From NCBI GenBank assembly GCA_001724265.1, contig MEDY01000235.1:1-46781 (forward strand): a stretch of 46,781 nucleotides of DNA, read 5' to 3'. This stretch comes from Rhizaria sp. SCN 62-66. Taxonomy: Eukaryota. The notes below the pieces were generated by a model. That model made no database searches. It had not been told where the DNA came from and worked only from the letters and a program-made list of their open reading frames with translations. The translations under genes were made by a program, and so were the position numbers. How positions within the stretch are numbered: the first letter of the stretch is position 1; the number at the start of each line of letters is the position of its first letter. Shown here in pieces: positions 1 to 46,781 of the stretch.

Positions 1-379
1 AGAAGATCTTGTTGGCCTCGCTCTGGGTGAGTCCGTGGCGCTTGGTGACGAGCGCGCGCTCCTGCTGCTCCGTGACCTCGATCTGGTCCAGGATAGCCAT
101 AGCCTGCGCGGACAGAGCCTCGGTCGTCACCTGGGAGTCGGCCTCGAGCGCAGAGTGGTGCAGGTCGAGCTTCGCGAAGAACTCGCGCTCCTCCGACGCA
201 GACTGCGGGAGGAGATTGAGGGCGATGCGGTTCGACGCCTGCTTAGGCTCGTCGGCATACTCCACCTCGGCGTACTCGACAGCACCCGCTCCCGAAGAAG
301 CGGCGCCATCGACGGCCGTGGCGAGCGCCGCCGTGGCGTACAACGCCACGAACAGCATGACAGAAACCAAAAACTTCAT
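1..379 (-). CDS. Secreted protein of unknown function, 5' part (runs off the window edge)
   Basis: ATG at 379 opens MKFLVSVMLFVALYATAALATAVDG...SEANKIF with no stop before base 1. It has a typical signal peptide (basic residue, hydrophobic core, ALA) and GC3-rich codons. It is absent from the ORF track because its stop lies outside the window. Confidence 0.7.
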   Translation of the reverse strand, partial: MKFLVSVMLFVALYATAALATAVDGAASSGAGAVEYAEVEYADEPKQASNRIALNLLPQSASEEREFFAKLDLHHSALEADSQVTTEALSAQAMAILDQIEVTEQQERALVTKRHGLTQSEANKIF

Positions 380-1014
380 TTTGGTTCCGCCCACACACTG
401 ATAGCAGAGCGAGCAGAGGGGCAAAACAGGAAGGGGAGGCAAGAGAAAGATGAAGTGAGAAGGGGAGCTGTGATGACGAGGGTGAATCAAACAGGGGTCT
501 CTAGCGGGTACTACAGAGCGCGCTGCGGGTTCAAAAGTACGTCCACATTGTTTTTCAGGGGAGATGATGAGCGATTTACAGCATAGTGTCCCCGTCGGCT
601 TTGTTGTCAGGTCGCACGGGGGCCTCAGAAACCAAGGTGTCTCCCTCAGTTTCACTTGGCCCTAGGGAGGAGGCTAAGGAGAGGGATGCGGCGCATTTGG
701 CAGAAATGTAGGAATATATTTGAAGAGATTCAGGGCGCCAAGATCCGTATTGCGAACGAGACCCCGGCTTCACGTTGCTTTTGCTATCACATTACCCTTC
801 GAAAGTTCCTCCTTGTCCCCTCGGTCTGGGAGGCGACTTAACTTCTTGACGCCCAGACCTTCACCACTTAAAGCTAAATATTTTGGCCTGTTTGAACAAT
901 GTAACTTTATTATTATTGCAAAAAAACAACGGTTGTATTATTTTCAGACTAATTAGCACTTAGTTTTATTAATTTTGTTTTCATGATCATTTGCATTCCC
1001 TACCATATCTTCAC

Positions 1015-2337
1015 TCAGACGCTCTTGCTGGACCACAAAACACAGCTCTGCTCGAGTCCCTGGTACGCGTACACTGGCACGTTGTACTTTTTGCGCACGC
1101 CCAACGGCACAAACCGCCCCCCCACAGCGTGCACAAACCTTGCAGCGCGCGTGGGCCCAGCTGTCCCCGACTTTCCTCCACTCTAGCCGTCCGCATGCGT
1201 TACTGCAGTTGTCGCTGCGGCCGCTTCAACCTCTGCGGTGGCCTGCTGCTGGAACGCGCGCGCGCAGCCCTTGGGCGCGGTGAGCGAGACGAGCATGTGC
1301 GGCATCACGCCGGTGCCGTAGACGTCGCCCGCGGTGACTTCCCAGCCAGACGGCACGTCGACGCTCACTGTCACGGTTGCGGTCGCAGTCGCGGCCGAGT
1401 CCGAGGCTTGCGCCGCTGAAGGGATGCTCGAGTTCACAGCAGTCGTCTTGGCCACAGACGCTGCGGCTGCGGCGGGGACACTGGTGCTGCTTTCACGCGA
1501 AATCCCGGCCTGCCAACTCTGGTTAGCTGCTGCAGCGCCAGCGCTCTTGTCGTCACTGTTGCGCAGAGATGCAGACGACTGAGCGCTGACCTTGCTGAGA
1601 AAGACGAGGAAGTCGTCAAAGGGAGCCCGCACCAGGGCGCGGATGCGGGCTTCGCAGTCTTCTGTCGCCAATGACAACGGTTGTGCGCTTTGACCGGGCA
1701 TCTGAGCGCAGGTCGCGGGTGGAGTGAAGGAGAAACCAAAGACGGAGTCGATGACGATGCTGGGAAACACCGTGTCAGCGGTGACGCAAGCGGCAGAAGC
1801 GGTGGGATCAGCCCAACCAACAACAGCAAGTGCGTTGGGAATAGAGACAGCGGTCGCAACGCCAATGTCGTTGCATTGGCGCAGCAGGGCCTAGTAGTGG
1901 CTACCGGGACGGGGCGCACGGGGCGCAGCAACAACAACCGAGTATCTATGAAGGTTACACAACGAAAAGAAGTAGATAAGTGAAGTTTGCATAGAATATC
2001 ACTACATAAGAGTATCGAAAATTCAATTTGGAGATAAAAGCTATTAGAAGTGACAATAAGCAGAGATACGAGGAAACAAAGAAGTGGTAGTTGCGTACCC
2101 TGCGTGTTTGAGATGGCGAGCTGCAACGAGCCCGTCACCACCGTTGTTGCCAGGTCCAGCCAAAACAATAACGCGAGGGAAAGAAGTGGTAGGATACTCT
2201 TTGTTGATAGCCTCTGCGCAGCTTAAACCTGCAAGTTCCATCAGCTGTTCTAACTTGAAGTTGTAGGGTCCCATGAGGTCTTCGTCCAGCGCAGCCGCTG
2301 CCGGTTGTTCCAGGTAAAACGACTCTGATGTCGACAT
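1015..2337 (-). CDS. NAXE: NAD(P)HX epimerase (YjeF-N / apoA-I binding protein); exons 2337-2099 and 1945-1015; two in-frame TAG (1893-1891, 1185-1183); ~389 aa
   Basis: Motifs [48 protein letters not shown] and C-terminal [12 protein letters not shown] all fall in one frame after removing a GT-AG intron (2098-1946) and reading through two TAGs. Ends at TGA 1017-1015. Confidence 0.9.
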
Positions 2338-2667
2338 AATTTTCGTGCTAAACTGTTTTAGTATAGACCTGTTCAAGCAAAGTGGGGCAATCGGCTTCTG
2401 ACGACGCAGGACCAACATATGGCTCATTGATTCTCGAGACCTGACTCGTTTCAAGACCCACCACAAACAACACTACAACTGTCACTGGACACGATATCAA
2501 GCTAGTAGCTTCTTTATTCAAGACAAAAAACGGTGAAACTACAAAAATACAGGTTATACATACTAGTACATAAGTTATTTCCCACGAATCCACGCGACAT
2601 ACCTTCCATGCTCAGCCCAAGACTTCTACGCACAAGAGTGATTCCAGCACTTGTGTGGAGTGGTTGT

Positions 2668-4667
2668 TTAAAGGAGCGCGACGATGATAGGCTTGTCCCA
2701 CGGGTGGGGTCCCGAGCGCGAGAGCTGGCTGGGCATGTCCACAGGCCCCGCGCTGTAGGTTGCCGCGCCAGGCGCCGCCGCGGTGCCGTTGCTCGCGAGC
2801 CGCTTGGCGCCGCTGGATCCGCTGCCGTTGCCGCTGTTGCCGCTGCCGCTGCCGTTGCCGTTGCTATTGCTGTTACCGCCGTGGGGCGTGTTAAGAGGCA
2901 GCGAGGGCGCGAAGCGCAGGTCGCGCAGACTGGACGGCGTGTACGTGCCGCCCGTCACCGCGTTCTGCACGCCCGCCTCGGCACTGCTACTCGCACTCTG
3001 TGACTGCGCAGAGCCGGCGGCGGCGGCGGCGGCGGCGGCGACAGGGTCGGCCGTCTGCGTCTGCGTCTGCTTCTGCTTCTGCTCGGTCTCGAAGTCCTGC
3101 GCGCCCTTGGAGTCCTCGCTCTCGACGGCGGCCAGCCGCAGTCTCTCGATGCTGGCGCGCGTGCCCTCGCTGGCCAGAGCGTCGCCGAAGCGCGCCGTCG
3201 CGTGTGGCATGATAGACTCAACTGTCGCCGCGTCGGGCAGGCGCCGCACCACCGACGCGGACACGCCATACTCGCCCTCGCCCTTGCCCTTGGCCTTGCT
3301 GCCGTCGCCCTTGCTACCCCCACCGCTGACACCGCTGCTGTTGCTGCTCGCGTCGGCGTTGGAATTAGCAGCGGCGGCCGCGGCGGCGCCGAGCGTAGAC
3401 TGGGGGTCCTTGAGGAGCTTTGCGATGACGGGCGAGGGCGAGGAGGCCGCCGAGACGGGGTCGCGCACGCGCACGAGCGCCTCCTGGATGACGGTGACGA
3501 CGTGCACGCCCTGCTGCGTGAAGACCTTGCCGATGAGCAGGCAGCGCGAGCCCTTCATGCGCTCGCAGATAACGTCGTAGAGCAGCCACTCGTCCGCGCG
3601 GAAATCGGGGTCGTGGAAGTATATAGTGTGGTCCAGCGACGAGGGCTTGACGTTGGGGTCGAACGACACGAGGCCGTGCGCCTTGGTGGCCACACCGATG
3701 ATGCCCCAGTCGCTGAGGTACGCCAGCGCGACGTGGTGCACCGTCTGCTGGTTCGGCAGCCGCCCGCGCACGCGCATCCACACGCGACGGTGCGGCGCGC
3801 GCAGCGGCGGCGTCGAGGACCACGCGTCCCAGGAGCCGTCGAAGTCGTCGGTCCATTTGATGTCGAACGGGATGGGTTGCACGGCCGAGCGCGCGAGCAT
3901 CTTGCGCGTGCGCAGCGGCAGCCGCGCGTCCTGCGCCAGCTCGCGCATCTGCGTGTTGATCAACGGCAGCGCGTCGGGGTGCGGCACGTCGGGCATCGGC
4001 AGCTGGTGCTCCAGCGGAACCTTCTCGCGCGAGCAGAAGTTGACGGCGCACGTGAAGATCGGCACGCCCGCCTGCACGGCCACCACACGGCGCGCGCAAA
4101 ACGACGGCGAGTCCTTGAGATTGTCGACGTAGTACAGGATGCCCGAGTCGTCGTCGCCGGCACGCAGGAAGTACGAGTGCAACGAGTGGATCGAGTACTT
4201 GCTCGCGTCCACCGTGCGCTGCGCCGACACGATCGCCTGCGAGACGGTCTGGCCACTAAAGACATGTAGGGGCAAAAACACACATGTAAAGACGTATTCT
4301 AGCTGTAAGCTATGGCTTAGAAAGCAAATGTTAGACGAGAAAACAAGACAGTAAAGGAGTTGAACGAGTCAAGAGCTAGAGAAGTACGTACCCATAGACG
4401 CGGCCCCAGCGGGGCTCAGCGGGCGACCAACCACGGAAAACATTGACGTCAATCTCTGTCAAGACATGAAAAAGTAGGTAGAGGTAAAAAATGCGTGATG
4501 AGTGAGTAAATGGGCAGGTATATCGAAAGAAAAACGACGTGGAGGGGGAGAAAGTGGTCGGGAAACAGACCTTCAAGCTCGAGGATTTCCTTCAGAGCGG
4601 TCGCAGCCGTAGCCGGGGCGTCATCGTTGCCCGCGGACGAAGTGTTGCGTTCAGCCGCGGTAAGCAT
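2668..4667 (-). CDS. ACOT8: Acyl-CoA thioesterase II (TesB/ACOT8 family) with long C-terminal low-complexity extension; exons 4667-4571, 4455-4392, 4255-2668; ~582 aa
   Basis: Splicing two GT-AG introns restores LELEEIDVNVFRG...RVYGGQTVSQA. Also has HSLHSYFLRAGD, LAYLSD, SLDHTIYFH, RADEWLLY and QEALVR. Ends at TAA. Confidence 0.88.
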
Positions 4668-5316
4668 AGTTCGCAGAAAACAAGTCTAGGTTGCAAGGAG
4701 ATGGCGCAAAGCTGTGTGGCAAGAGGGAAGTTGGACGGTTGAAGGAGCCCTACATTCCGGCCAAAAGAAAGAACGTCAAAATAAGTATTACAGTGAGATT
4801 ATGGAGATACAGCATTTAAAATATTACAGAATATTCAGTGTACATATAAACTGTGGCGATTTCAAACCATTTGACGATTGTTATTGCGTTCAAATTTGCT
4901 ATTCCCAAAGTCGGCGACGTGAGCCGACGGGCTGTCATCGAAGCCGAACAGTTCGCAAAAAATCGATCAGTTAAGTTTTGTGGTTAGTTTGATCTTATGG
5001 TTGTGCACCGTTTTCCATCGTCATACAGCTGAGATATTGCCACTCCAAGATATCAGCGACAGGTCACTACTTATATCCTTTATTATGCGTCTAGAAAACC
5101 CGATCTCTGATTACAAAAGTTTATTTTTCACTCTGACCACGACGTCGCGTTTCAACGACTCTCTTCCTAACTTTCAATCATGCATTTCGTTCTCTTATTT
5201 TTCTCTTTTCAATTCCAAACTCATAGGCCCTTTTTATCAAGCGCGTTAATACCACAAAAGCGCTCCATTCATCCTACCCAGCGCTTTTTTCCCGACCTAC
5301 ACAAGTTCTTATTCGA

Positions 5317-6393
5317 ATGTCGCGTCGCGTCGACGCCGACGCCGAGGCGATGCGCCGCGAGCTCGCCGCCTACCCATCCGGCGGCGACAGCGGCTCCGCT
5401 TTCTCTGCTGGCCTGTCGCCCGCCGCGGCTCGCGCGCGCGCCGGCCGCCCCCACCCTCGCCACCGCGGCCATGGTAGCTCGAACACCACCGGTGACGACG
5501 ACGGCGAAGACGACCCGTCGTCCTGGGTAACGTCCTCGCGCCCCCGCGGCGCGTCTGCGCGCGAGCACCACGGCTCCCACAGCGGCGGCCACGCGGGCCA
5601 CGTGAGCGCCGCGAGCGAGGAGGCGTACGCGCGCGAGCTGGCGGACCGGAACCTGGGCGCGCTGCGCGACACGCACGCGACGCTGGCCGACGCGCAGCGC
5701 ACGGGCGAGGCCACGGCGGCACGTCTGGCGCAGCAGGGCGAGCAGCTGCGCCGCGTCGAGGGCGACCTGGACAAGACAAACCACACGCTCTCGCTCTCGC
5801 AGCGCGTGCTGGGCGGCATGCAGAGCTTTGGCACCGCGTTCGCGAACATGTTCACCTCCGCCCCCAAGCCTCTGCCCGCGCCAGAGCCCGCCGCCGCTAA
5901 CGCCAGTGCACAGACCGCGTCGGCCAGGGGCTCGCCCGCGCTCGCGCCGACGCGGGGACAGCAGCAGTCGCAGCAGCAGCAGCAGCAGCAGCAGCAGCGG
6001 GGCAACTACAGCAGCAACGGCGGCTACAACATCGGCTCTGGCTCTGGCTCTGGCTCTGGCTTTGGCGCTGCTAGCGCTGCTAGCGCTGCTAGCGCTGCTG
6101 GCGCAGGCGCTGGCGCAGGCGCTGGCAAGGGCCGGAGTGGCGCCGCGGTCGCCGTGGGCGCCGGCGCCGGCGACGAGGACACGCTGGCGTACGTGCGGCA
6201 GCGGCGCGCGGAGGAGGAGGCCGTGCTGGACGACTTCGCCAACTCGCTCGAGGACCTGAAGCGCGTGTCGCTGGCTATGAACAGCGAGCTCAAGAGCCAG
6301 GCGCAGGCGCTCGACCGCATCGACGACAAGATGGCACTCGCCAAAGGGCGCATGACCGAGCAGACCAAAACCATGGACCGGATGCTCAAGTGA
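5317..6393 (+). CDS. SNAP-25/SNAP-33/Sec9-like Qbc-SNARE
   Basis: Two SNARE heptad motifs (GEATAARLAQQGEQLRRVEGDLD; LKRVSLAMNSELKSQAQALDRIDDK) joined by a low-complexity linker. No transmembrane anchor, intronless, ends at TGA. Confidence 0.85.
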   Translation: MSRRVDADAEAMRRELAAYPSGGDSGSAFSAGLSPAAARARAGRPHPRHRGHGSSNTTGDDDGEDDPSSWVTSSRPRGASAREHHGSHSGGHAGHVSAASEEAYARELADRNLGALRDTHATLADAQRTGEATAARLAQQGEQLRRVEGDLDKTNHTLSLSQRVLGGMQSFGTAFANMFTSAPKPLPAPEPAAANASAQTASARGSPALAPTRGQQQSQQQQQQQQQRGNYSSNGGYNIGSGSGSGSGFGAASAASAASAAGAGAGAGAGKGRSGAAVAVGAGAGDEDTLAYVRQRRAEEEAVLDDFANSLEDLKRVSLAMNSELKSQAQALDRIDDKMALAKGRMTEQTKTMDRMLK

Positions 6394-6871
6394 GGGCGGG
6401 CTGGTCAGCGATGCGAGAACGAGTAGGTTTGCGTGTAAAGTAAAAGTTGTGAGCTGAGTTGGAATGAACTCTTTGAATGAAGGAGGGTCAGTTCTAAAGT
6501 GATTTTAAGTGTAAATTGTTATGTTTGAGGCGCAACAGAGCTCTTTAAGTACTATATGCGAAGAAAAGGTCCTCATGAATACATCATCAGTGTCATAATT
6601 GTATATTTCTTTCTTTGACCGCTGTCGCAGGGCACAACGGATACTTGCTTGTTGAGAGCTTGAATGATAATGTTGGTATCAAACGAGTTTGATCGTCAAT
6701 ACGAATATGTTTTCAATACTCAGACACTTCACGAGTTATTATATACTCCCGTGATTTCATAGTTGAGGTTCAGCGATATAGACAGTATAATCCACCTTCA
6801 ATCTTCCCCACTCTCCCACTATCTTCGACCTGATCGCTTTGTTGTCATTTTGTTTCGTTTTCCAGGCGCGC

Positions 6872-8499
6872 ATGTGGGTTTCTTTGAGCGTGCCCTCAGC
6901 GATCGCGTCCGTGCTAGTGGTGTACGCAATCTACATTGCGCCGCGGTTTGTGTGGCCGCTGGTGTACTGGGAACGCCGCGGCATACCACTGACCGACCCC
7001 AACATCGTCTTCCGTCGCATGCTCGGCATTTTCGCCATGACGGCGCTGCTACCGCCACTTTTCCTTTACACCTTCTCCACCTCAGACGCGCCCGCGTTGT
7101 CTGTGCTCTTTTCAGCGCACGCGGGCACCGCGGGGCCCTCGCTGCTAGCGTGGCTGGGCCTCTCCGCCTACGGCGGCGGCGTCGGCTCGTTCGTGCTCTA
7201 TCACTCGCTCGCCGTCGCCGCCGCTGTCGCGCTCGTGCTCCTCATGCTCGCGGGCCCGCTCTTCGCGATTGCCGTCGAAGCCGCGCTCACGCAATTCCCC
7301 CCCGAGTCTAACGCCAATACCAGCAGCAGTGCCAGCAGCAATGGCAGTGGCAGGGGTGTTGGCGACGACGGCACCCCGCGCTTCCTGCCGGCCGTAGCCC
7401 CCCGCGCGGCGTCGCTGTCCGCGGCGCTGCCTTCGCTGCAGCGCTGGGCCGCGAGCGTCTGGCGCGGCTACAGCGCCCGCGGCGGACTGCTCGCGGTCTT
7501 CCGTCAGCACTGCGCCGAGTTTTTCGGTCCCGCCACGATCGCGGCGGCCTGGCGCGCCGCGCTGCCCGGCATGCGCGCAGAGCTACGGGACGAGCTGCCC
7601 TGGCTGCTCCGCTCCTGGCTCAGCGGCAGCAAGGCGGGGAACAAGGCAGAGAGTAAGAGCGACGATAACAAGACTTCTGTGACCGACAGTAGGGGCGGCA
7701 TCAGCATCAGCAACCACAGCAGCCGCAGTGAGAGTGGTCAGAGCGGTCAGAGCGGTGAGAGTGTGGTGGCGCGCTTTGGCGACGAGGCCTCCTGGCGCGT
7801 GCCCAACCCCGTGCGGCCCTGCACGCTCAACAACGCGCGCGCGGTCATAGCCTCGGTCACGTACGTTTCGTGCCTAACCCTTGATTCTCTCTGCGAGCGA
7901 TTTCACTGATGATGCAGTATTTAAACATGTATTCCTACTATTTCAGACAAGCTCAACTTAAATTACAGCGTTTATTGTTGCATTTATTTAAAATAGGACA
8001 ATTCTTTTATATCACTGCCATTTACTGTTGTTTTCTCTCTTCTCTTTTCTCCCTTAGCGAGGAGGTGCTGATGCGCGCGCTGGCGTGCTCGCTGCTGCGC
8101 GCGGCGGGGCTGTCGCGCGGCTGGACGCTGGCGCTGTCGTCGCTGCTCTTCGGGCTTATCCACATCCCGGGCCACTACCCGCTGATGGCCCGCGCGGTGC
8201 GGCCGCCGCTGGCGCGCGTGCTGCTGCGCGCGCTGCCGCAGGTCGCCTACACGGCCGTCTTCGGCGCCGTCGCGGGCGCCTTTCTGCTGCGCACGGGCTC
8301 GCTTGCCGCACCCGTGGCCGCGCACGTGCTATGCAACTGGGCCGCGCGCGCGCTGCCCGAGCCGGGTTTCATGCACGCCGACAGCGCGGCGTGGGGGCTG
8401 CGCCGCGCGCTCTGGTGCGGCTGCGCGCTCGGCGTCGCCGCGTGCGTCGCGGCCTTCCCCTGGATCGCCAACGCGGACTTTTTTGCGCCCGAGATCTGA
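6872..8499 (+). CDS. RCE1: Type II CAAX prenyl protease (Rce1/CPBP family); exons 6872-7860 and 8058-8499
   Basis: Multiple hydrophobic helices. Removing intron 7861-8057 (GTACGT...CCCTTAG) gives VTEEVLMR (EExxxR), followed by FGLIH and HVLCN, the three CPBP motifs. Ends at TGA. The start is uncertain because a splice-acceptor-like site lies at 6864-6865. Confidence 0.8.
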
Positions 8500-8940
8500 G
8501 TGGGGTGCAGTGTGGCGCTGGCTGACGGCAGCAGAGCGGCTGGACTGGTGTCGCACTGACGAGGACGTGCCGAGTCACTGAAACGCTGCGTTTAGGTGAC
8601 GATTGAAAATATGGGGAGATATAGGGTATATAGCACGGCTTCGAGTTGCAAAGTATTATGATGTGGCACTTCAAGTTGTGATAATTACATAGTTGTTGAA
8701 TTCAAATACAAATCAGGTCAAGATCATTCCGATATCAATTGTTGGTTTGCGACTTTGGGTGTCGCCAGAGCTGTTTTTCAGGACGCCAGCCACCGATTCG
8801 GTCGGTTGGCTGACCGTCGGAGTCAAGAGCCGTTACTGCAGCGCGTTTTCATTGCGTACGAACTACAGAATCCGTTAAGGGAATCCAGAACAGCAAAACA
8901 AGTGAGTTGAGAGACGGATTTGTCTAAATTCGATTTCAAA

Positions 8941-11900
8941 ATGGCAGTAAGGTTGAACCCATTGTCTACATCCAAGGGTCAAAAGTACCTGTGTGAGGTT
9001 CGTCTTTCCCCCCATCTCCCACCGTCTCCCTACCACTTTCTTGTCTTTCATGCTTCGCATTTACGCTTCTCACTATAACCGTACGATTGCTTACTACTTT
9101 ATCTCACAGCTTTGCGGCAAGGTCGCGACGCTGGCATGCCAGCACTGCCGCGTGACGTACTATTGCTCGCGTGAGCACCAGTCTGTCGACTGGTTCGGCA
9201 TCCACGAGAAGATTTGCCAGCTGCTCGGCGCGCTGCGCACTCTGCGCTCGACACTGGGCTCCGAGGACGAACGCCAGCGCCGGCAGCTGACGGTGCAGAT
9301 GTCACAGCACGCGCTGATCGACCTGTGCAAGAACGAGGCACAAAAGCACCTGGTGCAGGGCCAGTACGAGCTCGCCATCCCAGGCGCGCTGCAGTCGCTG
9401 CGCTTCTCCATGGAGGTATACGGCGCGGGCCGCATCGAGCTGGTGCCGGCGTACTTGCTCCTGGCCGAGTCGAACCTGGGGCTGCGCCGCCTGCGCGTGG
9501 CAGAGGAGTTCCTGCTCTACGCCAACTGGTCCGTGCTCAAGAACCCGCAGTGCTCGAACGAGATCAAGTCGCAGCTGTGCCGCAACTTCGGCAAGCTCTA
9601 CGCGTGCCAGAAGCGCTACGGCGACGCGCTGACGCAGCTGGCGCACGACGTGTACTACACGTCCCTGGCCTCGGGTCCCGAGCACGTCGACACTGCGGGC
9701 GGCTACTTCTACCTGGGCGACGTATGGATGATGCTCAACCAGCTGGAGAACGCGCTGGCCTTCTTCGACAAGGTCGTCGACATCTGGTACAAGTTCCTCG
9801 TCAACCTGCGCCACCGGCCGCACGAGTCGATCGCGGACTACCTCTCCGAGGCGCACATCTCTGAGGCGCTGGAGATGCTGCGCACCGTGCTCGAGACGAG
9901 GCGCCACCACCTGGGCGCGGCGCACATCGCGACCGGCGAGACGGCCTACGCGCTGGGCATCCTGTCGCACCTCACGGGCCGCGAGGGCGAGGCCAAGCAC
10001 TACTACCTGGCCGCGCAGGCCGTGTACGCGCTGCAACTAGGCGAGGCCAACGAGGCCACGCGCGCCATCGCCGCCGCCGTCGCCGCGCTCACCGGCGTCG
10101 ACGCCGCCGAGCCCCCCGCCGGCGCAGTCCCGCCCGCCTACCACCAGCGCAAGCTCAACGACCCGGACGCTGCCGAGGCCGAGGCCGACGCCGACGCCGA
10201 CGCGGACGCCGACGCCGACACCGTTGACGCCAGCGTTGTAGCGAACGCGGCACACACCGGCGCTGGCGCTGAGGACGCGGGCGTCTCGGGTGGCGCGGGC
10301 GCGGGTCTGTTCGCGAGCATGCGCGCGGGCGAGATGGGCGGCGCGGCGGGCGTGGTGGCGGCGCTGGTGCAGGGCCAGGCCGCGGCGGACGCGGCGCCCG
10401 GCGCGGAGCAGCGCGCGCAGGCCCAGCAGGCCCGCATGGCCGGCGCGGTCGAGAACGGCGAGGAGCTCATGGCCGAGGCGCAGAGGCAGGAGCAGGCGCA
10501 CGCGCGCGCACACGCGCAGGCGCACGCGCATCATGCCGCCGAGGCTCAGGCCCATGCAGAGGCTGAGGCTGAGGCTGAGCACGGTCACCACGGCCGCCAT
10601 GACGCCGAGCACGGTGGCGAGCGCGGCGGGCACCACGAGGAGCAGGCACAGGAGCATCAGCAGGAGTCGCAGGGTGCTGAGGCTTCTGAGGCTGCTGCTG
10701 CCGAGGCCGAGGCTGAGGTTGCCGCTGATGCTGAGGCTGCTGAGGCCGAGGCAAGCGGCGAGATGAATGCTGAGGCTGAGACTGAGGCTGAGGCGGAGGC
10801 TGCTGCTGAGCACAACAATGATGAGGTGACTCCGGCTGCTGCCAACGCTGACGCTGACGCTGACACTGGCGCTGATACTGGCGCTGACACTGGCGCTGGC
10901 GCTGGCGCTGAGCCTGAGAACGACGATCAAGCTGCTGCTGCGGAGGCAGAGGCCGAGTCTGAGGCTGCTGTTGAGGCTAATGCTGAGGCGGAAGATGCTG
11001 ATGCTGACGCGGTCGCCACTGATGATGGTGATGCTGGTGCTAGCGTTGACGCTGGTGCGAGCGCTGAAGCGGCTGATGCTGCTGCGGCCGAAGACGCTAC
11101 CGAGCCTGCTTCTATGGAGACTGCGGCTGCCGATGAGGCCGCTGCTACCGCAGGCGCTGACGCTGACGCCGAAGCTGCGGCTGACGCTGCGGCTGCGGAG
11201 GCCGAGCCGAGCGCGGCGCAGCTCGCGTCCCCACGCGCGCTTGTCACCGAAGAGGAGGACGACAACGCTGCGGAGGCCGCCGCCGCTTCCGCCAGCAGCA
11301 AGGCCGCCGAGGCCGGGGCCGAGCCTCAGCCCGAGTCTGAGGCTGCTGCTGCTGCTGACGATGTTGACGCTGCTGCCGAGGCCGAGCCTGAGGCTGCTGC
11401 AGAGGCTGCTGACGTTGACGTTAACGCTGACGCTGCGGCTGAGCCTGCTGCCGATGAGCCCGCTGCTACTGAGGAGAGTGCTGACGCCGAAGCCGACGCT
11501 GGTGCTGCTGCCGCTGCTGCTGAGGCCGAGGCCGAGGCCGCTGCGGAGGCCGCTGCCGAGGCTGAGGCTGCCGCTGCCGCCGCGGCCGCGAACGCCGACG
11601 ACGGCAGCGGCGACGCGGCGCTAGCCGCGCTCGAGGACGGCGACGTGGACGGCGATGTCATCGCGCTGGCGGCGGCGGCGATGGAGCCCGTCGTGGCGGG
11701 CACGCTGCACGCCGCCTTCGTCGCGCTTGCGCACCCCGCGTCTGCGGCGCCAGCCGACGCCGAGACTGAGGGCGCGGAGCCCGCGGCGGTGCTGGTGGTG
11801 AACAAGGCGCAGCTCTACTCGCTGGTCATGTCCGCGTCGCAGGCACTGCACGTGCTGTCGGGGCCCGACGCCGACGCGGGCGACGCCGACGCACAGGCCG

Positions 11901-12415
11901 CACGCGCCGAGGCCGAGGCCACGATGGCGGCGCTGCCTCCGGGCGTGGCCGCGGGCGACTGCGAGGCGCTCACGGGGCTGCTGATGGGCCCGCCGTTCGA
12001 GCAGTCGCTGCTGCTCGAGGTGCTAGCCACGGCCGCCTCGGCCGACGCCGCGGCGTACGAGGCCGCGCAGAACGGCGACGAGGACGCAGCCGCCGCGCTC
12101 GCCGCGGGCGCGGGCCCCGGCGGTGCGGCAACACTGCCCGAGCTCATGGCGCTGGGCGCCGTCGACGCGGAGCTGCGCCGTGCCTTTATGGCTGCCTACG
12201 CAGCCGGCGGCGGCGCGCTCGACGACGCGGGCGCCTTTCCGCCCGACGCCGCCGCGGACGCGGGCGCGGTGGCACGCGAGGTTGCCGCCAGCGCGACGCT
12301 GCGCGCGATGCTGCCCTACGTCGGCGTCGACTCGGATGCCGTGGTGGACGCGCTCAGCCGCGCAGAGGGCGGCGCAGTCGGGCCCGCGTACCTCTTCGAC
12401 CTCCTCCGCGGCTGA
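8941..12415 (+). CDS. ZMYND12: ZMYND12-like MYND zinc finger/TPR-like ciliary protein with long acidic extension; exons 8941-8997 and 9110-12415; ~1120 aa
   Basis: Spliced N-terminus MAVRLNPLSTSKGQKYLCELCGKVATLACQHCRVTYYCSREHQSVDWFGIHEKICQLL, plus ELVPAYLLLAESNLGL and LCRNFGKLY, matches my recollection of ZMYND12. GT-AG intron 8998-9109. Ends at TGA. Confidence 0.85.
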
Positions 12416-12678
12416 GCGAATAGCAGTGATAACAGCAATGCCAGCCCTTAAAACGCACGTGCTTAAGAATCGAAGTGCGAGTGTAATGTGACATAGCCAG
12501 TGTTTATGCATGCTCTCTCTTCGCACATTTCGCACCATAATGAGTCTCATATATTAGTGTTAGTATTAGAACAAGAAAATAAACAATAGCTTTGTATTAC
12601 TGAGCAAAATAATATAATAATCGAATCACATGAGAGAGACTGACGTGGTGCGTCAATTCGCGTCGCAATAAACGTCGC

Positions 12679-15600
12679 TTACTGTTGCGCAAGCTTGGCA
12701 CGCTTGATAGCAGCCTTCGCAGCGTCGGGGGCACCAGTTGCCTTCTTCTTAAGACGCACGGGAGCGTCGCCATCCGCATCGCCACCCTTTGCGCGCGTCG
12801 GGAGAGCGATATTGACACCATGAGCCTCGGAGTAAAGCGCAAACCAGTTCTCAAGCTCGCCGATCACGGCGCGCACTGCGCTGTCGCGCTCTGGAGAGTG
12901 CGGCGCCTGCGTCACGGCGGAGTGCGCCGTCGCCAACAGCTACAGAAGAAAAAGGTCAGAGTGAGGAAGCATGAATTGATGTTTGTGTGTGAGAATAAAT
13001 CAAAGTGGCAAATAGATTGAGTCATCTGAAAATCGATTGCGTTGAAAGTGAAGTTGACTGAAGTGCGATGACATACCTTGTAGTGTAGCGCCTCAAGCGC
13101 GCCGACGTGCGCGACGCCTTCGAGGCGCGCGACAAGGTCTTGCAGACGGCGCCACAGCGCGGGCGTGATCACCGCCTGCTGCAGCGCCGCGCCCGCCAGC
13201 GCCTCACTGGCCAGCGGCGCGGGCAGCGCGCCCTTGCTCGCGGCAGCCTTGGCAGCCTCGGCCTCGGACTTCTTGTCCGCGGCCTCTGCGGCCTCTGCGG
13301 CCTCGATGGCGGCGGCAGCGGCGGAGGCGGTGGCGTCCAGAGCCTGCGCCTCGTCGCGGCGGCGCGCGAGCTCGCGCTGGACCTCGGCCTCGCGCGCGCC
13401 GGCCTGCAGGTGCATCAGCGCCGGGTTAGGCACGAAGATGAGCGAGGGCCACGGCACGAAGCCTTCGGGCTGCGTGCGGAGCCGGTGCGCGACTAGCTCG
13501 CACGCGAGCGCGACCTGCGAGTCAAGCCCCAGACACAGAGTCAGCGCGCTGTCCTGTAGGTTGCACGCGCGGTTCACCAGCGAGCGGCCGTGCGGCGTGG
13601 CGAGCGAGTACGCCTGCTTGGTGTTGGCCACCAGCAGGTCGATGTCAGACAGGAACTCGCGCACCGAGAGGTAGCGCGCGTCGTTGACCTTGAACTGGAT
13701 GTCCTTGAGGTAGATGGGCGCGAGCAGGTTGCGGTACGCCACGTCGTCGCGCGGCTCCTCGATGAAGTCGCGGTAGTTCTGCAGCAGGTGCGCGGCGACG
13801 GAGCGCAGGAACATACGCAGGTGCAGCAGCAGCACTTCGTCCTGCTGCTGCTGCTGCCGCTTCTTCTCCGCGCGCTCCTCGTCCTCCTGCGTCTTGATCG
13901 ACGCGGCCACCCGGCGGCCGCTGAACTCGCCGCTCTCGTCGGCGCCGGCAGCGGCGCTCGCGCGATCACTCTTCGTCTTGCCGTCGCCGCTCGCGTCGTC
14001 GGTCATCGCGGTCTTGACATCCTTGCTGTCACCATGCGCACGCGCACTGCTGCTGCTGCTGCTGCTGCTCGCGGCGTCTGCGGAGACGGCCGCGGCATCG
14101 TCGGCCTTCTTCTTGGCCTTCTTGGCGACGGCGGCGGTGGCCGTGACCGGCGCGAGCAGCACGTCTAGCGCCGCCTGCGCGACCGCGCTTTGCCTCAGCG
14201 CCGCGCACCACGCGTCAGCACCGGCGCCGATCTCGCTCTTAACACCCCCGGCGCCGGAGCCCGCGCTCGACTCGGCCTTGACGAGCTCGACGTCGTCATC
14301 ACTGCCGGCCTTCGCAGCAGCAGTAGCAGCAGCGGCAGCAGCCGTGTTATTGCGATCGTCGCCGTCGCTGTTGAAGCTCTCATCCTCGCCGTCACCCTGC
14401 GCGAGCGTGGCGGCGGCGCGCGGGGTCCAGAGCCCCGAGCCGAGCCCGACACCGGCGCCCGAGGCCGTAGCGCAGTCGAAGAAGGCGGCGACCTCGTTGG
14501 GCAGCTCGGCGGCCGCGCACTCGGACCAGCCGACCACGTACACGGGGCTCTGCGGTGGCAGGTCCGACAGCATCATGAGCACGACAGTGCGCAGCGCCGC
14601 CGACGCGGAGCCCCACCACAGGTCGATCTGCGGCCAGTAGAGTACGCTGGGCGCGTTGCGGCGCGCCTCCGTAATGGCACTGGCCGCCGCCTCCTCGGGC
14701 CCGCGCGCGGTGAAGTCGGCCAGGAGCGCGGGCAGGTGCAGCGAGAAGAGAGGGAAGTCGTCCAGCCGGTGCAGCAGCGCCGCCGCCAGCGCCGCCTGCC
14801 CGTGGTCAGGCGCGCCGTGCAGCAAGAAGCGCGGACGGAACACGGCGCCCTCGCCCGCGGGCGTGCTGCCGGCATCGATGATCGCGCTCCCGGCGGCCGC
14901 GCCCGCCGAAGGCTGGCCACTGGCTTGCGCGGACTTAGGCAGACAGCCGCGCGGGAAGAGCGCGTCGCTCGCGGCGCGCACGCGGCGCCACACGGCGTCG
15001 AGCGCGCGGTCCAGCGGCGGCGCGAGGCGCGCGGCCGGGGACGGCGTGGCGCGCTGCGGAGCGGGCGTGATGGCCTGCATCGCGGCCAGGAAGTCCTCGC
15101 GCGTCACCACCAGCGCCTGCGCGGCGGCGTTGAGCGCGCGCGTCAGCGTGGCCGAGCCCGCGGCCGCGCCTCCCGCGGCCGCCGCGCCGCCGGGGCCCTT
15201 GCCCAGCGCCTGCTGCGAGTAGAGCTGCGGCATACAACGGCGCACGGCGCGCAGCGACGCCTCGGTGCACAGCGCCTTGAGGTCGGCACCGCAGTAGCCG
15301 GCCGTCTTGGCGGCCAGCTCGGCCAGCAGCGGTGGCGCCACGGCGGGCTGCCACGCGCGCGTGTGGATGCGCAGGATCTCCTCGCGCGGACCCTGCGCGG
15401 GCAGCGCGAAGAGCAGCTCGCGGTCGAAGCGGCCGGGGCGGCGCAGCGCGGGGTCGATCGCGTCGACGCGGTTCGTGGCGCCAATGACAATGACCTGGCC
15501 GCGCGCGTCTAGCCCGTCCATGAGCGCGAGCAGCGTCGACACGATGGACGAGTGCACTTGGTCCTGGCGCGAGGAGCGCACAGGCGCCAGACCATCGATC

Positions 15601-17237
15601 TCGTCGAAGAAGATCACCGAGGGCTGCATCTCGCGCGCTTGCTCGAACAGCAGGCGCAGCTGGCGCTCGGCCTCGCCAACCCACTTGGACAGGCAGTCGG
15701 CACCCTTGCGGATAAAAAAGGACACGTTGCGGCCCGAGAGGCGCGAGCACGTGCTAGCAAGCGCGCGCGCCGTGAGCGTCTTGCCCGTGCCGGGCGGGCC
15801 CGTGAAGAGCACGCCGCGCGGGGGCGTGATGCCGAAGCGCGAGAAGAGCGCAGGGTACAGCAGCGGCATGACGACCATTTCGTACAGCGCCTTGAGGTGG
15901 CTGTCGAGCCCGCCGACTGAGTCGAAGCCGACCTGCGCAATGGCGCCCGTCTGCGCTGACATGGCGTCCGTGTCCGTGTTGAGCGGGCCCTTGCCCGCTG
16001 CGGCCGCCGCGCCGCCGGGCCCCGCGGCCGAGGCGGCGGCCGCGATAACTTGCTGCGTCACCTCGGCCAGCACGCTCGCCGACGACGGCGGCATAGGAGG
16101 GTAGCTCGCGAACATCACGCCCGGGTTCGCGAAGCCCAGCGCAGAGGGATCCACCGTGCCGCGCGCCAGCGCGTCTGCTGCGCTGCCCCTGCCGCCAGCG
16201 CCGGCGCCGGAGCCGCCGGAGGAGGAGGACGAGTTGGTGCGAGGGCCCCCACCGGCGGAGCCGCGGCCGGGCGCGGAAAATACGCCCGACTTGGCGATGG
16301 TCTCGGGCATCACTTCCTCGCCCGCCGAGGTCGAGTCGCCCTGCAGCTGGTAGTGGTCGTCGGGCGCGTGGAACGACGACGCGGCCAGGCCGCCGCCGCG
16401 CTTGCTACTGCTGCCGCCGCCGGCCGCAGACTGGCGGCCGCGCAGGCGCCGCGCGGGGCGGTCGCTCTCGCTGTCATGCTTGCCGCGGGCGTTGCCGCCG
16501 TCGTCGTCCTCGTCGTCGTCCTCGTCGTCGTCGTTGAGGTGGCGGCGAGACGAGCGGCGGCTGCCACTGTTACTGCTGTTGCTGCCGCCGCGGGCGCGCC
16601 GCGGACCGTTCTCACTGTCATCTTCGTCGTCGGCATCGTCGCGGCCCCGCGCGCTGCGACGGCTGCTGCGCACGCCGCTGCTGTTGCTGTTGCCGCTCGC
16701 GTTGCGCCCGCTGCGGCGCGGCGCGGCGGTGTACTCCTCCTCATCGTCATCGTCGTCGACGTCGTCGTCGTCCTCGGTCGAGGAGGAGGACGACGACACG
16801 GCATCAGAATCGAACTTCGCGTCGATGTCGCCCATCGAGTGCGTGGCGTTGCGGCGCCGGCCCATGCGCGGGCCCCTGGGCTCGTCGGCGTCGGTGGCAT
16901 ACCCGCTGCTCTCGCTATCGCTCTGGGTCGCCTGAAAGGGGCGGAACGCGGCGACTCCGGCACCGGGGGCGGCGGGCGCGTAGCGGAGATTCTTGACGAG
17001 CTCGCCGGCGAGAACCAGCCGCAGCTCTGGCAGAGGCGCGCCTGCGCCGTCGACCGCGACGGGCTTGTCAGCGCCGCCGTCGGGGGGTTTGCTGTTGTTG
17101 CCACGTTTCGCTTCATCCTCACTCTCATCGTCGTTCAGGGCGGTGCGGGAGCGGCGCGCGGGGACGCGGGCGGCGTCAGAGTCCGAGGCGGACTAGGAAG
17201 ACTCAGCCGCAATGCTGCGGAGTCCCTTGGCCTTCAT
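12679..17237 (-). CDS. ATAD2: ATAD2/Yta7/Abo1-type AAA+ ATPase with bromodomain; exons 17237-13077 and 12939-12679; in-frame TAG at 17195-17193; ~1473 aa
   Basis: Walker A GPPGTGKT, RKGADCLSKWVGEAERQLRLLF, Walker B IFFDEIDGLAPVRSSRQDQ and DPALRRPGRFDRE, then a degenerate second AAA and a bromodomain-like segment. Intron 13076-12940 (GTATGT...TGTAG). The coding-like frame continues upstream of the track's ATG 16865, through one TAG, to ATG 17237. Ends at TAA. Confidence 0.88.
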
Positions 17238-18490
17238 CACGTGGCAACAAAGACTGCTCAAGAGCAGATAGAGCGCGCTGCTGTTGTGTTCAAGTGGAGA
17301 CGACGCGGTGCGCTCAAGCAGTCACGCGAGCAACTTCGAGAGGGGCAGATCGTAGCGAGCGTTCGGGCACCGAGGAGTCCAGACGTGTGATGCGGAGATA
17401 GAGCAAGGTAGTAATGCTAGAGTGGCTTAGCAGACCGCGTTCAACGTTGTAAGAGCTGCATGTTGCACGATAAGTCAATGGAGTTAGCAGTCGGAGGATG
17501 AAATGAGAAGCGCGCGAAGAGTGTCGGCAAGAGGCGAGGAGTGAAGTTAAAGCGAGGAAATACATGACATAAACATTAACTGTGACGGTGTTATTAAACA
17601 TATAAACATTAAAGTAACTTTTGTAAGCGAGGAGCTCTAAATCAGAGAACTTGTCGATCTTACGGACGCTAAACATACCAAATGTGGTTTGCCCGCCAAC
17701 CCAATGGACCACTTTTTTTCGGAACCGTCTGAACGCTTGGTGCCAGCGACCAACCAAGAAAGCAGGCCGTTTCGAAGAGGTTTTGGTCATTAGAGACGTA
17801 AATTTTACAATTGAAAGAATATTGACGTTTTATATATGGCTGTTCTCTTTTGTCACTTTTTCAGCCTCTGAGCGACAATCTGCTTGTCTCAGAAAATACC
17901 GGACTTGTGGATGCACCTGTGCCTGAGAGGCGAGGAAACACTTGGGTTTCATTTCGTCGGTGTTAGCATCTCTCAGCGCGAGATAGAGACGCAGTGAACA
18001 ATTCGGAATGGCTTTGGGCCCAATCTTCTTGGCAAATACTTTTGTCGAAATGGTTGCCCATTATGCACCACATTCTTGCGATGGCGTCGGGCCCGAGCTG
18101 TACTTGTGCCCTCACTCTTGCTTCACTTTTCAGAGTCATACGTCACATATTGTCAATGTTACACACGTCTCCATGTGTTAAGTCCATGTTTATATAGAGT
18201 CATTCTAACCGCGCAAAAATCAGGTCACAGTCATGATATACTATGCTGTGAGGTGCTTGTTCTGGCACCATCGGTGCAGTTTTCGTCTCCTTGCGCACCC
18301 ACGATCCCCGCCCCTCGACAAGCCAATACTTAAGCCGCATTTGCCACCATATCTGTGCGATATCAAAGATATATTGCAAGGACAACACAAATATGACATG
18401 TAAACCAATAATCTCACACGTCTTGCGTTCCGTGATTATTATTATAATATTTTTTTGGGGTATTTCTATCAAGACTGCGAAACGCGTACC

Positions 18491-21325
18491 ATGAGTGTCG
18501 CTTCACATGACAAAACACGCAGCTCCATGTCCAACGTGCATCTCGCGGTGGCGAACAGGCAACTGCCAACTCTGATTGCAAACGTGCAGATGTCGTCTGG
18601 CACGGTGACGCCGATGAACCTCGACCCGCTGGTGCGCGAGATGCTGCTCGAGTTGAGCGTGGCCGAAGCGGCTGACGCGGGCGACGCGAGCGCCGCAGGC
18701 GACGTACGGCCGCCGCGGCCGCTGGCGCTGTCGACGCTGTCCCAACAAGCGCAGCTTGTGATTGACTCACAGGGCGTCTCGGACGGCGTGCGTGAGGTCC
18801 GTGCGCGCGCCGTGAGCTTGATCTCGGACCTTCTGAATAAGAAGTATTCGGGCAAGTACACTGCCGTTGTCTTTGGTTCGACTGCGTGGGACATCGACAA
18901 CAACACCTCCGACGTGGACGTGTCGATTGTGCAGACGAGGAACTTGGCGCCGCTGAAGTTCGCTGACGCCAAGAGGGTCATCAACCAGTTCTGCCGCGAG
19001 ATCAAAGACTCGCTCCGGAACTCGCACGAGCTCTTCGTTTACAACGTGCTGTCGCACACACGCGTGCCCGTGTCGACGATGTACTACTACCACAACAACA
19101 CGCGCGTGCAGCTGCAGGTGAGCTCAACCACGGATCACGTGAACGTCAAACTGCACCTCATCTCCCGTCTTCTGCGCGACTACCCCGTGGCCGTGCAGCT
19201 TTTCAAGGCCATCAAGGTGTGGGCCAAAGCGCGCTGTCTCATCAACTCCCGCAAGCGCTTGCTCAACTCGTTTTCGCTCTTTCTGCTCGTAATCCAATAT
19301 CTCCAGCTGCGCGTTAAAAACCCGCTCGGCGTGATCCAGCCCGCGCCGTTCGCGTACGCGCACACGAACGCTGCCAGCAGCAGCGACATCCCCAAGTTCG
19401 AGCTCGTCGACCTCGCGAGTCCCGCTACTGAAGAAGCCGCTGCGGCCGCCGTGGCCAAGCTGCCGCACTATCTCATAGTCTGGGACTCTGCGGCAAACGC
19501 GATGCAACGCATCGAAAGCGGTTCGCCAGCCGTGCGCCGCGCCATCGCAGCCGTCACGAAGACTTCCAAGAGCTACAGCTTATTGCTTGCCGCTGACGCG
19601 AGGGTCGACAAGAGCGGTGGGAACTACGACGAGGCCCACGTCGACGACGTTGACGACGACGACGAGAACGAGTACGAGGATGAGTACGACGACGAGTGCG
19701 AAGATAAGTACAAGGACGAGAGCGAGAGTAAGGCAGAGGTTGATGACGGAGTTGCGCCCACACCCAGTCCACAGGCCGATGACAAGCTAGTAAGCTACAG
19801 CTCCCTCGTCCGCTCCTATGACAGTCTCGCTTCAGTGCCGTCGCCTGCAGCGTCACCGCCTGCCTCAGTTGCGGCGGCGTTGATGCCTGCTGCACAGAGC
19901 CCGAACTATACCAAGAGCAACTGCTACGGCCACTCCATTGCGCAAACCGTGCGCGAGCACCTTGAGAAAAACCGCGTTTTCTTCGGCCCCATCGTCGGCG
20001 GCGCCCGCGCCATCGTATCGCACTCGAACGGACACTTGTTCGACGCGCAACCTGCTGAATACAAGCTGGACATCCTCGACGCTCCTCGCCCCGCGCCCGA
20101 GTCGATCGCGGTCGCTCGCGCAATGGAGAGCAGTGAAACTGCGGCTCAGCTGGGCGATGACCAAGAGGATGATGGCAGCCTAGGGGCATTAGTTAAAGGG
20201 TTCTTTGCGTTTTACGCAACAGCCTTTGATCCCGCTGTGCACGCTGTTTCTATCCGACAAGGCCACCTTGTCTGGCGCCAGCCGCTGCTTGATCGGACTC
20301 TCGGCTACTCTCAAGCGTGCGTCCCTATCTACAGGGAGAACTCTCAAACCTGGACTCTGGAGGGGACAATGCGCAGTCAGTTCAAGGGTGTCGACTGGCG
20401 GAGCGCGGAGCTGGTTATTGAAGACCCCTTGTCGGCTGTTGACAGTAGCGCGCGCTCGCTTCACGCGCACCGCAGCAAGACCATCTGGACCGAGCTGCGG
20501 CGCGCGCACGCGCTGCTGTCCGGCTCCAGTGCCAGCTACGAGACAGTCGTTTGCGAGCCGCTCAGCAAATCACTCACGCGTCTGCACCAAGTCGTGCGCA
20601 AGTGCGCAGGCGCTGACGCGGTTTACGACGCGCACCACGACGACCACAAGCCTGGAGGCGACTCCACGCCTTATACTGCGACGTCAGCGCTGTATGAGCT
20701 GCAACTTTCGGGCTTTCTCCGTCATATGTGTGCATTTTCGGCGGCAATAGTGAAGAAGCAGCGCGAGGTAAAAGTGCCAGTCACACACCGAGACCTTGTC
20801 GCTTTGCGCGCGCAGGAGGACTTTAAGCGCCAGCAGCGCGAGCAGCGCCTCAACGCCCGGCGCATGTAGCGCGAACTGCTGCTCCAGCCACTCCTTCAAC
20901 AGCAGCGCCAAGAGCACGAAGGGCTGCAACAGGAGTATCTCTACTGGCAACAAGATATTCAAGAACAGCTTGAGCATGGGGCTTTTCCTTATCACCTGTA
21001 TCTTCAGCAGCAACAGTACCTCCACAAAAACTTCCTCCAGCAGCAGCTACAACTCATTAAGCAACAGCAGGAGCAGAAGAAACAGGAGAAGCTGCTGCTG
21101 CAGAAGAAAAACCAGCAGCAGTTTCAGCTCTGGCTGCCGAATAATCTGAATCAGCAACAACTGCAGCCGGTCAAGCCCACAGTTCCCAAGCAGCAGCTCT
21201 CGCAAAAGCAGCCTCCGCAACAGCTGCCCCCGCAACAGCCCCCACAGCAACAACAGCGGCAGCAGTGGAAGCCGTTCTTTCCGAAGAACTGGCAGCCGTT
21301 TTATCCCAAGCAGCATCAAAAGTAA
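18491..21325 (+). CDS. Non-canonical poly(A)/poly(U) polymerase family (Cid1/GLD-2/TUTase-like) paralog 1 with Q-rich tail; in-frame TAG at 20867-20869; ~944 aa
   Basis: VFGSTAW...SDVDVS nucleotidyltransferase motif, IKVWAKAR, LNSFSLFLLVIQYLQ, and PAP-associated LGALVKGFFAFYA...VSIRQG...IEDPL. The frame continues past TAG as RELLLQ... to TAA 21323-21325, collinear with paralog 2. ATG chosen by alignment with paralog 2. Confidence 0.8.
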
Positions 21326-22675
21326 CAACACGACCTACGGCAACAATAACAACAATATCTGTCTCAAGAGCAGTTGCAACTCACTCGCAACCGCAAATAC
21401 AGAAATTGCAGTGCCGAGCGATGCAGTGATGCAGTGAGCACTTGCGCAATATTTTTGCTGACATTCAGACGCATGAAGCAATTCTTACTTCTAATTTACG
21501 TAATCATTTGTCTAATACTTGCAGATATGTCACAATTATATTCATACGAACGTCACATGTTGACATTGTGCTTTCTTATAGCATGTACACCTGTACGTTT
21601 TTTCATTTTCACTGTGCTAGTCAACCGACTCAGTCTCAATACAGAACAAGGGCGTAATAAGAAATCATTGACATAGAAAGCATAGTACTGATATTCTATG
21701 TCTTCAAAGTTATTGTTTTCACATGTGATTGACGAAATTGCGCAGAAGACAACAAAACGTGGGAGTAACACCGAGTAAACTATAACAAGATTTAATGCGA
21801 TTACGTCGTGCTTCAGCAATCAAGTGTTGAACTATTGGTACTAGTTGAGCTAAAATCACGGTTTAATGAAAACATTGTAGTTTGCGCTTCGTAATATCAG
21901 CAGCGATGTAGAAGCATTTGGTACTCCTACCGCCGAGGACGAATTTCTACATATACTACTAATATAGTAGTAACAGTCATAATGCAGTCTGCGAATTTAT
22001 ACTGCGCTGTGATATCATGGTGGCTCCTGTGTCATCTTGCACGAGCCCTCTCGGTTCGGCGACCGTGATCACGGGTGACCGTGAAGCTGTGAACGCGTAC
22101 ACGCTTGAACATGGTGACTGTCCACAGCCGTCACGTCACTCAGTAGGTCAACCGCAAGGCGAGCAGTTGCGTCACTTTTGTACAAGCATGAATGTAGGAT
22201 TTTGATCGTCAGAGAGAATTTAGGTTGTTTTATTACTTTTGAATGACTTATCTTCATGTTAATTTTAATCTTTATTTTGTAGAGAGTCATTCTGTGATCC
22301 AGGGTTGGACCTACAATCCTGCATTTAGCTGTGAAGCTGGAACTGTGCTTTCCACCAATATTACATCTGCCTAATTCGACACCAAGGCGCAAGACCGTAG
22401 AGCCTGGCTCAATTCAAAGGTTTTCCACATAGACACCGCACGATGCATGCATTGGATTACGCTACCCTCGTGGATTTGATGCTTAGTGAGCTTCGAATCC
22501 ATGAGTGTCCACTCAGTGCCACCTGACTCATCATGATCACTCCTTGCTCACGACACTGTATTGCGATGAAAAGAAATTTTTACTTGCCTTACTCATTTTC
22601 CAATCCCATGTTGATACGCCTTTCTTTGGTTAGTTTTTTTCATCCGAGGCTGCGAGCTGCGCGCGTAATCATCCC

Positions 22676-25645
22676 ATGAGCGCCGCTTCGCACAATGGCC
22701 ACTTGTCCGCCAAGCAGCTTGCAATTGCCAACTCGAATCTGTTAACGATGATTGCAAACGTGCAGATCTCGTCTGGTACGATTACGCCGATTGATCTTGA
22801 TCCCCGGGTGCGTGACATGGTCCTAGAACTCAGCGTGGCAGACGCGGCTGAGTTGATGCCGCAGCCGTTATCGATGTCTGAGCTTTCTCGTCAGACGCAC
22901 ATCGTGATTGACTCGCAGGCTGTGTCAGACGATGTGCATCTGGGCCGCGCGCTTGCTGTGAAGCTAATCTCAGAGCAGCTACATCGGAAGTACAAGGGCG
23001 AGTACACAGCCATCGTCTTCGGCTCGACGGCCTGGGGCATCGACAACAACGGCTCCGATGTCGACGTGTCGATCGTGCGCACACAGGGCTTAGGGCCATT
23101 GGCGTATCCAGAGGCCAAGAAGGTCATCGGTAATTTTTGCCGCTCGATCAAAGACCGCCGGATTTTTGTCGAGAATGTGCTCACGCACACGCGCGTGCCT
23201 GTGTCGACGATGTACTACTACCACGGCGACACGCGCGTGCAGCTGCAGGTAAGCTCCAGCGAGGACCAAGTCAACGTCAAGACGCAGCTTATTCTGCGTC
23301 TCATGCGCGAGTACCCCTTCGCGGCCCCGCTCTTCAAGGCCATCAAGGTGTGGGCCAAGGCGCGCTCTCTCATCAACGCCCGCGAGCACTTGCTCAACTC
23401 ATTCTCACTCTTCCTGCTCGTGATTCAGTACCTCCAGCTGCGCGTCAAGAGCCCGCTCGGTATCGTTCAACCCGCTCCCTTTGCATACGCGCGCAAACAC
23501 AGCAGCGCCGGCAGCGCGCTCTCCGACGAGGAGGAGTTCGAGCTCGTCGACCTTGCGAGTCCCGCGTCGGACGAGGCCGCGGCCGCCGCCGTGGCCAAGC
23601 TGCCGCAGTACATCTTCAGCTCCGAGGCCGCAGCCGGCGCGATGCAGCGCTTCGTGAGCGGCTCGCCCGCTGTGTGCCGCGCCGTCAAGGCCGCGGTCAA
23701 GCTCGTCAGGAGCGGCCGCTCGCTTGCTGCTGCCGCGCAGGTCGCCGCGGGCAGCGACGCCCACGGCGACGCCCACGGCGACGCCGTCGTCGACGACGTC
23801 GAGGACGGGAACGAGGACGCGTACGAAGACGACGAGGACGATGATGAGGTCGCGGCTGAGCCCGAGACCGCGGACGCCGGCGACGTTGAGGACGAGGCAG
23901 AGGAAGAGGCCACCCCTGTGGACCCGGAAGACGAGGCCAAGGGTGCGATCCGCGGCGCCGCGCGTTTTACCGACGACGCCGATGTTGCTGTTGTAGCTAA
24001 GAACACGACCAACAACAAACACACCGCTGCGGAGCTGGACGCGACGTCATCGCTGCTTTCGGATGCAGCGGCATCGCTTCTCGCCGCGGAGGGTCTGCGT
24101 CCTGTGCAAAGCAGACGCGGTGGCAGCTCCATGGCGCAAACAGTGTGCGAGCACCTCGAGCGCCACCGCGTCTTCTTCGGCCCCGTCATCGGCGGCGCGC
24201 GCGCCATCGTTTCACACTCGAACGGGCACTTGTTTGACGCGCAGCCGGTCAGGCACAAGCTCGACGCCTTCAACGCTCCGCACCGCGCACCCGAGTCGGC
24301 CGCGGTCGCGCGCGCCACAGCAAACGACAGCTCTGCGACGGAGCAGCTCAGCAACCAAGAGGATGACGATAGCCTGGGCGCCCTGCTCAAGGGCTTCTTC
24401 GCGTTTTACGCGACCGCCTTTGACCCTGCTGTGCACGCCGTCTCGGTGCGCCAGGGCCACCTCGTCTGGCGCCAGCCGCTGCTCGACAACGCACACGGCT
24501 ACGCGCAGGTCCGCGTTCCTGTGCCCGATCACGGCGCCGTCGTTGAGACGATACCCTGCCGTTTCAAGGGCGTCGACTGTCGCCGCGCGGAGCTGCTCAT
24601 CGAGGACCCCCTTTGCGCGACGGATAACAGCGCGCGCTCGCTTCACGCGCACCGCTGCGCAGCCATCTGGACCGAGCTGCGGCGTGCGCACGCGCTGCTG
24701 TCGGGCTCCGGCGCCAGCTACGAGACAGTCGTCTGCGAGCCACTTAGCGAGTCGCTCACGCGGCTGGTTCAGGTTGTGCGGAGGTCTGCGGGCGCGGATC
24801 AAGCCGCACAGCATGGCGGCAGCAAGCTTGAGCATCATGGCCACTAGGATCCAGAGGACGGCGCTCCGCCTGGAGGAGCGTCGTTGCCGAACGACCAACG
24901 ACAGCTGGTGGGCTTTTTCCGGCATGCGCATGCGCTTGTAACTGCCCAGGTGAAGCTGCAGCGCGATGTCACCGTGCCCGACACGCACCAGGACCTGGTG
25001 AAGTTGCGCACAGACGAAGCATCGCGCAAGCGGGAAAAGCGCGAACAACGTGAACTTCTCAAACAACAGCGGCAGCAAAAGAAGCAGCTTGAGCAAGAGC
25101 ACCTCAATCAGCAGCGCTTGCAACAGCAGATTGAGCAAGGGGATCTTCGTCAACAGCAAGACACCGATCACCAACTCCAATTGCAGAGTCAGCAGCTGCT
25201 TCAGGTGCAGCAACGACAAAGGCAACACCAGCAACAGCATCAAGAACGTAATCAGCCGAAACAGCAACAGCAGCAACAACCCAAGCAGCAGCAACCGAAG
25301 AAGCAGCAGCCGAACCAACAGCAGCGAAACCAGCAGCAACAACAACCGAAGCAGCCGCCGCAGCAACAGCAGCAGCAGCAACAAGAGCAGCATAAAAGTC
25401 AACCAAAGAAGCAGCAACACCAGCCGCACCAGCAGCATTTGCCGAAGAAACAACAGCAACAACATCAGCAGCAGCAACAGCAGCAACATCAACATCAACA
25501 GCAGCAACATCAGACACATGCTCGGGAGCAGCCACAGCCGAAGCCGCAGAAGCCTCCACGCCGCGTGATCGAGACTAAAGCCGTGAGCCGTGAGCTCATG
25601 CAGCAGAAGGCTAGTGCGCAAGAGCAGCATTATTTGGATCTATAA
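22676..25645 (+). CDS. Non-canonical poly(A)/poly(U) polymerase family paralog 2 with poly-Q tail; in-frame TAG at 24845-24847; ~989 aa
   Basis: Same motifs as paralog 1. Track ORFs 22676-24847 and 24884-25645 share a frame and are separated only by TAG. The downstream part (QLVGFFRH...QRDVTVPDTHQDLVKLR) aligns with uninterrupted paralog 1 sequence (QLSGFLRH...QREVKVPVTHRDLVALR). Ends at TAA. Confidence 0.82.
25040..25560 (+). repeat. CAG/CAA-rich poly-glutamine coding tract
   Basis: Dense CAG/CAA codons encoding the Q-rich tail of paralog 2. Confidence 0.85.
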
Positions 25646-26388
25646 TGCGCAAGGCGCACTGGATTTGATCATTGAACGACAGGGCCGCAAGTGCCGGTGT
25701 TAGTAGGCGAAATCTGAATGGTTTTTGGTTTATTTTTATTGGGTATAATTTGCGAACATCATGAAGCGTAACTACTTTTTATTCTCCGTAAAACGCAGGA
25801 TGAGTCCAAACAAATGTATGACCCGCGTGTGTACAAACCACGCGTTACTCTGGTAAATCCAGATAACCAAATATGTCAATCCAAGTTCAAAGTCTTGGAA
25901 AGTACAAACTTAATTTTTATTTGCCTTCAATACAGTCTTCGATGTACAGCATAATTGAGCATATTTCTTGGTCTAATGGCATATTTATTTCATATACTCC
26001 CTGATACTCTGATTCTACTTCGAACCTCCCCATATTGGAAAGTACGTACAAACTTAACGTGAAGAGCAAGTCGTAGAGTAGTGTAAATACACGTAACATA
26101 AAGAATGTCAGTTAGTCCATGCGTTGTCCTCTGCCACTCCATTCATTCAAATTCGAATGTTCACTACAATCCTCCTAGTCGTCATAAAAAAAATGCGCGA
26201 TCTTAACTATTCATCATAATCAATCCGTAAACACGTTCATCACATATAATCAACGTCAGGGTTACGCGCAAATTGTTAGCAATATCACATTGTAGTTGCG
26301 CCTACGTCGTCATCACCATAGTCACCTGCCCCGTCCCCCCCTGCCGGGGTTCTCAAAATATCACCAAGAGAGGTATGGGGCGACACTA

Positions 26389-26669
26389 GTGCGCAACATG
26401 GTCTTGGAACTCAGCGTGGCAGACGCGGCTCAGCGGACGCCGCAGCCGTTGTCGCTGTCCGAACGTTCTCGTCAAGCGCAAGCTCGAATCGATTCCCACG
26501 CTGTGTCGGATGACGTGCGCACGGGACGCGCGCTTGCCGTGGAGCTTATCTCACGTCATCTAAACCATAAATCAAAGGCGAGTACTCTACCATCGTCTTC
26601 GGATCAACGGCTTGGGGCATCGACAACAACAGCTCTGACATTAATGTGTCAATTGTGCTCACCAAATGA
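26389..26669 (+). pseudogene. Truncated, frameshifted third copy of the nucleotidyltransferase gene
   Basis: VRNMVLELSVADAA...GRALAVELIS closely matches paralog 2. There is a 1-nt deletion near 26572, then GEYSTIVFGSTAWGIDNNSSDINVSIV (DVD changed to DIN), then TGA and AT-rich DNA. Confidence 0.85.
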
Positions 26670-27204
26670 TCAGGACCGTATAAGTACACTCTCTTCTGCT
26701 TCAACCTCCGTAATGTGAAAAGTAAAGCAAGAAATAGGAAATTTACGCTCCAGTTCTAAGTTCTCGTGAGCAAGTACAAACACTCGAACAATGATAAGTT
26801 GACAGAAACACAACGAGACAACACGTAAAGACATAAAAGACCTCATAGCAGTTCGTAACCGCAGTATCAGAGTGTCTTACACTCCTCGTTGGCGAAAAAA
26901 TAATAAAGAAGCTCACATCGCTTAGGTTGTCTTCATCTGTAAGTGTGACTAACATAAACATAAGATTTTCTGTGTGGTGCATTGAATCACCTCGCATTTT
27001 TACATCATCAACGTACTGACTTCAACTCATCAAATGTACGTTAAACACGAAATTGTAAGATAACTCAGTTGCGACCATCACAAGTACTATCAAACAAAAC
27101 AAAATAAGACACGGAGAAAAATAACAAAATGATTGAAACAATGTAGCGAAGAGAAGTAAGCAAGTAACTTCGTCAAATAAAATAGACACACACATGCAAA
27201 GCTC

Positions 27205-30200
27205 TTAATACAACTTCATCTCATGTGGGTTAAACGCAAGATCGACATCAATGCCTTGCCTGCGCTGCACGCCGCTGTACCGCGCGCACCACGGGCAGCA
27301 CGGCAGCTCGGCCACCTCCTTCGTGAAACGCTCCGGCTCCGTCACGGCCATGGCGATAACGGCGTCGACAGTGGTTTTCTTGGCCTCGGCCAAACGTACC
27401 ACGCGCTCCTCCTCGGCGGCCTGCGCACGCTCGACGCGGGCCACGTACAGCGCGTCCGCGCGCGCAAGAGCGACACGACCAACATGCGTAGACTGCAGCA
27501 GCGCCTCGACGCCGTGATGCTCATGCGTCGCGAACAGGCCGGCCAGTCCCAGCTCGCGCGCGGACTGCAGCGCGGCGGCGTCGACCGCGGCGTCGTCCTC
27601 GTCGTACCAGTCGTCGCCGCTGTCGTTCTCGCTGTCGCTGCCGCTGCTCGAGCTGCCCGGATCGCCATCGCCGTCGTTGTCTTCCGTGCCGCTCGCCACC
27701 GCAGACGCCACCGCGAACGGGGACGCCAACGCAGCAGCGGATGCCGACGCAGACGCAAAGGCAGACGCAGCGCCAGAGCCGGCGTCGCCGGACGTCTTCC
27801 CGCCTGAGGTACCATCGGCACTTACGGCAGCGTGGTCGCTGTGATCCTCGGCGTCCTCGTCGTCGCCCTCTGGGATCGCGTGCGCGACGGCGTTGCTGCC
27901 GCCCGCGGTGCGGTATACGCTCTGCTTGCGCGCCAGCGCCAGCGGGCCCGCGCCTGCGCCTGCGCCGGCCTCGCCCGCGGCGGTCGCGGGGGACGCGGCG
28001 GCGACGCCGGAGAGGTCGACGTGCGGGAGGTCCGAGTGCTCCGCGTGCAGCGGCAGCAGCCCGCGCACGACCATGGAGCGCACGTTACTCTGGTGCACCC
28101 CCGCGACCTCGGCGGCGTCCACGCGGCGGCGCGGCGACAGCGGCGAGAGCGGTGAGAGCACGCCTTCCGCGCCACCAGCGCCGATGCCCGCGTTCACGCT
28201 CAGCGCCAGGCCCAGCGGCGGCGCGCCGCTCGCACTGAGAGTGGCGTTCGCGCCGGGCGTGCCGCTGGACGCGGCGAAAAACGCGCTGCGGCCGGCGCCT
28301 GCAGCGGCGCCGGGGACGGCAGAGTCCGCGCCCGTCGCACGCGGCGGCAGCAGCGAGACGGAGGAGAGCGTGAGCGCGCGATGGAAAGATGGCGCGGACG
28401 CAGACGGCACAAGACCGCTGCCGCCACCAGACACACGCAGGCCCTTGGCCGTGGCAGTGGAGCCTGTCGCCGCATCAACGCCGTCGCCGAGTGTCACAGC
28501 TGCGGTGGCAGCGGCATCGCCGTAGGTTTCGGCGTCAGCATCAGCGTCTGCGATCAGGTCGCCGTCACCGTGCCCACCGGCCGTGAAGGGCGCAATGCTG
28601 ATCGTGTTGTGGCGCTGCATCAGGTCCCTGACCGCGCCGCGGTCGCGGCTGCGCAGACGCGACTTGCGCGACGAGCCGTGCTGCTCCTGGCGGCGCTTTT
28701 GGTGCATCGCGGAGAACTCGGCCATGTGCAGGTCGACGACGCGGCCGAGGTCCTTAAGCTCGTTCGCCAAGTCGTCAAGCATGTTGCTCTTGCCGGTCAC
28801 GCCCGCGGGCACGCCGCCCGCCTCCGCGGGTGAGGCTCCCGTTGCGGCCACACAGGCAGGATCGGTAGACGGCAGTGCGGGCGTAGCGTCAGGGGGAGAG
28901 CCGGGCGAGGTCGCGGGCGCTGGTGAGGCCGCGCCTGCAGAACTCGCGGCGATGGTGCCAGCGGGCGCGACGGGCACAGCGGTGACCGCCGCCGTAGCGG
29001 GTGCGTAGCCGAGGCGTGCGGCGGCGTTGTCAAGGCGCGCGATGGCGTCCGCAGTGGAAACAAAGCCGCCGCGCTCGTCGTCGCCGGAGTAGAGCGCGGC
29101 CGCCAGCAGCGCACGCTTGTGCTGCGCCTTGCGGGTACGTTCCTTGTGCAGCAGCGTGAGCACAAAGACAGTGTACGCGATAAGAATCACGACGATTACC
29201 CCAAAGCCGGTAAAGAACATCGCATTCCACTGGTTGATCTCGGCGTACGAGTCGTCCGTGCCCTCTTGATGCGCGCCCTGGTTAGCGAACGCAAGCACCG
29301 TCAGCGCGGACCAGGAGCCGAGCGTAAAGGTGATGATCTTGACCGCGTCCACGACGGGCTCCGAAGACGGCATGAATTCCTGCGACACAGTCTGTGAGCG
29401 CTGCGGCGAGAGCAGCGCCTGGTGCGGCGCGCTCGAGTGCGCGGGCACCGACGGCGGCACCGACAGGTTGAGGTTCAGCGCGGAGCCCGCGGAAGGGTAG
29501 TACATCAGGCCCCCGCCCGCGACGGCCGGTGACGACGGGGCCGCGGGCGTCGGCGGCGCGGGCAGCGGGCCCGTGCACGGCGACAGACGCCCGCCTGTCC
29601 CGCTGCCGGCAGTGGCGGTGGGAGCAAAAGCGTTCGCGGTCGTAGTGGCGCCAGCGGGCGTGCGGGCGGGCGCGCGCGGCGGCAGGCCCTGTCCGCGCGC
29701 GCTAAGCGGCAGCGCGGCGTCGGGGCCGGCGTGCACGGCGGAGCCCGGGGCCGGGATGGGCTTGGGGCTGGCGAGGCTGATCGAGGTCGCGCCCGTCGAC
29801 GGCGAGAGGGGGAAGTACGGCCGCTGCGCGCTGCCGGGCGTGCGCGCCGTCGCAGTCGCGGAAACGTTCGGAGCGGGAGCGCGCGGCAGGGGCGCCATCT
29901 CGACATCACCGGCGCGCTTGGCCGGGCCGCGGCGCTGCGTCTGCTGCGGCTGCATCTGCTGCTGCTGTTGCTGCTGCTGGAGCTGCGCGTACGTGAGGAT
30001 CGCCGGCCGCTGCTGCTGCTGCGACGGCGCAGAACGGCGGCGGCCCGGGCCGGAGACAGCGGTCGATGAACCGGGCCCACCGGGCGCGACGAAGTTCGCG
30101 TCCGACTGCGCAGCGCCGTCGTGTTTGCGGCGCGTGAGCAGACGCGGCGAGAGCACCCAGACGAGCGTGAGAATGCACAGCGCGAGCGAGAAAACGAGGA

Positions 30201-33200
30201 TCCACGCCGCGCCGCCGTGCGCGTTGCCGCGGAGCAGCGCGACGTAGCCCGCGACGCAAAGCCCGCGCACTGCCGAGACCATCATGGCGTACTTGTGGTG
30301 CGTCGTCAGGCCGCTGATCTGCGGAGCGTTGAGGTGCCACAGCCGCCGCGAGGTCTCCACCCACAGCGAGAAGGCCGCCTCGGACGACAGCGGCGCCGCC
30401 GCGGCGGAGACCAGCTTGCCACCCGCCGCGCTGACCGCGCGGCCGTTGCTGCTGAGGGCGGCGTCCGGGGAGCTGGCGCCATCGGAGAGTGAATCGCCCG
30501 TAAGCGCCTGGAGGTAGGACCGCAGCAGGGCCTTGCGGCGCGCGATCTGGACTTCGATGCGTAGCAGTGCGCCGGCGAGCGCAATGTTGGGGTGCAGCAG
30601 CGTGGTGATGATGAGGAAGTACACAGCCGAGGCAAGCATGACAACCGAGAGCGCGCGGTATGCCTCGCTGCCCGCAGGCCAGCATACTGCCGAGAACTGC
30701 ACGTTGGCGCCGAGCCAGGTGCACGAGATGGGATGCAGCAGGTGCCAGAGCACGAGCATGGGCAGCGTGTCGCAGATAAAGCCAGCGACGCGGCGAACCA
30801 AGGGCGAGACGATGTCGACGCGCAGGTGGCCGTGGCCGAAGAGCAGCGAGCCCGTGAGCGACATGAACAGGTACTGCTGCGCCAGGATAGGCCGCTGGCG
30901 CCGGTGCCGCAGCACCAGCCACGCGCGCACATCGAGCAGCAGCTGCAGCGCCAGCGTAGCAAGGAGCAGTGCGACGAGCCCGAGCGAAACCCAAGCCATG
31001 ACAGGCGCGTTGGTCAGCGAGTCGACGTTGCCGACCGCGTCGCGCGTGACGCCGTAGCTGTCACCGTCGGGCGCGTACGTCAGGAACACGGCGTTGTGCA
31101 GCGCGCGCGCCCACGTGGGCGGCAGCGAGCCGCGCAACGTGCCGTGCGTGCGGTTCGAGTCATCTGAGTAGAACGAGAAGGTCGCCGTGGCCCACAGCAG
31201 CAGCTCGTAGCATAGGCAGAGCACGACCCACGCGCCGGGCCCCGTGGCGGACCCGGGCCACGCGGAGCAGCGCGAGGGCCGCACGAGGTTGCCGTGCTCA
31301 TCCACATCGCGCACGTCCTGTTTCTCGGGGATCTCAAGCCCCTGAGCCGCGGCCTCGAACCGCGCGTCTGCGACCCGCAGCTGCCGCGTCGAGTAGCAGC
31401 ATCGCCAGCCCCATCGCCACGCCGTGGCAGCAAATAGCGCCTCGTCGCGGCCCTCTCCGCCGCCGCCCGCGGCGCCGGGGTGCGCGGAGGCCGAGGAGCC
31501 CGGCAGCGCAAGCGGCACGCCCGCGGCGCGCGCGGCAGCCGCCAGTGTGTCGACGTCCTTGCCCGTCCCGACCACGCCCAGCGGCAGCATCGGCAGCGCT
31601 GAGTACGAGGTTTCGCGGCCCGCGCCGGGCACCGCGCTCACCGCGCCCGCGCCCACGGCCACGGCCACGGGGCCCGCGCCCGCGGAGCCGGCGCCCCGCG
31701 AGGAGCCCGCGGCCACGGCGGCCGCGGCCGCGGCGGCGATAGGGTCCGTGTAGACGCTCTGCGGGGCCGCGCTCGCAATGGCGGCGGCGGCAGCAGCCGA
31801 GTTGGCCGCGTTGGCGTCTGCCGCGCTCGTGCTAGCCGCGTGTTGATGATGGTGGCCGAGGTAGGGCGGTGTGGGCTGCCGCGACGCTGCACCCGAGTTA
31901 GAGCCCGCGCCGACCCCAGCCGCGGCGGAGCCAGCGGCGCTGCCGGCGCTGGCCGAGCTGCCGTAGCTGCGCCGCTTGGGGCCGAGCCCGCCAGCGCCAG
32001 CACCGGAGCCACCAGGGCCGTTCACAGCGCCGCCAGCGACGGAGACGGCGTCGGCCGAGATCGCATTGGCCGCAGCGCTGTTGCCGGCGCCGGGGACCGC
32101 CGCGGCAAACGCAAGGTTCTCGACGGCAATGTCGTATGTCGTCGCGCGGTACGACTGGCCGTAGGTCGGGATGGCGAAGTCAAGCCGCCCCTGCACACCT
32201 GGCCCTGCGCCGATGCCGCCGCCGCCGCCGTGGGGCGCTGTGGAGTAAGACAGCGAGCGCGACTGCGGGATCGGGCCCGCGCCGGCGCCGGGCGCGTGCG
32301 CAGGCGCCGGCGCCGCGAGGAACGACGACTGCGGCGCACTGGCGCCGGCGCCGGCGCCCGTCGCGGCGGCGAAGGCACTCGCAGTGCCGGTGCCCGCAGG
32401 GTAGGGCAGCGCGAAGTGCTGCTGGCGCAGATGCGCGACGCCGTCACCGGAAAAGCCCAGCGCGGCCGACGCCGCCGCGGCCTCGATGTCTGCGCGCGAC
32501 CGCAGGCCCACCGCGCCCCCTCCGGCAGTAGCGCCCGCAACGGGGTTGTAGCTGGCGTTCGGGCCTAGCTGGTCGGCGAGCTTGACGCGCGCGGCGGCCG
32601 GGAGCGCAGCCGCAGAGCCGCCGGTGACGAGCGCGTCCGTATACGACGGTTGCCTGCCGCCGTTGGCTCCCGTCGCAGCGCCCGCCATGGAGGAGGCCGA
32701 GACCGCGGGGCTGTTGGCCGCGCTGGCCGAGGCGGCGGCGGGCGGCACAAGAGCGAAAGCCGCCATGAGCGACAGCTGCGGCTGCTGCGGCAGCAGCGCG
32801 CCGTGCCGCGGCGACTCGTCGTGCACCGCGCCACCGCCGGCTCCGCGCGAGAGCGCGGCCGCGGCCGCGGCGGCGGCGGCGGAGCCCGGCGGGAGGCTGG
32901 AGCTGGAGCCGGCGCGCGTGCCCGGCGCGGTGCCGCCGTTGCGCGCGGCCTTGGCGGCGAGCACCGCAGCCGCGTACGCCTCCTGCTCCTCCAGCGCCAG
33001 CGTGCGGTTCAGCCCCGCGCGCGGCGCCGCGGGCCCGCGCAAGCGCGAGCCGGACACGAGTGAGCCGCCGCCCGAGAGGCCCACGCCGCTGAGGGCCGGG
33101 GACAGCGCCGCCCTGCCGGGGCCCGCGACGCCGCCCACGGCGCTGCTGTTGCTGCCGCCGGCGCCGGTCGTCGCGGGCGCGATTGTGATGGTCAGCGCGC

Positions 33201-36200
33201 CCACGCCCGGGCCCGCGCCCGTCGCGCCGCCAGAGCCCGCGCCGGCCGTAAGCGCGTCGCCGGTGCCGCTAGCAGCGCCGGAAACGGTGCTGATGGCGCC
33301 GGCGTTGCGGCGCTGGCGGCGGAGCGCGGCGGGCCCGTGCTTACGCGTGTAGCGCATGGCGGTGATGCAGGCGGCGGCCATGACGAGCGCGATAACGACA
33401 ACGTAGACGCCGATGGACGTCTGCGCGCGGACCCAGGACACGGCGGTTGGGTCGTGCAGGATCCCGTAGACGGCCGCAATGGGGTAGCCCACGAGCACGA
33501 GCACGGCCGGGACGGCGCAGACGAGCAGGTGTGCGATGTTGACGCGGTGCTTGGGCGCGCGCACGGGCTGCAGCATGCCGCGCACGACCTCCTGAATGCG
33601 GATCGCATAGTGCGTCTCGGGGATGAAGAAGCGCATGGCGTAGGCGGGCAACAGCACGAGCACGAGCAGCAGCATCACCAGCGGCACCAGCACCACGCTC
33701 GACAGCGCGAACAACACGTCGTCCTGCGTCTCCAGCGACACGCAGCCACAGATGTCGCCGCGCGGACCGCGCCGGCTCGCGCTGCCCTTGCGCCCCGCCC
33801 CGGTCACGCCGTGCTTGCCTACGGTGTGGCTGTGGCTAGCCCGATGCCGCCCGTGGCCCGCGCCCACGCCGGCGCTGTGGTCGAGGCCGTCGTGCCGCGA
33901 GTGGCGCTCTCTCGCTCCAGCGCCACCGTCCGCGGAATCGGCGCCAGTGCCAGCGCCAGAGCTGGGGAACGCAGCAGCGCCCGCAGCGGGTCTGTTGCTG
34001 GCGTGACCCGCGCTCGCCTCCTCATCGTCGTCGTCGTCGTTGTTGTTGGCGGTCTGCTGTCGCAGCAGCCGCGCGCGGCCGCCAAACCCGATCACGGAGG
34101 CCACGTTGATCGATGCCGCGCGCTCGCGGGCCGCTGCGGCCGCCACGGAGGGTTTGTGCTGCAGCGCGGGCGCGGCGGCCGCGTCGGGCTGCGTGGTGTT
34201 GCCGGCTGCGTCCTTGCCCGCGAAGCCGGCGCCGGAGCCCGCGCGCGCGCTGCGGGTGGAGCCGGGCGTTCGCGGAGTGGCCGGGGGGGCCGCGCTGGGG
34301 CTGCGCGGGGCAGAGTCGCCCGCGGAGGAGGCCGAGCCCACGCGCACAGACAGCGCCGCCGCACCGGCTCCGGCATCACGCATGCCAGCGGCACCGCCAA
34401 CGGCGGCAGCTGAGGCAGTGCCGGGCGCGGTGTCGAGCGCGATCGCGCCGTCGCCGTTGATGGCAAGGTCCTCGATGTTGCTGGGGCTGTTAAGCGCGTT
34501 GAGGTTGCTGTTGCTCGTGTCGTGGTCGAGGCCGCCGCCGCCGAGGTCCAGGTCATTGACGGCCTGCACCGAGTCCACGTGTGCCAGGTTGTGCGCGAAG
34601 TCGATCGCGTCCAGGAACGACTGTGCGCGCCGCGGAATGCGCCCCGCGCGCGCCGCGCCGTGAGCCTCGTCGTCGCCCTCGTCGCCGTCACCGTGGCCGT
34701 GGCAGTCGGGGTCGTCGCCAGCAGCAGAAATCTTGGCAGAGACTGCGCCAGTCACCACGTCAGAGGCTCCGTGGCTGTCCTTGCGGTGCAGGCTTCTCCC
34801 CTTACCGCTGCTGCTGCCTTTGCCCTTGTCTTTACCAGCGCCGTCGCCGTCGCTCTCGGTGTCGCTGTCAATGTCGTGCGAGCGGCCCTCGGCGCCGTCC
34901 GCCGTGGCGTCGACGTTGCTGCTGATGCGCGCGGCTGCGGCGGCCTCGTACAGCTTCATGCGCGGAGGCAGCGCCGAGTCCGCGCTGGCGCTCACGCTCG
35001 CGGACGCCGTCGCAGCGTGGCCGTGAGCGACGTGGCCTTGGCCGTGGTGGGGCGACAAAGTCACCTACGGCGGCACTGCGGGCCCGTGCACGCGACCGCC
35101 GACACCGGCGCCGGCACCGCGAGTCCCATGTGTCCCATGCGTGCCGTGCGCGCCCCTGTGGCCGTGCGAGTCTGCGACGCTGCTGCCCGAGCTGTCGCGC
35201 AGCAGGTTAGCGACTTCGAAAGCCAGCGCGTCGGCCTCGACGCCGTCCTGCAGCTCCACGTGCCCGTGCGCCACACGCAACCCGCGCGCGCCATGCGCGC
35301 CGTGGTGCCCGTGGTGGCCGTGGGCTGCGGCGGGAATGGCCGCACTGCTGGTGCCGCTGTTGCGCCGGATGAGCGCCGCGGGCCCCATCAGCGGGCTCTG
35401 GCCGTGGCCGTGGGCGGCGGGGGAGGCGGCGAGCGCGGCCGAGTGCGCAGCAACAGAGCTGCCGCCCACCGCGAAGGCGTTGTTGCCCGCGGCGGCGGCG
35501 GCGGATGAGGTCGAGGAGGAGACCGTTGCGGAGCTGGAGTTGCTGACGTCATCGCTGTCGGCGATGGGCGACGGCGAGGGGCCCAGCCCACCCGCAACGG
35601 GGCTGCCGCTGCCGCTCACGCTCACGCCCCCGCCCGCAACGCCGGCGACGCCCGACGCGGCCGGGGACACGTTGCCTATGTTATTGCCGTTGCCGTTGCC
35701 GTTGATGTCATCGTCGCTGAGCGCTGCGGCGTCGTCGTCCTCGTCGTCGTCGGTGTAGCCGTGGGGCGCCATGGAGCGCGGCGCGGGCAGCCCGGGCGTA
35801 ATGCCGATGGCGGCGGTCAGCGGCACGCGCGCCAGGTAGTGGCACAAGTGCGGCACGTGCCGGCCCGTGAGCGCCGACACCTCGAAGTACGGCAAGTCGA
35901 ACGAGCGCGCGAACTGGACGGCCTCAGCGACCGAGACAATGCGCGCGGCCTGGGGCACGTCCGTCTTGGTGGCGACGAGCGTGATGGGCGTGGGCGCAAA
36001 GACGGGGTGGCCGCGGATCGAGCTCACCAGCGCGTCGGCGGCCGCGAAGGACTTTCGCGACGTCACATCGAACACGACGACGACGCCGGCCGCGGCGTGC
36101 ATCCAGGTCGCGCGCAGGCCCAGCGCGTCAGTAGCGCCAGAACAGTCCCAGAGCGAGAGCTTGACGACGAAGCCGTCGATCATGGCCTGCCAGGACCCGA

Positions 36201-36482
36201 AGGCGGTGCCAAAGGTGTGGACGTAGTCGGGGTCGAAGGCCTTGTTCTCGATCGCGTGGATGAGCTGCGTCTTGCCGGACCGCGTGGAGCCTAGCAGGCA
36301 GTATTTAAACTGCGCAAAATAAAACAGCGAGTGAAACGAAATATGTGAGTTTGGGTGCGCTGGATAACGAAAGAGAGAATGTAGATAGCGATATGTGTGG
36401 TGAATGAGGAGAGACGAACCTTGAAGTCGACGAGCTGCTGCTGCACCTCGCCGACACTGCCGACGCTCGCGTCGACCTGCAT
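27205..36482 (-). CDS. Giant protein: N-terminal Ras/Rab-like small GTPase domain, low-complexity regions and multi-pass membrane segments; exons 36482-36420 and 36309-27205; in-frame TAG at 35067-35065; ~3055 aa
   Basis: Intron 36419-36310 joins MQVDASVGSVGEVQQQLVDFK to FKYCLLGSTRSGKT (G1), followed by HTFG, LSLWDCSG, VVVFDVT, LVATKTD and YFEVSA. ORF 35065-36183 abuts ORF 27205-35064 in frame across one TAG, and the latter has no ATG at its start. About ten hydrophobic helices follow. Ends at TAA. Confidence 0.75.
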
Positions 36483-37919
36483 TGCGCGCTGGGGAAAAGT
36501 AAAAGCGCTAAGCTAGGCCGGCTAGGGCCACGGGAGGGGTGGGGGGAAAGGGGGAAAAGCTAGCGGAACCCGGAAAGCGTCTGCAAAGTGGACTTTTGAA
36601 GGCTGAGAGACCGAGCAACGGTAAAGCGTTAGGAACGCGGGAGGGTGCGTTGAGGTTGTACCTCTAAAAGCTGTTCTAGAGATGTAAGACGTTAATATGT
36701 GTGTGGTGTGATGGTGGTGTGAGTGGATGATTAGGGATCACGATGCACAGAGGCCGGGAAAGTGTGCCGAAGATCAGTCCAGAACCAAGGTTGTTGCTGC
36801 AATCTTGCACCTTGAGTATCGAAGCCATCATATATTTTCTGTGCGCAAAAAAAAGCTATTTCATGTAGTATTGCTTGTAATCTGGCAGAAAATGCCGCTT
36901 AAACTCTACTTGACAGTCGAATGAATGTATTATCCCATTCCAATCATCGTTCATTCTGGCCCCCACAACGGAACCACAGCAGCGACGCAGCGACGAAGCG
37001 ACCAGTCAAAAATCGCATATCAACGAAAAACTCGTTATATGTGCCTGTTCGCATGAGGGAATCAAACAATAGTGTGTGTGTATAAAATACGTTAGAAAGA
37101 CATCTTGTTGGTACCACCTCGAATCTTCTGTCACCGTAAACCCGCTCATCTAAATCTGCAGCTATGTGCATCTTGCGCACGTGATGGTCGCAAGCTCGAT
37201 GAAGAAAGACCGGGAGAGCGTGCCCTGAGAGACTGCGGTCTACGCGCAGCCCCTAAGAGTAGAACTGGTCTTAGCAAGCGCACAAGCACAGAAGAGTTTG
37301 TCTTTCGAAATCGCACGCCACGTCAAACATACGCAGTTAGCTGAGTAACATGAGAGCGTGACATGAGCAAGTGAGTCGTGAGGTATCGTTGTGCTGCTGT
37401 AGCACCAGAAGCGAATAAATCAATTAGATTGGACATCAAATTACTCGATGTTATAAAAGTAAATACGATTAAACTAGTGTAAATACGTGACTGGGAATGT
37501 CATACTTGTGACTCGTTGTTAACACGGGATAAAATATGAAAGAACAGACAATTAAAGACAGACAACTATAAAATAGGAAGCAAACAAAAAGAGAATCTAA
37601 TCTAGACAGAAAAGAATCAAGATGCAGAAAAACATTTTCTCGCAACACAACATTTGAGAAGCGCTACAGTTCAGTTTAGCGCCCTTCAGTCCTTCGCACA
37701 GCGCACAGCAGGAGCAGATGTGCGCGCTCCACATTGCCTTGCTCAAGCTTAGCTCAGCTTAGCATATCTTAGTTTAGTCGATTGCAGCAAAGCTTCGTTT
37801 CCCTCAACCTAGCTTCGGTTAGCTCAGCTGCAATAAGTTGAGATGAGATTGAGATTCAGTTGGGTTAGAGTTCAACAAATGTAGCTTTTCAGTTCAAGTT
37901 GATTGAAAAGGCCTTACTC

Positions 37920-39596
37920 TTACTCGTCGTGGTCATCGGCATCACTCAGCGCGTAGTTGCCCGAGAACCCGACTCTCTTGCCCTTGCCCTTAGCTGAGGA
38001 TGATGCCGAGGTCGTCTTGCTGGCCGACTTGACGATGCCGCTCTCGCCGCTGCCCTTGCCCTTGCTCTTGTCGCTGTTGCTCAGCGTCACCGTCACCACC
38101 TGCGCGGTTCTATGCACGCCCTGCTCCTCGTCCTCGTCCTCGTCGTCCACTGCGCTAACCACGCCCGTCGCCTTGGCCGCCGGCCGCGCGGGCACGTTGC
38201 GCCGGCCCGCCGCGCTGCCGGTGCTAGTGGCGTTGGCCGCGACAGCCGCGTTGGCGGTGTTGGCCGCGGCGGCGCGGCGGGAGCCCGCAGCGGCGCTGGC
38301 GGCGGCGGCGTTCGCGTCGGAGCGCGAGACGCGGTCCTCGCGGCGGAAAAGCGAGACCGAGTGTGCGACGTCGGCCTCAGGCGCCTTGTTGTGGCGGTAG
38401 ATGTACATCTGCCCGAGGATAATCACGCCGAACACGGTCGTGCCCAGCGAGCCCATCAGGTACGCGAACGTGGTCTGCCAGAACGACGTCGAGTTGAAGT
38501 CGGTGGTGTCGGGCAGCAAGATGGAGAAGCCGTAGAAGATGTTGGCCATGCACGCCATGAGGAAGAGCCCCAGCGAAAGTCCCTCGGTGGACTTGCGGCG
38601 GTGATTGTGCGCGATCTGCGGAATGCGCGACCAGATGTAGAGCGCGGCCGACACCCAGGCCGCAACCGTGCCGACGATCTTGACGGCCTCTGACAGATCG
38701 CCAGTGTCGTCGCAAATGTCCTTGGGCGTATCATCGTCGCCGTCGGCCGCCACGGTCACGGTCGCGGTCTCGTAGTCGCCGGAGTCGGGCTCAGCGCTGG
38801 CGTCAGTGGGGTAGAACATAGGGGAGACGGAAACCGCGCCGGCGAAAGAGGCGGAGGACACGGCGGAGTCGGCGGCCCAGAGGAGCTTGCGCGAGGCCGC
38901 GGCGGAGGCGGAGGCCGAGAGCGCGAGCAGCGACGGCGCCGCAGCAGCGCCAGTGTGGGCCTGAGTGAGCGCGACAGGCGTGACGGCGTAGGGCGCCGCA
39001 GCGGGGACAGAGAGCGCAATGAAGGCGCCGAACGCAAGCACCTGCAGCGCGCGCGCCTTGTTGCCGCCGCTGGCGGACACGCCGGCCTTGGCGCTGGTGT
39101 TCTGGTTGCTGCCGCTGCCGTTTGTGGAGCCGTGATCGGTTTTGGGGACCGACACAATGGCGGCCTCGCCCTCGGCGCCCATCTCGGTGTCGTGCTCAAG
39201 CTCACCGTCCTCCTCGGCGGCGGCCTGCGCCTTGCGCGCGTTAAGGCGCTTGTAGTAGACCCACTGCGTCAGAGTTAGGATGTCCATGCACATGAAATAG
39301 ATTGAGGTCCAAAGCTGCACTGCGGCCTGCTGGGTCAGCACGCAGCCGATAAGGTTGCATACATCGCCGATAAGCCAGAGAAAGAGGAAAGAGCATGACA
39401 GGGACTCAGCAGTCTTGTTCTTGTAGTTGGCGTAGAGCTGGGGCGCCTGGGCAAAGAGCCAGCAGATGATGTTGATGAGGCCAAAGATAAAGCCGGTGAT
39501 GTCGCGCGGGCTATACGCGCACACGCCAAACATGGAGCCCATCCACTGCACAAAGTGGTGCCCCGACATTGTCGCGGGGTCGCAGACGCACGTCAT
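37920..39596 (-). CDS. PQ-loop lysosomal/vacuolar amino-acid transporter (YPQ1/LAAT-1/SLC66A1-like); ~558 aa
   Basis: Two PQ repeats, CWLFAQAPQLYANYKNKTAESLS and LYIWSRIPQIAHNHRRKSTEGLS, plus WLIGDVCNLIG and YLMGSLGT. Ends at TAA. Confidence 0.88.
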   Translation of the reverse strand: MTCVCDPATMSGHHFVQWMGSMFGVCAYSPRDITGFIFGLINIICWLFAQAPQLYANYKNKTAESLSCSFLFLWLIGDVCNLIGCVLTQQAAVQLWTSIYFMCMDILTLTQWVYYKRLNARKAQAAAEEDGELEHDTEMGAEGEAAIVSVPKTDHGSTNGSGSNQNTSAKAGVSASGGNKARALQVLAFGAFIALSVPAAAPYAVTPVALTQAHTGAAAAPSLLALSASASAAASRKLLWAADSAVSSASFAGAVSVSPMFYPTDASAEPDSGDYETATVTVAADGDDDTPKDICDDTGDLSEAVKIVGTVAAWVSAALYIWSRIPQIAHNHRRKSTEGLSLGLFLMACMANIFYGFSILLPDTTDFNSTSFWQTTFAYLMGSLGTTVFGVIILGQMYIYRHNKAPEADVAHSVSLFRREDRVSRSDANAAAASAAAGSRRAAAANTANAAVAANATSTGSAAGRRNVPARPAAKATGVVSAVDDEDEDEEQGVHRTAQVVTVTLSNSDKSKGKGSGESGIVKSASKTTSASSSAKGKGKRVGFSGNYALSDADDHDE

Positions 39597-40281
39597 CGTT
39601 GACGCTGGACAAAGGGGAAATACAATAGAGTGATGCGAGAAGTGCGCAATGCAAGCTTCGGAGAGCGTGAGAAACAGCGTATAGAATGTCTGGAAAGAAG
39701 CGATATGATAAATATTAAGCACTCGACAACATCTTCTTATTTACTTTTAAAAACAATGCACATCAAACGACTCAAAACTGTCCTGCCAAGCGTCGAAAAA
39801 TTGTCGTCATTATCCCCGCGCCTTCTCTTTGTGCCCTCGGCGGCTGTCACCAGACCACGTCGACTCCCGTCGCCGCCAAGGCCACCACAAACACAGTTTG
39901 CGAATAGTAAACACACTTCATGAATGCAATTCGTGCTAAGATGCAAGTGAAATGTGAAAGAGGTTTTAATTTTCACTAAGACAGTTGTTAAAAGTAAGTT
40001 TTCGACGCTTTTACACAGTTATAGTGTGTATATTGATGCGCCCTCGGTGGAGGGGGCCGTGGCTTGGTAGGAAAAAAGTACAATAAAGCACACGTAACAT
40101 TCCATATCTGTTATTACTACATTGCATACGACTAACAAAAACTGCTGACTATTATAATTACCCGTGATTACTCTATCACGCTTTACTTGTACACTACTGT
40201 ACGCTTTTTACTTTACCTCCACCTAGCAAGACCGTCGCAAGAGAGATTATCAAGTCATTTGCTCGGTCTTATTGCTCGGTC

Positions 40282-43200
40282 TTAATTCTCCGTGACCGCA
40301 ATGCAGATGCTGCGCCAGTCCTCGTCAGACATGCCTGCCGGGCGAAAGTACCCCAGGCGGGCCATCTCCTTATCGGTTGGAAACCGCGCCGCGCCCGCCG
40401 CGCGCCGCTGCCGTGAGCCGGTCGCGGCATCGTCGCCGCCAGCGCGCGCGGAGGCACGGCCGCTGCCGCTGCCATTATCCTTGCTTTTGCTGCTGCTGCT
40501 GCTCTTGCGCTTGATGTTTGTCCCGCCGTCGTCGTCGTTGTTGTCGGAGCTCGAGTCAATGAGATCGACAACGTCGACAGCAGCACCAGATACGGTGCGC
40601 TTCACACCACCCTTGCTATTGCTGCTGTTGCTCATGTTGGCGTTGCTATTGCTATTGCTGTTGCTCCAGCTGGCGCTACTGCCGCTTTTGCTGCTGTTGC
40701 TCTTCTGAGCGCCACTCTTAGCGCTCGCGCGCGGCTTGACGTCGGGCTCGGAGTCCGATGACACGAGGTCCATCTCGATCACTGTACCCGGCGGGCACTG
40801 CAGGCGCGACTGCGAGAGTTGCGACTGGGGCTGGGATTGCGACTGCGACAGTGCTTGGGACTGCAGGCTAGAGGGCGCGGAAGACTGGCTCGCACTACTA
40901 GGAACGTCAGAGATCTTACTCTTGCTGCTGCTGCCGCTGATGTTGCTGTTGTTGTTGTTGTTGTTGTTGTTGTGACTGCGCTCACTCTAAGTCTTGGTGC
41001 TGCTGCTCTTGGCGCTCTTGCTCGAGCTCGAACTGCTCTTGCTACTGCTGCTCTTGCCCTTGCCCGCACTGCTGCTGCTGCTGTTGTAGATGACAGCGTT
41101 CTCGTTGCTCTTGGCCGCGGCGATCTTGCGACCCGCGCCGCCCAGCACCGAGCTCGCAGTGACCGCGGCGTCGCCGTCCGACTCGGCGTCCATATCCGCG
41201 TCGGCGTCGGCGTCGGCGTCGACCATCGCCACGGGCTTCGCGGCAGGGGCCTTCGCAGACACGGCAGCGGCGGTGCTCGCGGTCGCCATCTTGGCGCTGC
41301 TGCTCTTGGCCTTGGGCGCACTGCTGCTCTAGCCGCTGCTGCTGCTGCACTTTGTGGCGACGCGCGCGCTCTTGTGTTCGCTGCCGTCGTCCTAGTTGTC
41401 GCTGCTGTCACTTCCGTTGCTCTAGACCTCGGCGTCATCATCGCTGTTGCTGCCGCTCGAGAGCGCGAGCGCAGACGCAGACGCAGCGGCGTCGGAGGCG
41501 CCGGAGAGGCGGGCGCGCTTGGTTACCTGGCCACCAGCAGCCGCCCGGGCAGTCGAAGACGCACCGGCAGCAACAGCGGCAGCGGAAGAGTTGCGGTCGC
41601 TGCTCTTGCTCATGCTGCTCTTAGAGCTGCTCTTAGCGCTGCTCTTGACGCTGCTGCTCTTGCTCTTGCTCTTGCTCTCAGTCTTCGCATCGGCCTTGGC
41701 GTCAGCCTCAGCGTCAGCATCCTCAGCAGCGTCGTCGCCGTCGTCATCGCTTTCGCTGTCACTGCTGCTACTGCTGTCGCCCTTGTCCTTGTCAGCCTTT
41801 GCAGCATCAGCGTCGCCGTCAACCTTAGCCTCGCCGTCAGTGTCAGCGTCAGTGTTATCATCGTCGACGCCAGCAGCGGCCGCAGCGGCCTCGGCCTCAG
41901 CGTCGGCGTCCGCCTTGCGCTTGTCGGCCGCGATCTGGGCCAGGAACGCTGGCAGCTTGCTCTTGGGCCCGGCGATCTTAGGCGGCGGCAACGCCACCAC
42001 GGGAGCCTCCTCCTCGGCCTTCTTGCGGCGGCTCTTGCGCGCCTTCTTCTTGCCGTCGCCACCGTCCTCACCAGCAGCGTCGTTGTCGCCGGCGCCGCCG
42101 TCCGCAGCGGCGGCGTCGTAACCGTCGGTCATGCCGGCAGCTGCACCGGCGCTGTTGCTGTTGCTATTAGAGCTGGAGCCGCCGACGAGCGAGAACATCT
42201 CGACCATGAGCTCGCCCTCTCCCTGCAGCTGCAGCGGGTCACCGTCCGCGTCGTCATCGCCGTCACCCGCCTCGGCGTCGGCTGCGGCAGCAGCGTCGGC
42301 GTCAGCGCCCGCCTTGGCAGCAGCAGCCGCCGCGGCGGCAGCGGCGCCGCGCTCCTTCTTGACGGCGCGCGGGCGCTCGACGATGGCGGTGGCGCGCTTG
42401 TTGATCTCTTCCACGGGCGACACGATCTCCTTGCCCGAGACCTCGCAGGAGAAAACAAACCGCACCGGTTCCCACACCGCCAGCGCGGTCGCTGCCGCGG
42501 GCTTCGCCGCCGGGGACGCGCGCAGGGCCGTAAATGGGCGCACGCCGCTGCCGGGCGTGCCGGTGCGGGACCCAGAGCCGGAGCCGGAGCCGGAGCTTGA
42601 GTCAGAGCTGGCGGAGGCGGCGGAGGCGGCCGCCACGACGGCGGCGTCGGGTAGCGGGCGCTCTGCAGCAGCAGCATCATCAGCAGTCTTCTCTGTCGCA
42701 TCAGTGGCGGACTTAGCGGCGGGCGTCTCGACGGCAATCACGTCGTCGTTGCTGTCGTCGTCATCGTCAATATCATCGCTGTAGTTCTTCTTGGCCTTAC
42801 TCGAGCCGCCCGCAAAAGCGGCGGAGCCCGTGCCAAACATGCCGAGGCGCGGCGCCGCAGAGGCGGCGACGGCTACGCGCATGCTCGACCGCACGGGCCC
42901 CGCGCTGGCCGCGGGGGCACCGGCCGAGGCGGCGAGGCACTTAAGGTTGCCCGCGCTCTTGACCGGGATGTTGGCGAAGTTGGACGTGTGCGTGAAACGC
43001 AACATGGGGTCGGGCGTGGTGAGCACGGTCGGGTGGTGCGACCAGTTGGCCAGGTCATCCTCGGCGGGCTTCCCGCGCTGCCCCCACCGCAGCGTCACGC
43101 GGCCCGAGCCCGAGCTCGCAGCGGCGCCGTCACCGGCAGCGGCGGCGGCAGCGGCGGCGGCAGCGGCGCTCTTGGCGGCGGCGCAGTCAGCGTCGAAGGT

Positions 43201-46200
43201 GTCGCAGCAGCGGCAGGCGAGCGTGTCGTGCGTGGTGCTGCGCGAGCTCTCGACCAGCGTAAACAAGTCCTTGAGGTCCTCGCGCGAGACCTGCGCCTCG
43301 GTGTTGTTTCCGCCCATGACGTCTGCCAGCCCTTCCTTGGAGAGCTGGCGCTGATACACCTTCTCCTCAATCGAGCCCGCGGCCAGAAAACGGTAGACAA
43401 AGCAGCGCTTCTTCTGGCCGTCGCGCCACACGCGCGCCGCCGCCTGTTTGTCCACGGCCGGGTTCCAGTCGGGGTCGAACAGCACCAGCCGGTTCGCGCC
43501 GACCAGGTTGAGTCCGCACCCGCCGGCCTTGGAGGAGAGCAGGAAGCAGAAGTAGTTGTTGCCGGCGCGCGAAAGCTCGTCGACGCGTTCCTGGCGCTTC
43601 TTGATCGTGGTGGAGCCGTCGACGCGGAGGAATTTCCAGCCGCGGAAGTTGCACAGCGCCTCGAACAAGTCCAGCGTCTGAGTGTAGTTGGAGATTAAGA
43701 CAAACTTGTCGTCCGACATGGCTTTGACGGCGCACAGCAGGCGGTCCAGCGCGTCCATCTTGCCCGAGAAGCGCGGATGCGCGGCCGTCTGCTCGAAGTC
43801 CCTGGGGAAGAGCGCGTCCAACGCCGGGCCCATGCCGGGCAGCGACGACGTCTTGCGCACGTCATACACCAGCTTCGGGTGGTTGCACAGCGTCTTGAGC
43901 AGGCCGATGAGCGGCAGCACCTGCACGCCCGAGTTGCCGCCACGCTTCTTGCCGCCTCCCTCATCATCGTCGTCATCGTCGTAGTTGGCGTTGTCAGCGC
44001 CGTCCTTGGCGGCGTCGGCGTCGGCGGCGGCGAGCGCGGCCTTGAGCTCGCTGTTGGCGAGCGCCATCTGCGTGCGGAAATGCGCGTAAAGCGTCTTCTG
44101 TAGCGGCGTGAGGTCGCAGCACACGATGTGCATCACCTTGGGCGGCAGGTGCGCTGATAGCAGCGTGTTGGTGCGGCGCACGATGAACTGGTTGACGATG
44201 TTCGACAGCCGCGTGGCGCAGTCGTCGCCCTTGCGGCGCTCCGCGTCCGTCGCAAAGGGCTCGCGGCCGACCAAGATGGGCGTCTGATACACGCGTGAGA
44301 ACTTGTTCTGGTCGCCCAGCACGTCGGGATTGGTGAAGTTGACCATGGCGTAGAACTCAGTCAGCGCGTTCTGCATCGGCGTGCCCGAGAGCAGGATGCG
44401 GCGCCGGCACTGGAGCTTGTTGAGCTGCTTGTAAATGCCCGTCTCGCTGTTCTTGAGCCGGTGCGCTTCGTCGCACACCAGCAGGTCCGTGTCGCGGCGG
44501 TAGATGGCCGCGGCGTGGCGGCGGAACGCGTCGTAGCTGATCACGAGCACCTGGACGCCGCGCGCGTCGTTGCAGTAGTCACGGATGCCGGCCAGGATCA
44601 CGTCCTTGTTGGCCTCGGCCAGCGCCTTGACGTTGAGCGCGCCGGGGCCGAGCCACTTCTCGAACTCTTTGCCCCAGTTGGCGACGAGCGACACGGGGCA
44701 CACGACGATGGCCTTTTTGCACACCGGCTGGCCCGCCACAAAGCCCTGCGTCAACAGCGTGTAGATCGTCGCGACAGACTGCAGCGTCTTGCCCAGACCC
44801 ATGTCATCGGCCAGGATCGCGCCCTGGCCGTCGAAGTCGCGCTGCTGCAGCACGCACTCGCACAGGAACTGCACGCCGTCACGCTAAAATGCGATGGAGT
44901 AACACAGTGACAGGATGTCAAAAGTAAAGTGAGAAATAATAAGGGTACGTCATAATAATAGTATCATTTAAATAAATATTACGTTTCAAACCAAGACATT
45001 ATCGTCTGGTCAAAGTATCTCTGTTTTAGTTTATATGAACGCACCTGGTGCGGGCGGAGCCAGTGCGCGACACGGGGCGGGACCTCGATACTGGAGAGTG
45101 TGACGCCCTCGCACGCGGCCACATCCGCCGCGTCGGGCTCCCACACCACGAGCGGCTTGAAGTCGGCCGGGATAACCACGGCCGATGCCGCGGGCGCGCC
45201 CAGTCCCTTGTCCGGCTGCAGCAGCGGCGGCGGCGGCGGCGGCGGGATGTAGGCCCCGGGGGGCGTGAAAGGCACAAAAGCACCCGTGCCAAGCGGGACG
45301 CGGTACTTGATGGCGTTGCGGTTGATGCCGAGCGTGTTGCTGGCCTTGCTCGCGTCCCAGCGCAGCCCTACGGCGCGCATCGCCAGGAACGACTTGCGGT
45401 GCGTGCCCGCGTGCTCGCTCTGCGACAGCGAGAGCCCCGCCATGGGGGGCGCGCGGGACACAGACAGCGTGCCCGCGGCCAGCGCGGCGACGTTAGCGCG
45501 GTAGGACGGGCGCAGGGAGACCTCGCCGGTCAGGGGGTCGATCTCCTCGGGTCCTTCGTCATCGTCGGCGTCGTCTTCGTCGTCGTCGCTGACGTCGTCG
45601 TCGTTGTTGTCGTCGGAGGACGAATCGTCGTCGCAGAAAGCGTCGTCGTCGTCGTCGTCGTCGGAGCCCTTGCCCTTGCCCTTCTTGCCGCGCTTGCCCT
45701 GGCCCAGGGCGCCGAAGGGCGAGCCGAGGGGCGTGGTGGACCGCACCGTGGGGGCGCGGCGCGTCGAGCCGCCCGCGGGAGATAGCGACGAAGCGGGGGT
45801 CGCGGGGGAGCGCGGACCCAAGCCGGGCGCGGCGAGCGCGGAGGAGCGCGCCGCGGGGGAACGCAGAGCTGCGCTTGTAGAGGGCGTGCCGAACGCGGGT
45901 CTGGCACCGCCGGGGGTCAAGCCAGTGCCAGAGCCAGGGCCGGTAGCGGCGAAACCGAAAGCGCGGGGTGCTGAGCCCGGAGTGACGAGGGACAGGCCAA
46001 GCGACGGGCGCGCAAAGGGCTTAGCGGGCGTTGCGGCCGCTGGCGTGACCGGGTTAGCTGCGACAAAGGCGGCCTTGAGGGCTTTAAACTCTGAAGGGGT
46101 GACAGTCTTGTTGCAGCCTGAACCGGAGCCTCCGTCACCAGCGGTGCCGTTCTCGCATAAATAACCGAAGAGACTGTCGTCGCCGTCGTAAAGAGGCATC

Positions 46201-46250
46201 AGCAAACCCTCTTCGCAGGCCTCACACAGAGGGCCCTTCGGCGGAGGCAT
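40282..46250 (-). CDS. RAD54: RAD54-family SNF2 DNA translocase; exons 46250-45045 and 44883-40282; four in-frame TAG (41424, 41394, 41331, 40989); ~1935 aa
   Basis: Spliced LRPHQRDGVQFL (intron 45044-44884), ILADDMGLGKTLQ, CDEAHRLKN, LSGTPMQN, RRTNTLLSAHLPPK, LLSSKAGGCGLNLVGANRLVLFDPDWNPAVDKQAAARVWRDGQKK. Track ORFs 41422-44874, 40987-41289 and 40282-40782 share one frame, interrupted only by TAGs. Ends at TAA 40284-40282. Confidence 0.88.
40946..40973. repeat. (GTT)n microsatellite, encoding poly-Asn in the RAD54 frame
   Basis: Run of gtt repeats. It reads AAC in the extended RAD54 frame downstream of the fourth TAG. Confidence 0.75.
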
Positions 46251-46685
46251 GGGGCAGAACGATACAAGGAAGCTCGCCCAAGCACTCGAAGAAGAAAGAT
46301 ACTAAAATATGTCAAAATGCGTGCTTAAGTGAGCGACTTACGGATATAAAAAAGAAAACAAATAGAGGTACACAAGTTATTGTTATAACTAACATATGAC
46401 CTGCCGTGACGAGGATATAACTGAGATTAATTTGAAACAAAGGTTGAAGACATGGGCGCGCAGCAACGTTAAAAGCAATCTACAAGCGAGCAAGTTTGGA
46501 GCTAGGTAGTGCAACGAAAGCGCGGAAATACAGGTAGCGCTGAGCAGCGCGCAGGAAAACAATGTAAAGACAAGGTACATCGAGAGGAGACGTAGCGTGA
46601 AGTAGAGAGAGCATTCCAAAAGAGGGCGAGAGAAGGGGGGGAATAGAGTGCTATCAAGGGGAATTTATTGTGTGTTTGCGGTCAC

Positions 46686-46781
46686 TTAGAAGCCGTACTT
46701 GGCGAGCTCGGCGTTGATGGGAGCAAGCTCCTTGGAGGCGGCGGCAATAGCCTTGGCCTGGAGCTTGGCAACCTGCTTCTT
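46686..46781 (-). CDS. 3' end of a gene (KKQVAKLQAKAIAAASKELAPINAELAKYGF*), possibly a ribosomal protein tail
   Basis: 31 codons with strongly biased usage (AAG, GCC, GCT, CTC), ending at TAA 46688-46686, with AATAAA about 20 nt downstream. Too short to identify. Confidence 0.55.
   Translation of the reverse strand, partial: KKQVAKLQAKAIAAASKELAPINAELAKYGF

Follow-up and report, generated by a model that had tools for sequence, protein, structure and literature searches.

In-frame TAG codons in a GC-rich eukaryotic contig are consistent with UAG read as sense while UAA and UGA terminate

RESULTS

We analyzed a 46,781-nucleotide stretch of contig MEDY01000235.1 (the window). Six of its 11 genes carry TAG within continuous coding sequence: a gene for NAD(P)H-hydrate epimerase (NAXE), an ATAD2-like AAA+ bromodomain gene, two tandem paralogs coding for Cid1/TUTase-like nucleotidyltransferases (NTase-1 and NTase-2), a gene we call the GTPase giant, and a gene for a RAD54-like SNF2 helicase. 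An initial annotation reported ten in-frame TAGs, and we located all ten at the reported positions in the frames of these six ORFs. This corresponds to 0.86 TAGs per 1000 codons in our own gene models (10 in 11,634). The TAG-bearing genes had been described as free of internal TGAs and frameshifts, and we confirmed this, finding neither TAA nor TGA internally in the 11,634 codons. The codons that follow the TAGs (GCC, AGT, TCC, CGC, GAT, GTG, AGC, GAC, AGC, AGT) represent the eight distinct 3' contexts described previously and share no motif that would indicate a common readthrough signal. Nine of the ten TAGs are flanked by homologous coding sequence in one frame on both sides. None of the ten falls within a Pfam domain match.

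Gene ends and codon statistics provided a background for evaluating individual TAGs. The initial annotation counted 12 gene ends (8 TAA, 4 TGA). We could define 11 (7 TAA, 4 TGA), and its observation that none is TAG still holds. Three ORF-terminal stops (TGA 7907, TGA 12914 and TAA 44981) are located inside introns and are not gene ends. With a sample as small as 11, as many as about one quarter of genes could still end in TAG. GC3 in the 150 nt after each in-frame TAG is 0.54-0.90 and drops to 0.30-0.58 after true TAA or TGA ends (10 ends; the ATAD2 end at 12679-12681 is outside this set). The length of an open frame carries little weight in GC-rich DNA, so our case is built on homology and codon usage: of the 511 TAGs found elsewhere across the six frames, 101 (20%) are followed by at least 150 codons lacking TAA and TGA. 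Downstream of the RAD54, ATAD2 and GTPase TAGs, and in the interval that separates the two NAXE TAGs, codon-usage scores are above zero in frame 0 and below zero in the other frames. Of the seven larger regions that we scored, four gave no clear decision, and the score did not distinguish the frames in either Q-rich NTase tail or in the region after the second NAXE TAG. The genes are not free of introns. NAXE, ATAD2 and the GTPase giant each contain one GT..AG intron (110-153 nt, GC content 0.34-0.38).

NAXE (1015..2337, minus strand) consists of exon 1 (2337-2099), a GT..AG intron (2098-1946; 153 nt, GC 0.34) and exon 2 (1945-1015), which ends in TGA. Its first TAG (codon 98, 1891..1893) is 18 codons into exon 2. 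We built a profile HMM from 12 homologs, leaving out the window protein and its relative P0128. The profile aligned NAXE residues 7-156 as one domain through this TAG (130 bits, E 4e-42), and the homologs have H, K, I, Q, E, L, T, N, N, Q, T and R in the corresponding column. Pairwise alignments of a 58-aa fragment around the TAG were not significant (44/500 and 297/500 shuffles reached the scores), and the 18 codons upstream of it in exon 2 have a codon-usage score of -0.10. The second TAG (codon 334, 1183..1185) is in a low-complexity insertion. P0128 contains the same insertion as an open frame, which indicates that the insertion is not an intron. The 50 aa downstream of this TAG match the P0128 C-terminus with a score of 154 that none of 500 shuffles reached. 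These residues also match the C-termini of yeast and mouse NAXE and HMM domain 4 (E 3e-8), and a GGRFVP C-terminal block follows the TAG in the same frame. The codon-usage score for frame 0 in this region is -0.02.

The ATAD2-like gene (12679..17237, minus strand) contains a 3' intron (13076-12940, GTATGT..TGTAG), and its true stop is the TAA at 12679-12681. The TAG (17193..17195) is codon 15 from the ATG at 17237. The evidence for translation of this TAG is codon usage: the 109 codons that follow have a GC3 of 0.83 and score +0.48 in frame 0 versus -0.45 and -1.22 off frame. Homology searches gave no support at this position. No in-frame ATG occurs from the TAG to 16865. The gene may have an upstream spliced exon. 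We rejected one candidate intron, running from GTATGT at 17678 to the TAG, which is out of frame and has a GC content of 0.50.

The GTPase giant (27205..36482, minus strand) is encoded by exon 1 (36482-36420) and exon 2 (36309-27205, ending in TAA), which are separated by an intron at 36419-36310. Its TAG (35065..35067) is located between a Ras-like domain and a multi-pass membrane part. A relative, P0372, is a single 2714-aa protein that is collinear with the GTPase giant on both sides of the TAG. The collinear regions are the Ras domain (216-389), 1096-1282, 1819-2277 (E 4e-59), 2522-2609 and 3223-3245. GC3 is 0.78 before the TAG and 0.88 after it. Public gene calls cut the gene at the TAG into products of 372 aa and 2584 aa. 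We also identified a polyA metatranscriptome contig (35033-35413) that bridges the TAG without gaps, with 32 nt on one side. This sequence is a contig rather than raw reads, and it contains three differences whose places are not listed.

These data bear on the idea that the TAGs serve as 3' splice sites or are spliced out with short introns that keep the frame. The real introns of the window terminate in TAG or CAG, a pyrimidine run precedes the ATAD2 TAG (tcttccTAG), and removing 48 nt around the second NAXE TAG (GTTGAA..GGCTAG) would maintain the frame. We nevertheless regard splicing as extremely unlikely. The candidate introns have a GC content of 0.5-0.7, compared to 0.34-0.38 in the verified introns, and the GTATGT..TAG model in ATAD2 disrupts the frame. 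The profile alignment requires the residues flanking the first NAXE TAG, the insertion around the second is open in P0128, and the RNA contig over the GTPase TAG is gapless.

The two NTase genes allowed us to compare paralogs within the window. NTase-1 (18491..21325, plus strand) and NTase-2 (22676..25645, plus strand) both end in TAA, and each is uninterrupted across the position of the other's TAG (20867..20869 in NTase-1, 24845..24847 in NTase-2). The Q-rich tail of NTase-1 after its TAG is collinear with the open ORF of NTase-2 (score 85, reached by 3/500 shuffles), as it also is in a global alignment. A BLASTP alignment of the two proteins passes through the NTase-2 TAG, placing X opposite His, and about 70 aa of homology continue beyond it in the same frame. 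For the 69 codons after the NTase-2 TAG, pN is 0.345 and pS is 0.648, giving a dN/dS of 0.31 compared to 0.24 upstream. Codon-usage scores after the NTase-1 TAG are 0.19 versus -0.06, and those after the NTase-2 TAG place frame 0 (-0.19) below frame 1 (-0.01).

The RAD54-like gene (40282..46250, minus strand) is composed of an N-terminal ORF (46250-44979) and a main ORF (44874-40282) that ends in TAA. An AT-rich gap, with a putative splice junction, separates the two. Four TAGs are found in its tail, at 41422..41424, 41392..41394, 41329..41331 and 40987..40989, and the public gene call is 1150 aa long. Codon usage and a C-terminal match support translation of all four. For the last 30 aa, which are downstream of every one of these TAGs, the best local alignments fall at the very C-terminus of each of two relatives, covering residues 1482-1511 in P0008 (1511 aa) and 1475-1515 in P0011 (1518 aa), and 1/300 shuffles reached each score. 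A BLASTP search with the 234-aa tail returned nothing in P0008 (best E 4.3). The RAD54 TAGs also occur, with no differences, in a DNA contig (X3, 40983-42253) that comes from another study's run, the fourth TAG being at most 7 nt from the contig end. We conclude from this identity that the RAD54 TAGs are not the error of one assembly.

We considered whether these genes are decaying or truncated and acquired their TAGs through nonsense mutation, assembly error or strain polymorphism. Of the stop codons, TAG is reached most easily from GC3-rich codons. With GC3 near 0.84, random nonsense mutations would mostly create TAG, since CAG, AAG, GAG, TCG and TAC are its common one-step neighbors. Against this explanation, we found no frameshift, TAA or TGA in 11,634 codons. 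Purifying selection persists after the NTase-2 TAG, conserved C-terminal motifs occur downstream of the NAXE and RAD54 TAGs, and the RAD54 TAGs are reproduced in the contig from the other study. These findings leave very little room for an explanation based on mutation or error.

We next asked which amino acid TAG might specify. The positions of all ten TAGs are variable or disordered and mostly polar, in contexts rich in Ser, Asp and Gly. Three TAG columns can be aligned, and they show no consistent amino acid: one is the variable NAXE column, one is His in the NTase paralog and one is Val in P0128. None of the ten TAGs is at a conserved Leu, and the NAXE column contains Leu in 1 of the 12 homologs. 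The sequence contexts argue against Leu, which therefore appears to be an unlikely assignment. The NTase tails contain very many Gln codons and only one TAG, which is outside any Gln run, and for this reason Gln is not favored.

The same positions are relevant to leaky termination, in which TAG would remain a stop that near-cognate tRNAs read through, and neither a dedicated tRNA nor an altered release factor would be involved. The rarity of TAG, its restriction to sites where any inserted residue should be tolerable, and the lack of a tRNA-CUA gene within the window would all fit. However, TAG occurs in 6 of 11 genes. Termination would deprive the NAXE enzyme of three quarters of its length, and four TAGs in series would leave little full-length RAD54. 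TAG is also absent from the 11 gene ends, and the ten 3' contexts have no common readthrough motif. We consider leaky termination unlikely.

Another way to obtain full-length proteins is A-to-I mRNA editing of UAG to UGG (Trp), like the restorative editing of premature stops in filamentous ascomycetes. Editing in these fungi prefers UAG and would likewise yield in-frame stops that are TAG only (cases like those in PMC11156358, PMC10776026 and PMC5497914). The three differences in the RNA contig, whose places are not listed, and four T>C changes in run X6, one of which is not shown, could be accommodated by editing. On the other hand, the cited account of Fusarium gives 71 such genes genome-wide (PMC10776026), compared to 6 of 11 genes here, and fungi that edit in this way keep TAG as a terminator, which ends 0 of 11 genes in the window. 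Trp occurs in none of the 12 homologs in the NAXE column, and the best RAD54 matches are not fungal. Editing is thus a highly improbable source of the pattern.

DISCUSSION

TAG behaves as a sense codon in this window, with TAA and TGA as terminators. The initial annotation had proposed reassignment of UAG across the genome, possibly with a new origin. This proposal is partly supported: translation of TAG and termination at TAA and TGA stand for the window, with homology at 9 of 10 TAGs and TAG at 0 of 11 gene ends, and the wider claims go beyond what this window supports. We think it likely that the DNA is nuclear, from an uncultured, GC-rich, intron-poor eukaryote in which UAG specifies an amino acid while termination relies on UAA and UGA. 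A few lineages are already known to have reassigned UAG alone, and we regard the present case as a further example of such codes.

The window contains no tRNA genes, and hence no tRNA-CUA, and no eRF1 gene. By analogy with known UAG-only codes, UAG would be decoded by a tRNA with the anticodon CUA, which pairs with UAG and not with UAA, and eRF1 would be expected to have weakened recognition of UAG. The rarity of UAG and its confinement to undemanding sites could reflect a young reassignment, or a codon that is read inefficiently and tolerated only there.

No rRNA gene or phylogenomic marker is present in the window, and the best named matches disagree on affiliation: RAD54 is closest to the rhizarian Amorphochlora (53%) and NAXE to the amoebozoan Clastostelium (38%). 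The organism may be related to the sainouroid rhizarian exLh, in which UAG codes for Leu. A search of a viral contig collection returned two weak matches and no close relative. Read with the standard code, the orthologs P0008 and P0372 of relatives show no interruption, which suggests that the trait may have a narrow distribution. Samples that contain this organism come from wastewater and bioreactors. We tentatively entertain an independent, young capture of UAG in an unsampled GC-rich lineage of engineered water, with the codon assigned to a polar residue that is not Leu and not clearly Gln, although we lean against this more specific scenario.

Lineages in which UAG and UAA differ in meaning are a handful, including exLh, Iotanema and a few ciliates (PMC5304391, PMC11687900, PMC10553269), and every further case of this kind probes ideas of how stop codons are captured. 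If our reading is correct, this case would combine three unusual traits: a very GC-rich genome, a long, intron-poor contig, and very low use of UAG that is limited to undemanding sites, as would be expected at an early stage of reassignment. If the capture is also young, this organism, which recurs in bioreactors and might be enriched for study, would show a stop-to-sense reassignment close to its start. The literature that we searched did not describe a code of this kind in any eukaryote from wastewater or activated sludge. The truncation of the RAD54 and GTPase giant gene calls at TAG indicates that eukaryotic bins from wastewater need code-aware annotation.

We compared the window to systems with related behavior. 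The rhizarian exLh (Sainouroidea, from Lygus hesperus) reads UAG as Leu and terminates at UAA and UGA (Panek et al. 2017, PMC5304391). As in the window, UAG is the only stop codon found in frame and UAA ends more genes than UGA (56 to 15 in exLh, 7 to 4 here). Both cases involve a non-ciliate eukaryote, and the best named RAD54 match here is also rhizarian. The 384 UAGs reported from 71 exLh genes are concentrated at conserved Leu positions (PMC5304391), whereas none of our ten (in 11,634 codons) is at a conserved Leu and their contexts are polar or variable. The habitats, an insect and wastewater, also differ. Iotanema spirale (Fornicata) resembles our case in reassigning only UAG and in using it as a minority codon, at about 8% of Gln codons (PMC5304391), but UAG codes there for Gln, which the NTase tails do not favor here.

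Ciliates provide additional parallels. Phyllopharyngean ciliates, which were missing from the initial annotation's list of known cases, reassigned UAG three times independently, once to Leu and twice to Gln, and have suppressor tRNAs (McGowan et al. 2024, PMC11687900). They share with our case the reassignment of UAG only, a preference for UAA as the stop, and discovery through metagenome assemblies. The window differs from these ciliates in its GC content of 0.50-0.76, its many genes on one 162.5 kb contig, and its ordinary GT..AG introns. Oligohymenophorea sp. PL0344 also decouples UAA from UAG, assigning them to different amino acids (McGowan et al. 2023, PMC10553269). Both codons are sense in PL0344, whereas TAA ends 7 of 11 genes here.

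Two systems outside the known UAG-only nuclear codes show partial likeness. Restorative A-to-I editing in ascomycetes also produces intact genes whose in-frame stops are exclusively or mostly UAG. As described in the sources cited above, it affects few genes in the sexual stage only, and TAG remains a terminator in those fungi. Some giant-virus metagenome-assembled genomes are best annotated with a TAG-only "code 129" in which TAG codes for Tyr (PMC13524828), which hints at TAG-only hosts in terrestrial and man-made habitats. Those genomes are viral and were judged by gene-calling scores, whereas the window presents cellular genes with spliceosomal introns.

Gene content and matching metagenome sequence

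The window is eukaryotic nuclear DNA and belongs to a contig of 162.5 kb. Eleven protein genes are recognisable on its two strands, and GC content ranges from 0.50 to 0.76 in 2-kb windows across the 46,781 bases. The minus strand carries an NAXE/YjeF_N epimerase (exon 1, 2337-2099; exon 2, 1945-1015), an ATAD2-like AAA+ bromodomain ATPase, a fusion of a Ras-like GTPase with a very long membrane protein (27205-36482; the GTPase giant), and a RAD54-like helicase (N-terminal ORF 46250-44979 plus main ORF 44874-40282). Two tandem Cid1/TUTase-like nucleotidyltransferase (NTase) genes, NT1 (18491-21325) and NT2 (22676-25645), lie on the plus strand. The remaining genes code for an acyl-CoA thioesterase, a SNARE-like protein, an Rce1-like protease, a MYND/TPR protein, and a PQ-loop protein. 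A twelfth, a secreted-protein gene (2-379, minus strand), is cut by the left edge of the window; it encodes a signal-peptide-like N-terminal segment (MKFLVSVMLFVALYATAALA...) and had no Pfam match. No tRNA gene was found in the 46,781-base window, and Rfam gave no match across it at the gathering threshold.

Introns are few. Those that could be defined are GT..AG introns of 110-153 nt with a GC content of 0.34-0.38, compared with ~0.65 in exons, a contrast that provides a usable gene-finding signal in this organism. The three defined introns, all on the minus strand, lie in NAXE (2098-1946), at the 3' end of ATAD2 (13076-12940), and in the GTPase giant (36419-36310). Their donors are GTACGC, GTATGT, and GTTCGT, and their acceptors are TAG or CAG behind a pyrimidine run. 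No in-frame simple GT..AG intron fits the junction between the two RAD54 ORFs (44875-44980, minus strand).

Bioreactor and wastewater metagenome runs carry sequence near-identical to the window (shares of 0.96-0.99 in three runs from two studies), and one of these may be its source. We compared contigs, not raw reads, from four runs over a stretch that excludes the NAXE, ATAD2, and NT1 TAGs. Long pieces from run X3 do not differ from the window, and a few differences appear in the pieces from X4 and X6, two runs of an activated-sludge study. Runs X5 and X8-X16 contain small shares of the window sequence. At 25367-26033, AT-rich intergenic DNA adjoining a CAG-repeat tail, each of the four runs showed a summed contig depth exceeding that of adjacent bins 10- to 100-fold; this excess probably reflects low-complexity cross-matching from other organisms. 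Three runs share a joint that links 25913 to 26060 through 29 other letters. Rfam at E up to 1 found no match in 25600-26500.

In-frame TAG codons and gene ends

We found all ten in-frame TAG codons reported by the initial annotation, in frame and followed by the codons it had listed: NAXE 1893 and 1185; ATAD2 17195; NT1 20867; NT2 24845; GTPase giant 35067; and RAD54 41424, 41394, 41331, and 40989. Its claim that these genes lack internal TGA codons and frameshifts also held; the coding sequence of our gene models contains 10 TAG, 0 TAA, and 0 TGA among 11,634 codons. Every gene end is TAA or TGA and none is TAG, as had been proposed, but the number of ends is 11 (7 TAA, 4 TGA) and not 12 (8 and 4). 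ORF-terminal stops at 7907, 12914, and 44981 fall within introns, and ATAD2 ends beyond its 3' intron at TAA 12679-12681. Leaky readthrough at TAG in an otherwise standard code is hard to square with the lack of any TAG terminator, with the 6 of 11 genes affected, and with four successive TAGs in RAD54, and we consider it unlikely.

Third-position composition was compared over the 150 nt past each codon. GC3 drops to 0.30-0.58 past true TAA/TGA ends (ten ends, that of ATAD2 at 12679-12681 not among them) and remains at 0.54-0.90 past all ten TAGs. The length of the open frame after a TAG was set aside as evidence, because 101 of 511 other TAGs in the six frames of this GC-rich DNA are also followed by at least 150 codons without TAA or TGA. 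No Pfam domain match covers any of the ten TAGs, so each was examined individually. Codon-usage scores separated the frames poorly after NAXE TAG 1185 (frame 0, -0.02), the NT2 TAG (frame 0, -0.19, below frame 1 at -0.01), and the NT1 TAG (0.19 versus -0.06); the score fails to separate frames in the Q-rich NTase tails. Homology was therefore used for these three.

Public gene calls break at TAGs or begin at the next ATG (40282-44874, 27205-36183, 12912-16865). RAD54 is called at 1150 aa, ATAD2 at 1317 aa, and the GTPase giant in two pieces, of 372 aa and 2584 aa; the deposited proteins are consequently truncated or split.

Homology and coding signal beyond the TAGs

The joined NAXE exons 1 and 2 aligned over their full length with 13 NAXE sequences. 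Twelve of the 13, without the window protein and its close relative, went into a profile HMM. Residues 7-156 matched this profile in a single domain (130 bits, E 4e-42), passing through TAG 1893 at high posterior probability. This TAG lies within the motif '[LF][YF]-x-x-L-x-x-Q-C', where it faces a consensus Lys in a variable column (H,K,I,Q,E,L,T,N,N,Q,T,R in the 12 homologs). Aligned pairwise, the 58 aa that surround TAG 1893 did not reach significance; support for this TAG lies in the profile and its flanking blocks. TAG 1185 falls within a low-complexity insertion that is shared, with an uninterrupted frame, by the closest relative's NAXE (P0128). The 50 residues past it match the P0128 C-terminus with a score of 154 that was reached by none of 500 shuffles, and the sequence also matches the GGRFVP C-terminus of yeast and mouse NAXE (HMM domain 4, E 3e-8). 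An intron model for TAG 1185 was rejected or unsupported, since the insertion in P0128 is an open frame.

NT1 and NT2, which both terminate in a long Gln-rich tail, share 62% identity over 314 aa in their C-terminal halves. BLASTP aligned the two without gaps through the NT2 TAG, with X facing His, and for ~70 residues beyond. The 69 codons past this TAG gave pN 0.345 and pS 0.648; the dN/dS of 0.31, compared with 0.24 upstream, indicates purifying selection in that frame. The Gln-rich tail past the NT1 TAG follows the open NT2 frame collinearly, with a score of 85 that 3 of 500 composition-preserving shuffles reach.

The GTPase giant joins a Ras-like domain to a ~2,800-aa membrane protein that contains several conserved multi-pass blocks and has CCxWC as a C-terminal motif. 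Pfam assigned no family to this large part. Searching 1.84 billion representatives with 1200 residues around TAG 35067 returned the window's own two public calls, of 372 aa and 2584 aa, which are divided at the TAG, and a relative, P0372, whose 2714 aa form one protein. P0372 has the same architecture, and BLASTP showed it to be collinear with the window reading on either side of the TAG. The collinear blocks are 216-389 (Ras-like domain), 1096-1282 (first membrane block), 1819-2277 (large and conserved, E 4e-59), 2522-2609, and 3223-3245 (C-terminal Cys motif).

A polyA metatranscriptome contig covers 35033-35413 without gaps, extends 32 nt beyond TAG 35067 on its shorter side, and has three differences whose positions are not given. 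With those positions unstated, the contig is compatible with A-to-I editing of UAG to UGG, a process that is known in filamentous ascomycetes and would likewise yield in-frame stops of the TAG type alone. As far as the available accounts of ascomycetes go, however, editing there hits a small share of genes and TAG stays a terminator, and we regard editing as very unlikely. Removal of the TAGs by small introns is highly improbable: the RNA contig is ungapped, the insertion in the NAXE relative is open, and composition and frames do not fit.

The four RAD54 TAGs lie within 436 nt in a low-complexity tail. BLASTP of the post-TAG tail against the closest relative, P0008, gave no significant match. 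The last 30 residues, past all four TAGs, had their best local matches at the extreme C-termini of P0008 (residues 1482-1511 in a length of 1511; score 58) and another relative, P0011 (residues 1475-1515 in a length of 1518; score 49), each score being reached by 1 of 300 shuffles; two further relatives (P0009 and P0010) gave no extreme-C-terminal match. In frame 0, the segments between and past the TAGs score +0.36 to +0.75 for codon usage; their off-frame scores are negative, and their GC3 is 0.75-0.90. A DNA contig from another study's run covers 40983-42253 with no differences. An argument from RAD54 length was dropped; with the N-terminal ORF included, truncation at the first TAG would leave a protein about as long as its relatives. 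Nonsense mutations would mostly be TAG in GC3-rich genes, yet frameshifts and other stops are absent, selection persists downstream, and the TAGs recur in the run from another study. Gene decay of this kind is scarcely credible.

No homology support was found for ATAD2 TAG 17195. The 109 codons past it (GC3 0.83, codon-usage score +0.48) are clearly coding, and the sole in-frame ATG (17237) lies upstream of the TAG. Translation of this TAG is probable only. An intron from GTATGT (17678) to TAG 17195 was rejected, as it would be 484 nt long, would not keep the frame, and, at a GC content of 0.50, is unlike real introns.

Meaning of TAG and comparison with known UAG-only codes

For the window there is good support for a code that reads TAG as sense and keeps TAA and TGA as stops. 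By analogy with known UAG-only codes (PMC5304391), UAG would be decoded by a tRNA with anticodon CUA, and eRF1 would not release at UAG. TAG contexts are polar and often Ser/Asp/Gly-rich, and Ser is the next residue after five of the ten TAGs. Because no TAG lies at a conserved Leu, the Leu meaning found in the sainouroid rhizarian exLh is unlikely here, although the arguments are weak. The NTase tails have very many Gln codons and one TAG only, outside any Gln run; by this weak argument, they do not favour Gln.

The best named RAD54 match was Amorphochlora (Rhizaria; 53%, 627 bits versus ~570 bits for plants and oomycetes), and the best named NAXE match was Clastostelium (Amoebozoa; 38%). The named RAD54 matches come from too small a range of groups for a phylogenetic tree. 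P0128 matched at least 50 loci in metagenome contigs, the best among the matches listed having 38% identity over most of the query. Scanning genome contigs with RAD54 gave 7 loci, bacterial SNF2 at 26-28%, and a viral contig scan gave 2 weak loci. An ATAD2 AAA-domain search was useless as a taxonomic guide, being dominated by CDC48-type ATPases. The window's organism may be linked to Sainouroidea, whose members are described as coprophilic in PMC5304391; given this possible link, an independent origin of its code is not established. The literature searched, with supplementary files outside its scope, contained no report of a wastewater eukaryote with such a code.

We conclude that the window is probably a further case of the already known reassignment of UAG alone, of clear interest for the study of code evolution and for annotating eukaryotic bins from metagenomes. 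PMC5304391 describes exLh (UAG = Leu; 384 UAG in 71 genes, ending in 56 UAA and 15 UGA), drawing attention to the eRF1 position of exLh that corresponds to human Leu69, and Iotanema spirale (UAG = Gln). Two ciliate papers report three UAG-reassigned phyllopharyngean lineages, with Leu once and Gln twice (PMC11687900), and an oligohymenophorean that assigns different residues to UAA and UAG (PMC10553269). The window shares the pattern of the known UAG-only codes, including a preference for TAA over TGA. It differs from them in its much lower TAG usage, in TAGs that show no link to conserved Leu, and in a GC-rich genome with long contigs.

Follow-up and report, generated by a model that had tools for sequence, protein, structure and literature searches.

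In-frame TAG codons in NAXE and five further genes are probably read as sense in an unsampled, possibly rhizarian protist

We propose that TAG is a sense codon in the organism that carries the 46,781-nucleotide stretch of DNA analysed here (the window), and put the probability of this reading at about 0.85–0.9. In-frame TAGs interrupt six genes, internal TAA and TGA codons are absent, the genes end only in TAA or TGA, and the frames remain open over long distances past the TAGs; taken together, these features indicate that TAG is sense here. The NAXE (YjeF_N) gene adds conserved motifs and a transcript contig, and we hold it very probable that TAG is sense and this NAXE, by prediction, functional as well. 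The nuclear code would thus read TAG (UAG) as an amino acid and retain TAA and TGA as stops. Going by UAG-only reassignments that are already well understood, UAG would be decoded by a CUA-anticodon tRNA, and eRF1 would recognise UAG only weakly or no longer at all. Within the window, ARAGORN reported no tRNAs and Rfam gave no matches.

Results

TAG within genes and at gene ends

Ten in-frame TAGs were located in six of the 11 genes of the window (Table 1), all in GC-rich coding sequence (local GC 0.53–0.76), and no internal TAA or TGA was found in about 11,600 codons. The off-frame codons of the same segments contain 351 TGA, 74 TAA and 61 TAG among 23,194. The 11 complete gene ends comprise six TAA, five TGA and no TAG, with AT-rich DNA directly after each, and no in-frame TAG stands at a boundary to AT-rich DNA of this kind. 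Past the first TAG, the six genes stay open for 291, 1,426, 151, 265, 2,619 and 379 codons with coding-type GC3 (0.62–0.88), and the probability of encountering neither TAA nor TGA ranges from 6e-2 to 1e-21 across them. TAG is a rare codon, at about 0.09%, and nine of the ten sites lie in low-complexity or poorly conserved sequence; only one occupies a conserved column, and the residues there vary. Recoding of the Sec or Pyl type was considered and rejected, the ten sites being in unrelated low-complexity sequence.

Table 1 Coordinates of the NAXE gene and of the in-frame TAGs in the window
Feature	Position	Strand	Remarks
NAXE transcript contig extent	972..2369	-	Run X1; 5' UTR ~32 nt, 3' UTR ~43 nt
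NAXE exon 1	2099..2337	-	ATG 2337-2335; encodes the GPGNNGGDG block; YjeF_N E 6.8e-15; spliced directly to exon 2 in the cDNA contig
NAXE intron	1946..2098	-	153 nt, AT-rich, GT..AG; joint 1945/2099 in X1 and X2 (one sample)
NAXE exon 2	1015..1945	-	Includes TGA 1017-1015; C-terminus at most 1 residue off that of the relative P0004
NAXE TAG1	1891..1893	-	Codon 98; exposed helix face, YjeF_N fold; in X1 and X2 (cDNA) and X4 (DNA) contigs
NAXE TAG2	1183..1185	-	Codon 334; lineage-specific insert, ~20 codons upstream of GGRFVP; in X1, X2 and X4 contigs
AAA+/bromodomain (ATAD2-like) gene TAG	17193..17195	-	14 codons past the first ATG; within the 5' UTR should translation begin at a later ATG
Nucleotidyltransferase (PAP/TUTase-like) paralogue A TAG	20867..20869	+	Where its Gln-rich tail begins
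PAP/TUTase-like paralogue B TAG	24845..24847	+	In-frame
Giant Ras/Roc-domain ORF TAG	35065..35067	-	2,619 open codons beyond; P ~1e-21
Rad54-like gene, four TAGs	40987..41424 (41424-41422, 41394-41392, 41331-41329, 40989-40987)	-	Low-complexity C-terminal extension

The NAXE gene and its transcript

Joining the two NAXE exons produces a 389-codon frame that closes with TGA and contains two in-frame TAGs. Pfam YjeF_N (PF03853) matches both exons above its gathering cutoff of 24.9 bits: exon 1 scores 55.9 bits over profile positions 2–52 of 169, and exon 2, past TAG1, scores 34.7 bits (E 2.2e-8) over positions 126–169. The blocks GxGNNGGDG, DxxFGF, VDxPSGW, LTAPK and the eukaryotic C-terminal GGRF[VI]P, named here from alignments rather than from a curated definition, are all present, in order and in a single frame. 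PDB chains 1jzt_A and 2dg2_A align with three NAXE blocks, the last of which (GGRFVP) follows TAG2. Termination at TAG1 would lose most of the YjeF_N fold, because the YjeF_N match continues after it, and termination at TAG2 would lose the C-terminal motif. The 291 codons past TAG1 contain no TAA or TGA, against 5.3 expected at the off-frame rate (P ~5e-3).

Two low-complexity inserts distinguish the protein, the first separating FGFSF from VDVPSGW (about 115 residues) and the second preceding GGRFVP (about 35 residues). Both are kept in the mRNA and are common only to P0004, the sole close relative (50% identity), whose record begins downstream of TAG1 and whose frame is open through its own version of the TAG2 insert. 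TAG2 is uninformative about the amino acid, since it lies in this lineage-specific insert at a column that is a gap in 118 of 119 homologues. The protein has no N-terminal presequence.

Assembled contigs, not raw reads, provide the transcript support. A 1,245-nt contig from run X1 joins 972–1945 to 2099–2369 with no mismatches or gaps and includes both TAGs; the identical 1945/2099 joint recurs in a contig of run X2, which shares its sample with X1, and this contig likewise ends at 972. The joint skips 153 nucleotides whose ends are CT..AC on the plus strand. By comparison, the contig of the DNA-like run X4 is unspliced through the intron and reads both TAGs. X1 and X2 are RNA-Seq cDNA by their library record but carry the tool label 'RNA? 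(probably DNA)'; what leads us to regard the X1 contig as a transcript is its precise GT..AG joint together with the missing coverage in the intron and outside 972–2369. Since this contig joins 1945 to 2099 and runs without mismatch through the TAGs, neither splicing nor editing removes the NAXE TAGs, which are the two of the window's ten that the mRNA check covers. The long inserts were also considered as unrecognised introns, and this was ruled out by the colinearity of the cDNA contig with the DNA over 972–1945. In the polyA RNA run X3, only 1235–1485 of NAXE is covered, a segment with neither TAG, and runs X5 and X6 share almost no sequence words; these three runs carry no weight here on expression or habitat.

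These results confirm the observation made in a sequence-only reading of the same DNA and support its interpretation in part. Its intron at 2098–1946 and two in-frame TAGs are confirmed by the frame, the GT..AG ends and the cDNA contig, which is the cDNA check that it had called for, and the strings that it quoted are all found in the spliced translation. The losses that it foresaw for a stop at either TAG agree with the Pfam, 1jzt_A and 2dg2_A alignments, and its view that TAG must be read through is upheld by the cDNA, the motifs past the TAGs and the window-wide pattern. It also ranked NAXE as the strongest internal evidence. This is right in that NAXE is the sole gene with both conserved motifs after a TAG and cDNA, but the Ras-domain ORF is statistically stronger. 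NAXE is an intact, spliced and transcribed gene for a predicted NAD(P)HX epimerase.

Records and relatives

Public records contain the genes cut at TAG. Four of seven TAG-bounded fragments tried are on record, all ending at the same TAG, and these four and the NAXE fragment each occur on 4–7 contigs of other assemblies; the TAGs are therefore reproducible. The contigs with these genes in public assemblies reach 162 kb. Three Rad54 fragments, queried under guessed start codons, were not found on record. A strain variant (P0393) has 3 changes in 1,317 residues, all of them away from the TAGs.

An exhaustive HMMER search for NAXE returned 464 matches at E <= 1e-3, and those below 1e-30 were only the window's own NAXE fragment and P0004. 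Among 1.84 billion representative proteins, the search found a single relative above 50% identity. A metagenome scan with the NAXE and P0004 alignment gave 80 loci, of which the best full-length one is 34% identical, and included neither the window's organism nor the P0004 contig. A viral-contig scan with Rad54 gave a single, irrelevant locus at 25% identity.

The best named protist match of the Rad54-like protein is from Amorphochlora (54%) and that of the ATAD2-like protein from Plasmodiophora (52%). A quick Rad54 tree groups the window with Amorphochlora and places it outside the green-plant/Bryopsis clade (SH-aLRT 97), and a green-algal origin was rejected on this tree. The genome is GC-rich with AT-rich spacers. 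From these comparisons, the lineage appears unsampled and possibly rhizarian.

Stops, read-through or sense

Could the TAGs be real stops in pseudogenes or nonsense alleles, disappear through RNA editing or introns that went unrecognised, or be errors of assembly? Nonsense mutation under the codon usage of the window would by itself yield TAG about 70% of the time, so ten TAGs out of ten have on this count alone a P of only about 0.026, and the NAXE inserts are long enough to pass for introns. Against this, the cDNA contig shows neither an additional intron nor an edited site, three runs and other assemblies carry identical TAGs, the six genes are free of frameshifts, TAA and TGA in 5,131 codons past their first TAGs, and NAXE retains its conserved motifs. 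Searches of 5.8e9 and 1.84e9 proteins returned no TAG-free NAXE more similar than P0004, though a missing match is a weak argument. We consider real or artefactual stops extremely improbable. A leaky TAG, which would act as a stop in some contexts and be read through elsewhere by near-cognate tRNAs or a weak suppressor, would account for the rarity of TAG and its concentration in low-complexity sequence, a pattern that inefficient or recent decoding would produce; ambiguous codes are also on record for karyorelict ciliates and Blastocrithidia. With 11 gene ends, moreover, the chance of seeing no TAG end is an estimated 0.05 if one-fifth of the genes ended in TAG. Nevertheless, none of the 11 does, a purine follows TAG at eight of ten sites, and the NAXE fold, which looks essential, and 2,619 codons of another gene would need efficient read-through. 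CARYYA and CUAG, known read-through contexts for stop codons, occur at none of the ten sites. A leaky TAG is in our view quite improbable, and the sense-codon reading is retained.

The amino acid at TAG

We examined the TAG1 column in an alignment of the YjeF_N/NAXE family, as the sequence-only reading had advised. Its 114 non-gap residues are K23, Q19, E15, V10, N8, T7, R7, H6, S5, A5, D4, G2, P2, I1 and L0, and 94 of them are polar (K, Q, E, N, T, R, H, S or D). The columns around it follow the alternation of an amphipathic helix (96 L/I, 97 Y/F, 100 L, 101 V/L, 104 C/L), which puts the TAG1 column on the exposed helix face. The prediction that TAG1 sits at a mostly polar position of a P-L-[FY]-x-x-L-V-x-Q-C helix is thus borne out. 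The polar column without Leu disfavours Leu at TAG, as had been argued from the sequence; the accompanying preference for Gln is not singled out by the column, where Lys exceeds Gln and Glu is close.

Gln is the single likeliest residue, at what we judge to be slightly less than an even chance. The paralogues offer two hints from sequence comparison. The TAG of paralogue A can be aligned to a CAA (Gln) codon of paralogue B (R-M-x-R-E-L-L-L-Q against R-E-Q-R-E-L-L-K-Q), an ambiguous alignment in which MAFFT places the TAG in a gap, and the TAG of paralogue B aligns with His, one step from CAG. CAG is also the commonest one-step transition neighbour of TAG (408 codons in the window), and UAG-to-Gln is described as the most frequent UAG-only change on record (PMC11687900). 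The sequence contexts conflict with these hints and are Ser-like. At least two Gln within 5 residues are found at none of the ten TAG sites, against 42% of Gln sites, and not one of 1,000 random ten-site Gln samples scored as poorly as the TAG sites.

A Ser reading, in which a CUA suppressor derived from tRNA-Ser would decode TAG as in Scotinosphaera, leaves the sense-codon reading intact and differs in the residue alone. In a naive-Bayes comparison of the residues within 5 positions, Ser ranks top, followed by Gly (-3.2 log units), Asn (-4.7), Lys and Asp (-7.1), Leu (-12.7) and Gln (-29.0); these scores are inflated, as neighbouring residues are not independent. Ser remains top with the two Gln-rich paralogues left out of training. 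In an empirical context test, which treats the TAG sites as drawn at random from the sites of a given residue, only Ser (1.0), Gly (0.14) and Asn (0.11) pass at 0.05. At least two Ser lie within 5 residues at six of ten TAG sites, compared with 43% of Ser sites, and AGC or AGT directly follows TAG at five of ten, with one run reading TCT TCC TAG TCC. TCG, a common codon with 302 occurrences, differs from TAG by one step, and SerRS does not read the anticodon. The points against Ser are its presence in just 5 of the 114 residues at the TAG1 column and the location of four of the ten sites in one Ser-rich tail; moreover, a rare new codon may just build up in any sequence under low constraint. 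A precedent exists in the green alga Scotinosphaera (PMC8271138), but with the window's Rad54 outside the green-plant/Bryopsis clade in the quick tree, a Ser code here would have a separate origin. We regard Ser as possible but doubtful.

Leu would likewise only change the residue, and would follow the sainouroid 'rhizarian exLh', which has coprophilic kin and in which UAG means Leu while UAA and UGA terminate (PMC5304391). The best named protist matches are rhizarian for both genes tested, the quick tree joins the window with Amorphochlora, and the runs that hold window DNA are from wastewater and activated sludge. However, Leu is absent from the TAG1 column on its exposed helix face, and hydrophobic neighbours average 1.10 at TAG sites against 2.99 at Leu sites (empirical context P 0.001). 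UAG in exLh is frequent (384 in 71 genes) and lies at conserved Leu positions (PMC5304391), whereas the ten TAGs of the window never occupy a hydrophobic core position. Leu is therefore very improbable, and Lys, Asn, Gly, Asp and Glu are unlikely even when taken jointly. A more speculative proposal, which we think rather unlikely, is that a wastewater protist of an essentially unsampled and possibly rhizarian lineage captured UAG independently and not long ago, with a residue that is neither Gln nor Leu and is likeliest Ser, and with UAG so far almost confined to disordered low-complexity segments.

Discussion

Nuclear reassignment of UAG alone, with UAA still a stop, is recorded in only a handful of lineages in the literature consulted: exLh, Iotanema, a few ciliates and Scotinosphaera. 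Searches of the literature outside most subscription journals turned up no published account of a wastewater protist or a cercozoan with a code of this kind. UAG-only codes bear on the question of whether UAA and UAG are coupled in evolution, and a GC-rich protist case would be an independent data point. Should the organism belong to Rhizaria and TAG encode a residue other than Leu, two different UAG outcomes would exist inside one supergroup. A young capture of the Ser type, if true, would show a stop codon in the course of entering a nuclear code, with another outcome than the rhizarian change of UAG to Leu. There are also practical consequences, as public gene calls are cut at every TAG: NAXE and the Rad54-like, Ras-domain and nucleotidyltransferase genes are on record only as fragments, and annotation or binning of this genome requires the correct code.

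The window gene compares most closely with the NAXE/AIBP/YjeF_N proteins (yeast YNL200C, PDB 1jzt; mouse AIBP, PDB 2dg2). Both exons match YjeF_N above the curated cutoff, and a ten-letter block followed by x-V-F-G-F-S-F, then VDVPSGW, LTAPK and GGRFVP, appear in order. The gene differs from the yeast and mouse proteins in its two lineage-specific inserts and two TAG codons, and lacks the PNPOx fusion of the plant and Coccomyxa NAXE matches.

Among the known codes, UAG is Gln and UAA still a stop in Iotanema spirale and the ciliates Hartmannula, Trochilia and Protocruzia (PMC5304391 and PMC11687900). They share with the window the reassignment of TAG alone and termination at TAA and TGA, and Gln would agree with the polar residues of the TAG1 column and with the hints from the paralogues. 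The window differs from them in lineage (GC-rich, with AT-rich spacers and a Rad54 that groups with a rhizarian), in its far rarer TAG and in contexts unlike those of Gln sites. UAG-to-Leu is also known in a phyllopharyngean ciliate lineage (PMC11687900). The similarities to exLh (PMC5304391) are a UAG-only change, UAA and UGA stops, perhaps membership in Rhizaria and a sewage-type habitat, whereas the window carries no Leu signal at its sole conserved column or in its contexts, and UAG is abundant in exLh and rare here. Scotinosphaera (Ulvophyceae, UAG-to-Ser, PMC8271138) has in common with the window a sense TAG with TAA and TGA stops, and the Ser-like contexts fit its code; the Rad54 of the window falls outside the green-plant/Bryopsis clade.

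NAXE gene structure and transcript evidence

We joined the two NAXE exons by their coordinates with a script, which gave a product of 389 residues. It contains every string quoted in the sequence-only reading, and the two in-frame TAGs that reading had described, TAG1 (codon 98) and TAG2 (codon 334), are confirmed. Both exons matched the Pfam YjeF_N profile, exon 1 over profile positions 2-52 of 169 (E 6.8e-15) and exon 2 over positions 126-169 (E 2.2e-8). Yeast YNL200C (1jzt) and mouse AIBP (2dg2) aligned to three blocks of NAXE, FGFSF, VDVPSGW..LTAPK and GGRFVP. The positions of the profile match and aligned blocks place around three quarters of the fold downstream of TAG1 and the C-terminal GGRFVP motif downstream of TAG2. 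Thus, stopping at TAG1 would lose most of the YjeF-N fold and stopping at TAG2 the GGRFVP block, as had been proposed. Window NAXE lacks the PNPOx fusion, in contrast to plant and Coccomyxa homologues, which carry a PNPOx domain.

Features of the window discussed here, with positions, strand and basis.
Feature	Position	Strand	Description	Basis
NAXE exon 1	from 2337 (ATG)	minus	80-codon stop-free frame, reaches GTACGC at 2098	frame reading
NAXE intron	2098-1946	minus	153 nt, AT-rich, AG at 1946	frame reading and cDNA contig joint
NAXE exon 2	from 1945	minus	310 codons to TGA 1017-1015	frame reading
NAXE TAG1	1893-1891	minus	codon 98	joined translation
NAXE TAG2	1185-1183	minus	codon 334	joined translation
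NAXE inserts	1015-1945	minus	lineage-specific: ~115 residues, FGFSF to VDVPSGW; ~35 residues, upstream of GGRFVP; both kept in mRNA, common only to P0004
Secreted-looking protein	2-401	minus	signal-peptide-like MKFLVSVMLFVALYATAALA start at ~378; extends past window start
PAP/TUTase-like paralogues A and B	18404-25645	plus	MTPAP-like palm and PAP_assoc domains
Paralogue A TAG	20867-20869	plus
Paralogue B TAG	24845-24847	plus
Ras/Roc ORF	27205-36300	minus	single GC-rich frame, ~3,000 codons; N-terminal Ras/Roc GTPase domain
Rad54-like gene	40282-46337	minus	~900-codon low-complexity C-terminal extension
Rad54-like intron	about 45044-44884	minus	161 nt, AT-rich, GTGCGT..TTTTAG

Public sequencing runs containing the NAXE stretch came from wastewater and activated-sludge samples, and four (X1-X4) were aligned to window positions 900-2700. 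X1, recorded as RNA-Seq cDNA, yielded one 1,245-nt contig that joins 972-1945 to 2099-2369, omitting exactly 153 bases (CT..AC on the plus strand, GT..AG on the NAXE strand), with no mismatches and no gaps outside the intron. X2 shows the identical splice joint and has both TAGs within its contigs. X4 carries the intron and flanks unspliced, with identical TAGs, and the cover of X3 (polyA RNA) is limited to 1235-1485, which includes neither TAG. This evidence consists of assembled contigs, not reads, and X1 and X2 share one sample; both were flagged 'RNA? (probably DNA)' by the tool despite their cDNA record, and X1 was taken as transcript because its splice joint is exact and it leaves the intron and everything beyond 972-2369 uncovered. 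The joint and colinear cover in X1/X2 indicate that the proposed intron is real; the colinearity of the X1 contig leaves no room for an additional intron that would excise a TAG or one of the long inserts, and its lack of mismatches means that the TAGs are unchanged by editing. So the NAXE TAGs are neither spliced out nor edited, and the cDNA bears out both them and the intron.

TAG as a probable sense codon across the window

A domain search of the long frames with TAG translated as X identified an acyl-CoA thioesterase, a MYND/TPR protein, an AAA+/bromodomain ATPase, two tandem PAP/TUTase-like paralogues, a PQ-loop protein, a 3,000-residue Ras/Roc-domain protein and a Rad54-like helicase. 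The exons have GC3 of 0.62-0.91, the introns and intergenic spacers are AT-rich (35-41% GC), and GC is 0.35-0.41 in the 300 nt past most stops. The contrast is sharp, and composition by itself reveals the gene borders; the bias is weakest in NAXE (GC3 0.69) and the PAP paralogues (0.74).

The 13 coding segments (~11,600 codons) are free of internal TAA and TGA. Six of the 11 genes carry in-frame TAGs, ten in all; this count leaves out several TAGs located in AT-rich introns or 5' stretches and includes one in the AAA gene, 14 codons past the first ATG, that could be 5' UTR. The TAG at 44886-44884 was rejected as an in-frame codon: it closes the Rad54 intron as its 3' splice site. Read off-frame, the coding segments give 351 TGA, 74 TAA and 61 TAG among 23,194 codons. 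Complete genes end in TAA (6/11) or TGA (5/11). Past the first TAG of all six genes the frame is open with GC3 of coding type, for 291 codons in NAXE (probability of no TAA or TGA, 5e-3), 1,426 in the AAA+ gene (4.5e-12), 151 in paralogue A (6e-2), 265 in paralogue B (8e-3), 2,619 in the Ras-domain ORF (1.4e-21) and 379 in the Rad54-like gene (1e-3).

A reading of the TAG genes as pseudogenes was considered and rejected. A nonsense-mutation spectrum alone would yield TAG ~70% of the time, so ten of ten is weak evidence by itself (P 0.026); the open downstream frames, conserved motifs and transcript exclude the pseudogene reading. TAG-bounded fragments of window proteins recur on 4-7 contigs of other public assemblies, and the TAGs are therefore not an artefact of one assembly. 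We conclude that TAG is a sense codon in the window organism, with a probability of about 0.85-0.9.

Strain variants near-identical to window proteins (12915-17321, minus strand; P0393, P0514, P0515, P0517) occur in other public assemblies, with 3 differences in 1,317 residues and gene calls ending at the same TAGs. Paralogues A and B are 62% identical over 314 residues; each carries a single in-frame TAG and has a C-terminal tail that is long and rich in Gln. Beyond its GTPase domain, where no further Pfam domains were found, the Ras/Roc ORF is Ala/Gly/Ser-rich low-complexity sequence with several hydrophobic, membrane-like stretches. The Rad54-like intron interrupts an LRPHQ/RDGVQF motif, and the C-terminal extension of that gene holds four of the ten TAGs. 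The secreted-looking protein had zero Pfam matches.

The amino acid at TAG

Aligned with 119 homologues, the spliced NAXE product has K23, Q19, E15, V10, N8, T7, R7, H6, S5, A5, D4, G2, P2, I1, five gaps and no Leu in the TAG1 column. The flanks are L/I at 96, Y/F at 97, L at 100 (in 110), V/L at 101, Q at 103 (in 110) and C/L at 104, spaced as in an amphipathic helix that has TAG1 on its polar face. The column disfavours Leu, without choosing Gln over Lys or Glu. In 118 of the 119, a gap takes the place of the insert that contains TAG2; P0004 (50% identity), the sole relative with this insert, has an open frame there but an unalignable residue at TAG2. The paralogue A TAG can be aligned to CAA (Gln) in paralogue B, within a 9-residue stretch with six flanking identities, where MAFFT places a gap instead, and the paralogue B TAG stands opposite His; both comparisons hint weakly at Gln.

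Local context points to Ser. A naive-Bayes score of residues within five positions, with proteins of the window itself as training set, ranked Ser top and Gln bottom; with the Gln-rich paralogues omitted from training, Ser kept its place and Gln moved to next to last. For each residue 1,000 sets of ten sites were drawn at random, and the share scoring no better than the TAG sites was 1.0 for Ser, 0.14 for Gly, 0.11 for Asn, 0.036 for Lys, 0.029 for Asp, 0.001 for Leu and 0 for Gln; four of the ten sites share one Ser-rich tail, adjacent residues are not independent, and a rare, recently captured codon may pile up where constraint is low, whatever its residue. Six of the ten sites are Ser-rich and none Gln-rich, and AGC or AGT directly follows TAG in five. 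The preceding codon ends in C/T at seven sites, and GGC TAG AG occurs twice; these flanks, noted at 1185, 41424, 41331, 40989 and other sites, may be a context for decoding, a signature of mutation in AGC-repeat tracts, or chance.

In print Gln is the commonest outcome, Leu comes next and Ser is known from one case; weighing these priors against the window data, we tentatively favour Gln, at a little under even odds. Ser, a serious rival, is less likely, and Lys, Asn, Gly, Asp and Glu are less probable still, even taken jointly. Leu is very improbable. The earlier preference for Gln rather than Leu thus stands only as far as it disfavours Leu, with a polar-face column free of Leu at TAG1; Gln itself is not established, K23 and E15 standing beside Q19.

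Affinities of the organism

Searches of 5.8e9 clustered and 1.84e9 representative proteins matched NAXE below E 1e-30 to nothing but its own fragment and P0004, and a metagenome scan gave nothing above 34% identity across most of the query length. The best named match of the Rad54 domain was the chlorarachniophyte Amorphochlora (54%), with many plants at ~50% and oomycetes at 47-49%. Plasmodiophora (52%) was the best named protist match of the AAA+ region; some animal entries outscore it via several matched stretches. In a Rad54 tree of 20 rows (a quick, unfinished IQ-TREE run), the window, Amorphochlora and three unnamed sequences formed a 5-row clade (SH-aLRT 100), on a long window branch for which the tool warned of long-branch attraction. 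The window fell outside the oomycetes and a plant and Bryopsis clade (97), a position on which a green alga was rejected. The organism is possibly rhizarian.

Comparison with known UAG codes

UAG is Leu in the sainouroid rhizarian exLh (384 in-frame UAGs in 71 genes, terminators UAA 56 and UGA 15) and Gln in Iotanema (PMC5304391). In phyllopharyngean ciliates UAG became Leu once and Gln on two occasions, and additional UAG-only reassignments are those of Protocruzia and Scotinosphaera (PMC11687900); Scotinosphaera has TAG at conserved Ser (TCC/TCG) positions and stops at TAA and TGA (PMC8271138). In our literature searches, no paper was found to describe a UAG-only code for a wastewater protist, for Rhogostoma or for Cercozoa. 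Like the known UAG-only codes, that of the window would have UAG as sense with UAA and UGA as stops; it departs from them in the rarity of its TAG and in TAG placement. The window code would be another UAG-sense change of known type, in a lineage with almost zero sampled relatives.

Follow-up and report, generated by a model that had tools for sequence, protein, structure and literature searches.

Is TAG a stop codon in the genome that carries this locus, or does it encode an amino acid, and if so, which one? The window, i.e., the whole stretch of 46,781 nt analysed here, is GC-rich and holds 12 genes, six of which contain the stop codon TAG internally. A first-pass annotation had interpreted TAG as a sense codon, probably for glutamine, from one aligned column between two tandem paralogs. 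Our analysis indicates that this conclusion is probably right, but that it does not follow from that column. We find it very probable that TAG is a sense codon. We further regard it as reasonably likely that UAG has been reassigned to an amino acid, with glutamine the best candidate, and that UAA and UGA remain stops ("table 15" or Iotanema-type code), in a eukaryotic nuclear genome that is GC-rich and poor in introns.

TAG lies within genes and ends none of them

Across the 12 genes (11,797 codons), TAG occurs in frame nine times, and TAA and TGA do not occur at all. The same genes end in TAA (6 of 12) or TGA (6 of 12) and none in TAG, in what is a small sample from one 47-kb window. After these 12 true stops, a further TAA or TGA follows in frame within 1–61 codons; after the first coding TAG of a gene, the next one is reached only after 55 to 2619 sense codons. 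That only TAG is seen, and never TAA or TGA, is partly expected, because composition favours TAG among the stop triplets: a position-specific calculation from composition alone predicts that TAG makes up ~79% of those in frame. By the same calculation, 140.5 in-frame TAGs would be expected, and the nine observed (0.76 per 1000 codons) are thus ~15-fold rarer. TAG is also far from being a widely used ordinary sense codon, with a share of 1.7% of TAG, CAG, and CAA combined.

The Pfam-matched stretches contain none of the nine coding TAGs, and there is therefore no conserved column from which to read the amino acid. The bases directly 3′ of the nine sites are C, G, G, A, G, A, A, A, and T, and a common flank is absent. 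The surrounding DNA has a GC content of 0.51–0.75 and is free of splice signals. Table 1 lists the TAGs together with the genes that carry them.

Table 1. Positions of the TAG-containing genes and related features in the window (an asterisk denotes TAG)
Feature	Position	Strand	Basis
NAD(P)H-hydrate epimerase (NAXE/YjeF_N), last exon; one in-frame TAG, TGA end	1015..1770	-	Pfam
NAXE in-frame TAG, in insertion between two conserved blocks	1183..1185	-	
ATAD2-like AAA+/bromodomain gene, from ATG at 17237; TGA end	12912..17237	-	Pfam; 5′ region
ATAD2-like in-frame TAG, codon 15, context SS*SA	17193..17195	-	
P1, PAP/TUTase-like nucleotidyltransferase, 944 aa through one TAG; TAA end	18491..21325	+	Pfam MTPAP-like_central, PAP_assoc; translation
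P1 in-frame TAG, codon 793, then 151 sense codons and TAA	20867..20869	+	
P2, same family as P1, 989 aa through one TAG; TAA end	22676..25645	+	Pfam; translation
P2 in-frame TAG, codon 724, then 265 sense codons and TAA; aligns with Gln of P0005	24845..24847	+	
P2 CAA (Gln), partner proposed for P1 TAG by the first-pass annotation	25046..25048	+	
Third paralog fragment, degenerate: 5′-truncated, frameshift near 26575, in-frame TGA 26667–26669	26389..26669	+	tblastn with P0005, P2, P1; sequence
Giant gene: Ras-like GTPase domain, long low-complexity linker, multipass membrane regions, C-terminal CCxWC motif; one TAG; TAA end	27205..36321	-	Pfam Ras
Giant gene in-frame TAG, between Ras domain and 2619 further codons	35065..35067	-	
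Rad54-like SNF2 helicase exon 2; Ser-rich tail of 379 codons after first TAG; TAA end	40282..44883	-	Pfam SNF2-rel_dom, Helicase_C
Rad54 tail TAG 4, context KT*SE	40987..40989	-	
Rad54 tail TAG 3, context SG*SS	41329..41331	-	
Rad54 tail TAG 2, context DN*DD	41392..41394	-	
Rad54 tail TAG 1, context EV*SN	41422..41424	-	
Rad54 spliceosomal intron, 161 nt, GTGCGT...TTTTAG, GC 0.32	44884..45044	-	
Rad54 exon 1	45045..46250	-	

Several of these genes are present in public ORF sets in truncated or split form, broken at TAG: P0003 stops at the P1 TAG, P0004 at the P2 TAG, and P0007 at the first TAG of the Rad54-like gene, and P0095 and P0096 derive from one gene. Thus, annotation under the standard code truncates half of the genes in the window.

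Coding sequence continues beyond TAG

Homologues run uninterrupted across the TAG sites of the Ras-plus-membrane giant gene (P0098), of NAXE (PDB 1jzt and 2dg2, and P0008), and of P2 (P0005 and P1). The product of the giant gene is ~3000 aa long when read across its TAG, and its only distant homologue, P0098, is a single uninterrupted protein of 2714 aa that is collinear with both sides of the TAG (Ras at residues 60–285, then four further matched blocks). No residue column was obtained at the TAG, as the surrounding linker is not alignable with P0098. In frame, the 300 codons after this TAG have a coding log-odds of +0.87 bits per codon. For NAXE, whose exon 1 is located within 2044–2478, three collinear blocks match 1jzt and 2dg2, and conserved blocks flank the TAG on both sides. 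P0008 carries a longer, uninterrupted insertion at the same place, which the window's NAXE shares with P0008 only. A protein search with NAXE gave 87 matches, the best of them only 50% identical; in the tree, P0008 and P0010 are the sequences with which the window's NAXE groups (support 97 and 90), apart from the named diatoms, ochrophytes, and green algae, with weak deeper forks.

The Rad54-like gene carries four TAGs in its tail. All four segments between and after them have a positive coding log-odds in frame 0 (+0.81 to +1.23 bits per codon), and both alternative frames give negative values. A further TAG in this gene, at 44884–44886, is the 3′ splice site of the intron, whose removal joins ...WLRPHQ to RDGVQFLCEC and which contains 2, 3, and 5 TAA/TGA triplets in its three frames. 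Searching the protein collection with the Rad54 tail matched only the window's own truncated ORF and gave no columns, and an atlas search with the Rad54 core returned only broad SNF2 clusters. In the ATAD2-like gene, 109 codons separate the TAG from the next ATG (16865); their in-frame coding log-odds is +0.81 bits per codon, with negative values in both alternative frames, their GC3 is 0.82, and no AT-rich intron-like stretch was found around the TAG.

P1 and P2 are indeed paralogs, as the first-pass annotation had stated, with 62% identity over 314 aa (BLASTP) and 57% over the MAFFT alignment. Their TAG sites likewise differ, and each copy is open at the TAG of the other (P1 has CAC/AAG at the P2 TAG). 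Codon-usage scoring is uninformative for their Gln-rich tails: shifted by one frame, CAG/CAA repeats become AGC/AAC, and frames 0 and 1 cannot be told apart. The coding case for these tails is therefore made by missing stops and homology rather than by codon usage. The P1 tail after TAG has no TAA or TGA in frame, versus one and three in the other two frames, and the 67 aligned codons between the two TAGs give a dN/dS of 0.32 between P1 and P2, compared with 0.23–0.27 for the cores. P0003 is a variant of P1 that differs by one residue elsewhere and has the same TAG end, and the P1 TAG is therefore not a one-off sequencing error. A scan of bacterial and archaeal genome contigs with the paralog alignment gave 18 pattern matches and no relatives. 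The degenerate third paralog downstream of P2 provides an in-window reference for what a real pseudogene looks like.

The lack of in-frame stops was also assessed by shuffling (5000 shuffles of the same letters for the P1 and P2 tails, scored for the absence of in-frame TAA/TGA). Such an absence arose in 1.3% of shuffles for the P1 tail, 0.2% for the P2 tail, 0.16% for the Rad54 tail, and 0.02% for the next 1000 codons after the TAG of the giant gene. It arose in 29% for the NAXE segment and 37% for the ATAD2 segment, neither of which is significant by shuffling alone.

A homologous column points to glutamine

The first-pass annotation had read glutamine from the P1 TAG, which it aligned with a CAA codon of P2. 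The codons it quoted are present (atg TAG cgc gaa ctg ctg at 20864–20881; gaa CAA cgt gaa ctt ctc at 25043–25060), but their pairing was not borne out by BLASTP, MAFFT, or any of six gap settings. The BLASTP alignment of P1 and P2 stops at REQR, short of the P1 TAG, and MAFFT places the TAG inside a 13-codon insertion that is present in P1 only. Under varied gap penalties, the TAG is unpaired in five of the six settings and paired with a different glutamine in the remaining one. The best alignment that forces the proposed pair lies 5–9 BLOSUM62 units under the optimum; it becomes approximately level only when TAG:Gln is itself given a match score, which makes the argument circular. The proposed column depends on choosing one alignment among several of nearly equal score in a low-complexity R/E/Q/L stretch. 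We also considered the P1 insertion as an internal duplication (REQR against RM*R, with TAG opposite CAG) and rejected it as too weak: the stretch is rich in CGC and CAG, and the match covers 9 of 12 bases.

Better evidence for glutamine is given by P0005, a homologue from the public ORF set that was read as protein. It carries glutamine exactly at the P2 TAG (HHGH-Q-GLEDGAPP versus HHGH-TAG-DPEDGAPP). The two proteins are 84% identical upstream of this site (542 of 647 aligned positions) and 82% identical downstream (56 of 68, without gap columns), and 18 of the 20 residues directly upstream are the same. The sole other alignable column, between NAXE and P0008, places TAG opposite valine in an unconserved stretch. 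The glutamine assignment would accordingly be read from one good column, from one close homologue.

The sequence contexts are less discriminating. Those listed in the first-pass annotation (SS*SAS in the ATAD2-like gene at 17195, and DN*DDG, SG*SSS, and KT*SER in the Rad54-like tail) are present in the translations, and their description as polar and disordered holds for all nine coding TAGs; however, serine, glutamate, or lysine would fit them equally well as glutamine. The possibility that TAG encodes one of these, or leucine or tyrosine, therefore deserves some weight. Besides the lack of TAGs in conserved columns, it draws on the serine codon that directly follows TAG at five of the nine sites, within Ser-rich tracts, and on the abundance of codons one step from TAG (TCG 307, GAG 452, and AAG 331 of the 11,797). 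Moreover, nuclear codes with UAG as leucine and as serine are known, as described in the available text of two reports (PMC5304391; PMC11687900). Against another amino acid stands the P0005 column, the only one from a close homologue. Leucine, tryptophan, and tyrosine are disfavoured by the uniformly polar or disordered contexts, and serine neighbours are expected for any codon in such Ser-rich tails. On balance, we consider an amino acid other than glutamine improbable and, provided that TAG is a sense codon, glutamine the probable identity.

Less likely alternatives: leaky termination, gene decay, and removal of TAG before translation

TAG might instead be an ambiguous or leaky stop that eRF1 still recognizes and that is read through by near-cognate tRNAs or depending on its position in the mRNA, such that truncated and extended proteins coexist. 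The rarity of TAG in frame would suit this explanation, as would the location of the TAGs of P1, P2, the Rad54-like gene, and the giant gene in linkers or tails that follow the main catalytic domains; ambiguous stop/sense codes are, moreover, on record for ciliates and Blastocrithidia, as far as the available accounts go. However, TAG ends none of the 12 genes, and inefficient readthrough would be multiplied by the four TAGs of a single Rad54 tail. NAXE and the giant gene need their conserved parts beyond TAG, and a stop as early as codon 15 would leave no ATAD2-like protein. A purine after the stop, as read in tetranucleotide stop signals, makes for strong rather than leaky termination, and a purine directly follows TAG at seven of the nine sites. 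Programmed readthrough would entail one stop per gene and a shared stimulatory context or downstream signal, whereas the nine sites have no flanking sequence in common and the Rad54 tail alone has four TAGs. We therefore regard a leaky stop as quite unlikely.

Under the standard code, the TAGs would be nonsense mutations in decaying genes or assembly errors. The change from CAG to TAG is the commonest route to a nonsense codon, and the glutamine of P0005 at the P2 TAG is compatible with it; tandem paralogs could be redundant, the third copy is a true pseudogene, and TAG is by composition the likeliest in-frame stop triplet. Yet six of 12 genes within 47 kb would be broken without a frameshift, TAA, or TGA in 11,797 codons. 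Decay should also bring mixed stops and a loss of coding signal and constraint downstream, whereas coding signal, purifying selection, and homology persist beyond the TAGs; the real pseudogene fragment differs in its truncation, frameshift, and TGA, and the P1 TAG is found again in the variant P0003. Decay or error thus seems highly improbable.

Equally far-fetched is a removal or change of the TAGs before translation, by small in-frame introns or U-to-C RNA editing: the genome does have introns, one of them ending in TAG, and GTGACT follows the TAG at 35067 and TCTTCC precedes that at 17195, but the real intron is AT-rich, 161 nt long, and closed by stops in all frames, whereas the nine TAGs lie in GC-richer DNA with coding usage on both sides and without a GT...AG pair of plausible length, and a TAG at the end of an exon would stay in the mRNA after splicing.

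A probable UAG-only reassignment and its relation to known codes

If UAG is reassigned to glutamine, decoding would be expected to involve a tRNA with the anticodon CUA, probably derived from tRNA-Gln(CUG), and an eRF1 with weakened recognition of a third-position G would probably be needed as well, by analogy with the known codes treated in the available text of PMC5304391. Within the window, we found no tRNA gene and no Rfam match, and none of its genes encodes eRF1.

The rarity of TAG and its confinement to poorly conserved stretches fit a young or weakly used reassignment; the ~15-fold rarity, which sets the window apart from the known UAG = Gln organisms, could also mean toleration only, without full reassignment. 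We offer tentatively, as an unlikely but specific scenario, a eukaryotic source lineage that belongs to none of the ciliates, fornicates, rhizarians, and green algae and that is still early in capturing UAG: the codon would no longer terminate and would probably be decoded as glutamine, but would still be ~15-fold avoided and tolerated only in disordered linkers and tails. Theory predicts that a GC-rich genome would more readily lose UAA. Were the scenario of early capture true, it would show stop-codon reassignment caught midway in a living organism with a GC-rich genome. The low usage of TAG could show how a reassignment begins.

Nuclear reassignments of UAG alone are few; those named in the available text of two reports are Iotanema, a rhizarian, Scotinosphaera, some phyllopharyngean ciliates, and Protocruzia (PMC5304391; PMC11687900). 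Our literature search returned no report of UAG reassignment in a GC-rich, intron-poor lineage like this one. With ambiguous codes and programmed readthrough, as far as the available accounts describe them, the window shares a stop codon within an open functional frame and the location of TAGs in tails and linkers. It differs from them in lacking a common context or downstream motif, in having up to four TAGs per gene and one at codon 15, and in having no gene that ends in TAG.

The rhizarian exLh and ciliate MAGs from TARA, in which UAG alone is reassigned to leucine, and Scotinosphaera, in which it is reassigned to serine, resemble the window in that UAG and UAA differ in meaning, with UAA and UGA staying stops (PMC5304391 and PMC11687900, in the portions available). 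Unlike in these, the one good column of the window is glutamine, although serine retains some probability because most TAGs sit in Ser-rich tracts. In the phyllopharyngean ciliates Hartmannula sinica and Trochilia petrani, as well as in Protocruzia tuzeti, UAG alone is likewise reassigned, probably to glutamine, and UAA is a stop. In these ciliates, UAG accounts for 18.5–31.8% of glutamine codons and occurs in 78–84% of genes, compared with 1.7% and six of 12 genes here (PMC11687900, available text). The window further differs from them in its chromosomal organization, which is conventional and multi-gene, with GC-rich exons and a spliceosomal intron.

The nuclear code of the fornicate Iotanema spirale, with UAG as glutamine and UAA and UGA as stops, is described with 204 in-frame UAGs in 126 genes, versus nine in 12 genes here, and with glutamine at 22 of 28 hyperconserved UAG positions, whereas no TAG of the window lies in a conserved column (available text of PMC5304391). 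Its stops are 104 UAA versus 15 UGA, those of the window six TAA and six TGA; unlike I. spirale, the window is GC-rich, and its amino acid, read from sequence only, is less firmly assigned. Like I. spirale, as portrayed in the same text, the window has UAG alone as a sense codon, terminates its genes with UAA and UGA and none with UAG, and would be predicted to rely on the same mechanism, a tRNA(CUA) together with a changed eRF1 (PMC5304391).

TAG lies within reading frames and ends no gene

In the window, UAG occurs inside reading frames, and UAA and UGA terminate them. The 12 gene models (11,797 codons; genes and other features are listed in the table) contain nine in-frame TAGs and no internal TAA or TGA; six end at TAA, six at TGA and none in the window at TAG, the next in-frame TAA or TGA lying 1-61 codons beyond each terminator. 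From the first coding TAG to the next in-frame TAA or TGA, the frame runs for 55 codons in NAXE, 151 and 265 in the PAP/TUTase-like paralogs 1 and 2 (P1 and P2), 379 in the Rad54 gene and 2619 in the Ras-membrane gene. Shuffling the same letters (5000 trials) left no in-frame TAA or TGA in 1.3% (P1), 0.2% (P2), 0.16% (Rad54) and 0.02% (Ras gene) of cases; for the short segments of NAXE and ATAD2 the figures were 29% and 37%, and the case for these two therefore comes from homology and codon usage alone.

Position-specific base composition predicts 140.5 in-frame TAGs, 20.5 TAAs and 16.1 TGAs. TAG is thus the likeliest stop triplet by composition, so that finding TAG at nine of nine sites is not by itself strong evidence. 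The observed TAGs are about 15 times rarer than expected, make up 1.7% of TAG, CAG and CAA codons in the gene models, and never fall inside a Pfam-matched stretch (0/9). Left out of this count were non-coding TAGs at 36510-36858, 22631, 46304 and 5224, all 5' of gene starts and most in AT-rich DNA, including 22631 in the P2 frame upstream of its ATG; 36510 (GC 0.66) is not in such DNA. TAG 44886, also non-coding, closes the genuine Rad54 intron as its 3' splice site.

Coding signal continues across the TAGs. A codon-usage score trained on the TAG-free coding parts of the window was positive in frame 0: each stretch that separates or follows the four Rad54-tail TAGs reached +0.81 to +1.23 bits per codon, the sequence beyond the Ras-gene TAG +0.87, and the 109 codons from the ATAD2 TAG (17195; codon 15 from ATG 17237) to the next ATG +0.81. 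Frames 1 and 2 of these segments scored negative, and the intron, the intergenic DNA and the 3' flanks were negative whichever frame was read; for the Gln-rich P1 and P2 tails, the score did not separate frames 0 and 1.

Homology joins the two sides of a TAG in the Ras gene and in NAXE. The Ras-domain ORF (35065-36183 and upstream) stops at TAG 35067, and an ORF of 2619 codons continues in the same frame. Ras-domain matches aside, a search of 1.84 billion representatives returned one distant homologue, P0098, a single 2714-aa protein with its Ras domain at residues 60-285. Its collinearity with the window's reading runs from the Ras domain through 1019-1208, 1538-1961 and 2026-2109 to a CCxWC motif at the C-terminus; since one protein matches both halves in order, the halves constitute one gene. 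NAXE shares three collinear blocks with PDB 1jzt and 2dg2, and TAG 1185 lies between blocks 2 and 3, at a site where the relative P0008 has a longer, uninterrupted insertion. Taken together, the Ras gene, NAXE, the paralogs, the coding signal and the stops make it highly probable that TAG is a sense codon.

Features of the window
Feature	Coordinates	Strand	Basis or description
Acyl-CoA thioesterase			Pfam
SNARE-like protein			Pfam
Rce1-like protease			Pfam
ORF pair	6839-7909; 7909-8499	+	One-base overlap (TGATG); Rce1-like match in second only; 6839-8499 could be a single gene with a frameshift or small intron
zf-MYND/TPR protein			Pfam
ATAD2-like AAA+/bromodomain protein			Pfam
Short upstream ORF	17463-17439	-	ATG CAG CTC TTA CAA CGT TGA; likely 5' leader of ATAD2-like gene
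PAP/TUTase-like paralogs (n=2)	18491-21325; 22676-25645	+	Pfam
Gln-rich tails of P1; P2	20870-21322; 25058-25642	+	Heavy in CAA
Third, degenerate PAP/TUTase paralog copy	26389-26669	+	Homologous to residues 9-105 of P0005 (public-set ORF); 5'-truncated, frameshift near 26575, in-frame TGA at 26667, AT-rich DNA after
Ras-domain giant protein	27205-36321	-	Pfam; ~3000 aa; Ras-like domain, extended linkers rich in Ala, Gly and Ser, several membrane-spanning blocks, C-terminal CCxWC
PQ-loop protein			Pfam
Rad54-like SNF2 helicase			Pfam
Rad54-like exon 1	44979-46250 (ORF)	-	No Pfam match; region 44884-46250, across the AT-rich intron from exon 2
Spliceosomal intron, Rad54 gene	44884-45044	-	161 nt, GTGCGT...TTTTAG, GC 0.32
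NAXE (YjeF_N)	1015-2478	-	Pfam; ~114-aa low-complexity insertion between blocks 1 and 2, besides the TAG-bearing insertion
NAXE exon 1	within 2044-2478		YjeF_N model positions 2-59

Alternatives to a sense codon

RNA editing of the TAG sites is one alternative to a sense codon. TAG may also be a leaky or ambiguous stop, but a single tail (Rad54) holds four TAGs, another TAG is codon 15 of its gene, the downstream parts are required in NAXE and in the Ras gene, the base after TAG is a purine at seven of the nine sites, and no gene in the window ends in TAG. Pseudogenes or errors would leave six of the 12 genes broken, yet with zero frameshifts and zero TAA or TGA; the true pseudogene at 26389-26669, by contrast, is truncated at its 5' end, frameshifted and interrupted by an in-frame TGA, and an error is further opposed by the variant public ORF P0003, which also ends at the P1 TAG and differs by one residue elsewhere. 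Placement within introns is countered by the surroundings of the nine TAGs, which have a GC of 0.51-0.75 and show coding usage on both flanks.

The window (GC 0.50-0.76 in 2-kb steps) carries eukaryote-type genes on both strands, and its only certain spliceosomal intron is that of Rad54, whose removal joins ...WLRPHQ to RDGVQFLCEC. As its GC is low amid GC-rich exons, introns here are AT-rich islands; no intron-like stretch was seen around the ATAD2 TAG. In public ORF sets, proteins of this genome break off at TAG or are divided there: P0003 and P0004 (paralogs) and P0007 (Rad54) break off, and the Ras-membrane gene appears as two pieces, P0095 and P0096.

The tandem paralogs and the identity of the residue

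The first-pass annotation proposed TAG = Gln from an alignment of the P1 TAG with a CAA of P2 (25046-25048). The letters it quoted match the sequence exactly, the genes are indeed paralogs (BLASTP gives 62% identity over 314 aa, the MAFFT alignment 57%), and each has one in-frame TAG, at different sites (P1 20867, P2 24845) where the other copy is open. The pairing itself was not recovered by the aligners. The BLASTP alignment ends at REQR, short of the P1 TAG; MAFFT places this TAG within a P1-only 13-codon insertion (LNARRM*RELLLQ), and across six gap-penalty settings it was unpaired in five and paired with another Gln in one. Forcing the pairing costs 5-9 BLOSUM62 units and roughly breaks even only with TAG:Gln counted as a match, which is circular because that match must be assumed. 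Downstream of the P1 TAG the tails align in frame (GLQQEYLYWQQDIQEQLEHG versus QLEQEHLN-QQRLQQQIEQG, MAFFT), and the 67 aligned codons between both TAGs show a dN/dS of 0.32 (0.23-0.27 in the two cores).

A different column bears on the residue. P0005, a 731-aa public-set ORF, matches P2 at 542 of 647 positions before the P2 TAG (84%), carries Gln at the TAG and continues gap-free at 82% identity over the next 68 aligned positions (56/68). This sole TAG column with a close homologue (18/20 identical residues before, 7/10 after) gives moderate support for Gln, since a TAG of any other meaning would require a non-synonymous CAG-to-TAG change at exactly the P0005 Gln site. The NAXE TAG is aligned with Val in an unconserved stretch. 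All TAG contexts are polar or disordered, in line with the earlier description, which argues against Leu, Trp and Tyr and not against Ser, Glu or Lys; a Ser codon follows five of the nine TAGs, as expected because the tracts are Ser-rich. The window has almost no leverage on the residue. If TAG is sense, Gln is the likely reading, resting on the P0005 column; of the original proposal, the sense reading is thus well supported and Gln likely, and the column offered for it falls away.

P0005 is itself a mosaic: columns 596-645 (50 columns) of alignment A1 are 84% identical to P1 and 58% to P2, and outside them it is nearer P2, which suggests gene conversion among the paralogs. CAA provides 74 of 206 Gln codons in P1 and P2 and 28 of 313 in the remaining genes. 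With the degenerate third copy, the PAP/TUTase family forms a tandem array of three.

Relation to known genetic codes

Decoding of UAG without UAA would be possible only for a tRNA with anticodon CUA, most simply derived from a mutated tRNA-Gln(CUG) copy, and eRF1 changes weakening third-position G recognition would be expected (inferred from PMC5304391). Neither a tRNA(CUA) gene nor an eRF1 gene lies within the window, where no tRNA genes or Rfam matches were found. In the NAXE tree, the window groups only with the proteins P0008 and P0010, and named NAXE matches are mostly from stramenopiles and green algae; the literature searched contained no report of UAG reassignment from a stramenopile, labyrinthulomycete or similar lineage.

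UAG is described as Leu in a rhizarian and ciliate MAGs and as Ser in Scotinosphaera (PMC5304391, PMC11687900). UAG = Gln with UAA and UGA as stops is described for Iotanema spirale, where 126 genes hold 204 in-frame UAGs, 22 of 28 hyperconserved UAG positions are Gln, and the terminators comprise 104 UAA and 15 UGA (PMC5304391), and for Hartmannula, Trochilia and Protocruzia; in the first two of these, 18.5-31.8% of Gln codons are UAG and 78-84% of genes contain it (PMC11687900). The window shares its set of stop and non-stop codons with this type but differs from the Iotanema spirale and ciliate codes in its low TAG usage and its GC-rich, intron-poor genome. Sense UAG with UAA and UGA as stops is thus a known type of code, and the low-usage state seen here is unusual.

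Follow-up and report, generated by a model that had tools for sequence, protein, structure and literature searches.

A Rab-like GTPase probably joined to a polytopic membrane module across a translated in-frame TAG codon

Introduction

Nuclear genetic codes that read UAG as an amino acid and retain UAA and UGA as stops have been described, and the account given in PMC5304391 includes the rhizarian exLh (UAG=Leu) and Iotanema spirale (UAG=Gln). In phyllopharyngean ciliates, too, UAG is reported to be a sense codon, with UAA/UGA as stops.

RabTitans, a Rab-like group reportedly named by Elias et al. in 2012, are very large. Miro, with a C-terminal transmembrane (TM) segment, and SR-beta, with an N-terminal one, are portrayed in PMC13393502 as using a protein-encoded anchor instead of a lipid.

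The present locus lies in a 46.8-kb window, i.e., the whole stretch of DNA (46,781 nucleotides) that was analysed. The organism is an intron-bearing, GC-rich eukaryote (coding GC3 about 0.8-0.95) known only from bioreactor and wastewater metagenomes, the small-share runs X6-X14 being left aside as to habitat. With a probability of roughly 0.75, a GTPase and a membrane frame of 2,619 codons form one gene for a 3,055-residue protein that includes a translated TAG. The gene looks split in two because the organism seems to read TAG as an amino acid; the fusion is taken to be real because a relative, P0004, holds the six aligned blocks collinearly in one ORF and because TAG is a non-stop throughout the window.

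Organization of the gene

The gene is situated on the minus strand, as are all features described in this section, and extends from an ATG at 36482-36480 through an intron and then along one frame up to a TAA at 27205-27207, the sole interruption of the frame being the TAG at 35065-35067. The predicted protein has 3,055 residues, 21 from exon 1 and 3,034 from exon 2. Exon 1 (36420..36482) consists of 21 codons, the ATG and 20 others (MQVDASVGSVGEVQQQLVDFK), with the donor (AAG, then GTTCGT) directly after it. The intron (36310..36419; 110 nt) has GT..AG borders (GTTCGT...GCGCAG) and is pyrimidine-rich ahead of the acceptor, and exon 2 opens at 36309 with FKYCLLGSTRSGKT. The splice at 36310..36419 is predicted from the DNA letters. 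Without this intron, no start codon would precede the P-loop strand; in the table-11 ORF 35065..36183 the first ATG falls after G1. The X5 RNA contigs leave parts of the locus uncovered, e.g. 35899-36572 with the intron and exon 1, and such parts are uninformative.

The GTPase domain (35839..36306) is followed by a low-complexity linker (35068..35838; GC3 0.86-0.89), which is composed of Asp, Gly, Ser and Ala, then becomes His/Gly-rich, and ends at the TAG (35065..35067). The linker continues beyond the TAG, apparently read as a residue, over 33706..35064 (ORF residues 1-453; GC3 0.80-0.95), where it holds the ATG of MKLY, and leads to membrane cluster 1 (33358..33705). An Ala/Gly/Ser-rich linker of ~635 residues (31453..33357; A+G+S+P 0.55-0.72, GC3 0.79-0.94) separates this cluster from membrane cluster 2 (30085..31452), the conserved module. 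Membrane cluster 3 (29149..29403), a C-terminal CCPWC...DLAF motif (27232..27300) and the TAA stop of the whole gene (27205..27207) complete the arrangement, and the 60 codons following the TAA have a GC of 0.33.

The coding character of the frame is uniform, with GC3 of 0.72-0.95 in 31/31 blocks of 100 codons from 36309 to 27205. The block that holds the TAG has a GC3 of 0.86 without a dip, and the His/Gly-rich text runs on past the TAG. The public protein P0001 (2,584 aa) starts at MKLY, ~35-36 codons past the TAG, and the GTPase is absent from it. The initial annotation had proposed a ~3055-aa GTPase/membrane fusion, whose His/Gly-rich tail crosses the TAG into a 2619-aa frame. The tail is seen in the translation, and the fusion is borne out by the single frame, the steady GC3 and the collinearity with P0004. 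An intron that would excise the TAG was also considered and rejected; only one GT..AG pair closely brackets the codon (GTAGGT...CCAAG), its length of 32 nt cannot be divided by three, and no joint is present there in the X5 RNA contig.

An assembly error in this record does not account for the TAG. In the DNA data of X2 and X3, contigs span 34353-35309 with 0 differences from the record, although the two runs seem to be a single data set, X2 belongs to the same study as the possible source, and both may not be independent of that source. A separate study provides X5, an RNA library of a strain ~1% diverged, one contig of which covers 35033-35413 without a joint and without a listed difference at the TAG; it is a single contig of 381 nt that reaches only 32 nt past the TAG, its library may contain DNA, and one of its three differences is unplaced. 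The strain differences in frame (n=22) comprise 13 that are synonymous, and 14 are at third positions.

TAG as a sense codon in the window

In-frame TAG is found in five genes of the window. In addition to the GTPase gene, these are nucleotidyltransferase paralogue 1 (TAG at 20867..20869, plus strand; 151 further codons to TAA), nucleotidyltransferase paralogue 2 (24845..24847, plus strand; 265 further codons to TAA), a YjeF_N / NAD(P)HX-epimerase-like gene (1183..1185, minus strand), in which the TAG is upstream of a conserved GGRFVP..KKY tail, and an SNF2 helicase gene with four TAGs in its Ser-rich tail (40987..41424, minus strand; first bases 41424, 41394, 41331 and 40989), in which 379 codons with a GC3 of 0.82 lie between the first TAG and the TAA. 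The protein-atlas neighbours of the SNF2 domain are generic eukaryotic helicase clusters only. Beyond the TAG that closes four of the table-11 ORFs, the frame stays free of TAA/TGA for 151, 265, 379 and 2,619 codons; after eight TAA/TGA ends the frame closes within 0-60 codons, and the GC is mostly lower past the real gene ends. The final stops of 11 genes, a small sample, are TAA in 7, TGA in 4 and TAG in 0.

Homologous sequence past the TAG is observed in two of these genes. In paralogue 2, the 68 residues that follow the TAG are matched by BLASTP to residues of paralogue 1 that precede its own TAG, and the GGRFVP..KKY tail of the YjeF_N-like gene forms the third collinear segment when the protein is aligned to 1jzt and 2dg2. 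The codon is rare (~9 in roughly 11,500 coding codons), and all in-frame TAGs are located in low-complexity, variable or lineage-specific stretches, one of them opposite a His of a paralogue. The window's in-frame TAGs have no common nucleotide or downstream context, CAR-YYA does not occur after them, and no tRNA gene is present within the 46.8-kb window.

The most likely explanation of this pattern, drawn from one 46.8-kb window with five genes and about nine TAG codons, is a genome-wide reassignment of UAG to an amino acid, with UAA and UGA as stops. Genome-wide reassignment is preferred to gene-specific readthrough because TAG is a non-stop in five genes and homologous protein follows it in two. 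The initial annotation had regarded the fusion as visible only with TAG readthrough; the frame does continue past the TAG, but this is probably not gene-specific, given the sense-like TAG in five genes. No UAG-reassigned eukaryote from activated sludge was found in the open-access literature searched.

The GTPase domain

The Rab-like domain contains G1 GSTRSGKT, G3 WDCSGA, G4 TKTD and G5 SAL in order. The Pfam Ras match (1.1e-27) covers exon-2 residues 2-157 and 154/162 profile positions. The best solved relatives are Rab4B, Rab4A and Rab14 (E 3e-21 to 2e-19), with Rab2 also among the best (to 2e-18), and the Rab placement is that of ranked PDB matches only. Ala takes the place of the catalytic Gln after DxxG, in WDCSGA here and in WDCAGA of P0004. 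A C-terminal Cys motif (CC, CXC or CAAX) is absent at both ends checked, ...NPHEMKLY and the table-11 end ...HGPAVPP. Judged by its sequence, the GTPase is Rab-like and has neither a prenylation motif nor the catalytic Gln. A Rab/Ras-like domain without a C-terminal prenylation motif had been noticed at the outset, together with atypical G boxes (G3 WDCSGA without Gln, G4 TKTD), and the Pfam match, the two ends and the translation, in which G3 reads LWDCSGA, agree with that description.

The membrane module

The hydrophobic clusters are located at ORF residues 454-569, 1278-1638 and 1954-1972. Cluster 1 contributes hydrophobic segments at ORF 454-472, 514-532 and 551-569. Cluster 2 occupies ORF 1205-1660, and its core (30553-31020) contains FMSLTGSLLFGHG, the D in ICDTL and the C...CW loop. 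Cluster 3 consists of FMPSS...KIITFTLGSWSALT and a TM at ORF 1954-1972. Together, the three clusters are predicted to provide about 10 helices. Alignment of 22 family members reveals that A191, G201, H207 and D228 are invariant and that F196, S198, Y205, G206, L238, C244, C257, W258 and Y279 are nearly invariant, with C244, C257 and W258 of the C...CW loop present in at least 90% of the 22 rows. This loop is probably extracytosolic. The AF2 model of cluster 2 has a pTM of 0.70 and a core pLDDT of 75-94. We also note that the three segments of cluster 1 clash, in our reading, with a consistent topology for a cytosolic GTPase and positively charged loops.

The Pfam search returned no match to the membrane part, with no channel family or PF06011 even at E up to 10. 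Foldseek searches of the PDB with the models of cluster 2 and P0011 gave no match at E<=1e-3, and a PDB profile search with the membrane module gave nothing below E 0.11. The best row of the VIA wide search was ICMT for one model (Z 7.0, 102 aligned, rmsd 5.0) and the mechanosensitive channel Flycatcher1 for the P0011 model (Z 8.0, 133 aligned, rmsd 5.8); for helical proteins, both values are within the noise. The membrane part is outside any curated family and the family is undescribed; the open-access literature searched has no description of a GTPase joined to such a membrane module, nor of a Ras-SNARE-polytopic fusion.

Relatives and shared architecture

The membrane module has 21 representative relatives at E<=1e-3. 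In a Pfam scan of these, Ras is present in 4 (P0004, P0009, P0010 and P0023), SNARE/synaptobrevin in 3/21 (P0009, P0010 and P0023) and C2 in 1/21. The closest counterpart in architecture, P0004 (2,714 aa), is encoded by one uninterrupted ORF (L001 5312-13462) in DNA of ~50% GC from another eukaryote, and gene order is not shared between L001 and the window. When the read-through protein (P0026) is compared with P0004 by BLASTP, six collinear blocks emerge, the best of which (2e-59) is cluster 2, with 32% identity over 484 aligned columns. The GTPase blocks pair residues 1-128 and 123-170 of P0026 with 59-188 and 247-294 of P0004 (38% identical), cluster 1 aligns with P0004 1019-1208 (28% identity), cluster 3 with 2026-2093 (38% identity), and the CCPWC...DLAF motif with 2662-2684. 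Both proteins possess a GTPase with WDC[SA]GA, clusters 1, 2 and 3, and a C-terminal CCxWC in the same order. P0004 differs in having a standard-code ORF, NKID rather than TKTD as G4, and linkers that are shorter and less Ala/Gly-rich.

The CCxWC motif is also C-terminal in P0003 and P0005. P0003 (1,659 aa) lacks the GTPase but keeps the membrane core, and a GTPase-less form of the family may exist. P0009, P0010 and P0023 resemble the window protein in an N-terminal Ras-superfamily domain and in the core FF.SF.G.I.YGHG ... D.LFL ... C ... CW.G.H ... FY.PLS.M..PML, and P0009 also in the missing G3 Gln and in its G4, TKSD. Unlike the window protein, these three have a separately anchored SNARE motif ahead of the module and have no CCxWC tail; SNARE families have no match in the whole 2,619-aa frame or its blocks. 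Cluster 1 further matches P0009 1053-1138, upstream of the P0009 core (E 0.002). A word-indexed search with the window protein returned only its own P0001, and one with the GTPase region among proteins of 1,668-5,310 aa returned no homologue, which carries little weight as the other search found relatives.

The initial annotation knew of no characterised family with this architecture. The absence of Pfam, PDB and fold matches upholds that remark, but the arrangement is not unique, since P0004 has the same order. The hydrophobic clusters and the C..CW loop to which it had drawn attention are real, with the two Cys and the Trp (nearly) invariant in the 22 members, and the Foldseek check that it suggested for the membrane module gave no match at E<=1e-3.

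Proposed function

The membrane module would replace the lipid anchor and hold the GTPase permanently at one compartment, where the nucleotide state could recruit or regulate trafficking or fusion factors. Long disordered linkers would tie the GTPase to the module and to the CCxWC tail. Since no member of the subfamily has the Gln, the switch probably hydrolyses GTP slowly or is locked, with regulation by some other route. The role suggested by this comparison is in membrane trafficking rather than that of a receptor or channel, because the relatives carry Ras domains and SNARE motifs.

The idea offered at the start, a receptor or channel that its built-in GTPase would gate, is an unlikely identity for the membrane module. 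In its favour, the module is polytopic, its His and Asp are invariant, and its Cys-Cys-Trp loop probably faces away from the cytosol; the nearest named protein-atlas cluster is a TRP-type channel family at 0.86, a weak lead, as PF06011 is found on only 25% of its members. With the P0011 model, the VIA search ranks the mechanosensitive channel mentioned above first (Z 8.0), which is noise level for helical proteins. Against this stand the lack of a Pfam match to PF06011 or a channel family at E up to 10 and of a Foldseek match at E<=1e-3 for either model. The SNARE, synaptobrevin and C2 domains of the relatives are parts of fusion machinery and not of receptors; evidence for the receptor or channel was not found, and the SNARE-bearing relatives point to trafficking.

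Alternative readings of the TAG

Three other readings of the TAG were weighed against a single gene with a sense TAG. The codon might be ambiguous, a stop that is also weakly decoded (programmed or leaky readthrough, or a code in transition), giving a soluble GTPase of 436 residues and a rarer tethered form of 3,055 residues. Its rarity, its constant location in disordered stretches that tolerate either outcome and its position in this gene, right at the junction of GTPase and membrane part, where a pair of isoforms would be sensible, speak for this, and ambiguous stop/sense codes are reported for ciliates. It is nevertheless rather improbable: 0/11 examined gene ends use TAG, no readthrough context such as CAR-YYA is shared, and a conserved tail in the YjeF_N-like gene and a block in paralogue 2 lie past the TAG, because of which the long forms of these two genes are considered functional. 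Two standard-code genes, a 436-residue GTPase ending at the TAG and a 2,584-residue membrane protein whose first residues are MKLY, would match the public record P0001 (2,584 aa) and find a possible GTPase-less relative in P0003. This arrangement is very improbable, as there is no intergenic space but only 35 codons in the same frame with a GC3 of 0.86 and continuing His/Gly-rich text, whereas real ends in the window soon reach another stop, mostly with lower GC. P0004 joins both parts, collinear, in one ORF, and the same coincidence would be required in the four other TAG-bearing cases of the window. The chance of a recent nonsense mutation, or of a dying gene (pseudogene) in the population, appears slighter still; one stop in a 9-kb frame does resemble a fresh nonsense mutation, but the TAG is kept in the ~1% diverged strain, the sequence past it varies mainly at synonymous third positions (13/22 differences synonymous), GC3 is intact over 2,619 codons, and four other genes have the same pattern.

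Implications

If the TAG is sense, as in the preferred single-gene reading, standard-code gene calls on this organism are wrong wherever TAG occurs, as in P0001, and the organism would join the very few known to have a nuclear code that separates UAG from UAA. The gene also indicates that a large conserved membrane module can take the place of a lipid in anchoring a small GTPase, and the same module recurs with SNARE motifs. It offers a testable entry into an uncharacterised part of the membrane-trafficking machinery of protists, one that the usual model organisms lack.

A broader interpretation, which we hold tentatively and at less than even odds, would combine an unrecognised GC-rich, intron-bearing wastewater lineage with sense UAG and an undescribed scattered family that unites a Rab/Rho-like switch, often a SNARE, and a polytopic module in one polypeptide. 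If both parts are true, the lineage would be one of only a handful of decoupled UAG reassignments outside ciliates, and the family would represent a machine dedicated to one compartment, with "identity GTPase + fusogen + anchor" hard-wired together.

Comparison with known systems

The code proposed for the window resembles those that PMC5304391 sets out for exLh and Iotanema, in which TAG alone is found in frame and genuine ends are TAA or TGA only. The frequency of the codon differs, exLh having 384 TAGs in 71 genes according to the figures in PMC5304391, while TAG is very rare here.

The window GTPase shares with the Rab family the P-loop, the switch regions, [N/T]KxD and SA[L/K], all in register. 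It departs from that family in the change of WDTAGQ to WDCSGA, in the lack of a prenylation Cys and in a covalent membrane part of more than 2,600 residues. With Miro and SR-beta it would share the principle of a protein-encoded anchor. This anchor is a single TM helix with known partners in Miro and SR-beta, in contrast to the window protein, in which it is a conserved module of ~10 helices that is also found free of the GTPase.

Structure and coding continuity of the focal gene

The gene for the Rab-like GTPase and membrane module lies on the minus strand, and its structure was read from the sequence. Exon 1 comprises 21 codons from the ATG at 36482 and is followed by a predicted 110-nt GT..AG intron (36419-36310); exon 2 opens at 36309, and its first codons specify a small-GTPase beta-1 strand and P-loop. 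From 36309 a single frame runs to the TAA at 27205-27207, the sole interruption being a TAG at 35067-35065, which gives a product of 21 + 3,034 = 3,055 residues and bears out the length and single-TAG layout proposed in the initial annotation. GC3 is 0.72-0.95 in 31 of 31 blocks of 100 codons, with 0.86 in the block that holds the TAG, and GC goes down to 0.33 past the final TAA. Just 35 codons, still His/Gly-rich, separate the TAG from the next ATG (MKLY). The public protein record, P0001 (2,584 aa), starts at this ATG, 36 codons past the TAG, and has no GTPase; gene prediction under the standard code has thus cut the gene in two and lost its GTPase.

Contigs of other sequencing runs were aligned to the locus. 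DNA contigs of X2 and X3 cover 34353-35309 with 0 differences; the two runs yield identical pieces, possibly from a single data set, and X2 belongs to the same study as the possible source. A poly(A) metatranscriptome contig of X5, from another study and a strain ~1% diverged, spans 35033-35413 and continues 32 nt past the TAG with no joint. It has no difference listed at the TAG, one of its three differences being without a stated position; DNA is possibly present in the library, and the RNA contigs leave the intron uncovered. The strain differences in the focal frame are synonymous in 13 of 22 cases and at third positions in 14 of 22, and the difference at 36450 in exon 1 (GGC>GGT) is synonymous. 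We also note that some X4 and X5 contigs of this 2025 strain carry a 2-base deletion at 27944, which would shift the frame near its 3' end; a repeat could explain it, as could contigs of another organism that pass the 90% likeness cut-off; position 36847 is also flagged.

A HMMER search with membrane cluster 2 (456 aa), the second of three hydrophobic blocks after the TAG, against 1.84 billion representatives returned 22 proteins at E<=1e-3, the window's own included. The top match, P0004 (2,714 aa), has the same domain order, which the initial annotation had proposed searching for, and shares six collinear blocks with the read-through protein (BLASTP). Identity is 38% in the GTPase, where WDCAGA stands opposite WDCSGA and the C-terminal half is also aligned, 28% in cluster 1, 32% in cluster 2 (2e-59, 484 columns), and 38% in cluster 3; a CCxWC tail is common to both proteins. 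The P0004 gene (locus L001, 5312-13462) is one uninterrupted ORF of ~50% GC from a different eukaryote, on a contig with standard-looking stops where TAG seems to act as an ordinary stop. No synteny between L001 and the window was found; other genes in L001 1-21200 are EML-like WD40, Spo11/Top6A, and ABCG-type. The uninterrupted collinear ORF independently supports a single polypeptide for GTPase and membrane part and, with the continuous GC3, confirms the fusion first suggested from the sequence. The fusion is conserved, and both orthologues have lost the lipid-anchor site and the catalytic Gln. The focal locus is very probably one gene with a translated TAG.

TAG as a probable sense codon

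The window carries a eukaryotic gene set on both strands, including zf-MYND/TPR, AAA+bromodomain, SNF2, PQ-loop, Cid1-type nucleotidyltransferase, and SNARE-like genes (Pfam), with GC-rich coding stretches and spacers of ~50% GC or lower. Stops were surveyed in its larger frames (11 genes). TAG closes four of the table-11 ORFs, namely the GTPase, two tandem Cid1/TUTase-type nucleotidyltransferase paralogues (18404-21325 and 22505-25645, plus strand), and a SNF2/Rad54-like helicase (40282-44883, minus strand). The run free of TAA and TGA past this TAG is 2,619 codons in the GTPase, 151 and 265 in the nucleotidyltransferases, and 379 in the helicase; for the eight ORFs closing in TAA or TGA, the next such stop lies within 0-60 codons. 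The true final stops of the 11 genes are TAA (7) and TGA (4), with 0 TAG.

In two genes, homology also continues past the TAG. Each nucleotidyltransferase has a single in-frame TAG and then a long Gln-rich tail to TAA, and 68 residues past the TAG of paralogue 2 align with pre-TAG residues of paralogue 1 (BLASTP, 314 columns, 62% identity). A 472-aa minus-strand ORF (24212-25630) is probably the antisense of this tail and not a gene. The Ser-rich C-terminal tail of the helicase holds four in-frame TAGs before TAA, three of them in the extension past the first, and table 11 shortens the protein by 380 codons. Just upstream, a 423-aa ORF without Pfam match (44979-46250, minus strand) may represent a gene of its own or an upstream exon. 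The fifth gene with an in-frame TAG, and the second with homology past it, is a YjeF_N / NAD(P)HX-epimerase-like gene (1015-1998, minus strand; Pfam YjeF_N 2.1e-08), whose TAG (1185-1183) is inside a lineage-specific insertion of ~33 residues. The conserved tail [16 protein letters not shown] (GGRFVP..KKY) sits after this TAG and forms a collinear third stretch, in register with the solved yeast and mouse proteins 1jzt and 2dg2, although alone it is weak (i-Evalue 11-29).

Comparison of 13 TAGs, ~9 of them inside probable coding sequence, revealed no common downstream context of the programmed-readthrough type. All in-frame TAGs are in variable or low-complexity stretches, and one stands opposite a His of the nucleotidyltransferase paralogue. 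A TAG at 17195-17193 (minus strand) also occurs in the frame upstream of the ATAD2/Yta7-like AAA+bromodomain ORF, 43 codons in and preceded by an ATG (MKAKGL...); should translation begin at that ATG, the in-frame TAGs would gain one more, lying in a Ser-rich region. No tRNA genes were found within the window.

Because other genes run on in the same frame, homology continues past TAG in two of them, and a shared readthrough context is absent, we read TAG as a sense codon of the nuclear code in the source organism rather than a gene-specific readthrough site. The initial annotation had invoked TAG readthrough: translation through the codon stands, while a reassigned codon fits the other window genes better than readthrough specific to this gene. 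The probability of the whole reading, one gene with a translated TAG and a code-level cause, is put at about 0.75. UAG-sense codes with UAA/UGA stops have reportedly been seen in phyllopharyngean ciliates. PMC5304391 describes nuclear codes of this type in the rhizarian exLh, where UAG is Leu, and in Iotanema spirale, where it is Gln. The window DNA is present in bioreactor, wastewater, and activated-sludge runs, and a search of the open-access literature gave no paper on UAG reassignment in a sludge eukaryote.

The GTPase and the membrane module

The best solved matches of the GTPase are Rab4B, Rab4A, and Rab14 (E 3e-21 to 2e-19). G1 and G5 are present, G4 is TKTD, and neither a catalytic Gln nor a prenylation motif is found, in agreement with the initial annotation. 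The membrane blocks gave no Pfam match at E up to 10, and the family profile gave nothing below E 0.11 against PDB sequences. AlphaFold2 models of focal cluster 2 (pTM 0.70, core pLDDT 75-94) and of the relative P0011 (pTM 0.77) had no Foldseek match above the level common for helical proteins, and the best Z of an independent fold search, 7.0 and 8.0, is at that level. In a protein atlas the core groups with unnamed eukaryotic clusters, most commonly from ciliates, oomycetes, and Zoopagomycota, with a TRP-type family at 0.86 as a weak lead.

The core signature runs in the order A...FF.SF.G.I.YGHG, D.LFL, Cys, variable loop, CW.G.H, and FY.PLS.M..PML.E, with A191, G201, H207, and D228 invariant in the alignment. 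Since this sharp signature includes the Cys and CW, the C..CW loop singled out from the single sequence is a family hallmark. From the charge distribution, a cytosolic position is predicted for the GHG motif and the RHRRQR stretch, with the Cys-Cys-Trp loop on the opposite side; cluster 1 has three hydrophobic segments without clean topology.

Pfam Ras is present in 4 of the 21 relatives scanned; SNARE or synaptobrevin accompanies it in 3, and C2 occurs in 1. P0009, P0010, and P0023 are single polypeptides in which this polytopic core is joined to a Ras-like domain and to a SNARE or synaptobrevin motif, with C2 in P0023. Ahead of its own core, P0009 has a further stretch that matches focal cluster 1 (E 0.002). 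P0003 has core and tail and no GTPase, and could be a fragment or simply a shorter protein. A search of the open-access literature gave no paper on the membrane module or on Ras-SNARE-polytopic fusions.

Proposed function and comparison with known systems

The membrane module would fix the GTPase permanently on one membrane, and the GTPase may be a slow or locked switch. As sister architectures place a SNARE motif between GTPase and module, a family role in vesicle targeting or fusion is suggested tentatively. The initial annotation had envisaged a receptor or channel with a built-in GTPase switch; the SNARE-bearing relatives favour targeting or fusion instead, and a receptor or channel function of the focal protein is unlikely. 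The earlier interpretation as a whole is partly supported.

The focal protein belongs to the Ras superfamily and is Rab-like, but differs from Rabs proper in having neither the Gln nor the prenylation motif; RabTitan may be the named group to which it belongs. Miro and SR-beta likewise use a protein anchor (PMC13393502); theirs is one helix, that of the focal protein a conserved module of ~10 helices.
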